A DNA stretch of 64,000 nucleotides from NCBI GenBank assembly GCA_002269645.1, contig NIVC01000107.1, positions 327,867 to 391,866 on the forward strand, in the 5' to 3' direction. The notes beneath the pieces were generated by a model. The model had not been told where the DNA came from and searched no databases. It saw only the letters and a list, made by a program, of their open reading frames with translations. The DNA is from Macrostomum lignano (Eukaryota). A program made the translations under genes and the position numbers. Of the stretch, positions 1-64,000 are shown piece by piece. Each line of letters opens with the position of its first letter. Positions within the stretch are counted from its first letter, which is position 1.

Positions 1-207
1 CTGACAGCCAAGACGAATCCCCAGAAGGGGGGGCACTGAAACGAATCCTGTCGGTCGGCCTCGGGCTTGCAAATATCGACACGATAAAGACTTTGCCCAC
101 AGGCCTCCCATAGGGAATTTTTATTTCTATTACTGGACCCAGGGCGCCTTGGGATTGATGTTATAAGCTATTGCTACTATCAGTAGCATTATTCGGCCCG
201 CCCGCAG

Positions 208-320
208 CGAACCCCATGCTGATGCTGACTGGCCCCGGCCAGCAGGCCATGGCACCGCCGCCCCCGCCGGGCATGGGCTACCCGGGCGGCTTCTACCCTG
301 GCGTGCCGCCGCAGTTCTAA
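208..320 (+). CDS. Terminal exon of a gene extending beyond the left edge; Pro/Gly-rich C-terminus
   Basis: Acceptor ccgcag at 202-207, then frame NPMLMLTGPGQQAMAPPPPPGMGYPGGFYPGVPPQF* with high GC3. AATAAA at 340-345. Confidence 0.65.
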
Positions 321-1029
321 TCTAATATTAACTGACAATAATAAATAATAAATTAAATACATATCCGCCGCATACTACTGCTGCTGCGCGAGACTACTGC
401 TGAACAAAAATTCTGGCAAAACGTCTGCTAGCGATTTCAATCAATCAATACTGAACTCGGGTTCGCAGTCGGACACACTGATTAGAGCCATTCCTGTATT
501 GCTACTTGATTTCTTGATCAGAGCTCCCTGCCTCTGCACACCCACTAATCACTGCTTTATACACCTCTGCCCCAGCCAGGTGCAATCCGACTTCCTTTTT
601 GGTCCGTTTTTTTGCTGTCTTCAAGTCTGTCCCCAGTCTGATTCGCAATTTTGTTTTTTTTGAGTTTTGTTATAATTGCAAATTTTATAAATTGATTATT
701 TTGAGTCAATTCTGTGCAGTAGAACTGTTTTTAACTGATTAGCGCTTTCTTATCTGAGTGATTCTTCCCCAGTAATCCCCTTCAATTGGTGCTTTGAAAT
801 TCATTTATTCACTGTTTTGTACCTGATTACTATTAGTAATATATTTATTAATTTGTTACTTTTTCCGCACGGACTGTTTAGTGGACATATAATAAATAAT
901 AATGATGATGATAATAGCAACAAATGTTCGCAGGCTCAGGTGCCAATGGACTTATCGACTCATTCATTTATTACGAGCGTATCTGAAAGGTTTTCCGGCT
1001 CTCATCTTGAGGGTCATGAAGAATTGAAC

Positions 1030-1145
1030 TTTGAGGAAAGCCAGGAAAACGAAAGCAAAAACGAACATTCGCATTTATGACCAAAATTATTAAATAAAAA
1101 ATGCGAATGTTTGTTTTTGCTTTCGTTTTCCTGGCTTTCCTCAAA
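1030..1145. repeat. Inverted repeat (hairpin), about 47-bp arms, 22-nt spacer
   Basis: tttgaggaaagccaggaaaacgaaagcaaaaacgaacattcgcattt (1030-1076) is the reverse complement of 1099-1145 with one mismatch. Confidence 0.95.
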
Positions 1146-1510
1146 CGATGTACCTTACCTTGACTCTGAATTGAAATTTAAAGTGCACAGTCGGTTGGAG
1201 TTTTCCTATGGCGAAACTCTGAAGCCTCTGACAAGTGACGAGAATTGCTTTTGTCAGCCAAAGTTGAGAATTCCCATTTGCCAGCAGTAGATATGGTCTT
1301 GCCCATAGACAGGAAAAATGGTCAATCAAATTGATAAATCTGGGGCCCGTGCTATAGAATACTCTTAACTACTAAATCCTTAAGAGTGTCCTAACTCCTA
1401 GCTCCTAGCTGGCTTTTCTGTGCGAATAGAATCAAGAGTAAATTTTGAGAGTTAGGAGGCCCCTTAAGGACGTTAGGATACTCCTTGGTGAATTTAGGAG
1501 ACCTCATTAA

Positions 1511-2750
1511 CAGTAGGAATACCAAGCCATTTTTCCGCCCGTCGAACTACCAAGGGGGGGAGGGAATTTCCCCCCCCTGACAATTTTTTTTGCTGCGCCG
1601 GAACGGAGCAACGCAGACACACAAAATTCAAGAACACGGGCTAACTTTTTGTTGCGCACCTTCTCAAACAAGAATCAAGTCGCCAGCCCTCCGGACCGTC
1701 GAGATATTCAACAGGTGGCATCAGGGGAGTAAGGACAACTGAGCGTGATTTTTCATCATGCTCTTAACATTTCTGAATCATAAAAAAATAAAAAAACCGA
1801 TTGAATTTACTGGCTTCTTAAAAGCATAACCCTTTCTGCATAAAAATTGGGTTCAATATTATAGTTGAATAAACTATACAGCTTTTCGAATAAAATATGT
1901 ATGTAGCTCGTATGCATAAAAGTATGTGTAATAATAATATAAATATACAGCAACATGAGTTCAAGCTTAACTATAGCAATTTCCGTGCTTGAAAAATTTT
2001 GAGAGCTTTAGAAATGTTATAAGAGCATGATGAAAAATCACGCTCAGGTGTCCTTACTCCCCTGGTGCCACCTGTTGAAGGTGCCGACGGCGTCGGGGTG
2101 ATGGCTGAATGCTTGACTGACTAGCTGAGGATGTCCAGTAGTTGAGGTTTGCTCATTATTGAAGCTTGATAAGAAAAACCTGACATAGTTGCAAAAAGAA
2201 CGTCCATAGTCACCTGATGCCACCTGTTGAAGGTGCCGACGGCGTCGGGGTGATGATGGAAGGCTCGAGAGACTAGCTGAGGATACCTAGCAGTTGAGGT
2301 ATGCCCACTGTCGAGGCTTGATCAGCGAAACTCGAGAAATTCGTATCAGAGTGTCCATAGTCACTTGGTGCCACCTGTTGAAGGTCCAGAAGCTCCGCCT
2401 GGGTGAAGGCTAGTGACCAACGAAGTCAGAGCTGATGCAGACACATGTGGTCGACGTGCTGATGAAATTTGGAGGCTTGGCAAGGCTGCACTGAGGCGCA
2501 GTGCTGATTGGCGCACAGGGGTGTACTGAATACACTGGCGCTCATGGGAAAAATCCGACCCTCCGGCAGAACCGTCGAATACCTCGACGGTCCGGAGGGC
2601 TGGCGACTTGATTCTTGTTTGAGAAGGTGCGCAACAAAAAGTTAGCCCGTGTTCTTGAATTTTGTGTGTCTGCGTTGCTCCGTTCCGGCGCAGCAAAAAA
2701 AGTTGTCAGGGGGGGGGGGAAATTTCCCCCCCCCCTTGGTAGTTCTACTG
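1511..2750. mobile_element. Non-autonomous foldback/MITE-like DNA transposon with long TIRs
   Basis: About 160-bp inverted repeats at 1544-1703 and 2583-2745. Ends are ttaa|cagtag...ctactg|ttaa. A second internal inverted repeat pairs about 1709-1775 with 2010-2078, and about 150-bp internal direct repeats lie at 2065-2385. Confidence 0.8.
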
Positions 2751-3224
2751 TTAAACCAATTTTGACTTTTGTTTACAGTCAGTACTAGCTCGTACAGTCT
2801 CTAAGATAATATGTACCTTCACTACATACCTGTACATGTACATGTAGCTAGTTGAGAAAGTCAGAAATGAATTTTGAACATACGCTCGTAAAAAACTTGC
2901 GTGGCCAAGCTTAGCGAAACTAGTGCGCATATTTTCGTGCAGTTGCTAAGCTGTTTTGTCAAGCACATCTGCTCTCTATGAAGATCATAAAACACCTAAG
3001 CTTAATTGCTATGAGCATACGGTAATGCCAATCCATCCAGTATTGTGTAAGCATACGGGTGATGTATGAGTGGGCAAACTAGATCGCAAAAGGCTGTATA
3101 TTACGTGAATATGTTATTGAAATCATGCACAATCATGAGTCGCATACCAATTAATAAAGACCATTTGGTCGAAAATGTGTACTGTTTACCAGTACATGCA
3201 CGTCTCTATAGCCTTCCATCCTAA

Positions 3225-3540
3225 TCTGTTCATTCTCCCATTGTCTCTCTCTCTGCTCTCTCCTCTAGTATCCTCTATCATCTCTGCTCTCTGCTCGCTC
3301 ATCTCCTCTCTATAATCTCTCCTTTCTCTTCTCTCATCTCTCTACTCTCTTATCTCTACTCTCTTCTATCTCCTCTCACTTTCTCCTATCTACTCTTTTC
3401 TCTCTCATCTCATCTCTCTCATCCCTCCCTCTTTTGACCTCTACTCTCTCCTCCCGTTTCTCTTGCCCCTCTTTTCTCTCTCCCTCGATTCGCTCTCCCC
3501 TTCTTCTCTCTCCTCTCCTCTCATTTCTCCTCTCCTCTCA
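3225..3540. repeat. Degenerate CT-rich microsatellite / low complexity
   Basis: Irregular (ct)n/(ctct)n tract. Confidence 0.85.
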
Positions 3541-4480
3541 CAATAAATTTGTATGAAATCCTCCGATGGAATAACCAACGGAGTTTTTGACGAGGAGCTG
3601 GCAAAAGTCATACGAAGTTAAATGAATTCGTGTTTAAGGATTATTTAGCTTTCTATTAAAAAACCTTCCAATTGCAAAACTATCTAATAAAAATCCTAAA
3701 AAGCAAAGTCCACGGGGGGTGTGTGTGAGATTTGAGTTAGTGTAAACTATTTTTTGTTTTATTAACTATAAGCTGCGTGCGGCAAGCAGAACCGATCCAT
3801 CGACAGGTTTTATCAATCGAGATGACAAAATGAATGGGATCATTAGGATTCCAAGTAAATACGTTTAATTGCCACATTAATTCACTTGGAAGTTGAAAGT
3901 AACATGATTGGTGGATGACGAAATGACTCTCTTCAGGTAGTGCATGTTAATTAAGATGACGAAGTGACCCTAGTCGAGGTGAGCACCCCAGACACCTCAG
4001 ATGAAGAAATGACTAGGAACCACCGACTTATATGAGCTAATAATTTAATTTAATAAATTAATAATCGAGGTATCCTTTGTAGTCAAGTTGTTCCTCCTGA
4101 AATTCAGTCTGTCGCTCTTTTCATTTCTTTGCTTTTGGCAGTTGGTTACTATACCGACAAACGCCTACATTCCGTTCCTAAAGGCGATGTAAAATTTAAT
4201 CGATATTGAGTCTTGACTACGGGCTTCTGACTACAGCACAGACGCCAAATGTTGCCTGTACCAGCAAGTTGGCTGGTTCGGAACCCCTCCCGAAGGGTCT
4301 TTGACGTGACCGCTCTTTTTAAGATATGAACTTCCGAATCGAGACTATGAAGTGACAAACGGTTTATTTTAAGCTGAACCTTGCGTCCTCACTACACAAA
4401 GCCTCACTATGGCAACTGAATGAAAAACTTTGATGTCAACAAAGCAGGGCATGCAGCTGCCGTCACGTCCTCGAGTTCGG

Positions 4481-4857
4481 TCAGGGCTCGCACGAGTCGC
4501 ACTCGGCCAAAATCGTGCGGTCCTTTTTGACCTCCAGCACTCGGCAGTAGCCTGAGCAGCAGTCCTTGCCGCTCCAGCACCTGGTGCCGCCTTCTGAGCA
4601 CGACTTGCTGGATGAGCAGGCCGGTGCCATCTCTAGCTCTGCAGTGAGGAAAATTGTGTATTTATATAGATACTTTATATAGAGTCTTTGGGGTTAATGG
4701 CCCTCCTGGGTGCGAATGGCTCAGTATAACCCACCAGAGCCATGCAATACCTGTACTTGAAAAGAAGTCTCAATCGTCAGTTAATAAATGGCATTGCAAA
4801 TGCATAAAACAGCTACTCACGGGTAAGAAGAGTTATGATAATAAAAAAGTTGAACAT
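4481..4857 (-). CDS. Secreted Cys-rich knottin (ICK)-like peptide K1, 64 aa
   Basis: Exon1 4857-4821 (MFNFFIIITLLT, phase-1 GTGAGT donor). Exon2 4638-4481 after acceptor ttttcctcactgcag. Product MFNFFIIITLLTQLEMAPACSSSKSCSEGGTRCWSGKDCCSGYCRVLEVKKDRTILAECDSCEP*. AATAAA on minus strand at 4363-4368. Confidence 0.85.
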
Positions 4858-5334
4858 TTGTAATTTAGTGAAGAAGATGGAACTGTGTGTGCAAAGTGCA
4901 GTTGGATTCGAAGATCGGTGGTACTCAGATCCGGACACTTGGCTGCATGATGATGGAGATGGATGGAGAATGATAATCAGGCTTAGTTCTGGCTCAACTG
5001 CTGCCATAGACGGTAAAGGCCTGACACAAATTGAAGAGACAAAGAGAAGGTTCTGTAGCTGCCGGCGGAGACTGTCCCGCCAAGCATGGATTTCTTGTCT
5101 ATGGTAAAAAGTCAAACTTCTCTGTGGCACAGTCAACTGCAAGTGCCAGGGGTTCTCAATTCCTCTGCAAGACCTGGTCACTAAAATCTCAAGCTTATAT
5201 GATGTACTTGCTGCTTGCTTGGAATAGAACTGCCCTTTTTACGCAGTTATAGAATTTCTATTGGATACATGTAATTATTGGTCTGAAAGTTGGTAGCGGA
5301 AATGAAAGCTTAGCAATCTCTACACACGGATATA

Positions 5335-5740
5335 TTGCGGCAGAGATCAAAACGGGGTGAAAAGCACAGGCTGGGCTGGCAGCAGAGATCAAAGCGGGAC
5401 AGCAGGGTACAGGCTGGGCTGGCGGCAGAGATCAAAGCGGGGCAGCAGGGTACAGGCTGGGCTGGCGGCAGAGATCAAAGCGGGGCAGCAGGGTACAGGC
5501 TGGGCTGGCGGCAGAGATCAAAGCGGGGCAGCAGGGTACAGGCTGGGCTGGCGGCAGAGATCAAAGCGGGGCAGCAGGGTACAGGCTGGGCTGGCGGCAG
5601 AGATCAAAGCGGGGCAGCAGGGTACAGGCTGGGCTGGCGGCAGAGATCAAAGCGGGGCAGCAGGGTACAGGCTGGGCTGGCGGCAGAGATCAAAGCGGGG
5701 TAGCAGGGTACAGGCTGGGCTGGCGGCAGAGATCAAAGCG
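5335..5740. repeat. Minisatellite, 43-bp unit, about 9 copies
   Basis: gcagagatcaaagcggggcagcagggtacaggctgggctggcg repeated just 3' of the K2 stop. Confidence 0.95.
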
Positions 5741-5759
5741 GAGCAGCAGGCACAGCAGC

Positions 5760-6084
5760 TCAGGTGCACTCTGCAGTGAACGTCAAGTTCGGCCAGGCCT
5801 TGAGCACTCTGCAGTAGTGTGAGCAGCAGTCTTTGCCCGACCAGCAGCTCACTCCGTTGACCAGACATGGCTCTGTGGCGGGGCAGGCGACTGATGATCT
5901 CAAGTCTGCAACAAATTGAGCGGGTAACGGACTGCTCTTTGTTCATTCTAGTCTTGGTTTTAATTAGGAAATAAAATCGTTATTTACAGTTGATATTAGT
6001 CGATAGACTGCCTGAAAACTCACAGATTAGCAGTAAAATGAAGAAAGCAAGCAGAAGTGACTTCACGGACTGGTGTATTTTCAT
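5760..6084 (-). CDS. Secreted Cys-rich knottin-like peptide K2, 68 aa
   Basis: Exon1 6084-6024 (MKIHQSVKSLLLAFFILLLI, phase-1 GTGAGT). Exon2 5905-5760 after caatttgttgcag: (Y)LRSSVACPATEPCLVNGVSCWSGKDCCSHYCRVLKAWPNLTFTAECT*. Shares CWSGKDCCSxYCRVL with K1. Confidence 0.85.
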
Positions 6085-6343
6085 GGCTGCGTGATCAAGT
6101 TGGCAAACCTGCAAACTGACTTCTTGTGGTGGTCGCTCAAGTGAAGGTGGGTGCCAAAGCGCATGGCACCGAGAAGTAAATAAAAGTCCTTGTCTTGAAA
6201 TTGTCTGTGGCTGAAAACCTGTTTCTTGTAAAAGAACAAGACTCTGCTTTTACAAATCAAAGAGACCATTCTAAATCAGAATTTATTGCAAAAATTTTAT
6301 ATACCGGTATTTAAAGCAGAAATTTTCAGTGGAAAGAAACCAT

Positions 6344-7263
6344 ATGTCTGGCTGGCTTATGTTACTCCTGCTGGGCCTCTCCGTCAGCAGCCAACTGATT
6401 ACATGTGAGTCAGGGAGTTTTCAATGTCAGCGTTGCGCGCCATCATTGTGTTATGAACTTTCATGTTCTGAATTCGTGTTCTGAATTTATGTGTCCTGAA
6501 TCTGTGTTCTGAATTCGTGTTCTGAATTTGTGTCTTCAATCTGTGTTCTGAATTCGTGTTCTGAATTTGTGTTCAATCTGTGTTCTGAATTCGTGTTCTG
6601 AATTTATGTTCTGAATTCGTGTTCTGAATGATCTTGTTCTGAATTCGTGTTCTGAATTCGTGTTCTGAATTCGTGTTCTGAATTCGTGTTCTGAATTCGT
6701 GTTCTGAATTCGTGTTCTGAATTCGTGTTCTGAATTCGTGTTCTGAATTCGTGTTCTGAATTCGTGTTCTGAATTCGTGTTCTGAATTTATGTTCTGAAT
6801 TCGTGTTCTGAATGATCTTGTTCTGAATTCGTGTTCTGAATTCGTGTTCTGAATTCGTGTTCTGAATTCGTGTTCTGAATTCGTGTTCTGAATTCGTGTT
6901 CTGAATTCGTGTTCTGAATTCGTGTTCTGAATTCGTGTTCTGAATTCGTGTTCTGAATTCGTGTTCTGAATTCGTGTTCTGAATTCGTGTTCTGAATTCG
7001 TGTTCTGAATTAGTGTTCTGAATTAGTGTTCTGAATTCGTGTTCTGAATTAGTGTTCTGAATTTGTGTTCTGAATTCGTGTTCACGAAGCTTCTTTCCTC
7101 CAATCCAGCAGCGCAGGCCTGCAAGTGCCCCAGGGACCACCGCGGCTGCACCCTGAAGCAGGACGGCCAGGTGTGCGGCCGCGGCAGCGAGTGCTGCTCC
7201 CGATGGTGCCGGCTGAGCTCGGTCGCGTCCGGCATTAACAGGCGAGTCTGCGCGTCCTGCTGA
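6344..7263 (+). CDS. Secreted Cys-rich knottin-like peptide K3, 71 aa
   Basis: Exon1 6344-6404 (MSGWLMLLLLGLSVSSQLIT, phase-1 GTGAGT). Exon2 7109-7263 after cttctttcctccaatccag: (S)AQACKCPRDHRGCTLKQDGQVCGRGSECCSRWCRLSSVASGINRRVCASC*. Confidence 0.85.
6465..7085. repeat. Intronic minisatellite, 13-bp unit (gtgttctgaattc)
   Basis: Fills most of the K3 intron and explains the spurious 231-aa ORF. Confidence 0.95.
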
Positions 7264-7424
7264 TGAAGCTGAGCTGGCACCAGGCTCCCGCGGCCTCATC
7301 GCTTGGGGGGAAGAAACCGCATCACTAGTGCATGTATTGTAATAAGTTCACTGTTTTATACTCTGTTCATTTTAAATACACAAGTTACCGCAACAAATCA
7401 GTACATTTTAGTACAGTAATAATG

Positions 7425-7826
7425 TACTGAATAGTCTATATAGTCTATGTTCTTCACTGAATAGTCTATAGTCTATGGTCTTCACTGAGTAGTCTCTATA
7501 TAGTCTATGGTCTTCACTGAATAGTCTATAGTCTATGGTCTTCACTGAGTAGTCTCTATATAGTCTATGTTCTTCACTGAATAGTCTATAGTCTATGGTC
7601 TTCACTGAGTAGTCTCTATATAGTCTATGTTCTTCACTGAATAGTCTATAGTCTATGGTCTTCACTGAGTAGTCTCTATATAGTCTATGGTCTTCACTGA
7701 GTAGTCTCTATATAGTCTATGGTCTTCACTGAATAGTCTATAGTCTATGGTCTTCACTGAGTAGTCTCTATATAGTCTATGGTCTTCACTGAATAGTCTA
7801 TAGTCTATGGTCTAACAGTCTATACC
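7425..7826. repeat. Satellite array (about 28-32-bp units, agtctatagtctatggtcttcactgaat)
   Basis: Tandem units. Reverse complement of the array at 9138-9800. Confidence 0.95.
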
Positions 7827-8753
7827 TATTGACAAACTCGGCAAATAAAACTTTGTTTAAAAAATTCGTTGCCCACCTCCGCTTGACTAAATTCCTACAT
7901 GTACATTATTTTGAGAATTGGTGTTGCCAGGGCCCATTTTATTGCCGCAGGCACTCATTAAATTTAATTTGAATTTCTGAAAACCTTTCTGCCTTTCTGC
8001 AGAGGATAAACTATTTTATCCAATGACTCAAGAAGATTGAGAAAATTCATTAAAGACATAAACAAGCCACTCTGAACTGCCCTGAGGCTCGATTTAAATA
8101 AATGAGACAGAAGGAGGTGGTTCTTTGTTATTAATATTTTTAAGAACGAGATAATAATGGGCCAAAGGACTGCAACCGTTTGATTGCGGGTGCTTTCTAT
8201 TTAGCTATAGCTTTTTGATGATGATGGGACATTCCGGAAGAAAAAATGTTCTAGAAAGAGTAGCGCGGGAATTCAAGTTAACTATATTTAGAATTATTTT
8301 TATCGTGGAAATTTCTAGAATGAAATGTTTACTACATGGTCAGAAAGTTTGCGAAGGTTCAGTACAAGGTCACTACGGCTTCATTTTGGTACGAGTGTAC
8401 CGATAATATGATCTGCTTTACGTCGAGAAACTTAATTATTTAGTAATTGATGATTAAAGTATAATAGCAATTAAAATTAAAAGTTTAAATTAAAATAAAT
8501 TTTAAGAAATTAAGATTTTAAAACTAGGATTTTTCATCAAAAGAATAAGTTAATAACAGTAATAGAATAGCAACAAACACTAATTATTTTTTGTTTTTTT
8601 TCCTTCATTGTACTATAGCCTTAAATAACATTTTTAAATATGAAAATCAGCACCCTCTGCGCAAATTTTTAATAACAATATTTGTTGTTAATATGTACGC
8701 TCGTAAGTACGGTTGAATTTTTAAAAGAGCGCTTCGAATCACTTCGTACTGAC

Positions 8754-9098
8754 CTGCTTGAGGAAATTTTCCAGGCTGAACAAATTCGATTTTTGCAGTG
8801 TCCACAGCGTTTGTTCATGCACACTATGCGGCTTGCGGCAACGATCCATTTTGTGACCAGCATCAGGTGCGATGCAGAGTTGATCCTGCCTGGCATTTGG
8901 ACGGCAGTCTCGAATTCGAAGCCATTTCGAGTTTCCCTTCTTGGCCACCAACAGCCAGGACTCCTGGCACTCATGCAGACCAGCGGGCCCGATGTCCTTT
9001 TTCAGTGTATAGTGCACCTGATCCTCCGATTCACAGCAGTTGTCGCAGCCGAGACGCCAGCAATTGCCTTGCTCGATCATCGATGTTGGAAACCTGGC
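8754..9098 (-). CDS. Probable exon encoding a ZC3H7/HELZ-type atypical CCCH zinc-finger module
   Basis: Phase-0 acceptor ttttcaatcgcag and donor cag|gtcagt (or read-through to TGA at 8739). 115 codons ARFPTSMIEQGNCWRLGCDNCC...HECQESWLLV...KWLRIR...LC...C...HSVHEQTLW, which resembles the H-C..W..IR / C..HS.E..W pattern of ZC3H7 proteins. Confidence 0.6.
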
Positions 9099-9137
9099 CT
9101 GCGATTGAAAAGTTTTTTCATAATGACCAGAGGTTTT

Positions 9138-9800
9138 GGTATAGACTGTTAGACCATAGACTATAGACTATTCAGTGAAGACCATAGACTATAGAGACTA
9201 TTCAGTAAAGACCATAGACTATATAGAGACTATTCAGTAAAGACCATAGACTATAGAGACTATTCAGTGAAGACCATAGACTATAGAGACTATTCAGTGA
9301 AGACCATAGACTATAGAGACTACTCAGTGAAGACCATAGACTATAGAGACTATTCAGTGAAGACCATAGACTATAGAGACTATTCAGTGAAGACCATAGA
9401 CTATAGAGACTATTCAGTGAAGACCATAGACTATAGAGACTATTCAGTGAAGACCATAGACTATATAGAGACTACTCAGTGAAGACCATAGACTATAGAG
9501 ACTATTCAGTGAAGACCATAGACTATAGAGACTATTCAGTGAAGACCATAGACTATAGAGACTATTCAGTGAAGACCATAGACTATAGAGACTATTCAGT
9601 GAAGACCATAGACTATAGAGACTATTCAGTGAAGACCATAGACTATATAGAGACTATTCAGTGAAGACCATAGACTATAGAGACTATTCAGTGAAGACCA
9701 TAGACTATAGAGACTATTCAGTGAAGACCATAGACTATAGAGACTATTCAGTGAAGACCATAGACTATATAGAGACTATTCAGTGAAGACCATAGACTAA
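9138..9800. repeat. Satellite array (30/32-bp unit, gaccatagactatagagactattcagtgaa)
   Basis: Tandem units, inverted relative to 7425-7826. Confidence 0.95.
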
Positions 9801-10154
9801 GACCGTGTTAAGTCAATGTCAATCAGACTCCAGAAAAAATATACCAATATCTCGCATTCTGGACTTCTGTATTGAAAACAAAGCAATTCTGCTTTTTTCG
9901 AAATTGATGCACAAGTTTCTTACGCTAAAGCTGTCAGTCCAGTCAGGTATCATAAATTCTACCAGAGACAAACCGACTAGTTTGAGCAAAGTGAGCGAAG
10001 TTCTGGCGATCCCACTATTTTCGTGCGTTCTATATACGACCTAAGTTAAGTTGCTGTCCATGCTTTACGAGTGTAAGTACATGTAGTTTGATGCATTTAG
10101 CCACGATTTTTAAACGGCTGTTGAATATAATTTACAATTTACGAGAAAACTCAC

Positions 10155-11558
10155 AGTTTTATCATTTTCTGGCTTAAGATATTCCTTGATCCAATTTTTG
10201 TCCAGTTGATCCAGACCGGCTGCTCCAGATGCTTCCTCAATTTGTCTTCTTTTGTGCTGGGACACAAAACGTAAGCTCGGTAGCCGCTCAGCTGCCTCCT
10301 TCATCCGGCGAATGCCCTCGGCGGGATCTTGGCCGCTGACCAGGAGAAAGCGGCCGAACTCGAACCGGACGTGAAGCCTCGTCTTGTTGCTGTCTGCAGC
10401 AGCCTGCTCTTCGAGGGCTTCGTATCTCTCACGAAGTTCGACCTTGTCGACAGCTTCTTCATTCTCATTCAGACCCAGCAGCCTCAGCTGGGCCCAGGTG
10501 TTTGTTAGATCGACTTTTTGCAGCAAGTATCTGGCTTTCTGGATTCTGTCCTCGCCAGCATCTTTTGTTTTGATGAAGTACAGAGCGCACTGGAAAGCGA
10601 AATCGCTCTTCAGGAACTCGCTATCTGACAGAGTCTCGCCAGTCTTCAAAACCTTCAGCTCCTTGTTCTTGAGCCTTTTCTTGAGAATTTGGTCCTGGTC
10701 TCCTTGGATTGGCACTTTCTTCCACTGCACCATTTTTGTCAGTCCGCGATAGACTTTGCAGCAGGTGATGTATACATGGAGGTGCTCGCCTGCAAACTGA
10801 ACCGCCTCATCTGCCAGCTGCTCAGACTTGTTGAAATGAACAGCGGAGTACGCGAGGGCCTCAGCGAACCGAGCCAGAAACATCGGGTGCTGGACTTTAC
10901 ATTTGTCCAGAATCCTCTTAGCCTCATCCCACAGCTCCACTCTTTCCTCTCCAATCTCAGCACTGAGGTCCGCCTGACGCCTCTGCATGGCCATCGCCTC
11001 TGCCAGACCGAAGCGCCAGTGGAAGCTCTGGACCGACTGCTCCAGATGGTGCTCCACCTCCAGCTTCAGGGCCTCCCGGAACGCCTTCGCGGCCTCCTCC
11101 AGCTGCTGCCTCCCGAAGCTGAGCAGAGTCCAGCCTTTGGCGCCCCAGACTGAGGCCCGGACCTGCGGCTTCTGCCACTCATCAGAGAGCTTCTGAAGCA
11201 TCATCTGCTCTTGCTGCTCATCTGGGTGGAATTTGTTCATCAGGTGCAGCTCCGTGGCCTCGATCAGGAAGGCCACATCCATGGTTAAAGGTGAATTAGC
11301 ATTCAAATCCAGCTTTGCTTCGTTAAGGTACTTCAGACACCGTGCTTCATCACCAGGTTGCTCCAGCATGTGCACGTAGACCAGACTCAGCAGGTGCAGC
11401 CCCTTTAGTCCGAGCTGGGTGTCCATCCTGCCTTGCAAGCTGCTGACGAGTCTGTCGATGCTCTCTGGGCTCTCGGCAAGTTTCGGCCTCCACTGGAAGT
11501 GACACGGAACCTCGCCCAGGCTCTTGAAAGACTCCGCTGGATTGTTGAGTTCCGCCAT
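10155..11558 (-). CDS. IFIT-like tetratricopeptide-repeat protein (large coding exon)
   Basis: 468 open codons from MAELNN. N-terminal LGEVPCHFQW resembles the IFIT L..L.CHFTW motif, and GAKGWTLLSFGRQQLEEAAKAFREALKL resembles IFIT EEGWALLK.G...YERAK.CFEKAL. Phase-0 donor act|gtgagt at 10155, or stop at 10110. Confidence 0.75.
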
Positions 11559-12786
11559 GGCGAGAACTGACTGTCTGAATGAACGGGGGGAGGGGGTAGG
11601 GTTGGGATCAGCTCTCAGGCAGCTGTCAGACCAGAGAGTCGGACTGACATCAGTGGCTCTACAAATGAAAAAAACCGTTAGACCAAGCAAGGAGAACAAT
11701 TAGTTTTACAAAATTACGAGTAGTAATGTTGGGTTACTTCCTTAGTACTTAAGCAGTAACCCTGTTGTTATATATAAATGTTGTCTGTTGTCTCTTTCGA
11801 TTGAAGCTAAAATAAACCTTGATGATGTCCGCTTTGGACGAAAAGCTTTGGCACGAGCTAATTGCACAACATTTTTCCTAGCTGCTGGTTCTATTTTTGA
11901 ATCTGACGCTGATCTCAGAAAAATAATAATGGAGGTTACTAAAAAAAGTCACGTACCGGAGCAGCAGTTGACAGATTTGACCCAATGGCTCACAAGGTAC
12001 AGCCTACCTGATCGATATTTTAGTTCCATATTTCTGCTTTAAATAGCTATCCAAATATATACCATATGGTTGAACCTGTTATGAGGGATTTTTAGTGAAG
12101 AAAACTAGCAATCAGCGCCCCCTGTTGGGGAGCCAACATGGTATGGAATAAAAATTATTGAACAAACTACATTTAGCTTCTGACCTCTAAGCCTTGACAT
12201 TTCAGCAATTCTCCCCAAGAGTCGCAGCATTAGCAACCTCTCCCCCTCAGGGCTTGACATCTTAGCAATTGATCCCTAATGAACCTTTTGTGTTTGACAC
12301 TTCAGTCTGTTTGACTCTTCTTTTACGTTAGACATGACAAAAAGTTTTCGTTTCACTGGGGACGGTGCAAAGTATGAAGTTAGTGCGTTTCGAGAGAGGT
12401 TGGCCCCCTGTTCCACATTTCTGTGGGACCAACAAATTTAAAGTTAAGAGACGCAGCTTTATAAGCTTCAATGACAACTCTCACAGCAGTCATATTCATA
12501 TCACAGGAGCACCCACGGGTTCGCTTGTAAATTTGCAGCTACTGTTCGAAAATGAAAAGAGCAAATTAGCGAGATCACTTACCGAAATACAGATGCTGAG
12601 AATGGCTTAGCGACTTTGTAGCACGGCTGGTTTATGTGAGTTGGTTTTGCTGGCCATTTAGTTTCAGATACATGTATAATATACAGTGTATACCATGCAG
12701 TCATATATGAACATGTACAATAGTTGGAATGGCGGACCCCCTACGCACTTAAAATCTAATTGGGGCGAGAATGTCAGATACAAATA

Positions 12787-14131
12787 CGAGGTGTATTCAA
12801 AAAGTTCTTTTCGGTGCCCTACAAAACTGAACACAAAACAACTGGAACTATGAAAACACTGTTAGATTGCTTAACATGATTCGGTCACTCAACATATTCA
12901 CCGCCAATGTCTTTGCACTTCTGCCAGCGATTTACCAGGCCTCTGATTCCGGAACTCACACCACTCGCGTCCGTTTGGCGAACAGCTTGATTGCATGCAG
13001 CCTCAATGTGCTCGACGCTGTCGAATCGAATGCCCCGAAGGTGCTTCTTCACAGATGGAAATAAGAAGAAGTCGCACGGCGACAAATCAGGCGAATAGGC
13101 TGGATGTTGGAGCACTTCCCATCCCCATTTGCTCAGGAGTTCCACGACGTTGTGCTTGCGATGTGCTGGCGCATTGTCGTGCAGCAGGATCACGCCAGAT
13201 TCCAGCAGATCAGGGCGCTTCTTTCGTATTGCTGGGCGCAGCTTCTCCTGCAGAATCCACTTGTAGTAGTCCCCATTGACGGTGGTTCCTTGTGGGACTG
13301 CCCAGTTCAGCAGGATTCCTTGGGAATCAAAAAACATGACGTGCATGATCTTCATCGCGCCCTGCTTCCTGATGGCCTTCTGAGGTCTTGGAGAATGTGC
13401 TGGAAGCCATTCGGCAGACTGGGCCTTTGTCTCAGGATCCCAGCTGTAAACCCACGTCTCGTCTCCAGCTACAATTCTTGATAGAAAATCCTCCCCTTCT
13501 CGATGGAACCGACGCAGGTGGCTGCTTGAAGCCACAGTTCGCTGCATCTTTTGCTCACCTGTCAGCAGGTGTGGCACCCACTTGCAAAACTTTTTCTGCA
13601 GGTGAAGACGCTCCGTCAGAATGGTGTGGACGCTTCCTACTGACACACCAACGTCTTCTGCCAACTCTTCGCAAGTCCGTCGCCGATCATCATCCAGGAG
13701 CTCTTGCACTTTCTTCACAACAGTCTCGTTGGTTGCAGTCATCGGCCTTCCAGAGCGATCATTGTCCTCAACGCTCTCTCTTCCCTCAGCGAACAGCCGG
13801 TACCATTTTCGAACTGTCTGCTCAGTTGGTGCACATTTGCCAAGCACTTGCTGAAGCTCCCTAAACATATCCGGTGGCTTTTTTCCTTGCAGAAACTGAA
13901 ACTTCATCAAGCTTCGAACGTCTTGCTTTGAAAATGATTCAGCCATGGCCAAGAAATTGAGTGGTAGCTGATAGAAATGTTCGCTGCTCTAACATAGTTG
14001 CAAACTGAGACTTAAAACCCTAGGAACGTTTAGGCCATAGACATAACTTGGTGAAATCGCTAAAATTCTGTTTACAAGGCTTTTTAAAAATAAATGCCAA
14101 AGGACCGAAAAGAACTTTTTGAATACACCTC
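12787..14131 (-). mobile_element. Mariner (Tc1/mariner, DD34D) DNA transposon, near full length
   Basis: 28-bp TIRs gaggtgtattcaaaaagttcttttcggt at 12788-12815 and 14104-14131. TA at 12785-12786. The right end is followed by a small duplication (gaatacacct) instead of a clean TA. Confidence 0.92.
12885..13952 (-). CDS. Mariner transposase, 355 aa, uninterrupted
   Basis: HTH region, WVPHLL, GDETW, HDNAPAH and YSPDLSPCDF motifs (D,D34D triad). Confidence 0.95.
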   Translation of the reverse strand: MAMAESFSKQDVRSLMKFQFLQGKKPPDMFRELQQVLGKCAPTEQTVRKWYRLFAEGRESVEDNDRSGRPMTATNETVVKKVQELLDDDRRRTCEELAEDVGVSVGSVHTILTERLHLQKKFCKWVPHLLTGEQKMQRTVASSSHLRRFHREGEDFLSRIVAGDETWVYSWDPETKAQSAEWLPAHSPRPQKAIRKQGAMKIMHVMFFDSQGILLNWAVPQGTTVNGDYYKWILQEKLRPAIRKKRPDLLESGVILLHDNAPAHRKHNVVELLSKWGWEVLQHPAYSPDLSPCDFFLFPSVKKHLRGIRFDSVEHIEAACNQAVRQTDASGVSSGIRGLVNRWQKCKDIGGEYVE

Positions 14132-14844
14132 TGAATACACCTTTTGAATGTACCAGCATATTCTGTTCGCAACTGCACTCTCTGGCTGTGATCGGTACAG
14201 TACGGAGCTAAGAGGAAGTTTGGGGAAATTGAGGGGGAACTTCATTGTTTCTCAATCCTCGTCTCCCTCCTTACGTACATGCGTGACGGAGTCATATCAC
14301 GGGTCTGGGTGATTGCGAGCTACATTCAACTGGCTCTCTCGAGGGCTCGATCACAATCTTGTTCAGTTACCACATAGTCTATACAAAAGAATCCACATTG
14401 ACTGTATGTGTGGTAGCCCAGCATTAATGTTGATCGATAATTTCCACCTTTTCCTAATGGCAACGCCAAGCAACGGACGCTGACGAGCTCGCTCGAACAA
14501 CAGCAAGTTGAGATGCCTTCAAGTTTGAGTTAGCAACGCCGAGCCGTGCTACCCACACTCAGTGCAGGTGTTCATGCTTTACCGGCGGTGACAGGTGCGC
14601 ACTCAGTGTTTCGTCGACTGCCTGCTGGCTCGTGCTGTCACCCGAATTTGGTAGGCGGCGGGAATGGCCTTTGTTTTCGCGCTATAACGCTGCTTTTTTT
14701 AGGCTGTAGGCATTCTGGCTCGCGCTCAACGCTTTCGGGGCGAAATCGTCTCAAAAAACCAGCAGTTTTGCCCATTTCGCAGACTCCAGAGCACATGCAT
14801 GCGCAAGCGCGCAAACACTGTACGCTTGGGGATTGACAAACCCC

Positions 14845-14958
14845 CTGTGACCAATTTTCCTGCACACAAGCCCCAAATGAGCGAGGCCACACAAGGAATC
14901 GAACCCGGGTTCTTGGCGGGAGAGTCGGACTCGGTTCACCACTGAGCTGATCCGCCCC
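14845..14958 (-). mobile_element. tRNA-derived SINE-like fragment (family B)
   Basis: Minus strand ggggcggatcagctcagtggt...gggttcgattcc (A and B boxes). Related degenerate pieces at about 24905-24975 and 50640-50715. Confidence 0.6.
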
Positions 14959-15880
14959 GTCCGTAACTGTACGAGTATGGAGGGCGGGGATCCTTGACAG
15001 ACGGTTAAAGGATGTCGATATTTCACCAAAAACTATGAGCACTGGTTTTCAAGGAATTCAATCTAAGGAATTCAAGCCTGGACATCCAGTCCAAGGAAGC
15101 AGCTTCTTAAAGATGTACTTTAGCAGAACAGACAGCTGCCCCTAAACTAGAATGAGCTGCCTCTAGATCTTCTTCTACGAGCTAGAAGCTGAAGCCGCAA
15201 CAATAGGCTAGCTTGTGTTCGTGAATTTTGTGTTTCACCTTTGGGATAGTTCTACAGGTGCAACCGAAGGAACTCGAGCTGTCCGGCTTTGACTTGCGTC
15301 CGAGCAGCGTACATACCATACTACTTTTTAATAAACCAAACCAATTGAACTAAAAATACAATTGACTGCTGGTCTTATAGAAATGTCATTACCTGATTAT
15401 TTATTTTTTAAATCAAACCAAATCAACTCGCAGTATCAAAAACATTGAATGTTGAAGTCTGTGACAGTAGAAAGCGTGAAAAAACTGCATTAAAATACAG
15501 CCTGATATTTGGTAAACGAGTATGAATATAGATGGATATAGTGCTGCATAATTACTGGTTCTACTCAGAAGCGCTAAGCTGGCTCTAAGAGCGAATGAAT
15601 AAGACACTAAAAATAGCATCAGCCAGAGTAGGCACACAGGAGTTGCAGCATTTATTTCTCATTAGTGATATAGAAAAAGGGAAGCACACATCAGATTGGA
15701 AACATGTAGAAGAAAATTTGTGCTAAAATTTACACTCAAAATATTTTTATTTTATAACCAATGCTCAAGCTACACTACTCGGGCAAGCAAGTCAGTAGCA
15801 TCCAACGAGTGCATTAGCCGGGCGGTGGGCACGCGGGTTAAGCGGAGAACATTTTGGACAGCAATAATGTCAGGCAGGGG

Positions 15881-16150
15881 TCCATAGACACGGACAGGGG
15901 GTCAGGTGGGGTCCATAGACACGGACAGGGGGTCAGGTGGGGTCCATAGACACGGACAGGGGGTCAGGTGGGGTCCATAGACACGGAGAGGGGGTCAGGT
16001 GGGATCCATAGACATGGACAGGCGGGGTCAGGTAGGCTCCATAGACACGGACAGGCGGGGTCAGGTAGGCTCCATAGACACGGACAGGCGAGGTCAGGTA
16101 GGCTCCATAGACACGGACAGGCGGGGTCAGGTGGGGTCCATAGACATGGA
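15881..16150. repeat. Minisatellite, 32-33-bp unit, containing the stop codon of the ZNF gene
   Basis: gtcaggtggggtccatagacacggacagg(c)gg repeated about 8 times. Confidence 0.9.
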
Positions 16151-16951
16151 CAGGCGGCGCGCGTGGGCCCGCAGGTGGCGCACCAGGTCGCCGGGGCGCT
16201 GGAAGCCGCGCGGGCAGATCACGCAGTCGAGTCGGCGACCGGCGGCGATGGCGTCTTCGTCCTCGTGCGCCCGCCGGTGGCTGTCCAGGTGGCTGCGGCG
16301 GGCGAAGCGGTGCTGGCAGAGGTCACACTGGAACGGCCGCTCGTTGGCGTGCAGGCGGCGGTGGCTCAGCAGGGAGCCGCTCTGGGCGAAGCTGCGGCCG
16401 CACTGGGCGCAGGCGAAGGGCCGCTCGCCAGAGTGCGTGCGGCGGTGGCGGGACAGGTCGGTGTTGCGCGGGAACTGCCGGCCGCACTGGTCGCAGCTGA
16501 ACGGGCGCTCGTCGGTGTGCCGGGCCCGCAGATGGCTGCGCAGGTTGCTGAGGCGGGCGAAGCTGGACGGGCACTGCTCGCAGCTGAAGGGCCGCTCGCC
16601 GCTGTGCACCCGCATGTGGCTGCTGAGGTGGCTCCGCTGGCCGAAGGCGAGGCCGCAGTCGCCGCAGCGGTGCGGTTTCGCGTGGCTCCGCCGATGCCGA
16701 GACAGCTGGCGGAGCTCCGGGAAGCGGCGCGGACAGTCCGGACAGCTGAACTGCTCGGCCGCGGCGGCCTCCATGGCGTCAGGCGGCTGGCGCTGGTCGG
16801 GCGCGGACTGCCGATCCTCAGTGTGCGGCGGCTGCTGCTGCAAGTCGGGCATGGCGGGGCGGGGGTCAGAGACCAGCTGCTCAGCCGCGGTGTGCATATA
16901 TTGGGGCCGGCAGCGGCTCACATGCCGGCTCACTGTGTGGCAATGCGCCAT
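16127..16951 (-). CDS. C2H2 zinc-finger protein (7 fingers)
   Basis: Seven C-x2-C-x12-H-x3/4-H fingers with SGERPF/TDERPF linkers. The true start may lie in an upstream exon. Confidence 0.9.
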   Translation of the reverse strand: MAHCHTVSRHVSRCRPQYMHTAAEQLVSDPRPAMPDLQQQPPHTEDRQSAPDQRQPPDAMEAAAAEQFSCPDCPRRFPELRQLSRHRRSHAKPHRCGDCGLAFGQRSHLSSHMRVHSGERPFSCEQCPSSFARLSNLRSHLRARHTDERPFSCDQCGRQFPRNTDLSRHRRTHSGERPFACAQCGRSFAQSGSLLSHRRLHANERPFQCDLCQHRFARRSHLDSHRRAHEDEDAIAAGRRLDCVICPRGFQRPGDLVRHLRAHARRLSMSMDPT

Positions 16952-17460
16952 TCACATTTCTGCTGCAGTCCCCACCTCACTGAGCTCTGCTCACAGCTCT
17001 CAACACTTCCTCGGACCACCCGGGCCAAGGTGGCTTTTTTCTAACTGCTGCTTTTTTATCGGCCTGCCGCGCTATCTTGCTGGGCCTCCCTCTCTCTCTC
17101 TCGCTCAGACCACTGGCAGCAATCTATGGGAACACCTGTGGAACACCTGCCAGAAGTGAGACGTCCTTTTCTATTTTAAAAAATGGGTGAGCAGGGTGTT
17201 CTTCATTTGCCGATAACTCAGCTAGCTCAGCTAAAATATGCCAAAGAAACAAGCAAGGTGAAAGACGCACAGGTGTATTGAAATAAAAATAGGGCATGAA
17301 ACAAAAGTGAAATTGAATAGGAAATCAAAGCGTGTATTTGCCATCGGCCTGGCTGTGACCAAGCAGAGCGATTCGTACATTGCGAGCTCAGCTCGGCAGG
17401 CCATGAAGTCACTGGGTGCCGCAGCATTAGCTGGATATGAATGAAACTGGCTGCCGCAGC

Positions 17461-19609
17461 TCACACGGGCTTCGTGACCATCAGAGCAGCTGACGGGCAC
17501 AGGTCCAGCGTGTACAGCGGCTTCTCCATGTCCTCAGCGGTGAACACCCGCTTTGGGAACAGCGTCATAAGGGCGAAGTCCTCACCAGCCCGGCCGTCTG
17601 TCCGGTTGGTTCGAACGTAGCAGGCCACCGCCGCGAGGCTCTCCTTGGCGCCGAACTGGGCAGTGAGAGGCTGGCCGCCGCCCGGCAGGCGGATCTGCAG
17701 CCGGCAGGTGTCGCCGTCCGACACCGCGGCGGGGGTCGCCGCCTTCGGCAGGCTCGGGCCAGATGGCGCGCCAGCGGCAGCCGCAGGGGCAGCCGGTTGA
17801 CCCGCGGCCGCTCGGCGCTCTTCGGCTTCGCGCGCCTCCATCTCGGCGCGGTCCTGCGCGTAGCGCTGCCTAATGCGCGCCAGGTATTCGCGCTGCTCCT
17901 CCTTCTCGCGCCGGCGCGCCTCGGCCTCGCGCTTTAACTCCTGCTCAGCGGACTCCTCGCGCCACTTTTTGAGGCCTTTGCCGTCCGTGCGCCGCTTCCG
18001 CTCGCGCTCCAGCTCCGCCCGGCGCTCCTCAGCCTCCCGCTCTTGGCGCTTCGCCTCCAGCTTGGCCTCCAGCTGGCGCAGCTGCTCCGCCTTCTCCTCG
18101 GCTGTCAGGGCGCGGACCTGCGGTTAGGGCGGGGCGGATTCTGCTTGCGAGCTGAGATGGGGCGGATCATCCATCCGCTAGTTGGGGGCGGATTATCCGC
18201 TAGTTTGGGGGCAGTGGCGAATCTGGCATTAGACAATGAGTTCGCTGACATTAACAGCCCTTCCCCAGCTGCTCACCTCCTCCGTGGACTGGGAGAAGTT
18301 GGCGTGGCCGGTCTTGGCGGCGTGGAACTCGGCCTCGGCCGGGCTGCGGAACAACTTGCCGCAGTCGTCGCACTTCAAAGATTTTGCATCGGCATCGGTG
18401 GCCTCCGCCGAGCCGGCGGTGCCTCCCGCCGACTCTCCTGACGCCGCCGACGAAGCAGCTGCCGCGTTGGCTGCCGGCGCGGGCTCCGGTTCCGGGATCG
18501 GGTCGTCAATATCCGGGTCATCCTGGTGGCTGGACAGCCTGTGGAATTTCCGAGGAAAAAGCAGAGTTAGGCAATGTTGGCATTGCCGAGTCAGCTGGGG
18601 TAAGATCGCTACTTGGTTAGAGGCGATTCTCAGCTGAGGTCAGATGGCGGTTCTCATGGTGAGATCGGGGGGCGATTCTCATGGTGAGATCAGGGGAGGA
18701 TTCTCATGGTGAGATCAGGGGGCGATTCTCATGGTTAGATCAGTGGGCAATTCTCATGGTGAGATCAGGGGGCGATTCTCATGGTGAGATCAGGGGGCGA
18801 TTCTCATGGTGAGATCAGGGGAGGATTCGCATGGTGAGGTCAGGGGGCGATTCTCATGGTGAGATCAGGGGAGGATTCGCATGGTGAGGTCAGTGGGCAA
18901 TTCTCATGGTGAGATCAGGGGGCAATTCTCATGGTGAGATCAGGGGGCAATTCTAATGGTTAGATCAGGGGGCGATTATCATGGTGAGATCAGGGGGCGA
19001 TTCTCATGGTGAGATCAGGGGAGGATTCGCATGGTGAGGTCAGGGGGCGATTCTCATGGTGAGATCAGGGGAGGATTCGCATGGTGAGGTCAGGGAGCGA
19101 TTCTCATGGTGAGATCAGGGAGCGATTCTCATGGTGAGATCAGGGAGCGATTCTCATGGTGAGATCAGGGAGCGATTCTTATGGTGAGATCAGTAGGCGG
19201 TTCTCAGGTGGTATCAGGTGTCAGTATGGTCAGGGTGGATCCTCGGTTGATGTCAGAGAGTGACTTTGGTCTATCAAAATTCAAAGCCAAAATCGACAAA
19301 CTAAATAAGTTATTACATTGTTACGATATTACTTGTAATATTAGTATACTCGTACTAATTAAACCAGCAAAAACATGAGTTGGAGAAACTTGAAGTAATA
19401 CAATGGACTTACCAGTCCATTGCTGCTTCAATCCCTTTGTTCCCCGACTTCAACAGAGCTTTTTTTCTAAAAATAAAAGACAAAATAACGATTTCACTGG
19501 CAATGTAGCTTGTAGACATAGCAAGTGATTTATTTGGCATTTCTTACGCTCTGATTTCGGAGAAACCCATGTCTAAGAGCATGCTCAGGTTGGAGTCATT
19601 GGATGACAT
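17461..19609 (-). CDS. UBXN1: UBX domain-containing protein 1 (UBA, C2H2-like finger, coiled coil, UBX)
   Basis: Exons 19609-19548, 19466-19413, 18538-18277 and 18117-17461 with compatible phases. LLDMGFSE..A.KAL..SGNKGIEAAMDWL (UBA), KSLKCDDCGKLFRSPAEAEFHAAKTGHANFSQSTEE, and C-terminal CRLQIRLPGG...FPKRVF UBX. Confidence 0.93.
18645..19200. repeat. Intronic minisatellite, about 25-bp unit
   Basis: gattctcatggtgagatcagggggc tandem copies in UBXN1 intron 2. Confidence 0.95.
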
Positions 19610-19901
19610 GGCAGATTCGACTGTTGCTGGAAGTATTGGATTTGAAAGTTCATTTGTTTAATTGACTTAATTTGAAGGTTTAAGATAAATTATAATACCT
19701 GGTCATTCAGAAGTTATTGTATTTTACAAGTAAAAATTATAATTAGTTAGAAAACATGTATGCATTATATGTACATGCAATGTGTGTAAGGCCTTCTCTA
19801 TTTTTGTACAATTAATAATGCTTTTTGCACAAATTGAATTTGCACAAAATCTCTGAAAAAATATTATGTTGAAATATTTATACATGTAATTCAACAGGCC
19901 A

Positions 19902-20114
19902 GGGGGTTGTAGCCTAGAGGTTAGAAAGTTGGACTCACGACTGAAACTGAAAAGTCGGGGGTTCAATTCCTAATCCCACTGGAAAAATTTGTGTCCATGA
20001 GCAAGACACTTAATTCTGCATTGCTTCAGTTCACCCAGCTGTAAAATGGGTGCCAGCATTAGCTGGGGTAATTGAAGGTGTGTGTGGCGACCCCAAGTCC
20101 TTGGACTGAACAGC
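19902..20114 (+). mobile_element. tRNA-derived SINE with CORE-like central domain (family A, copy 1)
   Basis: A box (tagcctagaggtt) and B box (ggttcaattcc), then tgtgtcc.tgagcaagacacttaa...cacccagctgtaaaatggg. Two other copies in the window. Confidence 0.8.
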
Positions 20115-21991
20115 TATACTTATTTGACAATGACCAATTTTTTAAAGTAAGATGTGGAAAGCCTTTTTTATTCTTTATTTTTAAGCAAAAATCTAATTTT
20201 CTGTGATTTCAAATCTGCACAAAAACTAAAAAACAAACTTTTTGTTTAAATACTCATATTTTTCTAAATATTTTTGTGATTTTTTGTTTTAAATGAACCA
20301 AGAAAATAGTATAAATAGATGCAAATTTTCAGACAGGAGAATCAACCTTGCCAACTGTGGTTACATATAATCAATAATAAACTAGGCCTAGCAGTTAACA
20401 ATAAGTGTTCCAAATGAAATTAAATCTTTGAGAATTCAATTTGACTTGGTTAATTTTCTGAGTAAAGTAGAAGGATTATAAGAATATACCATATATACTA
20501 CTGAGAAGTAGAAAACCATAGTAAAAGAGACAAAGTAGATCTTGAAGCAGACATATAGAGGCCATGACCTTCTAATCTCAGAAATGCCCAGGACTAGAAA
20601 GATCAATACATGCAATCCATATACTAGTAGAATATATACTGCTCAGATCAGATATTTATATATATAACACTACTAGAATTAATTAAGAATGCTACCAATG
20701 GAATAATAATGCTACCAGTAAGAAATAGGAAATACTAAGAACTATTACTTAGACTAATACTTAGATATATACTCAGACTTAGACAAATATTCAGTTACAT
20801 ATACTAAGAATAAAAGTCCTGCAACGACTGAAAGAGAACAACATAACCATCGGGAAGGATAAGTGCAAGTTTTTAGTGGATTAAAATAATCTTCATGGGA
20901 ATGCTGCTAACTTGCAAGGATATTTAGGGTCTCAACCAATTCTAAGAAAGTAGAGAATTAGCTCAGGAACAACTTGGTGGAAGCTTTTAGGACATTTACA
21001 GAGACTGAAGCAAGACCTTAGTGACACCACACTCTCAAATCTGCTACATAGTATGCCAGAAAAAATGACCCCCTATACCATAAATTCAAATTTACACCAC
21101 AAAAAACTAATTTACTTGTGATCTATATGCCAGACATTATCAAAAAAGCATTGCGACAATGAAGGATTTTTTTGTTGCAGCAATACAAGAATAATTTTTT
21201 CTTGGAATTGGGATCAGGATTTGGGATCAGGTCTTTTAGTATATTGAAGTTTGTAGGTCCATATAAAGTTAAACAAAATTGAGCAAAAAATGTCAATATC
21301 AAAAGTATAACACAACAAAATTGATGCAAAGTTTTGTAATTAACAAAGTAATAATGTAATGAATACAAGTTAAAACAAAATACATTTAAATTTAACATAA
21401 CATAACACATTTAAATTTAAATATTTACTAATTCTATAAACTTTTGATCAAAAGAACTGTTCCCAATTCTTGTGTTTTTTAGGGTTGGGATCCTAGTCCC
21501 ATAGGAATACAATTTTCCTTGGGATCCTAAGATTTTGGGATTGGGATCCCATCTAACAGTCCAGTGCTGCCACTAGGCCTACCTGCATTTTTAATGCAGC
21601 TACATTTTTTAGCTCTGGCTCTGTGTTATGCAATAATTTTTTCACCAGGCATAATATCTGCATTTTTTCTTATTATATTATATAGGCCCTACACTGTACC
21701 CTGTACCCATCCTTTTTCATGATTATAAATAAACAAGCCTAGTTGGCAGTCAAATTTTGACTCTGTTTCATACTTGTCTTTTTAATTTTAAGTAACATTT
21801 TTGGTATCTAGCAGTCAGCAAAATGATCATTTGTTTTATTTAATGCTGTCACTCTCCTCTCACTTAAAGCACAAATTAATTAATCCTTTCCATATATTTC
21901 AGTGTCCTTATTTTGCAAATCAAACTACTGTCATAGCCAAGTGCCAATGATAATACCAAATAGCAAAGAACCTAGTAAAAGCCACCAAACT

Positions 21992-22415
21992 CTTTTCAAG
22001 AGAGCTGGATTAAGAAATTGAATACACAGACTTGGTTTCGAAAAGGCAAAACCCCAACAATTGCTTTGTGCTCAGCCTGCAACGATGCCAAAATATCTGT
22101 GGCCCAAGCAGGCATTTAAGCTCTGCGTCAGTCAGCACAAGAAGGGTACTAAGCACATTGTTGCTGTTTCTACCATGAAGTCGCAGCAAGCACTCTATCA
22201 AGCATTTTTTTGTTGAGCCCCTGGCTGAAAAGGTTGATGCAGCTAAACCAGCTTATCAAGTTATAGAAGCTGAGCTTTGTTGGTGTCTCCATCTGTGCAA
22301 AACAAATACCACAATCAATTCGCAGGATCATTTGGCCCATCTTTTTGATCAAATGTTTCCAGACAGCCAAATTGCTAAAAGATGACCTACGGTTAAACAA
22401 AGCTATTGTACCTTC
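21992..22415 (+). pseudogene. Degenerate hAT-type transposase fragment (N-terminal zinc finger region)
   Basis: With stops and frameshifts: FQESW..TWFRKG..ALCSACN..ISVAQAGI*ALRQ/HKKGTKH and AELCWCLHL...N.QDHLAHLFDQMFPDSQIAKKMTYG*TK, matching the hAT AE..W...FPDS.IAK...GRTK motif. Confidence 0.7.
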
Positions 22416-22644
22416 TTACTTATGCCATGGATCTATTTTTCTAGAAAAGTCTGGTAGAACTGCTGAAAACGACACCAAAACGACACTAGGCCTACTATGT
22501 CTATCATGCCCATAATGTATATGTCATTAGGCCTATATAAATTATTTAATGAGTCAGTTCTTTAGGTCTCTGCCTCAGGGATTAAGTTAATATAAAAAAT
22601 TTTGGGTAGGATGTTGGCATAGACCTTAGTCCTATACCTAAAGT

Positions 22645-22649
22645 AAGTT

Positions 22650-22685
<36 letters not shown>

Positions 22686-22686
22686 A
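22645..22686. repeat. (GTA)n microsatellite
   Basis: Direct reading. Confidence 0.95.
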
Positions 22687-23312
22687 GTTTGGCTGAGGCA
22701 AGAAGCCTGTATGGCAAATATATTTCAATGCATTTAATAAATTTCAATAAATCACACTGAATAGTAATTCAAGAGAGAAGGATGGAGTTTTGCAATAATA
22801 TGTAATGTATCTTTATATCTATTTTAAAAGTAATCATATTTTGTACTTATTTTAAATTGTGCATTGTTTGTACTTGTATTGTATTCTATTTATATTTTAC
22901 TGTACTTTTTACTGTATGTATTTATGTTCATTTTGCTGGACAGTTTAAAATGAAGCTTGTTTTAATGACTAATAATTAACTAATGTAAATATGAGTCATC
23001 GTTTTTTGTAAGAGTTCGCCGATCTAATTTGGCACTCTGGTCTCGACTGACGATGCAAATATTCAAATGGGACTTCTCGGCAACTAAGTTATTACAAATA
23101 TAGTATTTGAAAGAGCACCAAATTTTTCTACGAAACTTTAAACGATCTTTAACGACTAACAAAGCAAAAAGTGAGTAAGAAATTAAAAAACAAGTATTGT
23201 ATGAAATTGATGAATAGCAATTCGATTGATCCCGTAGGTAATGAAAAATAAGTTGGCGTCACTAGGGGAGCGCATAGATGCTGGCAGGGAGACAGGATTT
23301 CAATACTAATCT

Positions 23313-23831
23313 CAAGGACCACTAGAAGTTACCGTTGTATCAGAACGCAACACTCGTAAATATTGCAAAATTATTTGAAGGCCCGCTTGTTTGCATTGCA
23401 GCTGAACTTTAAATGCTCATAACTCCGGACTGGTTGCACTTAAAAAGATTTTTTTTTCGCCAGGTTGCTCAAAATTTTGTTTTCTTTAACATGATGCAAG
23501 TTTGGCGCTATATCTACATGTAGGAGCGGCGGGCGTACAGTAAAGTAACGGCAATACACAATATTTCATTGCATACAAAATGAATAAAGTTTCAGTTACT
23601 ATCTTAAACTATCTAGATTTAACAGATTAAAGCCTAAATAAAGTATAAATACACCTATTTATGGAGCTTCTGAGGCTCAAATGTAGTGCATGCTTCTTTA
23701 AAACAGTCAAGTAGAATACTTTTTTGAAGGCAAGTACCGATAAATACACGTAAACAAGCGGGCCTTCAAATAATTTTGCAATATTTACGAGTGTTGCGTC
23801 CTGATACAACGGTAACTTCTAGTGGTCCTTG
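23313..23831. mobile_element. MITE, 519 bp, about 80-bp TIRs starting CAAGG, 8-bp TSD
   Basis: TIR caaggaccactagaagttaccgttgtatcag...gcccgcttgttt matches the right end with one mismatch. TSD actaatct at 23305-23312 and 23832-23839. CA termini plus 8-bp TSD fit the P or hAT superfamilies. Confidence 0.9.
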
Positions 23832-25192
23832 ACTAATCTCCGGCTTAAGCCAAAAAAGTTCTGCAACGTCAAAACGAAATGCAAATAGGTATTGATCAGA
23901 CAATAGCAAAAATCAAATGTAAGGATTGTTGGCAATTAAAGATGAAGGATATTTTAATGACCAAAAAATAGAGCGCTTAAGTCCGATGATAATAGAAAAT
24001 ATTTGAGATGAGACTGACACTCGGAAATAACAAAAATATCTGCTTCTTTCTAAAGCACTAAACCTTAAAGCCATTTTTACAGGATAAACAAAGATAAACA
24101 GCCTTAAAAATGGATCTCCCAATTAGAATGATTTTTATAATTAACCAAAAAATGATTCACTTTCCTATTTTCACAGTGCACTAGATTAATATTCGAGTGC
24201 GAGAGTATACTCGCTTGCTCTCTGTTGCTTCAAATTTTTATTATAACTTAAACGAGAGCAAGCTTTGTGCATGATGTAATATGAGCTGCCCACTAGAGCT
24301 ACGCACAAAGCGGTTTGCACTCGTACATTTAACAATCAGCCGATCTCATGAGTAAATGTATATATCTCATGATTTCCTCATCGTATCCAACTGCAGAAGA
24401 TGATTCCTAATGTGAAGAGCAGTCCTTGATGTGAGACTCGGTTGGCATGCTGACTGTCTTTGTTTCAAAATGAGGCCTAAAATTCGAAGATCGTCTATCT
24501 CCTCCTGAGAAAAATGCTGGCCTTATAGCTGGGCGAGGCCGGCTGGGGCGGGTCCATGAGATTTGCCCGCAGTGCATTTTGCCCTTGAGCGAATTGCCCG
24601 CCGATATTTGCCCGCCGAGATTTGCCCGATTTGCACGCAATTTACATGTAGTGCTATCTTAGACGGCGAAAGGGCAGGAATGAGTCAATTAGAGTTAGTC
24701 TATAGGGATCTTGAAGGCTTTAATCTTCTGGATCAGCTCTATGGCGACAAGTTGACAAATTTCAGGCCAAAAGCGAGAAAGCACATGCACATGTATTTTC
24801 TGAGAGTTCAATGTACTTCGTACGAGTAATAGTGCATCCAGCGGAGAGACTCCTCAGCGCAGGAACCCCTGGAAAGTCTTCTCTGTCCCTGCATGGACAC
24901 GACAACACCCTGGCCGATTTTCGTGCACAAGCCTCAAATGAATGTGTGACCGGGCACGGAATTGAACGAATTAGGGTCCGCCTCTCAATTACAGTATAGC
25001 TACATGTACAGATACGTGCGCCAGAAAGTTTTCATCCTTGAAATGTTTGGCTATATGAAGTCCTGGCTTGCTAATCTGTCCAATTTAATAAATAATTGAG
25101 CATTGATTAATCAGTCGACAAGGCGCTCTGGAGAACGGGAAGTCTGCAAAGTCACAGCGTCACTGCGAGGGAGCTCCACTCGCAGTCATCGA

Positions 25193-26050
25193 TCAAGCGC
25201 ACCGGAATACCTTCTTCCTATTGCGGATCGCCACCATGGAGCAGATGCCGCTGCAGCAGTCGGAGTCGCTCTGTGCGCACTCGGTTCCGGTGGCCTTGCA
25301 GCGGTCTCGCAGGCAGGTGGAGGCGCTGTCTTAAAATGCCAATGGTTTTGCATTAAATAGTTTAATAATATCGAATTCTTGTTCGATACCACCTAATTGT
25401 CGAAGAAGTCATGAAAAATTAGGTTGTCTGTCATTTCGGACAGAACGACATCGCGACCAAATGTCTTTCCGTCGAACACTACAATCCCCTTTGACAGCTC
25501 TAGACTGAGCTGACTGATTGTACCCGCTGCAATCTGCTCACACTGACTGATCCTACCCGCTGCAATCTGCTCACACTGACTGATTGTACCCGCTACAATC
25601 TGCTCACACTGACTGATCCTACCCGCTGCAATCTGCTCACACTGACTGATCCTACCCGCTACAATCTGCTCACACTGACTGATCCTACTCGCTGCGATCT
25701 GCTCACACTGCAACTGATCCTACCCGCTGCAATCTGCTCACACTGACTGATCCTACCCGCTGCAATCTGCTCACACTGACTGATCCTACTCGCTGCGATC
25801 TGCTCACACTGCAACTGATCCTACCCGCTGCAATCTGCTCACACTGACTGATCCTACCCGCTGCAATCTGCTCACACTGACTGATTGTACCCGCTGCAAT
25901 CTGCTCACACTGCAACTGATCCTACCCGCTGCAATCTGCTCACTAACTGATCCTACCCGCTGCAATCTGCTCACTCACAGAAGTTCTTGAATGATTATGA
26001 AACTTACTGATGATGACTAACAGACAAAATAAGAAGAACAGCAGTCTCAT
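25193..26050 (-). CDS. Secreted Cys-rich knottin-like peptide K4, 59 aa
   Basis: Exon1 26050-26008 (MRLLFFLFCLLVII, phase-1 GTAAGT). Exon2 25329-25193 after cattttaag: (N)SASTCLRDRCKATGTECAQSDSDCCSGICSMVAIRNRKKVFRCA*. Confidence 0.82.
25505..25972. repeat. Intronic minisatellite, 33-bp unit
   Basis: cactgactgatcctacccgctgcaatctgctca copies in the K4 intron. Confidence 0.95.
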
Positions 26051-28499
26051 GTTTTACCAATGAGTGCGAGCAGTGGAGGAACAAGTGATCTTTTACAAAC
26101 GACAGAAGCTAATTGATTGTAAACCACTGCAGCCACATGTGCAACCATTTCTGCATGCATTAAGCTCATAATTTTATTGCCATAGAAATGGGAAGTTCTC
26201 GCTTCTTGTTTCAGCCAGAAGCAACATGCAGCTATAATAACAGAAGATTCATCCAAGATGAATGAAATTCTTCTGCAGAACAAAATTCGCAAAAAGCATC
26301 AACTCTTTTTGTCGCATTGCTCTTTTTGGATGCATACAGTTAGGGGGGGGGGGGCGTTTCACAATCGAAAAGGTTTCTAATTTTTAATTTTTTAAATCAA
26401 AATACGACGTTAATTACTCAATTTCTACTGCACAGTGTAAATAGACTATACGCATTAAAACATTGGGACTGTAGAGCCTTCACCAACTCTGGAAGTGACT
26501 GGTGTTGTTATTGCAACAGCGTTTTAGCAATTCAGCTGTGGAGGACCCCGGCATCAGGCGTTGCATGCGTCGCTACCGCAAATCGAGATTCCGTTGTACC
26601 CCAAAGCGATGCGCTCATTCGGATGTTTCGAAGTCGAAACGCACATCCGAATGATGTTTCCGGGTCTCCGCAGCCTTTTGTAGTCCTCGTTCACTAAATC
26701 CGATCAGCCAAAACTATTCAGCTATTCAGTCTTGATTCTTTTGGGTTGTCGGGGGGGGGGGGGTCAAGGCTCATGTGGTCGCACCGGGTGGCCGCGGCGG
26801 GGCTCAGGTGGAAAACCAAAATTGTAGCAGCAGCGAAGGCGCAGTAGCGACACGGAACGGCTGAGCGTGGCTGCAGTCTTGGCGAACTGCAATTTGTCAT
26901 TTGGACGCAACTTCTTTTATCGCTAACTTTTGTGGCTAACTTTTATGTTATGGCTGACTCGTTACTGGCGTAAAAAATAATAACTTGTCTGATTAGTAGT
27001 GCATATTTCTCGCTCACATACGGAATAAGTTTTTTTCAGCTTAAACCATGACAAACTAATCAAACAGTAACCAACAGTAGCATGATGCGTCCCAGTGTTC
27101 CCGCATCCGTTGGATCAACGGTGAAATAACGTTGGGCCGTTGATTTGTCGTTAAAGAAAAAAAATTTCAATTTATCCTTACGACTATTTCCTATTAGGAT
27201 ATCAACATATTTTTGGATTTGCCGGGGGTTATAGACCTGTTAAAGAGACAATAAATACCGTTGAACCAGCGTAGGAATCGCGTTGAGAAACTATCCGTTG
27301 AATTGGCGCAGAATAACAACGGTCATCCGACGATATCATTAAAAGCCTAGTTAATGTTCACTTGTTACTACTAAAAGTAACAAAAAGAAGATTCAACACA
27401 AAGTTTGCTTACTAATTGGTTAGAATATAGTCTGCCGGCTGGCTTAATGATATTTTCTCCATTATTTAAAAAAGTTAATAAAATCACGCGGTAGTTTAAT
27501 TATAATGCAACAAGTTAAAACAGCTTGAATAGGTAGAACAGGTAAAAAGTATATGTAACTATCATAAGTGTTACTCAATTTATTTTATTATTTAGAAAAT
27601 AAATATAAATACACATTTTGTCAACAATCCTCATAAAATACAGCAAAGTTTAAAGTTTTCATAAATTTTATTGACGTTTTGTTATAGTCAGTTTGATCGT
27701 GCTTTGAGCATTTCAAAATTAATAATTTAAAACCATTATCGAAATGGAGCCGATATAGCAGATCTGAAGTCTTGGCTTACCAGGTTCGGCGACAGTATAG
27801 GTCAGAAAAAGTATTTCTGAAAATGTCAATGAAGATTTGCAGGATATTAAACTTAAATACTTCGATTTAAATACACATGTAGATGCATGGCGCGTGGAGT
27901 TCTGCGAATTTCTAAATTTCCCCTAATTGCGAATTGATTTTTCGAAGGCATTTTAATTTTAAGAAGATTTAAGCAAATGATTTTTAAAATAATAAATCGC
28001 AAAACTCAGACGCAATGGATTGCGCAGTACTGAAATAATGGCCAAACACGAGTGCGCGCACGAGTGTCTATGGCCATCATTTCAGCCCCTTACCTACTAC
28101 GCAACGGCATTGTCTCTAAGACACATAAGAGGCCATTATTTCAGCATAGCGTAGTCTGGCGGCCATTATTTCAGCGTGCCGGAAGCGGTAATTATTTCAC
28201 ACTTTTTTATCACGCTTCAATTCGCTGTTTTGAGAGTTATTTTACCCATAGACGACTGAGATGTGTGTCTTAGATTGACCATATAGACAACACTGTGATG
28301 AGTGCTGATTTCGTTTGCGCCTCGCAAGAAATCAGGAAAGCGGGTAGTCTATTTGTCTTGTCAAACAACTATGGCTGGTGCATCTCGTCGAACAGCCCCG
28401 CTTATTAAATTGGAAACATCTTCTTGTCGACGACTGAACGAACACCCGTGTTGACAAAAGCCGGTATCTATAAAGTCAGTTCGAACTTACATGAAATCG

Positions 28500-28782
28500 G
28501 CCTAAATGGTAACTGCGAACATGTTCAAAGATCTTAGATCATGTTCAGAAAGCCTAATAAACCGAACTAATATGTTTACTATATGTATTATGATACTTCG
28601 CTTTTAATGTATTGTAATGATGATTGTAATGTATCACTTTCTTAAGCATCCAGACTGACTGAGTTAGATAAATAGCTACCAGTATAGTACATACCAACAG
28701 ACAATAAGTAAGCTAGTAAGCTTTACTAGGCTCATTGAACATGCACGAAGATCTTTGAACATGTTCGCAAAAGCCGTTTAGT
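28500..28782. mobile_element. Degenerate MITE-like inverted-repeat element
   Basis: gcgaacatgttcaaagatctt (about 28515-28535) inverted at about 28749-28769, with weaker flanking symmetry. Confidence 0.5.
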
Positions 28783-29269
28783 ACTTTTCCGTGCATGTTC
28801 AAATTAGTCTAATGCTGTTGACAGGGGTGGAACGAACCGTGCGACCTATGCTTCAGTGGAGATGCGGGTGAAGGGTGAAGAGACACAGGAGATGCGGGTG
28901 AAGCATGGTAAGCATAATATGTCAACAACATTGTAAGTAAATTAGTGTGGCTATACTAATGGCTATAGATCGAAACTGAATTTTTTACAATGTCCATTAA
29001 TCTGCAGGTCGGATGGATTCGGAACGCGCAATTCGCTTCTTCGAGAACTGCCACTTCAAGGATTGCACGTTTCAGTTTTAATGAGCAACTTCTGATGTAC
29101 AGTCTATGACTACTGGACGTGTTGCTTTTGTGCTTAATGTGTGTGTTTTCCATTGTTTGTTAGCTAAAATGTCCTGACTATCCTTTTTCAGCGTATTCCA
29201 GAATAGTACATTACACAATAGTTCGCCGTTAGGCGCCCTCTGATTTCTCATTAACGCCCGCAAAGCATG

Positions 29270-29420
29270 GGTATTACTATAATTGTGCCATAGACATTTG
29301 TGTCCTTGACAAAGTGGGACAAAATTAGCGGGCAGTTAATGATATTAACTGCCCGCTAATTTGCATTAAAGTAAGCGTGACTCCTGCAAGCGGGCTTAAA
29401 TGTAGTCTATGGCATTAAAA
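29270..29420. repeat. Palindromic element with perfect 19-bp hairpin
   Basis: aaattagcgggcagttaat-gat-attaactgcccgctaattt at 29322-29362, with outer gccatagac / gtctatggc symmetry. Confidence 0.75.
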
Positions 29421-29980
29421 GGCAAGAATAAGTGCCCAGCGGGCACAAAGGTCATGGTACAATGTTATGTACATGTAGACTGTTTGCGATTATTAACCCC
29501 TTATGTCAGTTAAAAAATACATAGTTGACTAATCGTCTATGGTTCAAACGCCTGCTAAAGCTGAAATAATGGCCAGTTGAGTTTGTCATTACGCCAGCTA
29601 GGCTGTGTCTTATGGACAATGAGCGATTAATGTCAGGATTCATTCGAAAAAAATTGATTGCAACAGAGATTTGAATAAAAACTAGGTTTGCGCGTAAGGG
29701 GAGCGAGCGGTGACGTTACTGGGGGAAATGTGTGATATGTGACATGTTGCTGGGGAAATTGTGATGTCTCGACATACATGTATGGACTAGTAGGCTTCCA
29801 AATTCTAATGCAGGACGCGTTCACGAACATCGCATTGAATTAGGTTGCCCTCTAGAGGTTGGGTGTGGTGCCTCTGACAGCAGGAGAGCCGGGGTGTCGG
29901 AAGTTCCATCATCTGTCCGCCAGCGTCTAGCTAGATCTCTCGACGTGCCTTCGATGTCGTCCTGAACACAGAGAATAACG

Positions 29981-30163
29981 TGGTCCTTGGTGGTTAGAGC
30001 GTCGGACTCTCGACTTGAAGGTCGGGGGTTCGATTCCCGGTCCCACTTGAACGATTTGTGCCCTTGAGCAAGACGCTTAACTCTGCATTGCTTCTGTTCA
30101 CCCAGATGTGTAAAATGGGTGCCAGCTGCATTAGCTGGGGTAATTGAGGGTGTGTGTGGCGAC
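29981..30163 (+). mobile_element. SINE family A, copy 2
   Basis: tggtggttagagcgtcggactc...gggttcgattccc, then the same central domain as 19902-20114. Confidence 0.8.
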
Positions 30164-30489
30164 CCCCCCCCCCCCCAGCAGGGGTGTCGGAACCGGGGGG
30201 GCCCACTTTTTAGCATGATTCTGCAAGTGCCCTTTTTTAATTTCAAGCAAGTATCGGCCGGTTTTCGGCTTTGGCTGATATAATAGCTCGTAGTTCAGTT
30301 GTTCTCAATCCTATTCCACTACAGTTTTTATCTAATGTGCCTAAGCCTAGCGCTTTTAGTGCAGAGGTCAGCAAACGTTTTACCTCTAGGGCCAGATTGA
30401 GAACAGCGCATGACTGCCCTTCTGGGTCCGCTTCGCTGGGCCCTCTAAGCAAAACGCGCGCCCAGGAGTCCGCGATGACTGCGGGCTAT

Positions 30490-31015
30490 AAGGAGAGAGG
30501 ATGGGGAATAGAGAAGAGAAGAAAATACGAGCGCAGGAGCGAGAAAGGAGAGGCGAAGGAATAAAGGAGAAGAGAGTAGACGAGAAGAAAGATAAAATAG
30601 GAGAGAAGGAGAGGAGAGAGAAGGGAAGGGAGAAGAGAATGGAGAGGAAACGGGAGATGAGAGGAGAGGAGAAAGAAGAGAGGAGAGGAGAGGGGAGAGG
30701 TGAGATGAGAGGAGAGGAGAGGATAGGAAAGGAGAGGAGAGAGGTGAGGAGATGAGAGGAGAGGAGAAAGAAGAGAGGAGAGGAGAGGGGAGAGGTGAGA
30801 TGAGAGGAGAGGAGAGGATAGGAAAGGAGAGGAGAGAGGTGAGGAGATGAGAGGAGAGGAGATGAGAGGAAAGGAGAGATCGGAGAGGAGAGGAGAGAGG
30901 TGAGGAGATGAGAGGAAAGTAGAGAGGAGAGGAGAGGAGAGGAGAGGAGAGGAGAGGACAGGAGAATATGAGAAGAGAGAGGTGAGGGAAGAGAGCTGAG
31001 AAGAGACACAAGCAT
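30490..31015. repeat. GA-rich microsatellite ((ggaga)n-like)
   Basis: Purine-rich tract that explains several spurious S/L/P and E/R ORFs. Confidence 0.92.
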
Positions 31016-31059
31016 CGAGCGGGCCGGATTGCTATTGTGAAGATTCAAAAGGACCCAAG

Positions 31060-31126
31060 GGCCGGATATAGAGAGGCTTTGCGGGCCACATTTTGGCTCT
31101 CAGGCCGGAGTTTGCCAACCCCCGGC
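31060..31126 (-). mobile_element. Possible hAT (Charlie-like) terminal remnant
   Basis: Minus strand ggggttggcaaactccggcc...atgtggcccgc resembles hAT subterminal sequence. No partner end with TSD was found. Confidence 0.35.
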
Positions 31127-33159
31127 CTGTTTTAGTATTCAGCCTTTTTACTTTGGCATCTCTGATCAAAATCCCGAGTCCACCGCAATCCCAAGATAAA
31201 AGAATAAAGAGACAGCGCCAAGAGGAACTGAAGGAGGCAGCCAAGAGATCCAGAAAATTACTGGTCTTGCCCTGGCAATTTTCATTCATTTTGATATGAA
31301 TTAAGTTGATATGAGCTGTCGGTTGCACATCTGCCTATTGGTGTAGGTGTAATCAATTGTTATTATTACGCACAGAGCATTGAGATTACAGATAGAAACA
31401 GCCCGAGGACAGAGTCCAATAAATTTACGCTCGTACACAGATCGAGCGTAACAGTTATATCGATGAATTTTCGATGCATTGATATAAGCAAGCCGAAACT
31501 CCAAAGTCGGATTATATATGAGTGCCAAAATTTTGACTGAGGCACGAGGCTGTGGCAGTGTCAAAGACCGAAAAAATGAGGCAGCTTTAGACAGAATTTT
31601 AACAGGCTCATTAAGGATAGGTAGCCAAAAAGTACAGCACTCCTTTCAATTTCTGAAGCAGCAAATTGTCATTGCATGGGCCAGTAGCTAGGTTTATTTG
31701 CGTTTTCTGTCTCAACTAATGTAATGGAAATTTAATCCATAGGGTCGAACGCGACGAGACGACATTTGTTTTTCGCTTGGTCTTCGGTTTTTGATTTAAG
31801 AATTTTTCTATGAATGTCACGTCGTAGGGTATGGTAGGCTGTAGCTAGCTAGGCTTGCAAAAAGCAAATCCAATGAAAGCTAGAACTAGTAGCTGTCGGC
31901 TGGCCGGTTCCAGTTCAGTTGCTGCGTTGCATTTATCATTCATGAGAGGACGTGTATGCGACCCGTGTTCCAACTCCAACACAGGCTCTTCAAGATGCCT
32001 GAGCTAAGTAACCCTAACCCTAACTAAAGTTATGTTATGATAGATGATAAGGCCTATCAAGTTTTTTATTTTGCATTTGCTTTTTCGCTCTTTCGCTTGA
32101 AAGCTGCGAGTGGTATAATAAAATTTATACCTACCTAGACTAGAGAATTCTTTGTATTGTAGACATAGGCCTACCTTAAAAATAGCCTAACCTAAGTAGA
32201 TTTTTAACTTTTTTGATAGGGGCCTAATGATAATTTTGAATTTTATAATGTAATAAGTGCTTTAAAATTCAAGTTTCATTGTTTTATTTACTAAATTGAA
32301 CCAAAATATTCATTCAATAGGCTAGGGCTCATCCCTATGTATGTATAGGCCTATATATAGGGCCTAGGCCTATGTATAGTTTTAATACTATGTGAATTAG
32401 GGCTAGGCTAATTTGGGCCTTCTATCCAACTAGACCACAAATCAATATTGTAATTTTTGGAAAATTGGCTAATTGCTTATTTTGTAACTTTTTTATATTA
32501 ATTTTATAATTTTATTTTGGCAATTCTTATTTTTTCCATGTTTAATTCTTTAAAGTTTAATAATTTTTAATTCAATTAAGTACAAAATTATATAGGCTAT
32601 AAAAATTTGAGAGAAACAAAGGAAAGCTTCTATAACTGGTCAATGAATATAAAAAAAGAAAATAAGCTATAAATAGTTTAAAGCCAGAGAAAAAAATTTA
32701 AATTGTACATAATGCAAAACTATATTGCAAGAAAGCTCCAAATATAAACTATGTCCACTTTTTCATTAAAGGTATGCACTTTTACATGCACCTGTGATTG
32801 TGTGTGTATGTGTGTAATAGTGATAGCCCATAATTCATGGGTTTTGTACTTTGAGGCAGTGTGGTCAAATGAATACAATGCGAGAAGTGATTGCAGAGAA
32901 GAAAAAGTCACAAAGGCTTGGAAGGCCAGTGCGCACTTATATATTTTACTTAAACAAACTACTAACCAGCATGATTCAGCAAACACCAAACTCTCCACCC
33001 GGCCTAGGCTGGTCTAGGCAGACAGAAAAACCCCCTAGCCAATCAGAACGCAAGAACACTAACTAGCATACAAGCTGTATACACAACAATGGGGTCTCAA
33101 TTGTGACAGCCCAGGCATCCAAATCTTGCATTTCTTCCACCCACTGCATTTCTCTCCAG

Positions 33160-36100
33160 TCAACGCCAAGAAGTCAGGCTGCTCAGCAGCCGGAAGGCGC
33201 CCCAGGCCAGCTGCAGCAGCTGTCCTATCCCTACCTCAATCTGTTCAAGGAGCTGGGCGTTGGCCAATGGAACAGGTCAGAGTGCCATGGCGGGGTGGCC
33301 TCCTACATGGACCAGACTGTCAAGTCAACTGCCTTCAGCATCCAGGGCGCGGTGTCCGCCTCCAACTACATCCAGCTGCCCAGGCCTGCTGGCCGCGGCC
33401 TGCAGCTGCAGTGCCGCTACCTGTACGTGCAGTTCCGGCCCAGCCCCGGCCGCCACTTCGTGCTGCACGTGGACCTGGCAGCGGCCGGCACCACCGCCCC
33501 GGTGCGGCTCAGCGTCAGCAGCCTCTACAAGCGGCCTGCCGGCGGCGCCGCTGCCATCAAGCTGCCGTTCGTCTTCGACGCCGACGGCCGAGGCCGCCTG
33601 CTGGCCGCGCCGCCGGACGAGTCCGAGGCGCCGGCGGCCGGGGCGCCCTGCCCGGAGGCGGCCCGCTGGACTCTGCTGCGTCTCGACCTGGACTGGGCGC
33701 TGCGGGTGTTCGCCGGGGTTCGCCTCGGCTGCCTGCGCGGCCTTCGGCTCTGCGCCTGCATGAGCGCTCGCGCCGTCTTTGCCGCCTCCAGGCGCTACCA
33801 GCCGAACGCATCGCCCGTCTCCGAGGAGGCGCTGCCCCGCGCCATGGCCTTCTTCCTGGGCCGCGGCGAGCGCTTTGAAGATCGCTACGATTTTGTGCAG
33901 CTACCCGAGCCCACAGTCGAAGCTCGCGAGGCCGCGCCTCCTGTCGGGCCGGCTGAGCGAAGACCCTCGCCGCCGCCTGCGCCGCTGACGCCGCCGCCGC
34001 CTCAACAGCCGCAGTCGTCCTTCGTCAGGCCGGCTGCTTCTGTGCCGGCGTCAGCAGCGGCGGAGCTGCGCCTGTCGCGGGTGCTGGGCTGCACACAGCC
34101 GCACAGCGCCTGCTGGACCCAGGAGGAGCTGGTCTTCCCCTGCCACGCCCTGGTGGTGGCCCAGTGCCTGGCCACCGGCCGCCAACGCTTCTTCACCGGC
34201 CACACGGACTCCGTTGGCTGCGTGGCCGTGGACTCCGCCTGCGGCCGGATGGCCAGCGGCCAGCGCGGCCTGCTCCGCCTGTGGGACTTCGCCGGCCAGC
34301 GCTGCCTGGCCCACTGTCCGGCCTTTCAGCTGGGCGCCGGCCTTCTGGCCTTCTCGCCCGGCGGCCTTCGGTTGGCCGGCACCGGCCGGGACGCTCACGG
34401 ACGCTTTGTGGTCACCGTCTGGCAGGTGAGCCGGGGCTGGCGTGCTGGGATTTGAATCAAGATAGGATGGGATTTGAGTCATGATTGGATGGGATTTGGG
34501 CCTGGGATGTGGAATCTGGTGGATAATTTTCCCCACATCTGCGACCCCCAGACGGACGGGCCGGTCGTCCGGCTGCTCGCCAAGGCCTGCAGCGACCAGG
34601 CCCCCGTTGCCCTGCACTTCCTGGACGAGGCGCGCGTAGTCACCTGCGGCCGCGGCGCCGTCCGCTTCTGGCGTGTCAAAGGCGGCGGCGGCGCCGCCGG
34701 AACCTCGGCGCTGCTCCGCTCGGCGCCGGCCGCCCTGGGCGAGTACGCGGCGCTGGACTTCACCGCCGTCTGCCCGCTGCCCGGGCCTGCCGACGCTGAC
34801 CCGCTGGTGCTGGCTTGCGCCCGGTCCGGCCACGTGCTCGAGCTCGGCGCCTCCGACCTGGCCGTCCGGCGCGCCCGCCGCCTGCTGCCGTCGGACCGGA
34901 CAGCCTGGCGTGGCCGAGCTCGGCCGGCCGGCATCGAGGTGTCCGCGGTGGCGGCCAACGAGTCCTTCTGCGTGACGGGCTCGGCCGATGGCTTCCTGCG
35001 CGTCTGGCCGCTCGACTTCTCGCAGGTGGGTCTTCGACTCGAGGTCCCTCACTTGAAGCTCGTTTTATCTCTGTGTTTGACCCTGGGACTAATTTGTGCG
35101 GGCTGATTTGGAAATGAACTGGTGCACCGCCTCTTGCAGGGAAGTCTAGTTATAATGTATTGAAATTTCCTCTTATCTTGAAATTGACCAAAAATTACAC
35201 CTGACTGAATTACACTTGACTGTAGCTGACCAAATCATACCTGACCAAATTACACCTGACCAAATTACACCTGACCAAATTACACCTGACCAAATTACAC
35301 CTGACCAAATTACACCTGACCAATTTACACCTGACCAAATTACACCTGACCAAATAGCACCTGACCAAATTACACATGACCAAATTACACCTGACCAAAT
35401 TACACCTGACCAAATTACACCTGACCAAATTACACCTGACCAAATTACACCTGACCAAATTACACCTGACTGAATTACACTTGACTGTAGCTGACCAAAT
35501 TACACCTGACCAAATTACACCTGACCAAATTACACCTGACCAAATTACACCTGACCAAATTACACCTGACCAAATTACACCTGACCAAATTACACCTGAC
35601 CAAATTACACCTGACCAAAAAGCACCTGACCAATTTACACCTGACCAATTTACACCTGACCAATTTACACCTGACCAAATTATACCTGACCAAATTACAC
35701 CTGACCAAATAGCACCTGACCGAATTACACCTGACTGATATTACCCCCCAAACCTTACCTTATAAAATTCCCCGCTCGCCCAGGTGCTCCTCGAGGCCGA
35801 GCACGAGAGCCCGGTGGTGACCGCCGCTCTCAGTCGGGACGGCGCCAGCGCCCTGGCCGCCACCGCCGCCGGCTGCCTCGGAGTCCTGGACGTTGCCCGC
35901 CGCGCCTACCGGACACTCGTCCGCTCGCCCGGCCCCGGCCCGGTTGCCTCCGCCCATCTCGGCCGGGACACCCTGGCCACGGTGTCCGCCGGCGACAAGT
36001 CGCTCCGCCTGTGGAGCTCCGACCGCCTCGACCAGTGCCAGAGCTTCGGCCTCGCTGAGCCGCCCTGCCGCGTCGCTGTTCACCCCCGCGACGGCCTCGC

Positions 36101-39100
36101 CGCTTGCGGCTTCCGCTCCGGCCACGTCCGCTTGTTCGACCTGGCCGCCGCTTCCATGCTGGGTGAGCGGCGCAGCCATAGCGGCGCCGTCAGCGGGCTC
36201 GCCTTCTCCGCCTGCGGCCTCCGCCTGTTCTCCTGCGGCTCCGACGGCGGCCTGTCGGTTCACGACGCCTCGGCGGCCTGCGCGCTGCTCCGCTCCGTGC
36301 CCGACGTTGTCGCCAGGGTCGGCGCCGGCGGCTCCGAGGACCGTCCGAGCCCGCTGGCCGTGGACTCGGCCGACCCCGGCGGCTCCCTCATTGCCTACAT
36401 CGGGCCGACCGGCGCCGCGGTTGTCGTGGCCGAAGGCGCCACCCTCGCTGAGCTGATCCGCGTAGACGTCACCATGGTCGCCGGGGCGGGCGTGGCGGAC
36501 GCAGCCCGCGCCCTGCAGTTCGGCGCCGGGCACCTCCTGGTGGCCACGGAGGGCGGCCGCCTACTTCGATTGGAGCGCCGTTCCGGCCGCCTGGCCTCCC
36601 AGCTGTCCGACCTCGGCCGCTGCGACTGCCTCTGCCTGAGCCCGGACGGCCGTTACTGCGTGGCCGGGGTTGGCCGGCAGCTGAAGCTGTTCCAGAACTG
36701 CTCGACCGGACAGGTGCAGTTCTCCAGCTTCCTGGGCCACAGCGGCCGAATCTGCGCGCTCGCCTTTAGCGCCGACGGCGCCAGACTGATGTCCGTTGGG
36801 GAGGCGGTCCTCGTCTGGGACTTCATGGCCCCGCCGGCATCTGAGAAGCCTGCCGAGAACCTCAGGACTGAGAACGGCGCCAAGGTTTGTGGACAGTGAA
36901 ACCAGCCCCACCTGACTCCCAATGTACATCAGCCTCCCCACCTCACTCCCAATGTACATCAGCCTCCCCACCTCACTCTCAATGTACATCAGCCTCCCCA
37001 TCAACTCTTTGAGAAGTTTTCCATTTAATCCTTGTAGAAGCCTCAACCAACACCCGTCACGCCGGCCGCTCCGCAGTCGCGACACCGAGTGGAGGCGCCG
37101 GTGCGCGACCCCGGCCCGGGCCCGGCCACCGGGACGGCGAACCCGGAGCTCGCCGATGCCGTGCCGCTTGCGAACGACGGCAGCAGCTCCAGCTCCAGTG
37201 TGTCCGACTGCGAAGTCACGGAGCTCGCCGCGCCGGCCTCCAGCGCCCCGCCTGCCGAGCCGACGGTGTCGCTGCCGGTGCCGCCGCTGGCGCTGTTGCC
37301 CGACGAGCCGGCGGCGGGAGACGACGGCGGCGCTCCGCACGAGCATCCGGCGCCTTCATCTGCGCGCCACTTTCGGTCCGGCGCCGAGTCGTTGCGACAG
37401 CCGCCTGCCGACCAGCGGCGCTACCTGGCGCGGCCCGGCGAGGAGGCGCTGAGGCTGCGCGCCGGACTCGGTGCCGGCTCGGGCGTCGGCGCCATCGCCT
37501 GGCTGGAGGGCCGCGGCCGTCTGGTGTACGCCGTCGGCTGCCAGCTGCTGTCCGAGGACCTCGAGACCGGCCTGCAGGCGCGGCTCTGCCAGCTGCCCGG
37601 CCCGGCCACCGCGGCCGCCGCCAGCTCCGACAGCCGCCTGGCCGCCTTTTGCTGCCTCGGCGGCGGTCTGCGCATTTTCGACGCCGAGGCTGCCGACGCT
37701 GCGAACGCCGAGGCGCCGGAGGGAGTGTCGATGGCGCTGATCTGCCGCCCGCTGTCCGGCGGCCCGGCCACCTGCGCGCAGTTCAGCAGAGACGATCGCT
37801 ACCTGCTGACCGTGGGCAACCACGCCGATCCCCTGCTGCAGGTCTGGCTGGGTCCCGACTGGCAGGCCGTGGCCAGCCACCGGGCGGCCTACCCCGTCAA
37901 CGACGTCTGCTGGCGCGCCGCCGACCTCGCCAGTTTCGTCAGCGTCGGCACCGCGGCCGCCCTCTCCGTCTGGTCGGTGGTTAGCGGGCCGGACGGATCG
38001 CAGCGGCTGCAGCTGGAGGAGCTGCCCGCGCCGGACGAGGCCATCGGACGGCGGCCCGGACTGCGGGCGTCGGCTGCCTCAGCCGAGGAGCTGTCGGCTT
38101 GCACCGTCGACTCTGACGACGCCGCGTTTGTGGCCGGTGGCCGCGGCCGGGTCTCCGTGTGGTCGCTGGGCGAGCGCCGCTGCGTCATGCACTGGGAGGC
38201 CGAGGCCAACGAGGTGTGTCGGCTGGCCCTGCGGCCCGGCGGCCTCCTCCTGTGCGGAGCCGCTGACGGCGCCGTCAAGGCGTGGGACGTGCGCGACATC
38301 CTTGGCCTGGGCGGCGGCGGCTGGTCGGGCGGCCGCGTCCGGCTGGTCAGCTCCGCCCGACTGGATGGCGCCGTGCTGGCGCTGCTGCCGGACAGCCAGG
38401 CCGAGCTGGCGCTGGCCGCCACCGCTGCTTCCGTGTGGTGCCTCCGAGTTGCCGAGGGCGCCGCCACCCGCCTGATCGCCGGCCACGCCGCCCGCGTCGC
38501 CGCCGCGGCGCCGTTGCCCGGCCTCGGCGTCCTGGCCACCGGCGACGCGTCGGGCGCTGTCCGAATCTTCGACTCGGCCGGACGGCAGCTCCTGTGCCAG
38601 CTGCAGCCCGGCCGCCTCTCGGCCGCCTGCCTCTGCCTGGCCGCGGACGCCCTCTACTTGGCGGCCGGCTACGGGGACGGCCACGTCCGGGCCTTCACGG
38701 CCGGCGCCGACCTCGGCCAGACTTTGAAGGCCCGCCCGCACGCGGCCGGCGTGTCCTCGCTGGCTTTGGACCCCGGCCACCGTTTCCTGGTCAGCGGCTG
38801 CTCCGACGGCCTGCTGGCGCTGACGGGTCTCGACACCGGCCTCGTGCTGCGCGTCCTCCGCGACCACCGCGGCTCCGGCGTCGCCTGCCTGGACATCCAG
38901 CCGGACTCCGGCGGCTGCCACTTCCTGGCCTCCGCGGCCGACCGCCGCCTCAGCCTCTGGGCCTGCGCCGACTCCGCCGACTCCGTCGACCTCCGCCTGT
39001 GGCTGGCCTTCCCCCTGCCGGCCTTCGCCCCAGGCAGCGGCCGCCCGCTGTCTGACGATCCGACGGCCGCCATGGAGCTGCCGCCGGCGCTGGCCCGCTT

Positions 39101-39434
39101 CTGCCCGGCCGACGCCGACCTGCTGCTGCTGACCGGCTGCGCCCAGCAACCGGCCGTGGACCTCTACAGCCTCGCCCAGCGCCGAGTCGTCCGCTCCGTG
39201 TCGCTGCCCCGCTGGCCGCACTGCCTGGACGCGTCTCCGTCCGGCCGCCTGCTGCTGCTGGGGTCGCTCGGCCGCCTTGTCACCCTGCTGGACCTCGGCA
39301 GCGGCTGCTTCCAGGACTTCGTTGGACACGCGGAGGGCCTGTCCTGTGTCCGGTTCGGCGAAGATGGACGGTCCTGCTGGACTGCGGCAGGGAGAGACGT
39401 CCTGGGCTGGGATGTGCTGATCAGGGACTGCTGA
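33160..39434 (+). CDS. WDR90: WD repeat-containing protein 90 (CFA20/DUF667 domain plus multiple WD40 propellers)
   Basis: Exons 33160-34425, 34552-35025, 35784-36884 and 37038-39434 (all phase 0, about 1745 codons). N-terminal YPYLNLFK...SASNYIQLP...YLYVQFRP.PGRHFVLHVD matches the WDR90 CFA20 domain. GH...W[D] WD repeats and a C-terminal QDFVGH motif are present. The start exon was not located. Confidence 0.92.
35195..35740. repeat. Intronic minisatellite, 15-bp unit (cacctgaccaaatta)
   Basis: WDR90 intron. Confidence 0.95.
36915..37005. repeat. Intronic 30-bp tandem repeat x3
   Basis: cccaatgtacatcagcctccccacctcact. Confidence 0.9.
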
Positions 39435-39615
39435 GTGCGCTGGGGTGTGCTGATCAGGGACAGCTGAGTGCGCTGGGGTGTGCTGATCAGGGACAGCTGA
39501 GTGCGCTGGGGTGTGCTGATCAGGGACAGCTGAGTGCGCTGGGGTTTGCTGATCAGGGACAGCTGAGTGCACTGGGGTGTGCTGATCAGGGACTGCTGAG
39601 TACGCTGAGGTGTGC
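39410..39615. repeat. 33-bp tandem repeat containing the WDR90 stop codon
   Basis: gtgctgatcagggac(t/a)gctgagtgcgctggggt about 6 times. Confidence 0.9.
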
Positions 39616-39919
39616 TGAATGTTGCTCATTTGTCCGTCCATGTTTTAGCTATAAAAATGAAATAAAATTTGTATTTTAATTAGCAGAAATTTTGCGCATT
39701 CCGTCCTATTTAGCTCGTAATACACAATATACACACTGTAATTAGCCTGGCTGCTAAAGTTTATTTCGATACATATCGGCAATCGACTTGTAGTTATAAT
39801 GATAGCTCTACCTACCGGTAGCCAGCTGTTGTATGACCTACAATGACCCAGCTTTGTTACAATGTAGAAGCATTCCATTTGCCTGTCATTATTAATAATT
39901 TTATTTTGCTTGCAGAATT

Positions 39920-40155
39920 TCTCCCGGCTGTAATTACTGTATTCCCCAGCTCCCGGCTGTAATTACTGCATCCCCCAGCTCCCGGCTGTAATTACTGTAT
40001 TCCCCAGCTCCCGGCTGTAATTACTGTATTCCCCAGCTCCCGGCTGTAATTACTGTATTCCCCAGCTCCCGGCTGTAATTACTGTATTCCCCAGCTCCCG
40101 GCTGTAATTACTGTATTCCCCAGCTCCCGGCTGTAATTACTGTATTCCCCAGCTC
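39920..40155. repeat. Minisatellite, 29-bp unit
   Basis: ctcccggctgtaattactgtattccccag. Confidence 0.95.
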
Positions 40156-40449
40156 TGGCAGCGACTCTCAGTTCGGGCTGCTGGGCTTTTCCCATTTTGT
40201 TTTTAGTACGTTTTTTACTAGTAAAATGCTTTGCTATTACTTTGCAAGTAGTATGAACTGAGTGCTTGATTTTCATGTAATTTTCATGTACTGCATTGGC
40301 TATTGAATAAACGGCTGGTCTGTTTCTTAGTGCCACAATTTTTATTTTTGCTTTCTTCATTGCATTGTCTACCATCTCGTGCTGTGACTTTGAAATTTGA
40401 CAGCTTTGCTGCTGATTGAGTTGCTTTTTTCCTTTCGTTGGTAAGCCAG

Positions 40450-40705
40450 AATCTGCCGATACATACTGAGAATTCAGAAATCTACCAGAAATCTGCCGAC
40501 ACAGCTGGCAGTTCACAGAGAATTAAAAAGTCTACCTGAATCTGCTGATACAGCTGGCAGTTCACTGAGAATTCAGAAATCTACCAGAATCTGCTGATAC
40601 AGCTGGAAGTTCACTGAGAATTCAGAAATCTACCAGAATCTGCTGATACAGCTGGCAGTTCACTGAGAATTCAGAAATCTGCCGACACAGCTGGCAGTTC
40701 ACTGG
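40450..40705. repeat. Minisatellite, about 49-bp unit
   Basis: gaattcagaaatctaccagaatctgctgatacagctggcagttcactga. Confidence 0.9.
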
Positions 40706-41097
40706 AAATTTCTACGCAATCTCAGCAGAAAATGGCAGTTCACTGCTCGATCGCAGAGGTTCTTATCTTTCAATGGAGTGATTTTGCAACCAGCTGTTTT
40801 CAATATCCGCTCGAGTCTCTCAAATTGAGTAGCCGATGGTCTGAAAGCGCGTACGGATGCAGGGAAGAAGCTGGGGTTCCTGCTGAGCAGTTACTGTAGT
40901 CAGGGGGTCGAGAGGATTGAAATGGAGACGGAATCTTCAAGCGCAGGTAAGGAGCAGGAGAGAGAAGAGCCTCCGTCCTCTTACCGCGATGGGGGGGGCT
41001 GCCACGAACTGTGCAAATTGATTTGCCTGTCCAGGTGAGCTCGGGGACGGGCGGGGGAAGAGCTGAATAGGGGAGAGGATGAAGTTCGGAGGCTGGG

Positions 41098-42963
41098 ATG
41101 AAGCTTAAATCGAAGCTGCAACTCTGCTCGGCCCCGACAGCATCCGGAGACGGCAGCCCTGAGCTGGCGATGCAGACGGCCGATGGCACCCGGCTGGGGC
41201 AGCTGATGCAGCTGCCGTGCATGCAGAAGTACCTGGCCAGCTTCCAGCCCGACGCTGTCGCCGAGATTCAGCGGCACATCGACAATCGTCTCAAGCGGTC
41301 GACGCCTACGACGACAGCCGCACCGTCGCCGCATCAGCCGCCGTTCCGTCTGCCGACCTACGCCGAGTACGTCCGCATGGTGCAGTCGCAGCAGGACCTG
41401 CGCCCCCAAGTTCGCGTTGTTGACAGTGAGAGCCGGCAGCTGCGGCACAACCACAGCGACACCGGCGGCTGCCAGCTGAGCGGCCAACGCCGTCGGCTAT
41501 ACGACGACGAGCGACTGCAGACGGTGTCGGAGCTACTCGCTTCCGAGGAGCGGTTCAGCAGCGACCTCCGCCTGCTGCACACCGAGTTCCGCAGGCCGCT
41601 GCTGGCCAGCCGCCTCCTCAGCGCCGAGGACGTTGCGGACGTCTTCGTCAACCTGCCGCAGCTGCTGCGGGCTCAGGTCTCCCTGCTGGACCGCCTTCGA
41701 CTGGCCGTCTCTGCAGCCGTCGCCGCCGGAGATGCCGACCAGGCCGCTGCCGGCGTAGCCGACGCCTTCCTGGACGGCGCCACCGACCACCTCACCTGCC
41801 TGCGGCACTACAGCGTCGGGCACCGGCGCTCGCTGGCCCGCCTTGACCGCCTGGAGCGGCGCTGCCGCCTGCTGCGCCTCTTCCTGGCGGCCTCCCAAGA
41901 CGACAACCCGCGCCTGCGCCGGATGCCTCTGCGCGCCTTCCTCATCCAGCCCGTGCAGCGGCTCATGCGGTACCCCCTGCTGCTCGACCGCCTGCTGCGG
42001 CTCAGCAGCTGCGGCGGCGGCGGCGGCGGCGGCGGAAAGCTCGACTTTGCCAGCTCGACGGTCGAGCGGCTGCGCCGGGCGAAGTCGCAAGTCGAGGCCG
42101 CCATTGCCGAGACCAACGCCCGCGCCCTTGAGCCGTCCGACGCGCAACCCCAGCAGCCGCCGCAGCCGCAGGCGCCGTCGCCTCCTCCGCGGCAGCTGCT
42201 CACCTCTGCCTCTTCGAACTCGCTCTCGGCCATCGGCTGTCTGCGCCACTTCGCCGGCCCAACGAGGAAGGCGACGCCGCTGACAACAGCCGCCGCTGCG
42301 GTCGAATGGGCGGCTGCCAGCCGGCAGCGCAGCGCCTCCTGCAGCGGCGCCGACCTGGTACGCCTCGCGCTTGACCGCCTGCGCTGGGGCACCGCAGCCC
42401 GCTGTTGCTTCAGCGGCGCGGTCTACGCGGCCCCGACCGCCACGGCCGACCTTCGCAGCGGCTGCTGGGCGGTGCTGATCTCTCGAAATCTGCCAGAGGA
42501 CGCCGGGGCTGCCGAGTCTGGCGCGAAGAAGCTTTCAGCGCTGCTGTTTCCTGGAACTCTGGACCGCGAAGCCGCAGCGGTCGCAGCTGAAGTGGGCGAC
42601 GATGAGCCGGAGGCGGCGCTGCTGCTGTTCCAGGAGCCGCGGCTCGGCAGGCGGGCGCTGCTGCGGGAGCCGCTGCTGCTCAGCGCCTGCGTTGTCGGCG
42701 AAAGCAGCGACGACTTCAGCGTCCGCGTCTCGGACGTCCGCGGCGGCAGCGGCGTCGCCCGCCTGCGGCCCGCGGTTGACTCGCCAGCGGCTGCCCTGCG
42801 TCTCCAGCGACTTCTGCGCCGTGTCAGCCTGCGCTGCGGCCGCTGGCGCCTGCGGAGGCCGGCGGCGCCCAACGCCCTCCTGGCTGGACTGGTCGGCAGC
42901 TCGAGCCCCCCACCCACGTCTGTGGCGTCCGGACACTCCTGGCTGGAAGAAGCGGAGCGTTGA
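41098..42963 (+). CDS. Dbl-homology (RhoGEF) domain protein, single large ORF of 621 aa
   Basis: DH motifs ELLASEERFSSDL, VFVNLPQL, FLDGATDHLTCLRHYSVGH and LRAFLIQPVQRLMRYPLLLDRL. A degenerate PH-like region may follow. Confidence 0.85.
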   Translation: MKLKSKLQLCSAPTASGDGSPELAMQTADGTRLGQLMQLPCMQKYLASFQPDAVAEIQRHIDNRLKRSTPTTTAAPSPHQPPFRLPTYAEYVRMVQSQQDLRPQVRVVDSESRQLRHNHSDTGGCQLSGQRRRLYDDERLQTVSELLASEERFSSDLRLLHTEFRRPLLASRLLSAEDVADVFVNLPQLLRAQVSLLDRLRLAVSAAVAAGDADQAAAGVADAFLDGATDHLTCLRHYSVGHRRSLARLDRLERRCRLLRLFLAASQDDNPRLRRMPLRAFLIQPVQRLMRYPLLLDRLLRLSSCGGGGGGGGKLDFASSTVERLRRAKSQVEAAIAETNARALEPSDAQPQQPPQPQAPSPPPRQLLTSASSNSLSAIGCLRHFAGPTRKATPLTTAAAAVEWAAASRQRSASCSGADLVRLALDRLRWGTAARCCFSGAVYAAPTATADLRSGCWAVLISRNLPEDAGAAESGAKKLSALLFPGTLDREAAAVAAEVGDDEPEAALLLFQEPRLGRRALLREPLLLSACVVGESSDDFSVRVSDVRGGSGVARLRPAVDSPAAALRLQRLLRRVSLRCGRWRLRRPAAPNALLAGLVGSSSPPPTSVASGHSWLEEAER

Positions 42964-42976
42964 TTGTCCGTTGAAA

Positions 42977-43448
42977 TCAAGGATCTGGGATCAAGGATCT
43001 GGGATCAAGGATCTGGGATCAAGGATCTGGGATCAAGGATCTGGGATCAAGGATCTGGGATCAAGGATCTGGGATCAAGGATCTGGGATCAAGGATCTGG
43101 GATCAAGGATCTGGGATCAAGGATCTGGGATCAAGGATCTGGGATCAAGGATCTGGGATCAAGGATCTGGGATCAAGGATCTGGGATCAAGGATCTGGGA
43201 TCAAGGATCTGGGATCAAGGATCTGGGATCAAGGATCTGGGATCAAGGATCTGGGATCAAGGATCTGGGATCAAGGATCTGGGATCAAGGATCTGGGATC
43301 AAGGATCTGGGATCAAGGATCTGGGATCAAGGATCTGGGATCAAGGATCTGGGATCAAGGATCTGGGATCAAGGATCTGGGATCAAGGATCTGGGATCAA
43401 GGATCTGGGATCAAGGATCTGGGATCAAGGATCTGGGATCAAGGATCT
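42977..43448. repeat. Minisatellite, 14-bp unit (atcaaggatctggg)
   Basis: Begins 14 bp after the RhoGEF stop. Confidence 0.95.
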
Positions 43449-43909
43449 TAATACTATGCATAATTTACTTCTTGCACAACTCGCTTTGCGTGACACGAAC
43501 GCCACTTTTATTGCAAGACTCAGTAGTATTAGCGTTTTTTCAGTTACTGAAATAAACATTTACAAATGATGCTTAAATATAATATAACCTTATCATGCAC
43601 TGTAGACTATGCAGTGTACATAAATATGTGCAAATTTTAATCGCCACCTTCAGTACGAGGTGCTGCCCTTCAAGACGCTGCCTGGCGCAACAAGCAACAA
43701 AATAAACAGCAATAGTGCTGAGTAGACGAGTAGCTAGTTGAGATGACTAAACAGTTAGCCTATCTTATTAAGAGTGCTGTCCTTAAATTACACAATGGCA
43801 GCATTCGATACTTGAGTAATTGTCATGACCAGGCTTTATCAGGGTACTGCGCTCGTGTTTCCACAAAAATCGGAAAAGGGGTCAACTTAACTCAAAAATC
43901 TTCCAACAT

Positions 43910-44395
43910 AAATGACACAAATGCCACACAAGCTGACACAAATGCAACACAAGCTGACACAAATGCAACACAAGCTGACACAAATGCAGCACAAGCTGAC
44001 ACAAATGCCACGCAAGCTGACACAAATGCCACGCAAGCTGACACAAATGCCGCACAAGCTGACACAAATGTGACACAAGCTGACACAAATGTCACGCAAG
44101 CTGACACAAATGCCACACAAGCTGACACAAATGCCACGCAAGCTGACACAAATGCCGCACAAGCTGACACAAATGTGACACAAGCTGACACAAATGCCAC
44201 GCAAGCTGACACAAATGCCGCACAAGCTGACACAAATGTGACACAAGCTGACACAAATGCCACGCAAGCTGACACAAATGCCGCACAAGCTGACACAAAT
44301 GTGACACAAGCTGACACGTCACGCAAGCTGACACAAATGCCACACAAGCTGACACAAATGTCACGCAAGCTGACACAAATGCCACGCAAGCTGAC
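43910..44395. repeat. Minisatellite, 21-bp unit (gacacaaatgccacgcaagct)
   Basis: Explains the spurious QADTNAT ORFs. Confidence 0.93.
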
Positions 44396-44734
44396 TCGTA
44401 AGATAAGCAAGATACGAGTTAAGAACATTGTTCTAAAACTGCTTAGAGCTACACACTGCACCATAAATCTTATATACATATTGTTGTATATAAGATTTAT
44501 GCTCAGCACTCTCTCTACACTCTGCATGCCTACCATGCAGTTCTACAAATAGCTTCAAGCACTGAGTTGCTGCGGTCTCGGCCATAGACAGTCGCAGTAA
44601 GCGGGTCGCAGTAAGAAGCGACTGGAGGTGGCGATCCGTACGTTACAAGGTGTTTATTCAGACGAATTTGTTAGGAATTTTAATGTTTGACCCCTGAAGT
44701 GTCACTTAAAAGTGCATGCACTTTACAAGCTGCA

Positions 44735-45050
44735 ATGAAACTCGGATTATCGAAAAACTTCAGCCTTTGGCTGCTGGTCTGTGCGCTCCTGCTGAACTGT
44801 GAGTGCTGCAACGTCTGCTCAGTTTTTATCGATTTTTGCTTATCAATCTCACTGTGAGGGATGTCAATCTCAACCATCTCACTCCGCAGGCACCGGCAGG
44901 GTGTACAGCTGCCAGTGGAGCGTCTCCGGCTGCGCCAGTCGCCACCGCAGCTGCCAGTACGCCTGGGAGTGCTGCCCGGACCTCGACTGCCGGCCCTACG
45001 TTGACCCGGTGGACGAATTCCAGTTTCCCGATGTCCTGGTCTGCCAGTGA
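44735..45050 (+). CDS. Secreted Cys-rich knottin-like peptide K5, 74 aa
   Basis: Exon1 44735-44798 (MKLGLSKNFSLWLLVCALLLN, phase-1 GTGAGT). Exon2 44890-45050 after ctcactccgcag: (C)TGRVYSCQWSVSGCASRHRSCQYAWECCPDLDCRPYVDPVDEFQFPDVLVCQ*. AATAAA at 45131-45136. Confidence 0.85.
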
Positions 45051-45228
45051 GCCGCGTGCGGGCTTTGACCTTCTCTGTTCTCACCTGTTTTGTGCAGCTG
45101 TGTCTGACATTTAGTAAGACGGAGTGTTAAAATAAACTGATTTAAGTCGTTTTAATTTGTCTTTCTATGTGACCAACAGTTGATAATGAATGGCAAAACT
45201 TTAGTTAAACAGCAGAGTTCGCAGCAGG

Positions 45229-45518
45229 TCATTCGCAAATGTTGGTGTAGACGCCGCTTCCGTACATGTGCTCCGGGACGGGGATTCGCTGGCAGGTGAA
45301 GCTGCAGCAGTGCCGGTCCTCTCGGCAGGGGCCGCCTTTCGGATTGCAGGGCAGCTCAGCGCCGCAGGTGGTGCAACCAGCTGCAAATTTGTTGCAGTTC
45401 TGAATGAGGGGCTGAACTTCAACTGCAATGACGCCCTATGCGATAACTTTGCCGTTGGGCGCCTCAACTCACCGACAAGAGCCAGCAGGACAAGCAGATG
45501 AAGAACACAATGCCTCAT
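45229..45518 (-). CDS. Secreted Cys-rich knottin-like peptide K6, 65 aa
   Basis: Exon1 45518-45473 (MRHCVLHLLVLLALV, phase-1 GTGAGT). Exon2 45380-45229 after aaatttgcag: (A)GCTTCGAELPCNPKGGPCREDRHCCSFTCQRIPVPEHMYGSGVYTNICE*. Confidence 0.85.
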
Positions 45519-45784
45519 TATGATGCTGGTGTGGCAGGTATGCTGTTAGTAGTTAACCTCTCAATTCAAAGTACAAATCTGCGGAGCAGAAAAGCGACAT
45601 CTCTGGCGCTCTGCACTCGGACACGAAACCGTCTCTGGTTCAAAGTGAAAAATCTCCGAAGTTGTCATCGGATGTGACACTCTGAAACTATGAAAATTTT
45701 CTTAGCATTAAGTAATCTGAGCATGACTTCGCTAATGCTAAAAGTTTGTCATTTTCTTGGCTTCTGGGCTTCCAAGACAATGAT

Positions 45785-46002
45785 GGGGTTGTAGCCTAGT
45801 GGTCAGAGCGTCGGACTCACGACTGAAATGCTGGGGGGTTCGATTCTCGACCCACTCAGAACAGTTTGTGTCCTTGAGCAAGAAACTTCACTCTCCATTG
45901 CTTCAGTTCACCCAGCTGTAAAATGGGTGCCAGGATTAGCTGGGGTAATTGAGACTGTGTGCCGACCCCCCCCCCCCCCCCCCAGTCCTTGGACTGAAAA
46001 GC
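45785..46002 (+). mobile_element. SINE family A, copy 3
   Basis: ggggttgtagcctagtggtcagagcgtcggactcacgac...gggttcgattctc, then the shared central domain and 3' agtccttggactgaa. Confidence 0.8.
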
Positions 46003-47117
46003 CGTACGCAGTTTTCAGATGCGCCGCTGAGCAGCAACAAAGGACGCGAACCTGAAAAGTTAATTCAGGCGGTCAGGGTGCATTAGATGGCGCGCTTCAG
46101 GGCGACAGAGTCCACCAGCGGTGCCGAGCGCACAGCAGGCAGTCCGCCTACATGAACCAACAAGTAGCTCTCGGCCCGGATCAATGACTAAGAAGGTCAC
46201 ACTACACAGCTGGCCCACATCATACAGCTGGATCTAATGGAGTTGCAAGAGGTCACTGTTGTGGCGTGAGTACTAAGTACAAGTATTGAGTACTTCAGTC
46301 GTACCGTATTTATGTTTCAACAGTATTGTATTCAACTCAAATCATTGCGTAACATATAGCCAATCTGCCAGGTGTATACACCCAACGTGCACGCTTCATT
46401 TACTAACAAATATAAAGCGGCGGAGTCAGTCGAGACTCCACAATTCTTATTTCTCAACTCTCGCTCGCACAAAAACCCACGCGTTCAATACACAACAGTC
46501 ACTATCGTGGGTACGTCTCCATTCAGAGGATCCTGGGACCGGGTGAAGGTGTCTGGTCAAACCACGCCTTCGGCAGAACATGCACTACTTGTCGCTGTCC
46601 CCGCGCCTGTTGCGGCTCGACCTGCACCTGCTTGCCCTGCTGCATCCGGCTGTTCTGCGCGAACTCGGCCGCAGGTTCTCACCCAGAAGAAGCACGAGCG
46701 TTTAAATACCCGCGCTTTTGTCCGACCCAATACTACAGCAGACTGGCTGAAAAGTAGTCAGACAAAAAATGACAGCTACCAAATATCTCTCTAATGTAGT
46801 TCCTTATTAATCTGGCTGTTCTCCGTCCGGAGATCTCGGTTGTGGCCCCATCTGCTGTAATACTGAATGTACTAAAGTACAGCTCGTAGTCAATAAACTT
46901 GTAAATTGACCGCAACCAGAGCACAGGGAGAGATCCGACAAAACTGTCATGTAAAAAACCTTGCTAACACTTTGTCTCAAGTGAAGTAACAGGTGCGAGT
47001 AAGTAGCTGTAGCCACTTTACTCATAAAAAGTTTCTTAAGGCAAGGGCAGTCCGCGCTTAAAATCCATGCATTCAGTTTATGTTTTCCTATTCTCTGCGT
47101 TTAACTGTTACAAACGC

Positions 47118-47131
47118 GATGCCCTAGCAAC
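47118..47131. promoter_or_regulatory. X-box-like (RFX) motif upstream of the EF-hand gene
   Basis: gatgccctagcaac, one mismatch from GTTGCC-TAGCAAC-type consensus. Confidence 0.35.
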
Positions 47132-47506
47132 CCAGTTCGCTAAGCATGCAGGGACTCGCTGCAAATGCGTACCAATGATCGGGTCAGCCCCTTCACCAGC
47201 AGACTTCTCGTTTTCTCTGTCCCGCATCTCTCTCCCTCTGAGCTCTGAAGGACCCGCAGATCCTGGATAAAAAACTCCCAATCACAATCCCAGCTATACA
47301 GTTGTTGTTGTCGACTAGCTGCCCCCCCCCCCAGTGAGCTAATCCATGATTGATAATCTCGGCGGCCTCCCAGTTGCCAATGCCAACGGAGTTGCTCCGG
47401 GAGGGGGTCGCATAAGGAGCGGCTCACGGGCTGGTGCGCGCGCCCGCAATCTGGGGCAGCTGAGAGGCAGGGAGAGACGGCACTGCGCACGGAACTCAGC
47501 TTGTCA

Positions 47507-49251
47507 ATGGAGGACAGCGCAAGCCGCGGCTCAGCTACGTTTCGCAAAGAATCCGGCCGCTCGTCCGCCGCCTCTTCCGTGCCCTCCTCGGCCAAGTCGG
47601 CTAAAAAGAAGCAGCAAAAGAAGCAGCAAAAGCAGCAGCAGAGGCGGTCGTCAGGCTCTTCTTCCTCCTCTGCATCGTCCGAGACCGGCGAGCAGCAGCT
47701 GAACGCGGAGCTGCGGAAGCAAATCGGCGCGGCGCAGGGGCAGTCAGCGGAGAAAATGCAGGCGGAGCGGCCGGCCGGAGCAACTGAAGAAGAGACAGAA
47801 GAAAGCGGAAAAGAAATTGAGCAGGCAGCAGCAGATGAAGGCAAGGAAGGCCAGAATGAGGCGTTAGTTGATGAGAGAGAAATCGATAAAGTGACGGTGG
47901 GTGAGGACGCACCTGATTCAGAAGCTGCTGTGGAAAAAGACTCGCCACCCAAAGAGAAGGAGTCGACGAAAGAGAGAGAAAATGTTGCAAGTCCACTTGC
48001 AGAGCAGGAAGGTGTGGCTGAGGCGGAGCACGCGGATGCAGATGCGCATGCGAATGCGGATGCCGATGCGGATGCGGATGCGAAGACGGATGCGGACGCG
48101 GATGTGGATGCGGATGCGAAGGCGAACAAGGATGCGGATGCGGATGCAGATGTGGATGCGGATGTGGATGCGAAAGCGAACGAGGATGTGAAGACGGATG
48201 CGGATGCGGATGCGGATGCAGATGCGGATGCGGATGCGGATGCGGATGCGAAGATGGATTCGGATGCGGATGCAGATGTGGATGCGGATGTGGATGCGAA
48301 AGCGAACGAGGATGTGAAGACGGATGCGGATGCGGATGCGAAGACGGATGCGGATGCGGATGCGGATGCGGATGCGGATGCGGATGCGGATGTGGATGCG
48401 GATGCAAAGGCGAATAAGGATGCCAAGGCAGACACAAACGTGGATGCAAATGCGGAGGCGGAAGTGAACGCAGGTCCAGATGTCAATGCAGAAGAGAATG
48501 CCGATGCGGAAGTGAATGATCGAAGTCAGTCGCTGCCCCCTGCCATTGAAAGACAGCTGAAGGAGGCCGGGGTACCCGCAGACCAGAGACGTCTGTACTT
48601 TCAGGCCTACACGCGGGTAGAGCGGGGCAGGGGTTACGTGACCCGAGACGACATGTACACGGCGCTCCAGCTGCTGGGGCAGTGCCCGCAGAGCCAGGAG
48701 GAGGTGAGTATCAGAACTAGGGACATTTAGAACTTAATATAAATAAAATTTCTCAAACTTAGAAAAGCATCCTAAAATGGATCATCGGATATTCTCAGGT
48801 GCTCCAGCAGCTCAGCCAGCACGGCGAGCCAGCCGACGGGCGCCTGTCGTTGACCGAGTTCGCCTCGTTCTGCGCCGCCATCTGCCGCAGCCGGGAGGCC
48901 GTCAGAGCAGAGCTGGAGGCCAGCTTCCGCGTCTTCGACACGGACGGCAGCGGCTACCTGGACCGCCAGGAGCTGCGCCGGGCGCTGTTCGGCGACGACG
49001 ACGGCGACGGCGGCGAGGACTTCGAGGAGCTGGCCAGACTGGCCGACACCAACGGTGACGGGAAAATCGACTGCGCCGGTAGGCGATCGTCCATCTCTGA
49101 GGGAATCCTCCTCCAGACGATCTGCTTGCCTCCCACATGTATTTGAGTCATGAGTCCCCCCGTCTGACCCACAGAGTTCTGCCGCCTGGTCACCATGGGC
49201 TTCGAGGAGATGCGGCAGCAGGCGGCGCAGCCTCAGCAGCCGAGGTCCTAA
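47507..49251 (+). CDS. Calmodulin-like EF-hand protein with long acidic (Asp-Ala)n N-terminal region
   Basis: Exons 47507-48703, 48799-49078 and 49175-49251. Canonical loops [12 protein letters not shown] and [12 protein letters not shown] plus two degenerate N-lobe hands. The DA repeat is encoded by gatgcg at about 48035-48460. Confidence 0.8.
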
Positions 49252-49634
49252 CAGAGAGAACTGTCATTTTTACACAGGCAGCACAAAGCATGTTTGATTC
49301 CTCACAGATCTCGGCATCACAGCTTAATTTTGCTTTCTTTATTGCTTTAAACAGCACCCAAATAAAAAGATTTCCTGGAGCAACACTTTTAATTTCGAGT
49401 TAATCACACACTAAAAGCAACAGAAAGTTACAACTTTTTCTGTATAAAATTGACTTATTTGGTGGCAGTTCAATTTAAACATTTTTAGGGAAGCAATTGA
49501 GTTTACAAGTAGAAAAGTAGAAAAACTTGTCGGTCAAACGAAGACATTTAGTGAAATTTGGCCTCTCGGAACAGGCAACCCTGCAGTGTCGAGGCTCCCA
49601 GTAGCTTAACTCAGTCTTCCTAAGTCATCCGAAC

Positions 49635-52600
49635 TCAGAGCTCCCCCTGGCGGGCCGCAGCCGCCGCGCCGCCCAGCACCTGCTCCCTCGGCAGGTCGGC
49701 ATTGCGCAGCAGGTGGTAGTAAAAGTTGATGGCCTTTTCGAACACCGTCACGCCGATGCGCTCGTCGACGCCGTGGTAGCGGTTGGCGTCCCGCATGTGG
49801 ATGTGGTTCGGGGTGAACCTGTACACGTTGCGCGTGAACTGCAGGTAGTGGTTGGTGTCAGTCTTGGCCACAAAGATGCCCGGTAGGACGCGACCGTCCG
49901 TGAACACCTGCTGAGCTGTGCCGGCCACCACCTGGAAGAGTTGCGGATGGACCAGTGACGGACTAAAGGAACCTTGCGAGCTCTTAGATTTTACCTTGAT
50001 GCAAGCAATCTACTCTACCTGAAAGGCGTAGCTGGATTCCTCGCAGTCGGCCACCGGGGAGGCTTCGATGCCGTCCAAGATCTCAATCTGGATCCGGGGA
50101 TCGGCGATGACCTGGCGGTCGTGGTCAACCACCTGCTGAATGGTCTGTGACGGGTGGATGCGATGGTTGACCACCGCCTGGGCGCTGCTGGCCAGCACGT
50201 TGTGCTTGATGCCCGCGTTGAACATGGTGACGGCCGTGGTCGTCCGGATCAGCGCATTGGTCGGTGGATTTCGGCTGAGTGCACTTGAAATTTGCACAGC
50301 GGATAGGCGTTAAAGTCACGTGACTTTTCATGCTTCCATTGGTCTATTAAAGTAGAATCATTACACTTGTCGAGCTTGACTTACTAGCTAACTAGAGGCT
50401 TGAACAGCCACAGATTGTTGAGCACTACTCTGGCCGCGATGTTGGCCTGAAGTTGGCATCGAACAGTTTTGCATTACAATTAGGAACTTTGGGCGATGTA
50501 GTAAATCAAGGCGGCTGCCGACCCGCAGCCAGAGGGCCGGCAAGCGCATTCCGCTGATCCTGAGCTCGCACACGCACGAGTACATGCAAGTGCGCAGGCA
50601 CTGTGCTTCGGGGGCTTACCCTAATGAGCCAGAATCAGGCTAATTTGCGTGCACGAGCTCAAAACTCGGAATCGAACCCCGGGTCACTCGCGCGTTGACC
50701 GCTGAGCTGCTGTGCTTCTGAAACTACTATTAGTAATATTCATAGCCTCCTATGACTCACCGGGAACGGCAGCTTCAGGTAAGTTGATAGGAGCTCCAGG
50801 ATCGCCTTCTCCGGTCCGTTGCCCAGCTGAGACGGCTGCTGACTGGCTTCGAGCCGCGCCACCGCCCTGGCCAGGACGCCGATGACGCTCTCGGCCGGCG
50901 GCATGGACGAGTGGCCGGGCGTCGAGTTGTAGCTCAGGCGCAGGTTCACGTAGCCCTTCTCGGACACGCCGATTCTGCAATGCATTTGCGGTTGGCAGTC
51001 GGATCCGAGTTTGTCCAGGAGTTGCAGACCGATTTCAAGGCGGTAGGCAACTGCGGCAACGCCAAAATGCGGCAACGCTCACATAATCGCAGGGGCGCTG
51101 AGGCCGGGCACGAAGCCGTCCAGCACTACCATGCCTTCGTCGGACACGAACTCGAGCTTCTGAACCTTCTCCACGGTGCGCAGGTGCTCGGCGATGCGAG
51201 CTGCGCCCTGAAAGCCGTGAATCTGCAGCGGCGGATGTTTTATTGCTGAGATTTTTCATAGCCTTAGAGAGGTCGGGGCGCAGATCCCCGCCCCCACCGG
51301 ACTCATGATTGCGTGCCTGCTAGAAGTAGAATTCATGACAATATAGCTTCTTGGAAATGTTTGAGGGCAAAACCAAAACATCAGGATGTCATTTCTAGCT
51401 CGTAAGTCTTGTTTTAATTGGGTTGGTCACAAAAGTTTATGCTCGAAGTTTCCAGGAATCGAAGTGCATCTATCGAATTTTTGTTAGCATTGCGTCTCCT
51501 GCTCACCTCCTCGTCGTGGCCAAACGCGATGTAAAACGTCCTCTTCGGCTTCCAGTCCTTGGCGAGCAGGTACTCCATCGCCTCCAGGATGCCCTGCGAG
51601 AATTGCAGCCAGCGAGAGTTGGTGAAAACCTTTCGGAGAAATGAGAGCAGCTGGAATGACTCACGAAAACTCCGACTTTGTCGTCAATGGTGCCGCGCGC
51701 GTAGATGTAGCCGTCCTCCACCACGGCGTCGAAATGCGGCTTGGTCCAGTTCTGACCGTCTGAGGAGAAACACAGGTTGCACACAAAATTCTGGACATTC
51801 TCGAGAAAATTACGGGAATTGGTCGAATACGCATTAAATTTTCTCAAGAATGGATTAGTCTGGAATTCCCCTCGTGAACCCTCACATCTCAACAATTCCC
51901 CCGATGAACCCTGGAGTCTCAACAATCCCCCCCCATGAACCCTGGAGTCTCAACAATCCCCCCATGAACCCTGCAGTCTCAGCAATTCCCCCCATGAACC
52001 CTGGAGTCTCAACAATCCCCCCATGAACCCTGCAGTCTCAGCAATTCCCCCCATGAACCCTGGAGTCTCAACAAGTCCCCCATGAACCCTGTAGTCTCAG
52101 CAATTCCCCCCATGAACCCTGGAGTCTCAACAATTCCCCCCATGAACCCTGGAGTCTCAGCAATTCCCCCATGAACCCTGGAGTCTCAGCAATTCCCCCC
52201 ATGAACTTGTAATCTCAGCAATTCCCCCGATGAACCCTGGAGTCTCAGCAATTTCCCCCATGAACCCTGGAGTCTCAACAATTCCCCCCATGAACCCTGG
52301 AGTCTCAGCAATTCCCCCCATGAACTTGTAATCTCAGCAATTCCCCCGATGAACCCTGGAGTCTCAGCAATTCCCCCATGAACCCTGGAGTCTCAGCAAT
52401 TCCCCCATAAACCCTGGAGTCTCAGCAATTCCCCCCATGAACCCTGGAGTCTCAGCAATTCCCCCCATGAACCCTGGAGTCTCAGCAATTCCCCCATGAA
52501 CCCTGGAGTCTCAGCAATTCCCCCCATGAACTTGTAATCTCAGCAATTCCCCCGATGAACCCTGGAGTCTCAGCAATTTCCCCCATGAACCCTGGAGTCT

Positions 52601-53885
52601 CAACAATTCCCCCATGAACCCTGGAGTCTCAGCAATTCCCCCGATGAACCCTGGAGTCTCAGCAATTCCCCCATGAACCCTGGAGTCTCAGCAATTCCCC
52701 CCATGAACATGGAATCTCAGCAATTGCCCCATGAACCCTGGAGTCTCAGCAATTCCCCATAAGGCTTGGCATCTCAGCAAGTGCATATCTGTATCTAAGA
52801 GTAAGAGCGGTCTCACCAGTCGGCACAACATCCAGGTGAGACATGAGCAGCGCTGGCAGCAGGCTGGAGTCCGAGCCCTGCACCTTGTACAGCAGGCTGT
52901 ACTGGTTGATCACAGTGAGCTTCACAGACGACTTGGCCCATAGTCAGGAAGGTGGCAGTTTGGTCGGAAAATTCCGGCGCACACAAGCCCTTTTTGGGCA
53001 CACAACGGCGCACAACGGCGCACAGCGGCGCGCCACAACAGCGCACAGCGGCGCACTGGCGCACAGCGGCGCACAACGGCGCACACCAGAGGACACCGGC
53101 GCATGGCGGCGCGGCGCGGCGGGCGCCGCGCCACATGCAGCGTTACCCTTGTGGCGATCCCATGTAACGATGTAAGTCGTTACTTGTTACAGTACACTAT
53201 TCACTGTTCTATCTAATGTAACACTGCATTCTACCAAAAAATAAAAAATAAAATAAAATATTTTCCTTTTCCTTTTTACCTTTGTTTTTGCCATTTGCTT
53301 ACTTTTTATGTTTGTTTTGTTTTAAAAATTAGAAATTAAATTAAAAATTTTTTAAATTTCTATTTTCGGTTTAACGATCTCAATTTCTCATAATATAATA
53401 TAGATAGCCCGTAACCGTCCCGTATATTGGCGCACAAAAATTGTTGCTATGTTGTAAAAAAAGGTCTTTTATTGTCGCAAGGCAGGTAGTGGCGGGCGCA
53501 CAACGGCGCACACGAGGGTTTTTGTGTCGGCGCACGGCGCACAATTTTGGGAGAGGCCAAAATTTGTTCCGGCGCACACTCTGCCACCTTCCTGACTATG
53601 GGACTTGGCCGAGTGCACCCGGGGGAAGCTGCTCCGGATGAAGCTGACCATCTCGGCCAGCTGCTGGGTGTCCTGCCTGCCGATGTCGTAGGACACCGTG
53701 CGGAACCGGAGGCCCCGCTGGAAGCGGGCCAGGCGCTCCTCAGTCAGCTGGATGAAGTCTTCATCAGACTTGGCGCAGGGCCGCAGTGTGAGGCGGATGC
53801 TGCGCGAGTTGAGCGAGTTGAGCAGCAGCAGGAAGCTGAGCAGCCCGGCCAAGCAGGCGATCGTGACGAGAGCGGTGCGGGCCAT
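49635..53885 (-). CDS. PM20D1: Peptidase M20 domain-containing protein 1 (N-fatty-acyl amino acid synthase/hydrolase); exon 1 interrupted by a MITE
   Basis: Exons 53885-53602 plus 52929-52817, 51759-51665, 51593-51507, 51222-51083, 50974-50761, 50446-50385, 50283-50019 and 49931-49635 (about 518 aa). Motifs YSLLYKVQGSD, SHLDVVP, YARGTIDDK, FGHDEE, DEG, GVSEKG, GHSSMPP, TDTNHY and HGVDERI. Confidence 0.93.
51890..52760. repeat. Intronic minisatellite, about 30-bp unit
   Basis: ccccatgaaccctggagtctcagcaattcc copies in a PM20D1 intron. Confidence 0.95.
52938..53601. mobile_element. MITE, 664 bp, perfect 21-bp TIR, 8-bp TSD, inserted in a PM20D1 coding exon
   Basis: TIR ccatagtcaggaaggtggcag at 52938-52958 and 53581-53601. 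TSD gacttggc at 52930-52937 and 53602-53609. Subterminal gcgcac(a/g) repeats and an AT-rich core. Confidence 0.95.
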
Positions 53886-54685
53886 GGAGAGCTTCCGAAT
53901 GCAGTTGACTCCTGGCTGCTCCGCGGCTTGCTGTATGAGCAGCGTGTGTAGCTGCTGCATGCTGGGCCGCCAACCCCTCCTCTACCCCACTATCAGCGGA
54001 CTGGGGGGTGGGGCAGACAGGGGTTGAAAGTTTCGCGAGAGTGCACCAAGGGGAGGGGGTGGGGGCGCAGAGGGACGGAATACCCGCTGAATGTACATTC
54101 ACTCCCTCGTATCATGCGGTTATGCACATAGAAAATGTACATGGCCATGGACACTACGATTCACGCTTGCTCTGTTCTGCTTTAGTTGTTAGCGCGGTTT
54201 TTAGATAACGAGAAGACATTAACAGAACTTTGATTTGAACCGTTATCAAATTTGAAAACTTTATAGATAGGGTGTGTTAAGTACCTTTATTAATTGAAGT
54301 ATATTGAGCCGCGCATTTTCATTAACTACTTCTGTATATTTATTACGGTGAAACATAGCTTATCTTATTTAAAAGTACTCAATAAACATGAAGTGATCGA
54401 AAATTCAAGAAATGATTGTGACAATGATGGCGCTCTGTACTGCAGACCCAGCTTTCTGGTTGTGAAATAGACAGCCAAAAACCAGCGGCCGAGAACGGCA
54501 GGCAGTTTGCGGACGTAGTCGGGCGTCAAATATATACAGCGAACTTTCATCCGGCAACTAAACTTTATAAACTTTGACGCACCACGCCTGTCACTGCGCT
54601 GTTGACCATTTTCTGGGCATTAAAATGTCAAGCTGCTGAGCCAATCTTGTACTGTAGAATGGATTTTGCGCTAGCGTCAGCCTGT

Positions 54686-55208
54686 TGGACCTTCGGGACC
54701 TTCGGGACCTTCGGGACCTTCGGGACCTTCGGGACCTTCGGGACCTTCGGGACCTTCGGGACCTTCGGGACCTTCGGGACCTTCGGGACCTTCGGGACCT
54801 TCGGACCTTCGACCTTCGGGACCTTCGGGACCTTCGGGACCTTCGGGACCTTCGGGACCTTCGGGACCTTCGGGACCTTCGGGACCTTCGGGACCTTCGG
54901 GACCTTCGGGACCTTCGGGACCTTCGGGACCTTCGGACCTTCGACCTTCGGGACCTTCGGGACCTTCGGACCTTCGGGACCTTCGGGACCTTCGGGACCT
55001 TCGGGACCTTCGGGACCTTCGGGACCTTCGGGACCTTCGGGACCTTCGGGACCTTCGGGACCTTCGGGACCTTCGGGACCTTCGGGACCTTCGGGACCTT
55101 CGGGACCTTCGGGACCTTCGGGACCTTCGGGACCTTCGGGACCTTCGGGACCTTCGGGACCTTCGGGACCTTCGGGACCTTCGGGACCTATGGGACCTTC
55201 GGGACCTC
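54686..55208. repeat. Minisatellite, 9-bp unit (gggaccttc)
   Basis: Explains the PEG/PKV/GTF pseudo-ORFs. Lies just 3' of the RING gene stop. Confidence 0.95.
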
Positions 55209-55229
55209 CAAAACCTTCGCGCGCGAGCG

Positions 55230-56462
55230 TCATGCGGACACAAGTGTCTGTGGCGCCACTGTGAAGCCGTTGATCACCCAGTTCTGGCAGTCGCCGAGGT
55301 ACAGCACGCTCCTGGCCGTGTCGTAGGCCATGCCGGAGATTTTGCCGGCGCACGGCAGCTCCTTCACTGGCGAGAGCGCGCCGAGCTCGGTGCGCAGGAT
55401 GACCAGCCGGCTGCCCGGCTTGCTGCAGCTGTCCGCCGGCCTCTCGTGGCTCCGGGCCGCCAACAGCAGCAGGCCCGGCGACAGCAGCTGCAGGAAATTC
55501 GGTTGGGCCTCCACCGACAGCTGGCTGAGCAGGCTGAGGCCGTCGGCACTCAGGACGCAGATCTTGCGCGCGTCCGAGTCGCTGGCAAAGACGCGCAAAT
55601 CATCGCAGGTGACATCCACCAGCAGCTGGAAACCCTGGCAATCGGCGCCCGTGGGCCTGCAGTCGGCCGTCCAGAAGCTGCTGAGGCGGGTGCCGTTGCC
55701 GCTGACCACAAAGAGGCGCCGGGATGCGACCTGCACGCAGCTGGCGGTCGGGCAGGGCAGCTCCGAGATGATGCTTGACACGGTGCCAGTCAGGTCCGCC
55801 AGCACCACCTGGTGCCGCATGAAGTCAGACAGCACCAGCCGGTTGCTGCTGCGGTCGAAGCTGGCCCTGTAGATGTTAAAAAACTGGTCGTCGGGCCAGG
55901 AAAGCCGCCAGCAGCTCACCAGGAGGCGCCCGTCGAGTGCGAACAGGCGGGCTTCATCCAGGTCGTCGCCGACGCAGAACAGCAGGTCAGACGGCAAAGC
56001 CGGCAGGTTCGGCGCCTCCTCCAGGGGGCTCCAGCGGACGATGCGCTTCCTGGCCGAGTCGTAGAACAGCTTGGCGTCGCGGTGCTGCACCAGCACCAGG
56101 TCCCACGGCTCGCCCTGGCAGTGGATCTGGTTGGCCAGGCTGCCCGGCCACTCCAGAGGCGCCGCGGTCTCGGTCTCGTGGCGCAGAATCTCCGAGCGAG
56201 CCCGCACGGCCTCCATCACGAGATCCTCCATGGCGGTGTTTCGCTTCGCCGAAGTTGGAGCGACGCTGCAGGTTGTGCGGCACAGCGGGCACTTGAACCG
56301 GCCCTCGCCCTGCGAGTACAGCGCTGTGTAGCAGTCGCTGCAGAGCGTGTGGCAGCAGGGCAGCACCAGCTTGGGGTGCGCGTACATGCAGAGGCAGATG
56401 GGACACGTGACTTTCTCTTCGAGCTCGTCTGCGTGGCTCTGCAGCTCAGGCAGCCGGTCCAT
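55230..56462 (-). CDS. RING-HC E3 ligase (TRIM-type RING) with C-terminal NHL-like beta-propeller, single exon, 410 aa
   Basis: [25 protein letters not shown]...CPLCR. Repeated blade-like segments ([31 protein letters not shown]...LYLGDC). No B-box evident. Confidence 0.82.
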
Positions 56463-56520
56463 GGTAGATTGCTGACAGCCTCTGAGCCCAATACTGTGTG
56501 ATTGTATCTGTCCCAGCTGA

Positions 56521-56534
56521 GTTTCTGTGGCAAT
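56521..56534. promoter_or_regulatory. X-box-like motif in the divergent promoter of the RING and CAP-Gly genes
   Basis: gtttctgtggcaat, near the RFX consensus. Confidence 0.3.
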
Positions 56535-57060
56535 GCAGGCAGATCAAATGTTATCACTAATGATGCCGTTTATACATGTAGCAAAGGACTGGAACATGCA
56601 GGAGCGGCTGAGCTTCCTGTGCGAGCGCTCAGTCTCTCTCCCCAGGTGCAGCGGGACTGGCATCTGTTTGACTTTTGATTCTAAAAGTGAAGCAGCCTCG
56701 TTCTGTTAAGCCTGCATGGATCAGCTATTTGCGGCCCTGACTGGCACTGGCACCCGCCTCCATACTGTGCTGCGCTTCTGCCCGCCCCCAGCCAGCTGCC
56801 TCCATCGCGCGCCATCTGCTGTGTGTGGCCTTGCAGTCGAGTTTCGGTGACAAATATTTGCTAAAATTCATGCAGTGACTTTGAAGGAGTGAAAATTATT
56901 GCTCATATTTGCTTATGCCGGGCAGGTACAAAGGAAAGCAACTCAAAGGAGCTTATAAAAGCAGATGGAGAGGCCAGCAGCCGAGAGCAGGGCTCAGTCC
57001 TGACTTTGAGCAACCTGGGCGAATCGATCAAACTTCGCCTTTCCGAAGCCTCATCAAGCG

Positions 57061-60000
57061 ATGCAGCGGGCCGCTGCTTCTCCCGAAGAGGCGGCGGGTC
57101 TGCGGAACCAGCAGCTGCTGCTCACCAAGCAGCTGAGAGACCGGCAATCGGAGATCAACCAGCTGAAGAAGTCGCTGAGAAAAACTCGAGACAAGGGTAA
57201 GTTTGCTGGTTTCTGCCCCTGCTTGCTGCTCAGCCTGTGAACTCGCGCAACTCGGAGCTTCCGTTTCAGTTGAGCACGCGGAGTCCATCGCTGCCGCCAG
57301 CGCCCAGCTCAAGGATCGAATCAAGGAGCTCGAGTGAGTCCCTGTTTGTGCGATGTTGTTGTTGATGTAGCTGGCATGATAAACATGATTAGTCACTGCA
57401 GCTGGCATGATAAACATGATTAGTCACTGCAGCTGGCATGATAAACATGATTAGTCACTGCAGCTGGCATGATAAACATGATTAGTTACTGCAGCTGGCA
57501 TGATAAACATGATTAGTTACTGCTGCTTGCCCTGCTCAGGTGATGGGGCTGTCCAGACAGAGGCAATAATATTGAATGTAACGAATGAGGCCCGCTTAGC
57601 TGGATCTGCAATTAATTAGGGGTCTCAGACCTCTCAGTACTTTGACTGGCCCGCTTCAAGAAATTTTCTTCCTCAGACTCCCCGCTGAGTTGCTAGGGCG
57701 GGCAGAAACCCGGAAGTTTTCTCCCCTCACTTCAACTCAGTTTTACCAGGCCTTGCATTTGAGTTCTCCAGCCTCAAGAGATGGGGCTGACAAAGGCGCT
57801 TCCTGAGAGCTGAGGGCTTAAAATGACGTCCTGGCTTTGAATTGCAGGCTTCAGGTGCGCGAGGGAGCGGCAGAGGGCGGCAGACTGCAAGCTGAGCTGC
57901 TCAGAACCAGCGACCACCTGCAGGTACCGTTGCTATGCTGGGCCTGGTAGAGCCGTTCGTGCACCTGGAGTGGCGCCGAGTCAAAGAACTTGTCGAACCA
58001 TTGCAGCGCGCCAAGGACACCATAGCGGACCTGCGCGGCCAGAATGAGAACCTGAAGGAGCAGGTCAGAGTGGAGGTCGAGCGGCGGGCGAAGCTCGAGG
58101 CCGAGCTGCAGGACTGCGAGAAGGCGTGCAACGAGAACCGGGCCCTCCGCGAGGAGCTCGCCGAGCTCCGCCGGGCTGCCGACGACGCTGACCGGCTGGT
58201 GCGGTCGAGTCGGCGCCTGCAGCGACAGCAGGCGGATCAGCTGCTGGCGGTGAAGGCTGAGAATGCTCGGCTGCTCAAGGCGAATGAGGCGATCGCCTCT
58301 CTGGAGGAGGAGGTGGAGGCGCTGCGGACTCTCGTCTGCGACAAGGACGCAGCCATGCAGCGTCAGGTCAGAACCATGGAGGCGCTCAAGGAGCTCATCC
58401 AGCGGCTGCGCCAGGTCCATCCCGGGGTGAACGAAAGCATCGACGAGTTTTTCCGGGCGTCGACAAGCGAGGAGGACGACTGGGTGGAGGAGGACGAGGA
58501 CTTTGAGCGCAGGCGACTGCTCTACTCGCGGCCGAAAAGCGGCGCCGTTCGAATGGCAAGCCGAAGCTCGCCGACTCGGCAGCCAAGGGTGCGGTGCGTT
58601 GACTACTGGGCTAATTGTTGCTCCTGGGTGGTTGACTGCTGGGCTAATTGTTGCTCCTGGGTGGTTGACTGCTGGGCTAATTGTTGCTCCTGGGTGGTTG
58701 ACTGCTGGGCTAATTGTTGCTCCTGGGTGGTTGACTGCTGGCTAATTGTTGCTCCTGGGTGGTTGACTGCTGGGCTAATTGTTGATCCTGGGTGGTTGAC
58801 TGCTGGGCTAATTGTTGCTCCTGGGTGGTTTCTGTTGCAAAATTAAGACGACAATTAACTCGCCAGTAGCTCCGCCCTGGTTCGTTGGCTCTGACTTGAT
58901 CGTCCTTGGGTTGTGCATCTCGAGTCCCAATTTCCACACGGACTCCCACAAAAATTTGGCATCGAACAAAGGGGCTCGAGAGTCGTATCGATCATGTTTC
59001 TTTGATTAGACCAGAATTTTCCTGCTCCTCAAAGTTCCTGCCAACCTCCCATCCCGGATCCCGATGCCCAGAGCGTGTCGGTGACGTCAAACCGCAGCGC
59101 GGATTGGGACCGCCAGCCCAGCCAGGCTGCGTCGCGAGCCTCCGCCAGGGCCGAGACGGCCGTCAGGGCTGGCAGCTGCGAGCCGGCAAGGTCGGCCTCG
59201 TCGCTGGCGGGTCCGCCGGCCACAGCGTTGGGCAAGAAGCGACTGGACGCGGTGGCCTCGCTGTACGTGCAGCTTGGCAGCCGGGTGACTGTGGAGGTCC
59301 ATGGTGAGCTCAGCTCAGGCTGCTCTAGAGATTTAAGGATGTCTTGAATTTCTAATCGGTTGCTTTTGTGGCATTTTCCACCGGCAAATGCAGTTGCAAA
59401 GAATTAAAATCTGAATTTTAAGGTTTTAATGCAAATAACACGTTGTCAACACAAGACCAATGTAGCACATACATAACAGGAGGTAAAACTCAAAAAGATT
59501 GTGTCATTTTGGAGGCCAAATTCCTGGATTATATAGTTGTGCAATGAATTGCTCATTTGCTTGCTGTTTTCTTCGATTTTATGAGCCCAAAGTTGTAACT
59601 ACATGTACTCACAAGTGGCATTTCCTGAACTTTTTGTTTCGTTTTTTTCTGTGGCCTCCGAAAAAATTACGCACTATCTTTGAGCTTTACGTCCGGTTAT
59701 CCTACAGTGGTCCTTGAATCAACAGACCGTTGAGCCATGGTGGGAGTTAGAAAATTTCGGGGAGGCATGATGCATTTTGGCACCTGACTGACTTGTTTTT
59801 AGGCAAAACTGAGACTGGCCGTTCAGGCGGGGTCAGGCCCGAACCCGCCGATACGTGGACTGCCTGCTGTGCGACGCTGGGGCGCCCAACACTGCCAACG
59901 GAGCGGACTTTGTTCGCTACCAGGCTCTGCGGCGTGCCATCTGACGTGCCCTGCTTTAACTGTGACTGTGCATGCGGGGTCGCGTATTTTGTTGTTGCTG

Positions 60001-60404
60001 TTGTTGAGACTGGCACGGTGAAGTACGTGGGTCTGGCATGACGCACCTGACTGACCTGTTTTAGGCAAAACTGAGACTGGCACTGTGAAGTACGTGGGTC
60101 TGGCGCACCCGGCCGAGAGGGACAAGGTGTTCGTGGGGATCCGCTTGCAGTCCCAGGCTGGCAACTCCGACGGCACCTTCAGGGGAGTCAGGTACTTCAC
60201 CGTGCCCAGCAAAACGGGCCTGTTCGTCCGCGCTCACAAGATACTGAGCGTCTTCAACTCCAGGGTAAGTCATTGACCGCACCATCTTACTAGCACGAGT
60301 AGCATGCGCTGATCCAGCAATCGCTCATTTCTGTTGCTTTGCAGAAGAACTGCCAGGTCAGCATGGCCGAATGCGTGAAGACTTACTTGAAACTGCATCA
60401 GTAG
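57061..60404 (+). CDS. Coiled-coil protein with C-terminal CAP-Gly domain
   Basis: Exons 57061-57196, 57270-57333, 57848-57923, 58007-58588, 59015-59303, 60065-60264 and 60345-60404 with compatible phases. CAP-Gly: GSRVTV..G.TETGTVKYVG...VFVGIRL...GNSDGTFRGVRYF.VP..TGLFVR. Start codon uncertain. Confidence 0.8.
57365..57525. repeat. Intronic minisatellite, 31-bp unit
   Basis: gctggcatgataaacatgattagtcactgca. Confidence 0.93.
58600..58830. repeat. Intronic minisatellite, 33-bp unit
   Basis: gactgctgggctaattgttgctcctgggtggtt. Confidence 0.95.
59820..60004 (+). mobile_element. 5'-truncated non-LTR retrotransposon 3' end (RTE-like), 185 bp, 10-bp TSD
   Basis: TSD tgagactggc at 59810-59819 and 60005-60014, with a (gtt)n-like tail. 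Frame FRRGQARTRRYVDCLLCDAG...ALRRAI* resembles RTE ORF C-termini (RG.....Y.D.L..D.G). A degenerate relative lies at about 46084-46160 (-). Confidence 0.55.
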
Positions 60405-61159
60405 CTGCCAATGACCGAGCTCGCGCCTGTTGCTATGCTAAATTTTGACGCAACTCTCTGTCCATAAAATACATTCAGCAGCAGAAAATGCGCGCCGCGA
60501 TAAAAATTTGAAACTCTTCCGGACTGTCTGAGTCGATCCTGGTCTCTGAGTGCATAAAGTTGGAGGAGATGCCAGCGTCATTTAGCCTGCTTCCCAAGGG
60601 ATGTCAGGAAGAAAAGGGGAATAAAATTGGGATTTCAGCCTGAATGAAAGCCGGGAAATAAGATGACAGATGTCTTTCACGGTTACCCCCCTCCCCCAAC
60701 CCACAAGTACACACAAAAACTTTTGGTCTAGTCTTTCCAATTGAAAGACAGACAGAGTCAGGCTTGAACTCATGACTTGAGCTTGAGCTGTCACCACGGC
60801 CTGACTTTCTGAGCTGTGCGCCATTCCGCAGCACAGGCGTGAGTGAGTCTTAGTCCCCCACCCACCGTGCATGACTGGCATCCCTGCAGAGGGCTGCTTT
60901 TGTTCCTGCAGAGCGATATGATGGGACCTCCCACCAAGCCAGACAAAGCCTGGGAGACCCATCCTATCCCACTCCCATCTCAGCAGGGCGCAAAGTAGCT
61001 GCTATCAACTGGTTGGCAGCCGGGAGGAGGGAGCGCACGGGTACTCAGGCCCATGCCCACCGCGGCTGCTGATTCAAGAGCTCAGCCAACAATCGCCGCA
61101 CCCGCGGGCTGGCCAAAAACTCTTCTCGGAGTCTTCCCTACCCCCCCCCCCTACTTCGA

Positions 61160-61173
61160 GTTGCCATGGCAAC
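61160..61173. promoter_or_regulatory. Perfect palindromic RFX X-box
   Basis: GTTGCCATGGCAAC, about 420 bp upstream of ATG 61592. Confidence 0.7.
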
Positions 61174-61591
61174 GTGCGGCCAGCCGACAGCAGCCGGTGG
61201 GGGTTGGCAGAGAGGAGCCGGCAGCCACAGCTGCTGTGTTTCTAAGCGTTTTTGCTGGCTCAGCAAGAAACAAAATTGGAAGAAGACGACTGGGGGTGAA
61301 AGAAGGCCGGCCCGCTTTAAAAAACAGACGACGCGCGGGTGGGCAGGAAGGCCTGCGGACAGCCAGACCGGGACGGAGAGGCCTGAAAGCAGGAGCTGGG
61401 GTGGCGCTTAGGCAGAACTAGGAGACAATAAGGAAAACAAGGAGGCCCGGAGCAGAGAAGAAGCGCACCCATCAATTGGTCGCCGCGGCCCATCCTCTCA
61501 CTGCAATTTCCCCAGACAGAAGTGAGCCGCTCTGCATAGAAAGTCATAAAAAGCGAAGCCCAAAGGCGAGAGCCGGCCTCCCCCTCCAACA

Positions 61592-62457
61592 CATGGCCGC
61601 TAGCGGCAGTGGTCAGCGGACCTTCGGCAAGGCTAACGGCGCCTCCAGTGGCAGCAGAAACCTGCGTGTACCGCACCTGAGCGTCCACGCCTCATCCGCG
61701 TCAAGCATGCGGGCCAGCGCATCAGCAGCGGCAGCGGCGCCAACGCCCTCGTGAGCTTCGCACCGCACGGCTACTCGCCCAGCCCGAGCCAGGCCTCGGA
61801 GCTGCTGGACCTGCAGCGGGGCAACTCCTGGGCCCCCGGAGGTGAGCAGTCGAGGGCTGCCACCGCGCCCGCCGCGGACGGGACCAGCGTGTTTCGCTCC
61901 CGAGTCAGCGTCAACTTCCGGCAAGCACTGGCGGAGGCCAAAGAGCGCACGGCGTCGCGTCGACTGACAGCGCAACAGGTGCGCGAGCAGCGGCGGTCCA
62001 ACAACCAGGCGGAGTCGGTCAGCCGGCTGGACGCGGACACGCTGGTTGAGGAAGAAGACGCCGACATTGAAGCGGATGAAGTGTTCAACGAAGCGGCCGA
62101 GGTGGCGGAACTGGCACCACCACCGACCCGGGATCCGTTAGCGACCCGCGGCGGCGACGGGCGCTCCAGCGATGGGGCCTCATGCGCGACGTCATTGAGG
62201 AGATTCACAGGGAGCGGCACGCCAAGAAGACCGAGGGCTGGAGCATGTTTTTCAAGCACGTGCGGGCGATGAGCGAGGCAGAGAAAACCCGACAGGACCT
62301 CTATGAGCGTTATAACATCTTCGGCGATGGCAAATCCGACTTCATGACCAACCTGCCGGTTATACCGGACGAGCTGTTGCTGGCTGCTGGCATTCCTTTG
62401 CCCTCGAGCCGCTCCAAGCGACAGACTCGGATTGTCAAGCGGCCGCTAAAGCGATGA
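61592..62457 (+). CDS. Uncharacterised protein (about 288 aa) with two apparent -1 frameshifts
   Basis: High-GC3 reading moves from frame A (ATG 61592) to B (about 61717) to C (about 62110), ending ...WGLMRDVIEEIHRERHAKKTEGWSMFFKHVRAMSEAEKTRQDLYERY...*. The shifts could be assembly indels or pseudogenisation. Confidence 0.6.
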
Positions 62458-63209
62458 CGCGGTGATCAAGCGATCGAGTTGTTTTTCGACGCGAGTTCTT
62501 TAGCGGGAAACTCTAGTGCATTAATTCTTGGACTTGAAATGGATGAAACTATTTTGCTTATTTTGTTCTGTACACGGAATGGAATAGAGTTCCATTTCTT
62601 CGTGATTCGTAAAAATAAATAAATATACATACATAAATCAAATTTCGTTGGAAGAAAACTTTATTCCGAAAGCGATTAAAAGAAAAGCCTTCAGAAAATA
62701 CAATAGAATAACGTACATGCATAAGGCTTGTATAGTTTTTGATAATCTAATGGTTTGATCGATGATTATCCGTCCTAAATCAATTGCTTAATATTAAAAA
62801 TTACTGCACATGCATTTCCGAATTTTTTTATTAAACGAACTTATTTTTTGTTTTATTAATTTTTTTTATACATATTGTTAGCTTTTAAATTATATTTGGC
62901 ATTCTGTAAAAATTATATTTACTAAACCTAGTAAAATGCTTTTTACTAAGTTTTAACTGAATATCATTGTTAAACTTTTACAAGTTCTATGAAAGTATTG
63001 CTTTTTGAAGTGTGCTGAATTAGCAATTTAATTCTGATTCTACGGTCTGAACTGAACTCAGCACTCAGGGGTAAATTGTCGGTGCTTATTATTTTTAAGG
63101 TTAGGGCCTAGGCATGTGCCATGTCTGAAGTGCTTTTAAAGGGCACTCAGACTAGCTAATATTCTTGTAGGTTAGTAGGCAATCTTTTACTTTACTGCGT
63201 TTAATTATT

Positions 63210-63463
63210 TTTCGCCGAAAAATATCGTGGCTTGCAGAACCACGATGTCGTGAATCATCGACTCCATTTTGCCCACCCTAACGACCCATCGATCCACACA
63301 AACACCATTGAGGGTCGTGGGCCATGTCAAGGCAAAGTTCCGGGCGATGCATGGCACTTCCGAAGCTCTGTTTGAAAGCCATCTCAGCGAGTATCTCTGG
63401 CGCCGGCTCTTTCCTAGAAAGGAGTTTGGCAACTTCCTGTACTGGTTGGCTCATTATTACTGA
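63210..63463 (+). pseudogene. Merlin (IS1595/ISXO2-like) transposase C-terminal fragment
   Basis: HDVVNHRLHFAHPNDPSIHTNTIEG(frameshift)GHVKAKFRAMHGTSEALFESHLSEYLWRR matches the DDE_Tnp_IS1595 VNH...HTN.IE..W..K...HG...L..YL.EY.WR motif. Confidence 0.75.
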
Positions 63464-64000
63464 CTAATTGACTTACCTGAGAGTTAAATACACTTACCTT
63501 TTATCCTCCTACCATCTTTATGTTCTGAAATTTAAAAAGAACCATTAAAAAATTAAACACAGTAAAGTAAAAGATTGCCGCCTAGGCCTACTCAAAATTT
63601 AATTTATGCCAATCAGCCCTATTGTCTAGACCTATGTCCTATATCTAAAATTAGTTAGTTTGATAGGATCATAATTTTCTCTTTTATTTTATGGTAGACA
63701 AATTATTAAAACTATAAATCTTTTTCTATAGCTGTATAGGCAACTAGATATTTCTATCAATAAAAATGGTAGGGCTTACTATTATATTAAGAACAGGAAA
63801 TTTTGGTTAAAAGTTGGATTTTCATTAAAAAATTATAAATTAAGAAAACAAGACTATAAAAATGGTACTAGGCCTACCATACAATGGAAATTTTTATAGA
63901 ATACAAGCTGTTGAAACCCGCGGATTTTGAACCCGGGGAATTCCAATCCCGGAACTACTTTTGCATGTATTCTGAAATCTAAGGCCATTCACAAACAAAT

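Follow-up and report, generated by a model that had tools for sequence, protein, structure and literature searches.

A six-gene family encoding predicted secreted knottin peptides in the flatworm Macrostomum lignano

Proteomics of the secretome of a cestode, Schistocephalus solidus, has identified a knottin-fold UPF0506 protein (PMC8400842), and UPF0506, a flatworm family, is also the nearest curated Pfam entry to the peptides described here, none of whose six members reaches the threshold of any Pfam family. A further likeness is with omega-hexatoxin-Hv1a: the long β-hairpin modelled for the M. lignano family, too, lies between the final two cysteines. The genes are located in a window of 64 kb (the whole stretch of DNA analysed), which is 100% identical to the terminal part of Macrostomum lignano contig NIVC01000107.1, as befits the flatworm source predicted in a preliminary description made from the DNA letters. 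The gene family at this locus is genuine and the initial observation is confirmed: all six genes are present where they had been placed, with a common architecture, and the limits of the interval 4481-45518 coincide exactly with the stop codon of gene A and the start codon of gene F, respectively (Table 1).

Table 1. Exons and introns of the six genes (positions in the window)
Gene	Feature	Position	Strand	Details
A	exon 1 (signal exon)	4821..4857	-	MFNFFIIITLLT plus 1 nt; 12 codons
A	intron	4639..4820	-	182 nt, phase 1, GTGAGT...CTGCAG
A	exon 2	4481..4638	-	8 Cys, stop codon included; C-x5-C-x6-C-x5-CC-x3-C-x14-C-x2-C
B	exon 1 (signal exon)	6024..6084	-	MKIHQSVKSLLLAFFILLLI plus 1 nt
B	intron	5906..6023	-	118 nt, phase 1, GTGAGT...TTGCAG
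B	exon 2	5760..5905	-	7 Cys; C-x5-C-x6-C-x5-CC-x3-C-x14-C
C	exon 1 (signal exon)	6344..6404	+	MSGWLMLLLLGLSVSSQLIT plus 1 nt
C	intron	6405..7108	+	704 nt, phase 1, GTGAGT...CCAG
C	exon 2	7109..7263	+	9 Cys; C-x1-C-x6-C-x8-C-x5-CC-x3-C-x13-C-x2-C; net charge +6
D	exon 1 (signal exon)	26008..26050	-	MRLLFFLFCLLVII plus 1 nt
D	intron	25330..26007	-	678 nt, phase 1, GTAAGT...TTTTAAG (weak acceptor)
D	exon 2	25193..25329	-	7 Cys; C-x4-C-x6-C-x6-CC-x3-C-x13-C; net charge +4
E	exon 1 (signal exon)	44735..44798	+	MKLGLSKNFSLWLLVCALLLN plus 1 nt
E	intron	44799..44889	+	91 nt, phase 1, GTGAGT...CCGCAG
E	exon 2	44890..45050	+	7 conserved Cys plus junction Cys; CC-x4-C, final loop x17; net charge of gene E -3
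F	exon 1 (signal exon)	45473..45518	-	MRHCVLHLLVLLALV plus 1 nt
F	intron	45381..45472	-	92 nt, phase 1, GTGAGT...TTGCAG
F	exon 2	45229..45380	-	8 Cys; C-x2-C-x5-C-x6-C-x5-CC-x3-C-x18-C

Gene structure, secretion and annotation

The strict Cys pattern occurs six times in the six-frame translation of the window, compared with a mean of 0.005 and a maximum of 1 in 200 composition-preserving simulations. When both strands were scanned blindly for hydrophobic phase-1 mini-exons (ATG...GTRAGT), only the six signal exons and an internal-ATG version of that of gene C were recovered, each signal exon preceding a same-strand Cys exon at a distance of 91-704 nt. A family HMM likewise retrieved exactly six members, all scoring at least 46 bits, the next segment reaching 8.6 bits. 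All six coding exons fall outside tandem arrays, and a coding signal is apparent from their composition (exon 2 GC 0.58-0.71 and GC3 0.68-0.85 versus intron GC 0.36-0.50).

Exon 1 comprises 37, 61, 61, 43, 64 and 46 nt in genes A to F, equivalent to 12-21 codons with one nucleotide over, and all six introns (91-704 nt) are therefore phase 1. The donor is GTGAGT and the acceptor CAG in five of the six genes; gene D has GTAAGT and a weak TTTTAAG, and an in-frame TAA just 5′ of this acceptor leaves no alternative for the Cys frame. The introns of C and D contain a 13-nt repeat in ~48 copies (6460-7083) and a 33-nt repeat in 14 copies (25510-25974), respectively. Gene C possesses a second acceptor 3 nt downstream (alternative intron end 7111), and both sites are annotated: g1 uses the +3 site (…ITSQACKC) and g2 the upstream one (…ITSAQACKC). 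Genes B and C are divergent (ATG-to-ATG gap, 259 nt), E and F convergent (stop-to-stop gap, 178 nt).

Are the products secreted? The prepeptides deduced from the six genes measure 59-74 aa, and every one opens with a stretch of 9-16 uncharged hydrophobic residues, after which a site obeying the -3/-1 rule lies directly before the first conserved Cys (C0). The signal exon of gene A has no basic residue and its signal region is short; its mature peptide would count ~45-48 aa. Exon 1 appears to encode nearly the entire signal peptide, with the phase-1 intron at the signal/mature boundary, and signal peptidase would probably cut directly before C0, in A, B and C presumably between A and C of (A/V)-x-A-C. 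The Cys domain begins 5-7 residues past the splice junction, which bears out the proposed absence of a propeptide; a product of 43-53 aa would then fold into a compact knot.

The family had been described as unannotated. This is true of A, B and D, for which the GenBank protein collection holds neither annotation nor product, and incorrect for the other three, deposited as hypothetical proteins: C as PAA90593.1 (BOX15_Mlig024546g1), E as PAA90598.1 (BOX15_Mlig024450g1) and F as PAA90599.1 (BOX15_Mlig014727g1), the spliced products of E and F being identical to the deposited ones. These models use the very junctions deduced here, in agreement with the two-exon secreted-peptide architecture claimed at the outset. 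The M. lignano GenBank annotation derives solely from RNA-seq transcript assemblies, which supports the view that C, E and F are transcribed and are spliced at these junctions, and the submission purposely left out repeat-overlapping transcripts (PMC5730564). Since B, C and D adjoin or contain minisatellites, the omission of a gene from the annotation carries little evidential weight.

A cystine-knot scaffold with divergent loops

The Cys exons align on seven invariant cysteines, C0-x4-7-C1-x6-8-C2-x5-6-C3C4-x3-4-C5-x13-18-C6, and the core frame with an extra N-terminal Cys anticipated in the preliminary description is found in all six. Paralog identity outside the cysteines amounts to 6-20% (41% for the A/B pair), so it is correct that the loops diverge while the Cys frame stays fixed. 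Leave-one-out profiles recovered A (E=7e-13), B (E=1.5e-10), D (E=2.8e-4), F (E=0.0039) and C (E=0.013), and missed E (E=1.8e3), the most divergent member, whose only links to the family are its Cys spacing, its gene structure and its position next to F.

Searched against the PDB, the family profile matched Xt3a (E=3.7e-7) and, over the whole domain, omega-atracotoxin-Hv1 (E=0.0018), followed by DkTx, bidentatide and others. Below E 0.2 all matches were cystine-knot toxins, and non-knottins were weaker (Nuclease S1, E=0.22; LRP6, E of at least 3.8). Sub-threshold Pfam matches, too, were all to knottin families (UPF0506, Conotoxin, Toxin_18, Toxin_21 and Toxin_29), the top match of gene B being UPF0506 at 22.1 bits against a cut-off of 23.2. 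The conotoxin and spider-toxin matches lay far under threshold, and membership in a "conotoxin-like" group is hence not borne out. An exhaustive search of 1.84 billion representatives returned generic C-x6-C-x5-CC-x3-C knottin repeats.

AlphaFold models of A and F, built from very shallow alignments of 6 and 9 rows, reached pLDDT values of 78.2 and 79.2. For both, the best structural match was omega-atracotoxin-Hv1 (1axh), with probability 1.00 and, for A and F, respectively, TM 0.73 and 0.81 and rmsd 3.3 and 1.2 Å, at Foldseek E-values of only ~0.05; Aps III, maurocalcin and the knottin trypsin inhibitor SOTI-III ranked lower. Both models place a hairpin between C5 and C6. Together, the solved toxins matched by the profile and these predicted structures support the inhibitor-cystine-knot reading.

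Superposition suggests that the six core cysteines (C-x6-8-C-x5-6-CC-x3-4-C-x13-18-C) would pair I-IV, II-V and III-VI. An invariant Cys number of seven is odd, and atypical for a simple three-disulfide knottin. The pairing of C0 may differ among paralogs: for A and C a C-terminal CxxC extension would supply its partner, for E and F a second N-terminal Cys. No partner is available in B and D, whose C0 might remain a free thiol or link two peptides into a disulfide-bonded dimer.

Turnover and alternative explanations

The dN/dS values were 0.40 for A/B and 0.87 for E and F pooled. Set against its related copy, gene D shows 3 synonymous differences, 0 nonsynonymous ones and two conserved splice sites, and gene E 1 synonymous and 6 nonsynonymous codon changes; the core cysteines are retained in all copies compared. 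These values indicate weak constraint outside the cysteines and offer no evidence for positive selection, so the toxin-diversification signature initially proposed is not supported. On the related contig NIVC01002381.1, gene B recurs identically in two extra copies, and the counterpart of gene A is a pseudogene with three disabling lesions (acceptor AG changed to AA, a 40-nt frameshifting duplication and loss of the stop codon). The pace of evolution is uneven, with D conserved, E fast-changing and the A counterpart dead. The family probably expanded by local duplication (A/B in tandem, B/C head to head, E/F tail to tail), and its members may come and go over time.

Could the pattern be a chance or repeat-derived artefact, with no genes behind it? 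The window is rich in minisatellites, and some translate to Cys-rich pseudo-patterns (e.g. 5313-5444 and 58619-58738, under a loose pattern), but the excess over simulation, the one-to-one pairing of signal and Cys exons outside the arrays and the identity of three members to transcript-derived GenBank proteins refute this reading, whose probability we consider negligible. That only C, E and F function, with A, B and/or D being untranscribed recent duplicates or incipient pseudogenes, is rather unlikely. These three are missing from the RNA-seq-built annotation, even though it retains products of 65-74 aa; moreover, the A counterpart is disabled and the acceptor of D is a weak AAG. However, repeat-overlapping transcripts were left out of the annotation; A, B and D keep intact frames, start codons, GTRAGT donors and all cysteines; B is intact in three copies; and D has accumulated only synonymous changes. 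Alternatively, peptides of the same fold and mode of secretion could be made in the prostate or a different genital gland, transferred at mating and directed at receptors of the partner, which we regard as unlikely. At least 76 transcripts of M. lignano are confined to the prostate, and 38 of the 65 with an identifiable reading frame carry a predicted signal peptide (PMC5977470); rapid change in E, loss of the A counterpart and lineage restriction would also fit rapid reproductive-gene evolution. The conservation of D argues against this, as does the lack of family motifs or gene ids in the supplementary files of the prostate screen, a weak test given that its reads were mapped to the older assembly MLRNA110815 (PMC5977470).

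Two further alternatives concern the type of domain. Knottin-type serine-protease inhibitors (squash, SOTI-III like), instead of channel or membrane ligands, seem improbable: SOTI-III ranks high among the structural matches to the A and F models (TM 0.56-0.63), but it matches less well than omega-atracotoxin-Hv1, a reactive-site loop is not conserved, loop 1 being wholly different among paralogs, and the sequence profile matches toxins, not inhibitor families. Very improbable are WAP-type four-disulfide-core domains, which would have WAP connectivity and serve to inhibit proteases or as antimicrobials. The name "WAP domain-containing protein" is attached to gene F and its copies in UniRef, and in F, E and A the eight cysteines follow the order C-C-C-C-CC-C-C, formally that of the WAP framework, whose C-x5-CC-x3-C centre the family has in common. 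Yet Pfam WAP is absent for all six members up to E 1, no WAP, elafin or SLPI occurs among the PDB sequence matches up to E 10, whether the query is the profile or F by itself, and no WAP chain among the Foldseek matches of the two models, so the UniRef name is not supported. Furthermore, the final loop has 13-18 residues in the family versus 3-4 in WAP, and the eighth Cys varies in position and is missing in B and D.

Possible roles of the peptides

We consider it fairly probable that the six paralogous genes encode secreted single-domain knottin peptides that are lineage-restricted as far as the searches show. What might these peptides do? Tentatively, and with somewhat less than even confidence, we envisage release from glands or the epidermis and action outside the animal, as defensive or antimicrobial effectors. 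Hypervariable loops and the hairpin, presented on a rigid knot, would bind a surface target, for instance an ion channel, a receptor or the microbial envelope. Across the family, net charge varies between -3 and +6, which makes a uniform cationic antimicrobial mechanism unlikely. In laboratory culture M. lignano is kept on diatoms, a diet that favours defensive or antimicrobial effectors over a prey-capture venom. For secreted knottins as such, the UPF0506 protein in the secretome of Schistocephalus solidus constitutes a flatworm precedent.

Gene architecture and annotation of the family

A six-frame pattern scan of the window returned six Cys-rich open frames where genes A to F had been placed, and the range 4481-45518 spans exactly from the stop codon of A to the start codon of F. 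The signal exons measure 37, 61, 61, 43, 64 and 46 nt in A through F, i.e., 12–21 codons plus one base, and are followed in all six genes by a phase-1 intron (182, 118, 704, 678, 91 and 92 nt, in the same order). Five of the six donors read GTGAGT, the exception being GTAAGT in D; likewise, D alone has a weak TTTTAAG acceptor, the other five genes having CAG. A minisatellite sits in each of the long introns, those of C and D. Alignment of the mature regions, rather than of full precursors, uncovered seven invariant cysteines: C0-x4-7-C1-x6-8-C2-x5-6-C3C4-x3-4-C5-x13-18-C6, wherein C1 to C6 make up the core C-C-CC-C-C frame and C0 is the extra N-terminal cysteine.

Could such an arrangement arise by chance? 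The strict Cys pattern was observed six times, whereas 200 simulations preserving local composition gave 0.005 on average. A scan of both strands for ATG...GTRAGT phase-1 hydrophobic mini-exons, run without reference to the Cys exons, yielded the six signal exons only, plus an internal-ATG variant of that of C. Similarly, a family HMM detected the six members in the window and nothing else (at least 46 bits for members vs 8.6 bits for the next segment). Leave-one-out profiles recovered A (7e-13), B (1.5e-10), D (2.8e-4), F (3.9e-3) and C (0.013). E was not recovered in this way; we count it as a putative member by its cysteine spacing, its intron phase and position and its adjacency to F, and by these only. 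The preliminary description, which had claimed six small two-exon genes with phase-1 GT(G/A)AGT introns and a Cys frame extended by an N-terminal cysteine, is thus borne out by scans, coordinates and simulations, and the flatworm it took as probable source is indeed Macrostomum lignano: over 17,263 overlapping bases, the window is 100% identical to contig NIVC01000107.1 (assembly GCA_002269645.1), of whose 391,866 bases it forms the last 64,000. Its divergent loops on a fixed Cys frame are likewise confirmed: outside the cysteines, paralogs are 6–20% identical, A and B 41%. No k-mer of 8 nt or longer was common to the upstream regions of four or more of the six genes. A looser first Cys pattern also caught two translated minisatellites, which we rejected as repeat artefacts, and a GC-rich frame, rejected as a repeat or composition artefact (see table).

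Exact-sequence lookup identified the spliced E and F products as GenBank PAA90598.1 and PAA90599.1 on the same contig, and C as PAA90593.1, with an acceptor 3 nt downstream of the one first proposed; a second annotated C copy uses the latter. The two C acceptors (CCAG/CAG/, slashes marking the splice points) are 3 nt apart, each used in annotated models of different copies, and the choice between them adds or drops one alanine beside the predicted signal cleavage site. As for A, B and D, their products were absent from every source among ~15 billion proteins, and there is no GenBank gene call at A or B on NIVC01000107.1, nor at B' or D', the counterparts of B and D on a related contig. Hence, "unannotated", as all six genes had been termed, applies to A, B and D but not to C, E and F; functional annotation is absent for all six. 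Since RNA-seq transcript assemblies were the sole source of the GenBank annotation for this assembly (PMC5730564), the junctions of three of the six genes (C, E and F) have transcript support. Repeat-overlapping transcripts were removed before GenBank submission (PMC5730564). A word-indexed homology search found only the three annotated clusters of M. lignano itself. In the literature, no paper links Macrostomum with knottins or names these gene identifiers, the UniProt accession or the peptide motifs, and the supplements of PMC5977470, PMC5816591 and PMC5730564 yielded nothing on the family.

Predicted secretion and knottin fold

At the N terminus of all six precursors lies an uncharged hydrophobic run of 9–16 residues (mean hydropathy 1.6–3.6), and small residues occupy positions −3 and −1 just before C0 (APA/C in A, SVA/C in B, AQA/C in C). 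By our heuristic, combining a hydrophobic core with the −3/−1 rule, the peptides classify as classically secreted, with A being the weakest case; signal sequences are unrelated between paralogs. The precursors lack a propeptide, in agreement with the absence of an acidic one noted earlier, and the Cys domain starts 5–7 residues after the signal exon.

In all six peptides, the core cysteines follow knottin order and loop range (C-x6-8-C-x5-6-CC-x3-4-C-x13-18-C). Pfam matches were sub-threshold only and nearly all to knottin families (UPF0506, Conotoxin, Toxin_18, Toxin_21, Toxin_29); the three non-knottin matches were MotB_plug and DUF4576, on the signal region, and Big defensin for C, covering the signal together with the beginning of the Cys domain. 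Searched against all PDB sequences, the family profile retrieved cystine-knot toxins almost exclusively: Xt3a (7rz3; E=3.7e-7, summed over two domains of E ~0.005–0.01 each) and omega-atracotoxin-Hv1 (1axh; E=0.0018, whole domain) ranked at the top, followed, at E up to 10, by 20 or more other knottin toxins, DkTx, bidentatide, maurocalcin and omega- and delta-conotoxins among them, and no other fold class scored better than E=0.2. AlphaFold models of mature A and F, built on shallow alignments, had pLDDT values of 78.2 and 79.2, respectively, and both contain a beta-hairpin between C5 and C6 (strands 28-33/39-43 in A and 29-33/44-48 in F). For both models, the best Foldseek match was omega-atracotoxin-Hv1 (probability 1.00), ahead of other knottins, at E-values of ~0.05; target-normalised TM-scores to this toxin were 0.73 (A) and 0.81 (F), and the F model superimposed on 1axh with an rmsd of 1.2 Å over 39 columns. 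The models lend moderate support to a predicted compact knottin-like fold with a hairpin after the CC pair, and the knottin pairing I-IV, II-V, III-VI, with the third bond threaded through the ring of the other two, would follow only from their superposition on 1axh, which assigns no partner to C0. From sequence signature and predicted fold, we conclude that the six peptides are putative knottins, as the preliminary description had anticipated. They lie outside every curated toxin family.

The UniRef name of F refers to a WAP four-disulfide core (PF00095). We rejected this assignment: the WAP framework needs eight conserved cysteines and a last loop of 3–4 residues, whereas the family has seven, an eighth that varies in position or is absent across paralogs, and a last loop of 13–18 residues; neither Pfam nor the PDB sequence and fold searches gave a WAP match. 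An exhaustive HMM search of 1.84 billion representatives returned no other full-length single-domain relative among the matches listed. Besides the family itself, the listed matches examined were tandem C-x6-C-x5-CC-x3-C repeats from bacteria, metagenomes and a springtail, which themselves score in Pfam as conotoxin I2, UPF0506 or omega-toxin and were rejected as orthologues.

To which known system do the peptides come closest? The loop plan of omega-hexatoxin-Hv1a (synonymous with omega-atracotoxin-Hv1), an inhibitor-cystine-knot toxin from funnel-web spider venom, is C-x6-C-x5-CC-x3-C-x13-C and all but coincides with that of A, B and D (C-x6-C-x5-CC-x3-C-x13/14-C); in toxin and family alike, the last two cysteines flank a long C-terminal beta-hairpin. 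However, identity is only ~28%, more than half of which is cysteine, and the family differs in its extra conserved N-terminal cysteine and lack of a propeptide; the spider belongs to another phylum, while M. lignano has no venom apparatus. None of the six members matched Pfam Omega-toxin (PF06357, cut-off 22 bits) at E up to 1. Common descent is no more likely here than convergence on a loop plan frequent among knottins. Xt3a (phi-xibalbin3-Xt3a), a bivalent double-knottin toxin of remipede venom that activates ryanodine receptors (PMC9950431), likewise carries a cysteine at the C0 position in its second domain (C-x4-C-x6-C-x6-CC-x4-C), but has two knottin domains per chain and is a crustacean venom-gland product. 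With O-superfamily conotoxins (framework VI/VII), the family shares the C-C-CC-C-C order, secretion and an unchanging Cys frame that bears hypervariable loops. Conotoxin genes have three exons, as opposed to two in each of A to F, and conotoxin precursors consist of a conserved signal, a propeptide and the mature toxin, whereas the family has neither propeptide nor conserved signal. Moreover, PF02950 and PF08087 matched A and D only, at 11.4–14.4 bits (cut-offs 25.1 and 24.3). Conotoxin-like membership hence does not hold; of the likeness to O-conotoxins and spider toxins first put forward, the Cys framework and the Hv1a-like loops and predicted fold stand, and membership in the Pfam families does not.

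Within the same phylum, UPF0506 (PF11703) is a knottin-fold family reported from parasitic flatworms, including Schistosoma proteins; one such protein occurs in the Schistocephalus solidus secretome with function unknown (PMC8400842), and in S. mansoni a member of the family marks the parenchyma (bioRxiv 10.1101/2020.02.03.932004). It resembles our family in being secreted and Cys-rich with a C-x6-C-x5-CC-x3-C core, and is the best Pfam match for A (15.6 bits), B (22.1 bits, E=2e-4) and D (15.6 bits). Yet none of the six reaches its cut-off of 23.2 bits, C, E and F have no match at all, and two knottins in tandem, with a short last loop of x4, make up the S. solidus motif, in contrast to the single-domain M. 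lignano peptides with their 13–18-residue hairpin loop and additional conserved cysteine. Mytilus CRP-I (PMC10138031), a secreted lophotrochozoan family of knottin type with presence/absence variation and no demonstrated target, is a functional and evolutionary analogue only.

Related copies, turnover and genomic surroundings

The annotated genes are each present in three copies in the genome (g1 to g3), which fits the recent genome duplication of M. lignano. E and its counterpart E' on a related contig differ by six nonsynonymous codon changes, four of them in the signal region, and one synonymous change; F and F' by two of each kind, with ~3.5% divergence in introns and intergenic sequence of the E/F locus. 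D and D' are separated by three synonymous and zero nonsynonymous changes, keep both splice sites and have flanks diverging by ~2.5%. In the B/C region, 0–1 differences were found in about 700 nt and both genes are identical in all copies, rendering them uninformative on selection. A', in turn, is a pseudogene with three disabling lesions: acceptor AG changed to AA, a 40-nt tandem duplication shifting the frame of the Cys exon, and stop codon TGA changed to TGC. Comparing A with B gave a dN/dS ratio of 0.40, although their synonymous sites are close to saturated; pooling E and F gave 0.87, on 12 changes. As judged from these ratios and the purely synonymous D, positive selection would be neither supported nor excluded. 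Copies are gained and lost and constraint outside the cysteines is weak; positive selection is not demonstrated, and the "toxin diversification" signature invoked in the preliminary description was therefore partly overstated, its divergent loops excepted. A second, near-identical B/C pair on a related contig, inside the annotated range of a clathrin heavy-chain gene, could have arisen by segmental duplication or else be an artefact of assembly.

Coordinates of features in the window and on related contig L003 (NIVC01002381.1)
Feature	Sequence	Position	Strand	Remarks
Gene A	window	4481-4857	-	counterpart of A'
Translated minisatellite	window	5313-5444		caught by loose Cys pattern
Minisatellite	window	5337-5750
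Minisatellite	window	6460-7083
Alternative acceptors of C	window	7105-7111	+
Repeat array	window	7426-7829		~30-nt unit
Repeat array	window	9151-9799		same unit, opposite orientation
Open frame	window	10110-11699	-	529 codons; no Pfam match, no GenBank gene call
Mariner/Tc1-like element	window	12788-14150		~1.36 kb; terminal inverted repeats of 28 nt or more
Transposase ORF of the element	window	12885-13952	-	intact, 355 aa; Pfam HTH_48, Transposase_1, DDE_3
Minisatellite	window	25510-25974
WDR90/POC16-like gene	window	33103-39641	+	CFA20 domain and beta-propellers; local GC up to 0.70
RhoGEF-domain gene	window	41098-42963	+
Minisatellite	window	42976-43448
GCGGAT hexamer array	window	48032-48406		~62 copies, under long open frames on both strands; may be coding low-complexity sequence
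Minisatellite	window	51864-52758
GC-rich frame	window	52981-53073		caught by loose Cys pattern
Minisatellite	window	54687-55207
RING-finger gene	window	55230-56462	-
Coiled-coil-like ORF	window	57935-58846	+	runs into 33-nt repeat
33-nt repeat	window	58593-58830		7 copies
Translated minisatellite	window	58619-58738		caught by loose Cys pattern
Second B/C pair	L003	164-1946		within clathrin heavy-chain gene range
A' pseudogene	L003	8030-8371		counterpart of A
Empty site of mariner/Tc1-like element	L003	16323-16325

The window opens with the 3' end of a clathrin heavy chain gene; past F, related contigs carry an M20 peptidase gene. The mariner/Tc1-like element is cleanly absent from the related contig and thus looks recently inserted. 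Minisatellites abound window-wide (34 Tandem Repeats Finder rows, periods of 5–182 nt), one array beginning 10 nt past the stop codon of B. Just downstream of C, two arrays with a common repeat unit, ~1.3 kb apart, form a large inverted-repeat structure; the 529-codon open frame may encode a repeat-element protein dropped from annotation. In translation, the 33-nt repeat reads CWANCCSWVVD over and over, giving a false positive in Cys-pattern scans.

Possible roles and implications

What might these peptides do? We infer that they are secreted extracellular binders presenting hypervariable loops on a rigid knot. With net charges between −3 and +6, they are unlikely to share one cationic antimicrobial mechanism. 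M. lignano expresses many secreted prostate-limited transcripts (PMC5977470), and we found no link between that transcript set, supplements included, and these genes. A defensive or antimicrobial role would be somewhat more likely than a reproductive one.

The odd cysteine adds a further twist. Cysteines total eight in A, due to an added C-terminal C-x2-C, eight in E and F, due to an added N-terminal cysteine, nine in C, which has both additions, and seven in B and D, which have none. C0 might either bond to different partners in different paralogs or, in some, be free or engaged intermolecularly. It seems improbable, if intriguing, that the family represents a flatworm-specific seven-cysteine knot variant whose odd cysteine serves homo- or heterodimerization of paralogs or the capture of target thiols, giving rise to a combinatorial arsenal for defense or partner manipulation. 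If true, an animal that does not count as venomous would harbour a fast-turning-over peptide arsenal.

The knottin scaffold is well known from toxins, antimicrobials and drug leads. Nothing is overturned here: fold, gene architecture and mode of evolution are all familiar and will not surprise the specialist. Public annotation needs correcting, with three paralogs missing and one named as a WAP domain without support. The family also provides a small, clean case of gain and loss among recent duplicates: one paralog is conserved, one is fast-changing and one is dead on a related contig. So far, the flatworm knottins on record (UPF0506) have all been secreted proteins of parasites, none of them characterised. 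The present family sits in a free-living, genetically tractable species, for which RNAi is available and where the roles of such peptides could be tested. Transgenesis, too, has been established in M. lignano (PMC5730564). The finding helps annotation and offers a way into the biology of flatworm knottins.

Follow-up and report, generated by a model that had tools for sequence, protein, structure and literature searches.

In maize, Ds, dSpm and Mu elements inserted into exons are reported, in the work of Wessler and colleagues, to be removed in part by splicing at cryptic sites near their ends. The likeness to the locus considered here lies in a terminal inverted repeat (TIR) element within a coding exon, in ends that carry splice-like motifs, and in an imprecise form of splicing that adds or removes codons; the difference is that splicing was proven there by cDNA, whereas the donor candidates of the present element, as read from the DNA sequence, are weak. 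Introners, described in Micromonas, Aureococcus, dinoflagellates and others (PMC9860276, PMC12130899), provide a second point of comparison: they are defined as many near-identical introns distributed across genes, removed in a way that leaves the coding sequence intact, and some of the described families are TIR transposons with target site duplications (TSDs) that take one splice site from the duplication (PMC9860276). The present element differs in that canonical sites cannot exactly remove it together with one TSD copy, and in that a single copy was observed. A third comparison is offered by the genome of the host organism. The inbred DV1 line of Macrostomum lignano has three homeologous subgenomes, S, L1 and L2, for which SNPs amount to 2.2% across the genome and to 1.1% in coding sequence; the subgenomes diverge mostly via indels, and heterozygosity within them is negligible (PMC10733133). 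Against this background of ~2% SNPs and mainly indels, the insertion described here is one such indel, but it lies inside a coding exon and is thus a candidate gene loss rather than a neutral intergenic indel.

The stretch of DNA that was analysed, referred to below as the window, comprises the last 64 kb of contig NIVC01000107.1 (assembly GCA_002269645.1, Mlig_3_7) and contains the gene Mlig017718g1 (g1), which is laid out as follows. Between 49000 and 54500, a span of 5.5 kb, window and contig match at 100% identity.

49635 to 53960, minus strand: PM20D1-like M20 peptidase gene Mlig017718g1 (PAA90600.1), placed by threading of the deposited protein
53885 to 53602 and 52929 to 52817, minus strand: exon 1, split by the element
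51759 to 51665, 51593 to 51507, 51222 to 51083, 50974 to 50761, 50446 to 50385, ~50283 to 50019 and ~49931 to 49635, minus strand: the exons after exon 1

The conserved start codon (ATG) lies at 53885, and a 1-nt deletion in the g1 leader brings an upstream ATG into frame. Without the element, a protein of 518 aa (543 aa if begun at the upstream ATG) maps perfectly to the gene through seven introns, all canonical GT-AG, whose donors begin GTGAG in five cases, GTAAG in one and GTAGAG in one. The repaired protein carries the Pfam domains PF01546 (Peptidase_M20, 6e-28) and PF07687 (M20_dimer, 7e-11); it is 96% identical to Macrostomum lignano entries and, with more than 90% of its length covered, 45–55% identical to PM20D1-annotated proteins of molluscs, annelids, lancelets and vertebrates/chordates, so that both the domains and the best relatives identify it as a PM20D1-like M20 peptidase. 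In the 543-aa protein the M20 domain begins only at residue 147, past the insertion, and the segment at the insertion itself (VHSAKSS) falls in an N-terminal region that is poorly conserved in comparison with the homolog P0002. The minus-strand flanks of the element encode ...SFIRSSFPRVHSAK and SSVKLTVINQYSLLYKVQG..., and when 664 bp and one TSD copy are removed they join into a single open exon reading ...FPRVHSAKSSVKLTVINQYSLLY....

The insert and its parts are arranged in the window as listed here.

52938 to 53601, no strand assigned: 664-bp non-autonomous TIR transposon (MITE-like), recognised by its TIRs, its TSD and its absence from the two homeologous loci
52938 to 52958, plus strand: TIR CCATAGTCAGGAAGGTGGCAG, a perfect 21-nt inverted repeat, forming the 3' end on the gene strand
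53581 to 53601, minus strand: TIR forming the 5' end on the gene strand, the exact reverse complement of CCATAGTCAGGAAGGTGGCAG
53602 to 53609, no strand assigned: TSD, copy 1 on the gene strand
52930 to 52937, no strand assigned: TSD, copy 2 on the gene strand (GACTTGGC on the plus strand, GCCAAGTC on the gene strand), a direct repeat that is present as a single copy at the empty site of g2 and g3
52976 to 53112, plus strand: subterminal array with a unit of ~10 bp, GGCGCACAAC (10.6 copies at 52997 to 53103 by TRF), holding seven GGCGCAC cores
53429 to 53579, plus strand: second subterminal cluster of six GGCGCAC motifs, oriented as in the first

The two TIRs are 100% complementary over 21 nt, or over 22 nt if one flanking base is counted, and the 21-mer has two matches in the 64-kb window as opposed to none in 100 dinucleotide-preserving shuffles. 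The longest direct repeat flanking the insert is identical over 9 nt (GACTTGGCC), such that the TSD measures 8 bp if the ends of the element are symmetric and 9 bp if they are offset by one; we prefer 8 bp as the simpler reading. GC makes up 47% of the element as a whole; its subterminal regions are rich in GC, its core in AT. As single-stranded DNA its terminal repeats pair, as expected. Its longest stop-free stretch is 90 codons of low complexity, and a 781-aa concatenate of its six-frame stop-free stretches has no protein relatives at E <= 0.01. Scanning for Rfam families and tRNAs, over the element as well as the entire window, likewise gave no match, which points to an element without a known RNA gene, for example a spliced-leader RNA or a tRNA-derived SINE head.

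On these grounds the element is a non-autonomous cut-and-paste DNA transposon of the MITE-like kind, having TIRs, a TSD with an empty site elsewhere, and a small size with no transposase coding capacity. With those MITEs that make duplications of 8–9 bp (hAT, P, Merlin and Mutator-type) it shares a short, non-coding body, perfect TIRs, an 8-bp (or 9-bp) TSD, reiterated subterminal motifs, an AT-rich core and an empty site in related sequence. It departs from them in the orientation of its GGCGCAC cores, all 13 of which point one way at both ends rather than being inverted between the ends, an arrangement that would be unusual if these were transposase-binding repeats. A TSD of 8–9 bp would fit any of the hAT, P, Merlin and Mutator types. 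The termini of hAT elements are of the CAG/TAG (YARNG) type and their target preference is nTnnnnAn; the present terminus, CCATAG..., is not of that type, the target GACTTGGC misfits the preference, and the duplication equals the 8 bp of hAT with symmetric ends while the direct repeat runs to 9 nt. Assignment to a superfamily from TIR and TSD was dropped as unsafe, given a TSD of 8 or 9 bp and a terminus without a verifiable signature match. The window holds no matching autonomous partner. Its sole transposase open reading frame (12888 to 13952) is mariner-type, and since the mariner superfamily makes TA duplications it was rejected as a misfit with the 8-bp duplication. A second copy of the element was found neither in the 64-kb window nor in ~47 kb of homeologous sequence (two 24-kb loci; ~111 kb in total), the TIR 21-mer has no exact match in metagenome, prokaryote-genome and viral collections, where flatworm DNA is not expected, and no paper describing this element was found in the Macrostomum literature.

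What the locus looked like before the insertion can be seen in its relatives in the same assembly. GCA_002269645.1 yields a cluster of three GenBank proteins, Mlig017718g1, g2 and g3, and the latter two genes (on NIVC01001281.1 and NIVC01003041.1) lack the element, each bearing a single GCCAAGTC on the gene strand. The empty site in both reads ...CACTCGGCCAAGTCGTCTGTG... (in longer context, TTCCCCCGGGTGCACTCGGCCAAGTCGTCTGTGAAGCTC), and alignments of g2 and g3 to the window break at 53602 and restart at 52938 with the 9-nt repeat overlapping. Orthologs (P0002) also run on unbroken through the insertion point. The empty site in g2 and g3 is the pre-insertion state. Both genes have the same seven introns as g1 and an undivided exon 1 of 397 nt. 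Across 18–20 kb the three loci show pairwise mismatches of 1.6–2.3%, plus many indels, and the coding sequences differ by 7–12 synonymous and 1–3 non-synonymous codons of 519. This divergence of ~2% among three copies fits the published three-subgenome structure (PMC10733133), and the intact counterparts are thus homeologs rather than alleles. The same comparison bears on whether the contig was assembled correctly. Chimeric scaffolds are reported to account for about one third of the length of Mlig_3_7 (PMC10733133), and a foreign fragment mis-joined into the contig might in principle mimic an insertion, but a perfect 8-bp duplication of the g2/g3 target together with perfect inverted repeats is what transposition leaves behind, not mis-assembly, and we consider a mis-join scarcely credible.

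Apart from the insertion, g1 is in good order. Its only private amino-acid change is F18, in the signal-peptide-like N-terminus, and the repaired exon 1 differs from that of g2 and g3 by one nucleotide, ~230 nt from the insertion site (T on the gene strand at window position 53833, where g2 and g3 have G). The lack of other lesions implies a recent insertion, with which the perfect TIRs and TSD agree. The initial annotation of this stretch had described a 664-bp element with perfect TIRs and an 8-bp TSD at these same coordinates, and had held that removing it with one TSD copy restores a complete gene of about 518 aa with no other lesions; all of this is borne out by the sequence, by the perfect threading of the protein through seven GT-AG introns and by the single private change. 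The comparison with paralogs that it proposed returns the exact empty site in g2 and g3, though its term allele does not apply, the intact counterparts being homeologs of a neopolyploid with three subgenomes.

Were the element kept in the transcript, the reading frame of exon 1 would meet the following feature.

53469 to 53471, minus strand: TAA, the first in-frame stop on read-through, 43 codons into the element

The read-through translation consists of 43 codons, SHSQEGGRVCAGT...PALRQ, followed by TAA; the product would keep ~95 native residues and lose the whole M20 domain. The TAA (53471 to 53469) overlaps the sole gene-strand AATAAA of the element (53473 to 53468), and the boundaries between exon and element are marked on the gene strand by the strings GGCCAAGTCCCATAGTCAGG and CCTGACTATGGGCCAAGTCG. 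The insertion, the empty site in the two other copies and the otherwise intact gene are directly visible in the DNA; from them, we consider it probable that a recent MITE-like insertion into exon 1 has inactivated one of three homeologous PM20D1-like genes, an ordinary event. In the proposed course of events, the element would stay in the g1 transcript and translation would end at the TAA, ahead of both M20 domains, the catalytic and the dimerisation one. The AATAAA that overlaps the stop may also cause early polyadenylation, or the transcript may be degraded by nonsense-mediated decay, which would be expected from a stop upstream of seven introns. With the element retained and the stop in place, the g1 copy would be null, a state presumably tolerated because g2 and g3 are intact, and its loss would count among the early steps by which homeologs disappear once a whole genome has been duplicated.

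The public annotation appears at first to say otherwise, as PAA90600.1 contains VHSAKSSVKL and therefore reads across the empty site, its gene model skipping exactly 672 nt. How such a model could have arisen is suggested by the annotation pipeline, in which de novo transcripts were mapped by BLAT (minId 0.8, near-best 1%) and RNA-seq was mapped by STAR with up to 1000 multimappers, the results then being merged (PMC5730564), and by the fact that 93% of genomic read pairs multimap in Mlig_3_7 (PMC10733133). Since the single exon 1 difference lies ~230 nt away, transcripts of g2 and g3 align to g1 perfectly with a 672-nt gap. Judged from these sequence relations, the intact PAA90600.1 is best explained as a mapping artefact, in which g2/g3 transcripts would have been cross-mapped onto g1, and as such it would be no evidence of splicing. 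One could also suppose that the deposited junction derives from g1 chromosomes free of the insertion, the element being polymorphic or somatically excised in the sequenced worms. The combination of the g1-specific F18 with empty-site sequence in the deposited protein would suit this, as would perfect TIRs, which suggest that the element can still be mobilised. But the deposited protein was translated conceptually from genomic exons, and its F18 therefore reflects the genome rather than a phased transcript. A cut-and-paste element normally leaves a footprint when it excises. In addition, DV1 is a highly inbred line whose subgenomes show negligible heterozygosity (PMC10733133), and on balance we think it very unlikely that insertion-free g1 chromosomes account for the junction.

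Cross-mapping also accords with the splice-site arithmetic of the exact gap. There are ten placements of a 672-nt gap that give the intact mRNA and an eleventh that gives a synonymous TCC codon, and the ends of these 11 placements are gg..tg, gc..gg, cc..gg, ca..gc, aa..cc, ag..ca, gt..aa, tc..ag, cc..gt, cc..tc and ca..cg. Ends of the GT-AG, GC-AG or AT-AC kind occur in none of the 11 that reproduce the deposited protein. An exact 672-nt skip thus requires non-canonical boundaries in the g1 model, and splicing at element or TSD sites that restores the coding sequence, as is characteristic of introners, was found in 0 of the 11 placements in canonical form.

Imprecise splicing is a different matter, and the initial annotation had pointed to an acceptor-like site and to in-frame donors at 53618, 53609 and 53579. 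All of these exist, in the following positions.

52932 to 52954, minus strand: acceptor-like site ccttcctgactatgggccaag/TCG (longer form caccttcctgactatgggccaag/TCG), with its AG at 52933 to 52932
53574 to 53621, minus strand: candidate in-frame donors CGG/gtgcac (53618), TCG/gccaag (53609) and AGA/gtgtgc (53579), each with at most 5 of 9 matches to MAG/GTRAGT

The third donor had been placed inside the TIR; it actually lies 1–2 nt internal to the 21-nt repeat, adjoining it. Sites were scored by plain consensus counts (MAG/GTRAGT) and compared with the seven introns of g1 itself, a number too small for a species-specific splice model. The scores of the donors concerned are as follows.

Seven real g1 donors: 6 to 8 of 9 matches to MAG/GTRAGT
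CGG/GTGCAC (53618): 5 of 9
AGA/GTGTGC (53579): 5 of 9
CAA/GTCCCA (53604, the GT of the TSD itself): 4 of 9
TCG/GCCAAG (53609): 3 of 9

The case to be weighed is that the element is imperfectly removed by cryptic splicing between the acceptor supplied by TIR and TSD and one of the donors at 53618, 53609 or 53579, leaving a protein that could still work. Each of the three donor/acceptor pairs keeps the frame and is free of stops, for net changes of -15, -6 and +24 nt (-5, -2 and +8 residues), and the VHSAKSS segment that would be affected is, as noted, poorly conserved. For the acceptor-like site at 52932 the pyrimidine fraction is 0.65, a value inside the span of the real g1 acceptors, one of which also ends in AAG; the site is as good as they are, unremarkable but plausible, and some cryptic splicing is conceivable. 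The donors weigh on the other side, with 3–5 of 9 matches against 6–8 of 9 in all seven real ones, and with the GTRAG core that begins six of the seven real donors occurring in none of the three candidates. Donor-like sites as good or better lie within the element at 53587 (6/9), which is out of frame with the acceptor, and at 53302 and 53279 (7/9 each), which are beyond the stop. The GT of the TSD itself (53604) would define a 673-nt intron and, as the initial annotation had recognised, a frameshift. Moreover, the scanned neighbourhood contains 100 in-frame, stop-free GT/GC..AG pairs, an abundance expected by chance that renders the existence of the proposed in-frame pairs uninformative. The predicted cryptic junctions are CCCCCGG/TCGTCTGTG, GCACTCG/TCGTCTGTG and GGTGGCAGA/TCGTCTGTG, for which CCCCCGGTCGTCTGTG, GCACTCGTCGTCTGTG and GGTGGCAGATCGTCTGTG are diagnostic strings, and no protein of the M. 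lignano cluster has such an altered junction. A search for transcript-derived fragments of exon 1 returned only distant homologs of similar length, a result of little weight given that the known M. lignano proteins were also absent from it; in the collections searched, no M. lignano protein or contig of transcript origin turned up for this exon. We conclude that productive splicing would be possible in principle, but that the sequence does not predict it, and that imperfect cryptic splicing of this kind is unlikely.

The bolder form of this idea, also raised in the initial annotation, is that the insertion is an introner-like new intron. Read in that way, the element would be one of a family with many copies whose habit is to insert into exons and be spliced out, creating new introns in a flatworm. 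In favour of this stand the position of a TIR/TSD element in a coding exon, the acceptor-like motif at its end and the fact that some described introner families are of this type, but one copy only is present in the window and the two further 24-kb loci, and at 664 bp, with an AT-rich core that includes a gene-strand stop and an AATAAA, the element does not look streamlined for splicing. The literature offers no link between Macrostomum and introners, the sole paper found with both words being a fungal study that names Macrostomum once, and the large introner survey PMC9860276 uses neither 'flatworm' nor 'Platyhelminthes' in its main text. Clean canonical removal, the defining feature that was tested, fails here, and as judged from the sequence the introner reading would be without positive support and is not supported. 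We therefore consider a family of introner-like exon invaders highly improbable. The related proposal, that the element is spliced through the TIR and TSD acceptor as a member of a flatworm family that repeatedly creates imperfect introns, strikes us as a long shot; if true, it would be an animal introner caught at birth, with the redundancy of a neopolyploid sheltering the first, imprecise stage. Of the knockout and introner readings between which the initial annotation had wavered, the first, a recent insertion knocking out PM20D1, stands on the transposon ends, the empty site in two homeologs and the stop 43 codons in, and the second finds no support, given the absence of exact canonical removal, the weak donors, the chance abundance of in-frame pairs and the lack of a second copy in ~111 kb.

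As a recent insertion that probably inactivates g1, the event is a textbook case of a DNA transposon in a redundant gene copy, and its scientific weight is small. The side result of greatest use is that the public gene model is seen to conceal the disruption: PAA90600.1 presents a disrupted gene as intact, which illustrates that multi-mapping annotation can hide gene-breaking insertions in polyploid genomes. For the biology of M. lignano, the locus provides a concrete example of homeolog loss starting after whole-genome duplication, and the perfect ends of the element suggest that a cut-and-paste family has recently been mobile in a flatworm used for transgenesis.

The GGCGCAC motifs of the 664-bp element that lies in exon 1 of the PM20D1-like gene Mlig017718g1 (minus strand) occur at both of its ends (52976-53112 and 53429-53579), and all 13 of them are in one orientation, none being inverted. 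The subterminal regions at its two ends, inward of the 21-nt terminal repeats, are direct, rather than inverted, copies of one another.

Another difference between this locus and the two homeologous copies of the gene that carry the empty site is a 240-bp indel (46258-46497, in the region 46252-46503), which is present at the g1 locus only. It is flanked by a 6-bp direct repeat, AGTGAC, and has short inverted ends, TGTTGTG/CACAACA; it is either a second small transposon insertion or the product of a microhomology deletion in the g2 and g3 copies. Most of intron 1 is occupied by a 30-bp minisatellite (51864-52758; about 30 copies, 89% matches), and since the intron measures 1057 nt in g1, 1302 nt in g2 and 821 nt in g3, the minisatellite copy number varies among the homeologs. 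The 5′ leader of g1 has also lost one nucleotide (53919-53960), reading GCGGAG where g2 and g3 have GCGGGAG. This deletion brings an upstream ATG at 53960 into frame, which accounts for the 25 residues (MQQLHTLLIQ...) by which the deposited g1 protein is longer at its N-terminus than the 518-aa proteins of g2 and g3; the extension would place additional residues ahead of the signal-peptide-like start. Between the PM20D1-like gene and a RING-finger gene lies a 9-bp tandem repeat, GGACCTTCG (54687-55207), with about 59 copies and 97% matches.

Three further features of the window are as follows.

12888-13952, minus strand: Mos1/mariner transposase ORF of 355 codons, with domains HTH_48, Transposase_1 and DDE_3
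33103-39431, plus strand: WDR90/POC16-like gene with long ORFs, encoding a CFA20 domain and WDR90 beta-propellers
47501-48730, plus strand: ORF with a low-complexity stretch

The first is a Tc1/mariner element with no relation to the 664-bp element. The WDR90/POC16-like ORFs fall within a block of 70–76% GC beside stretches of 30–45% GC, a striking heterogeneity of base composition inside 64 kb. The low-complexity stretch (47140-48730) is long and open on both strands; its plus-strand translation is rich in Asp and Ala (DADADA...), its minus-strand translation in Ser and Ala.

The g1 product (PAA90600.1, 49635-53960) is deposited as an intact protein, while the genomic exon at the locus is interrupted, and its gene model requires a non-canonical 672-nt gap. 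The same masking may hide further gene-breaking insertions in GCA_002269645.1.
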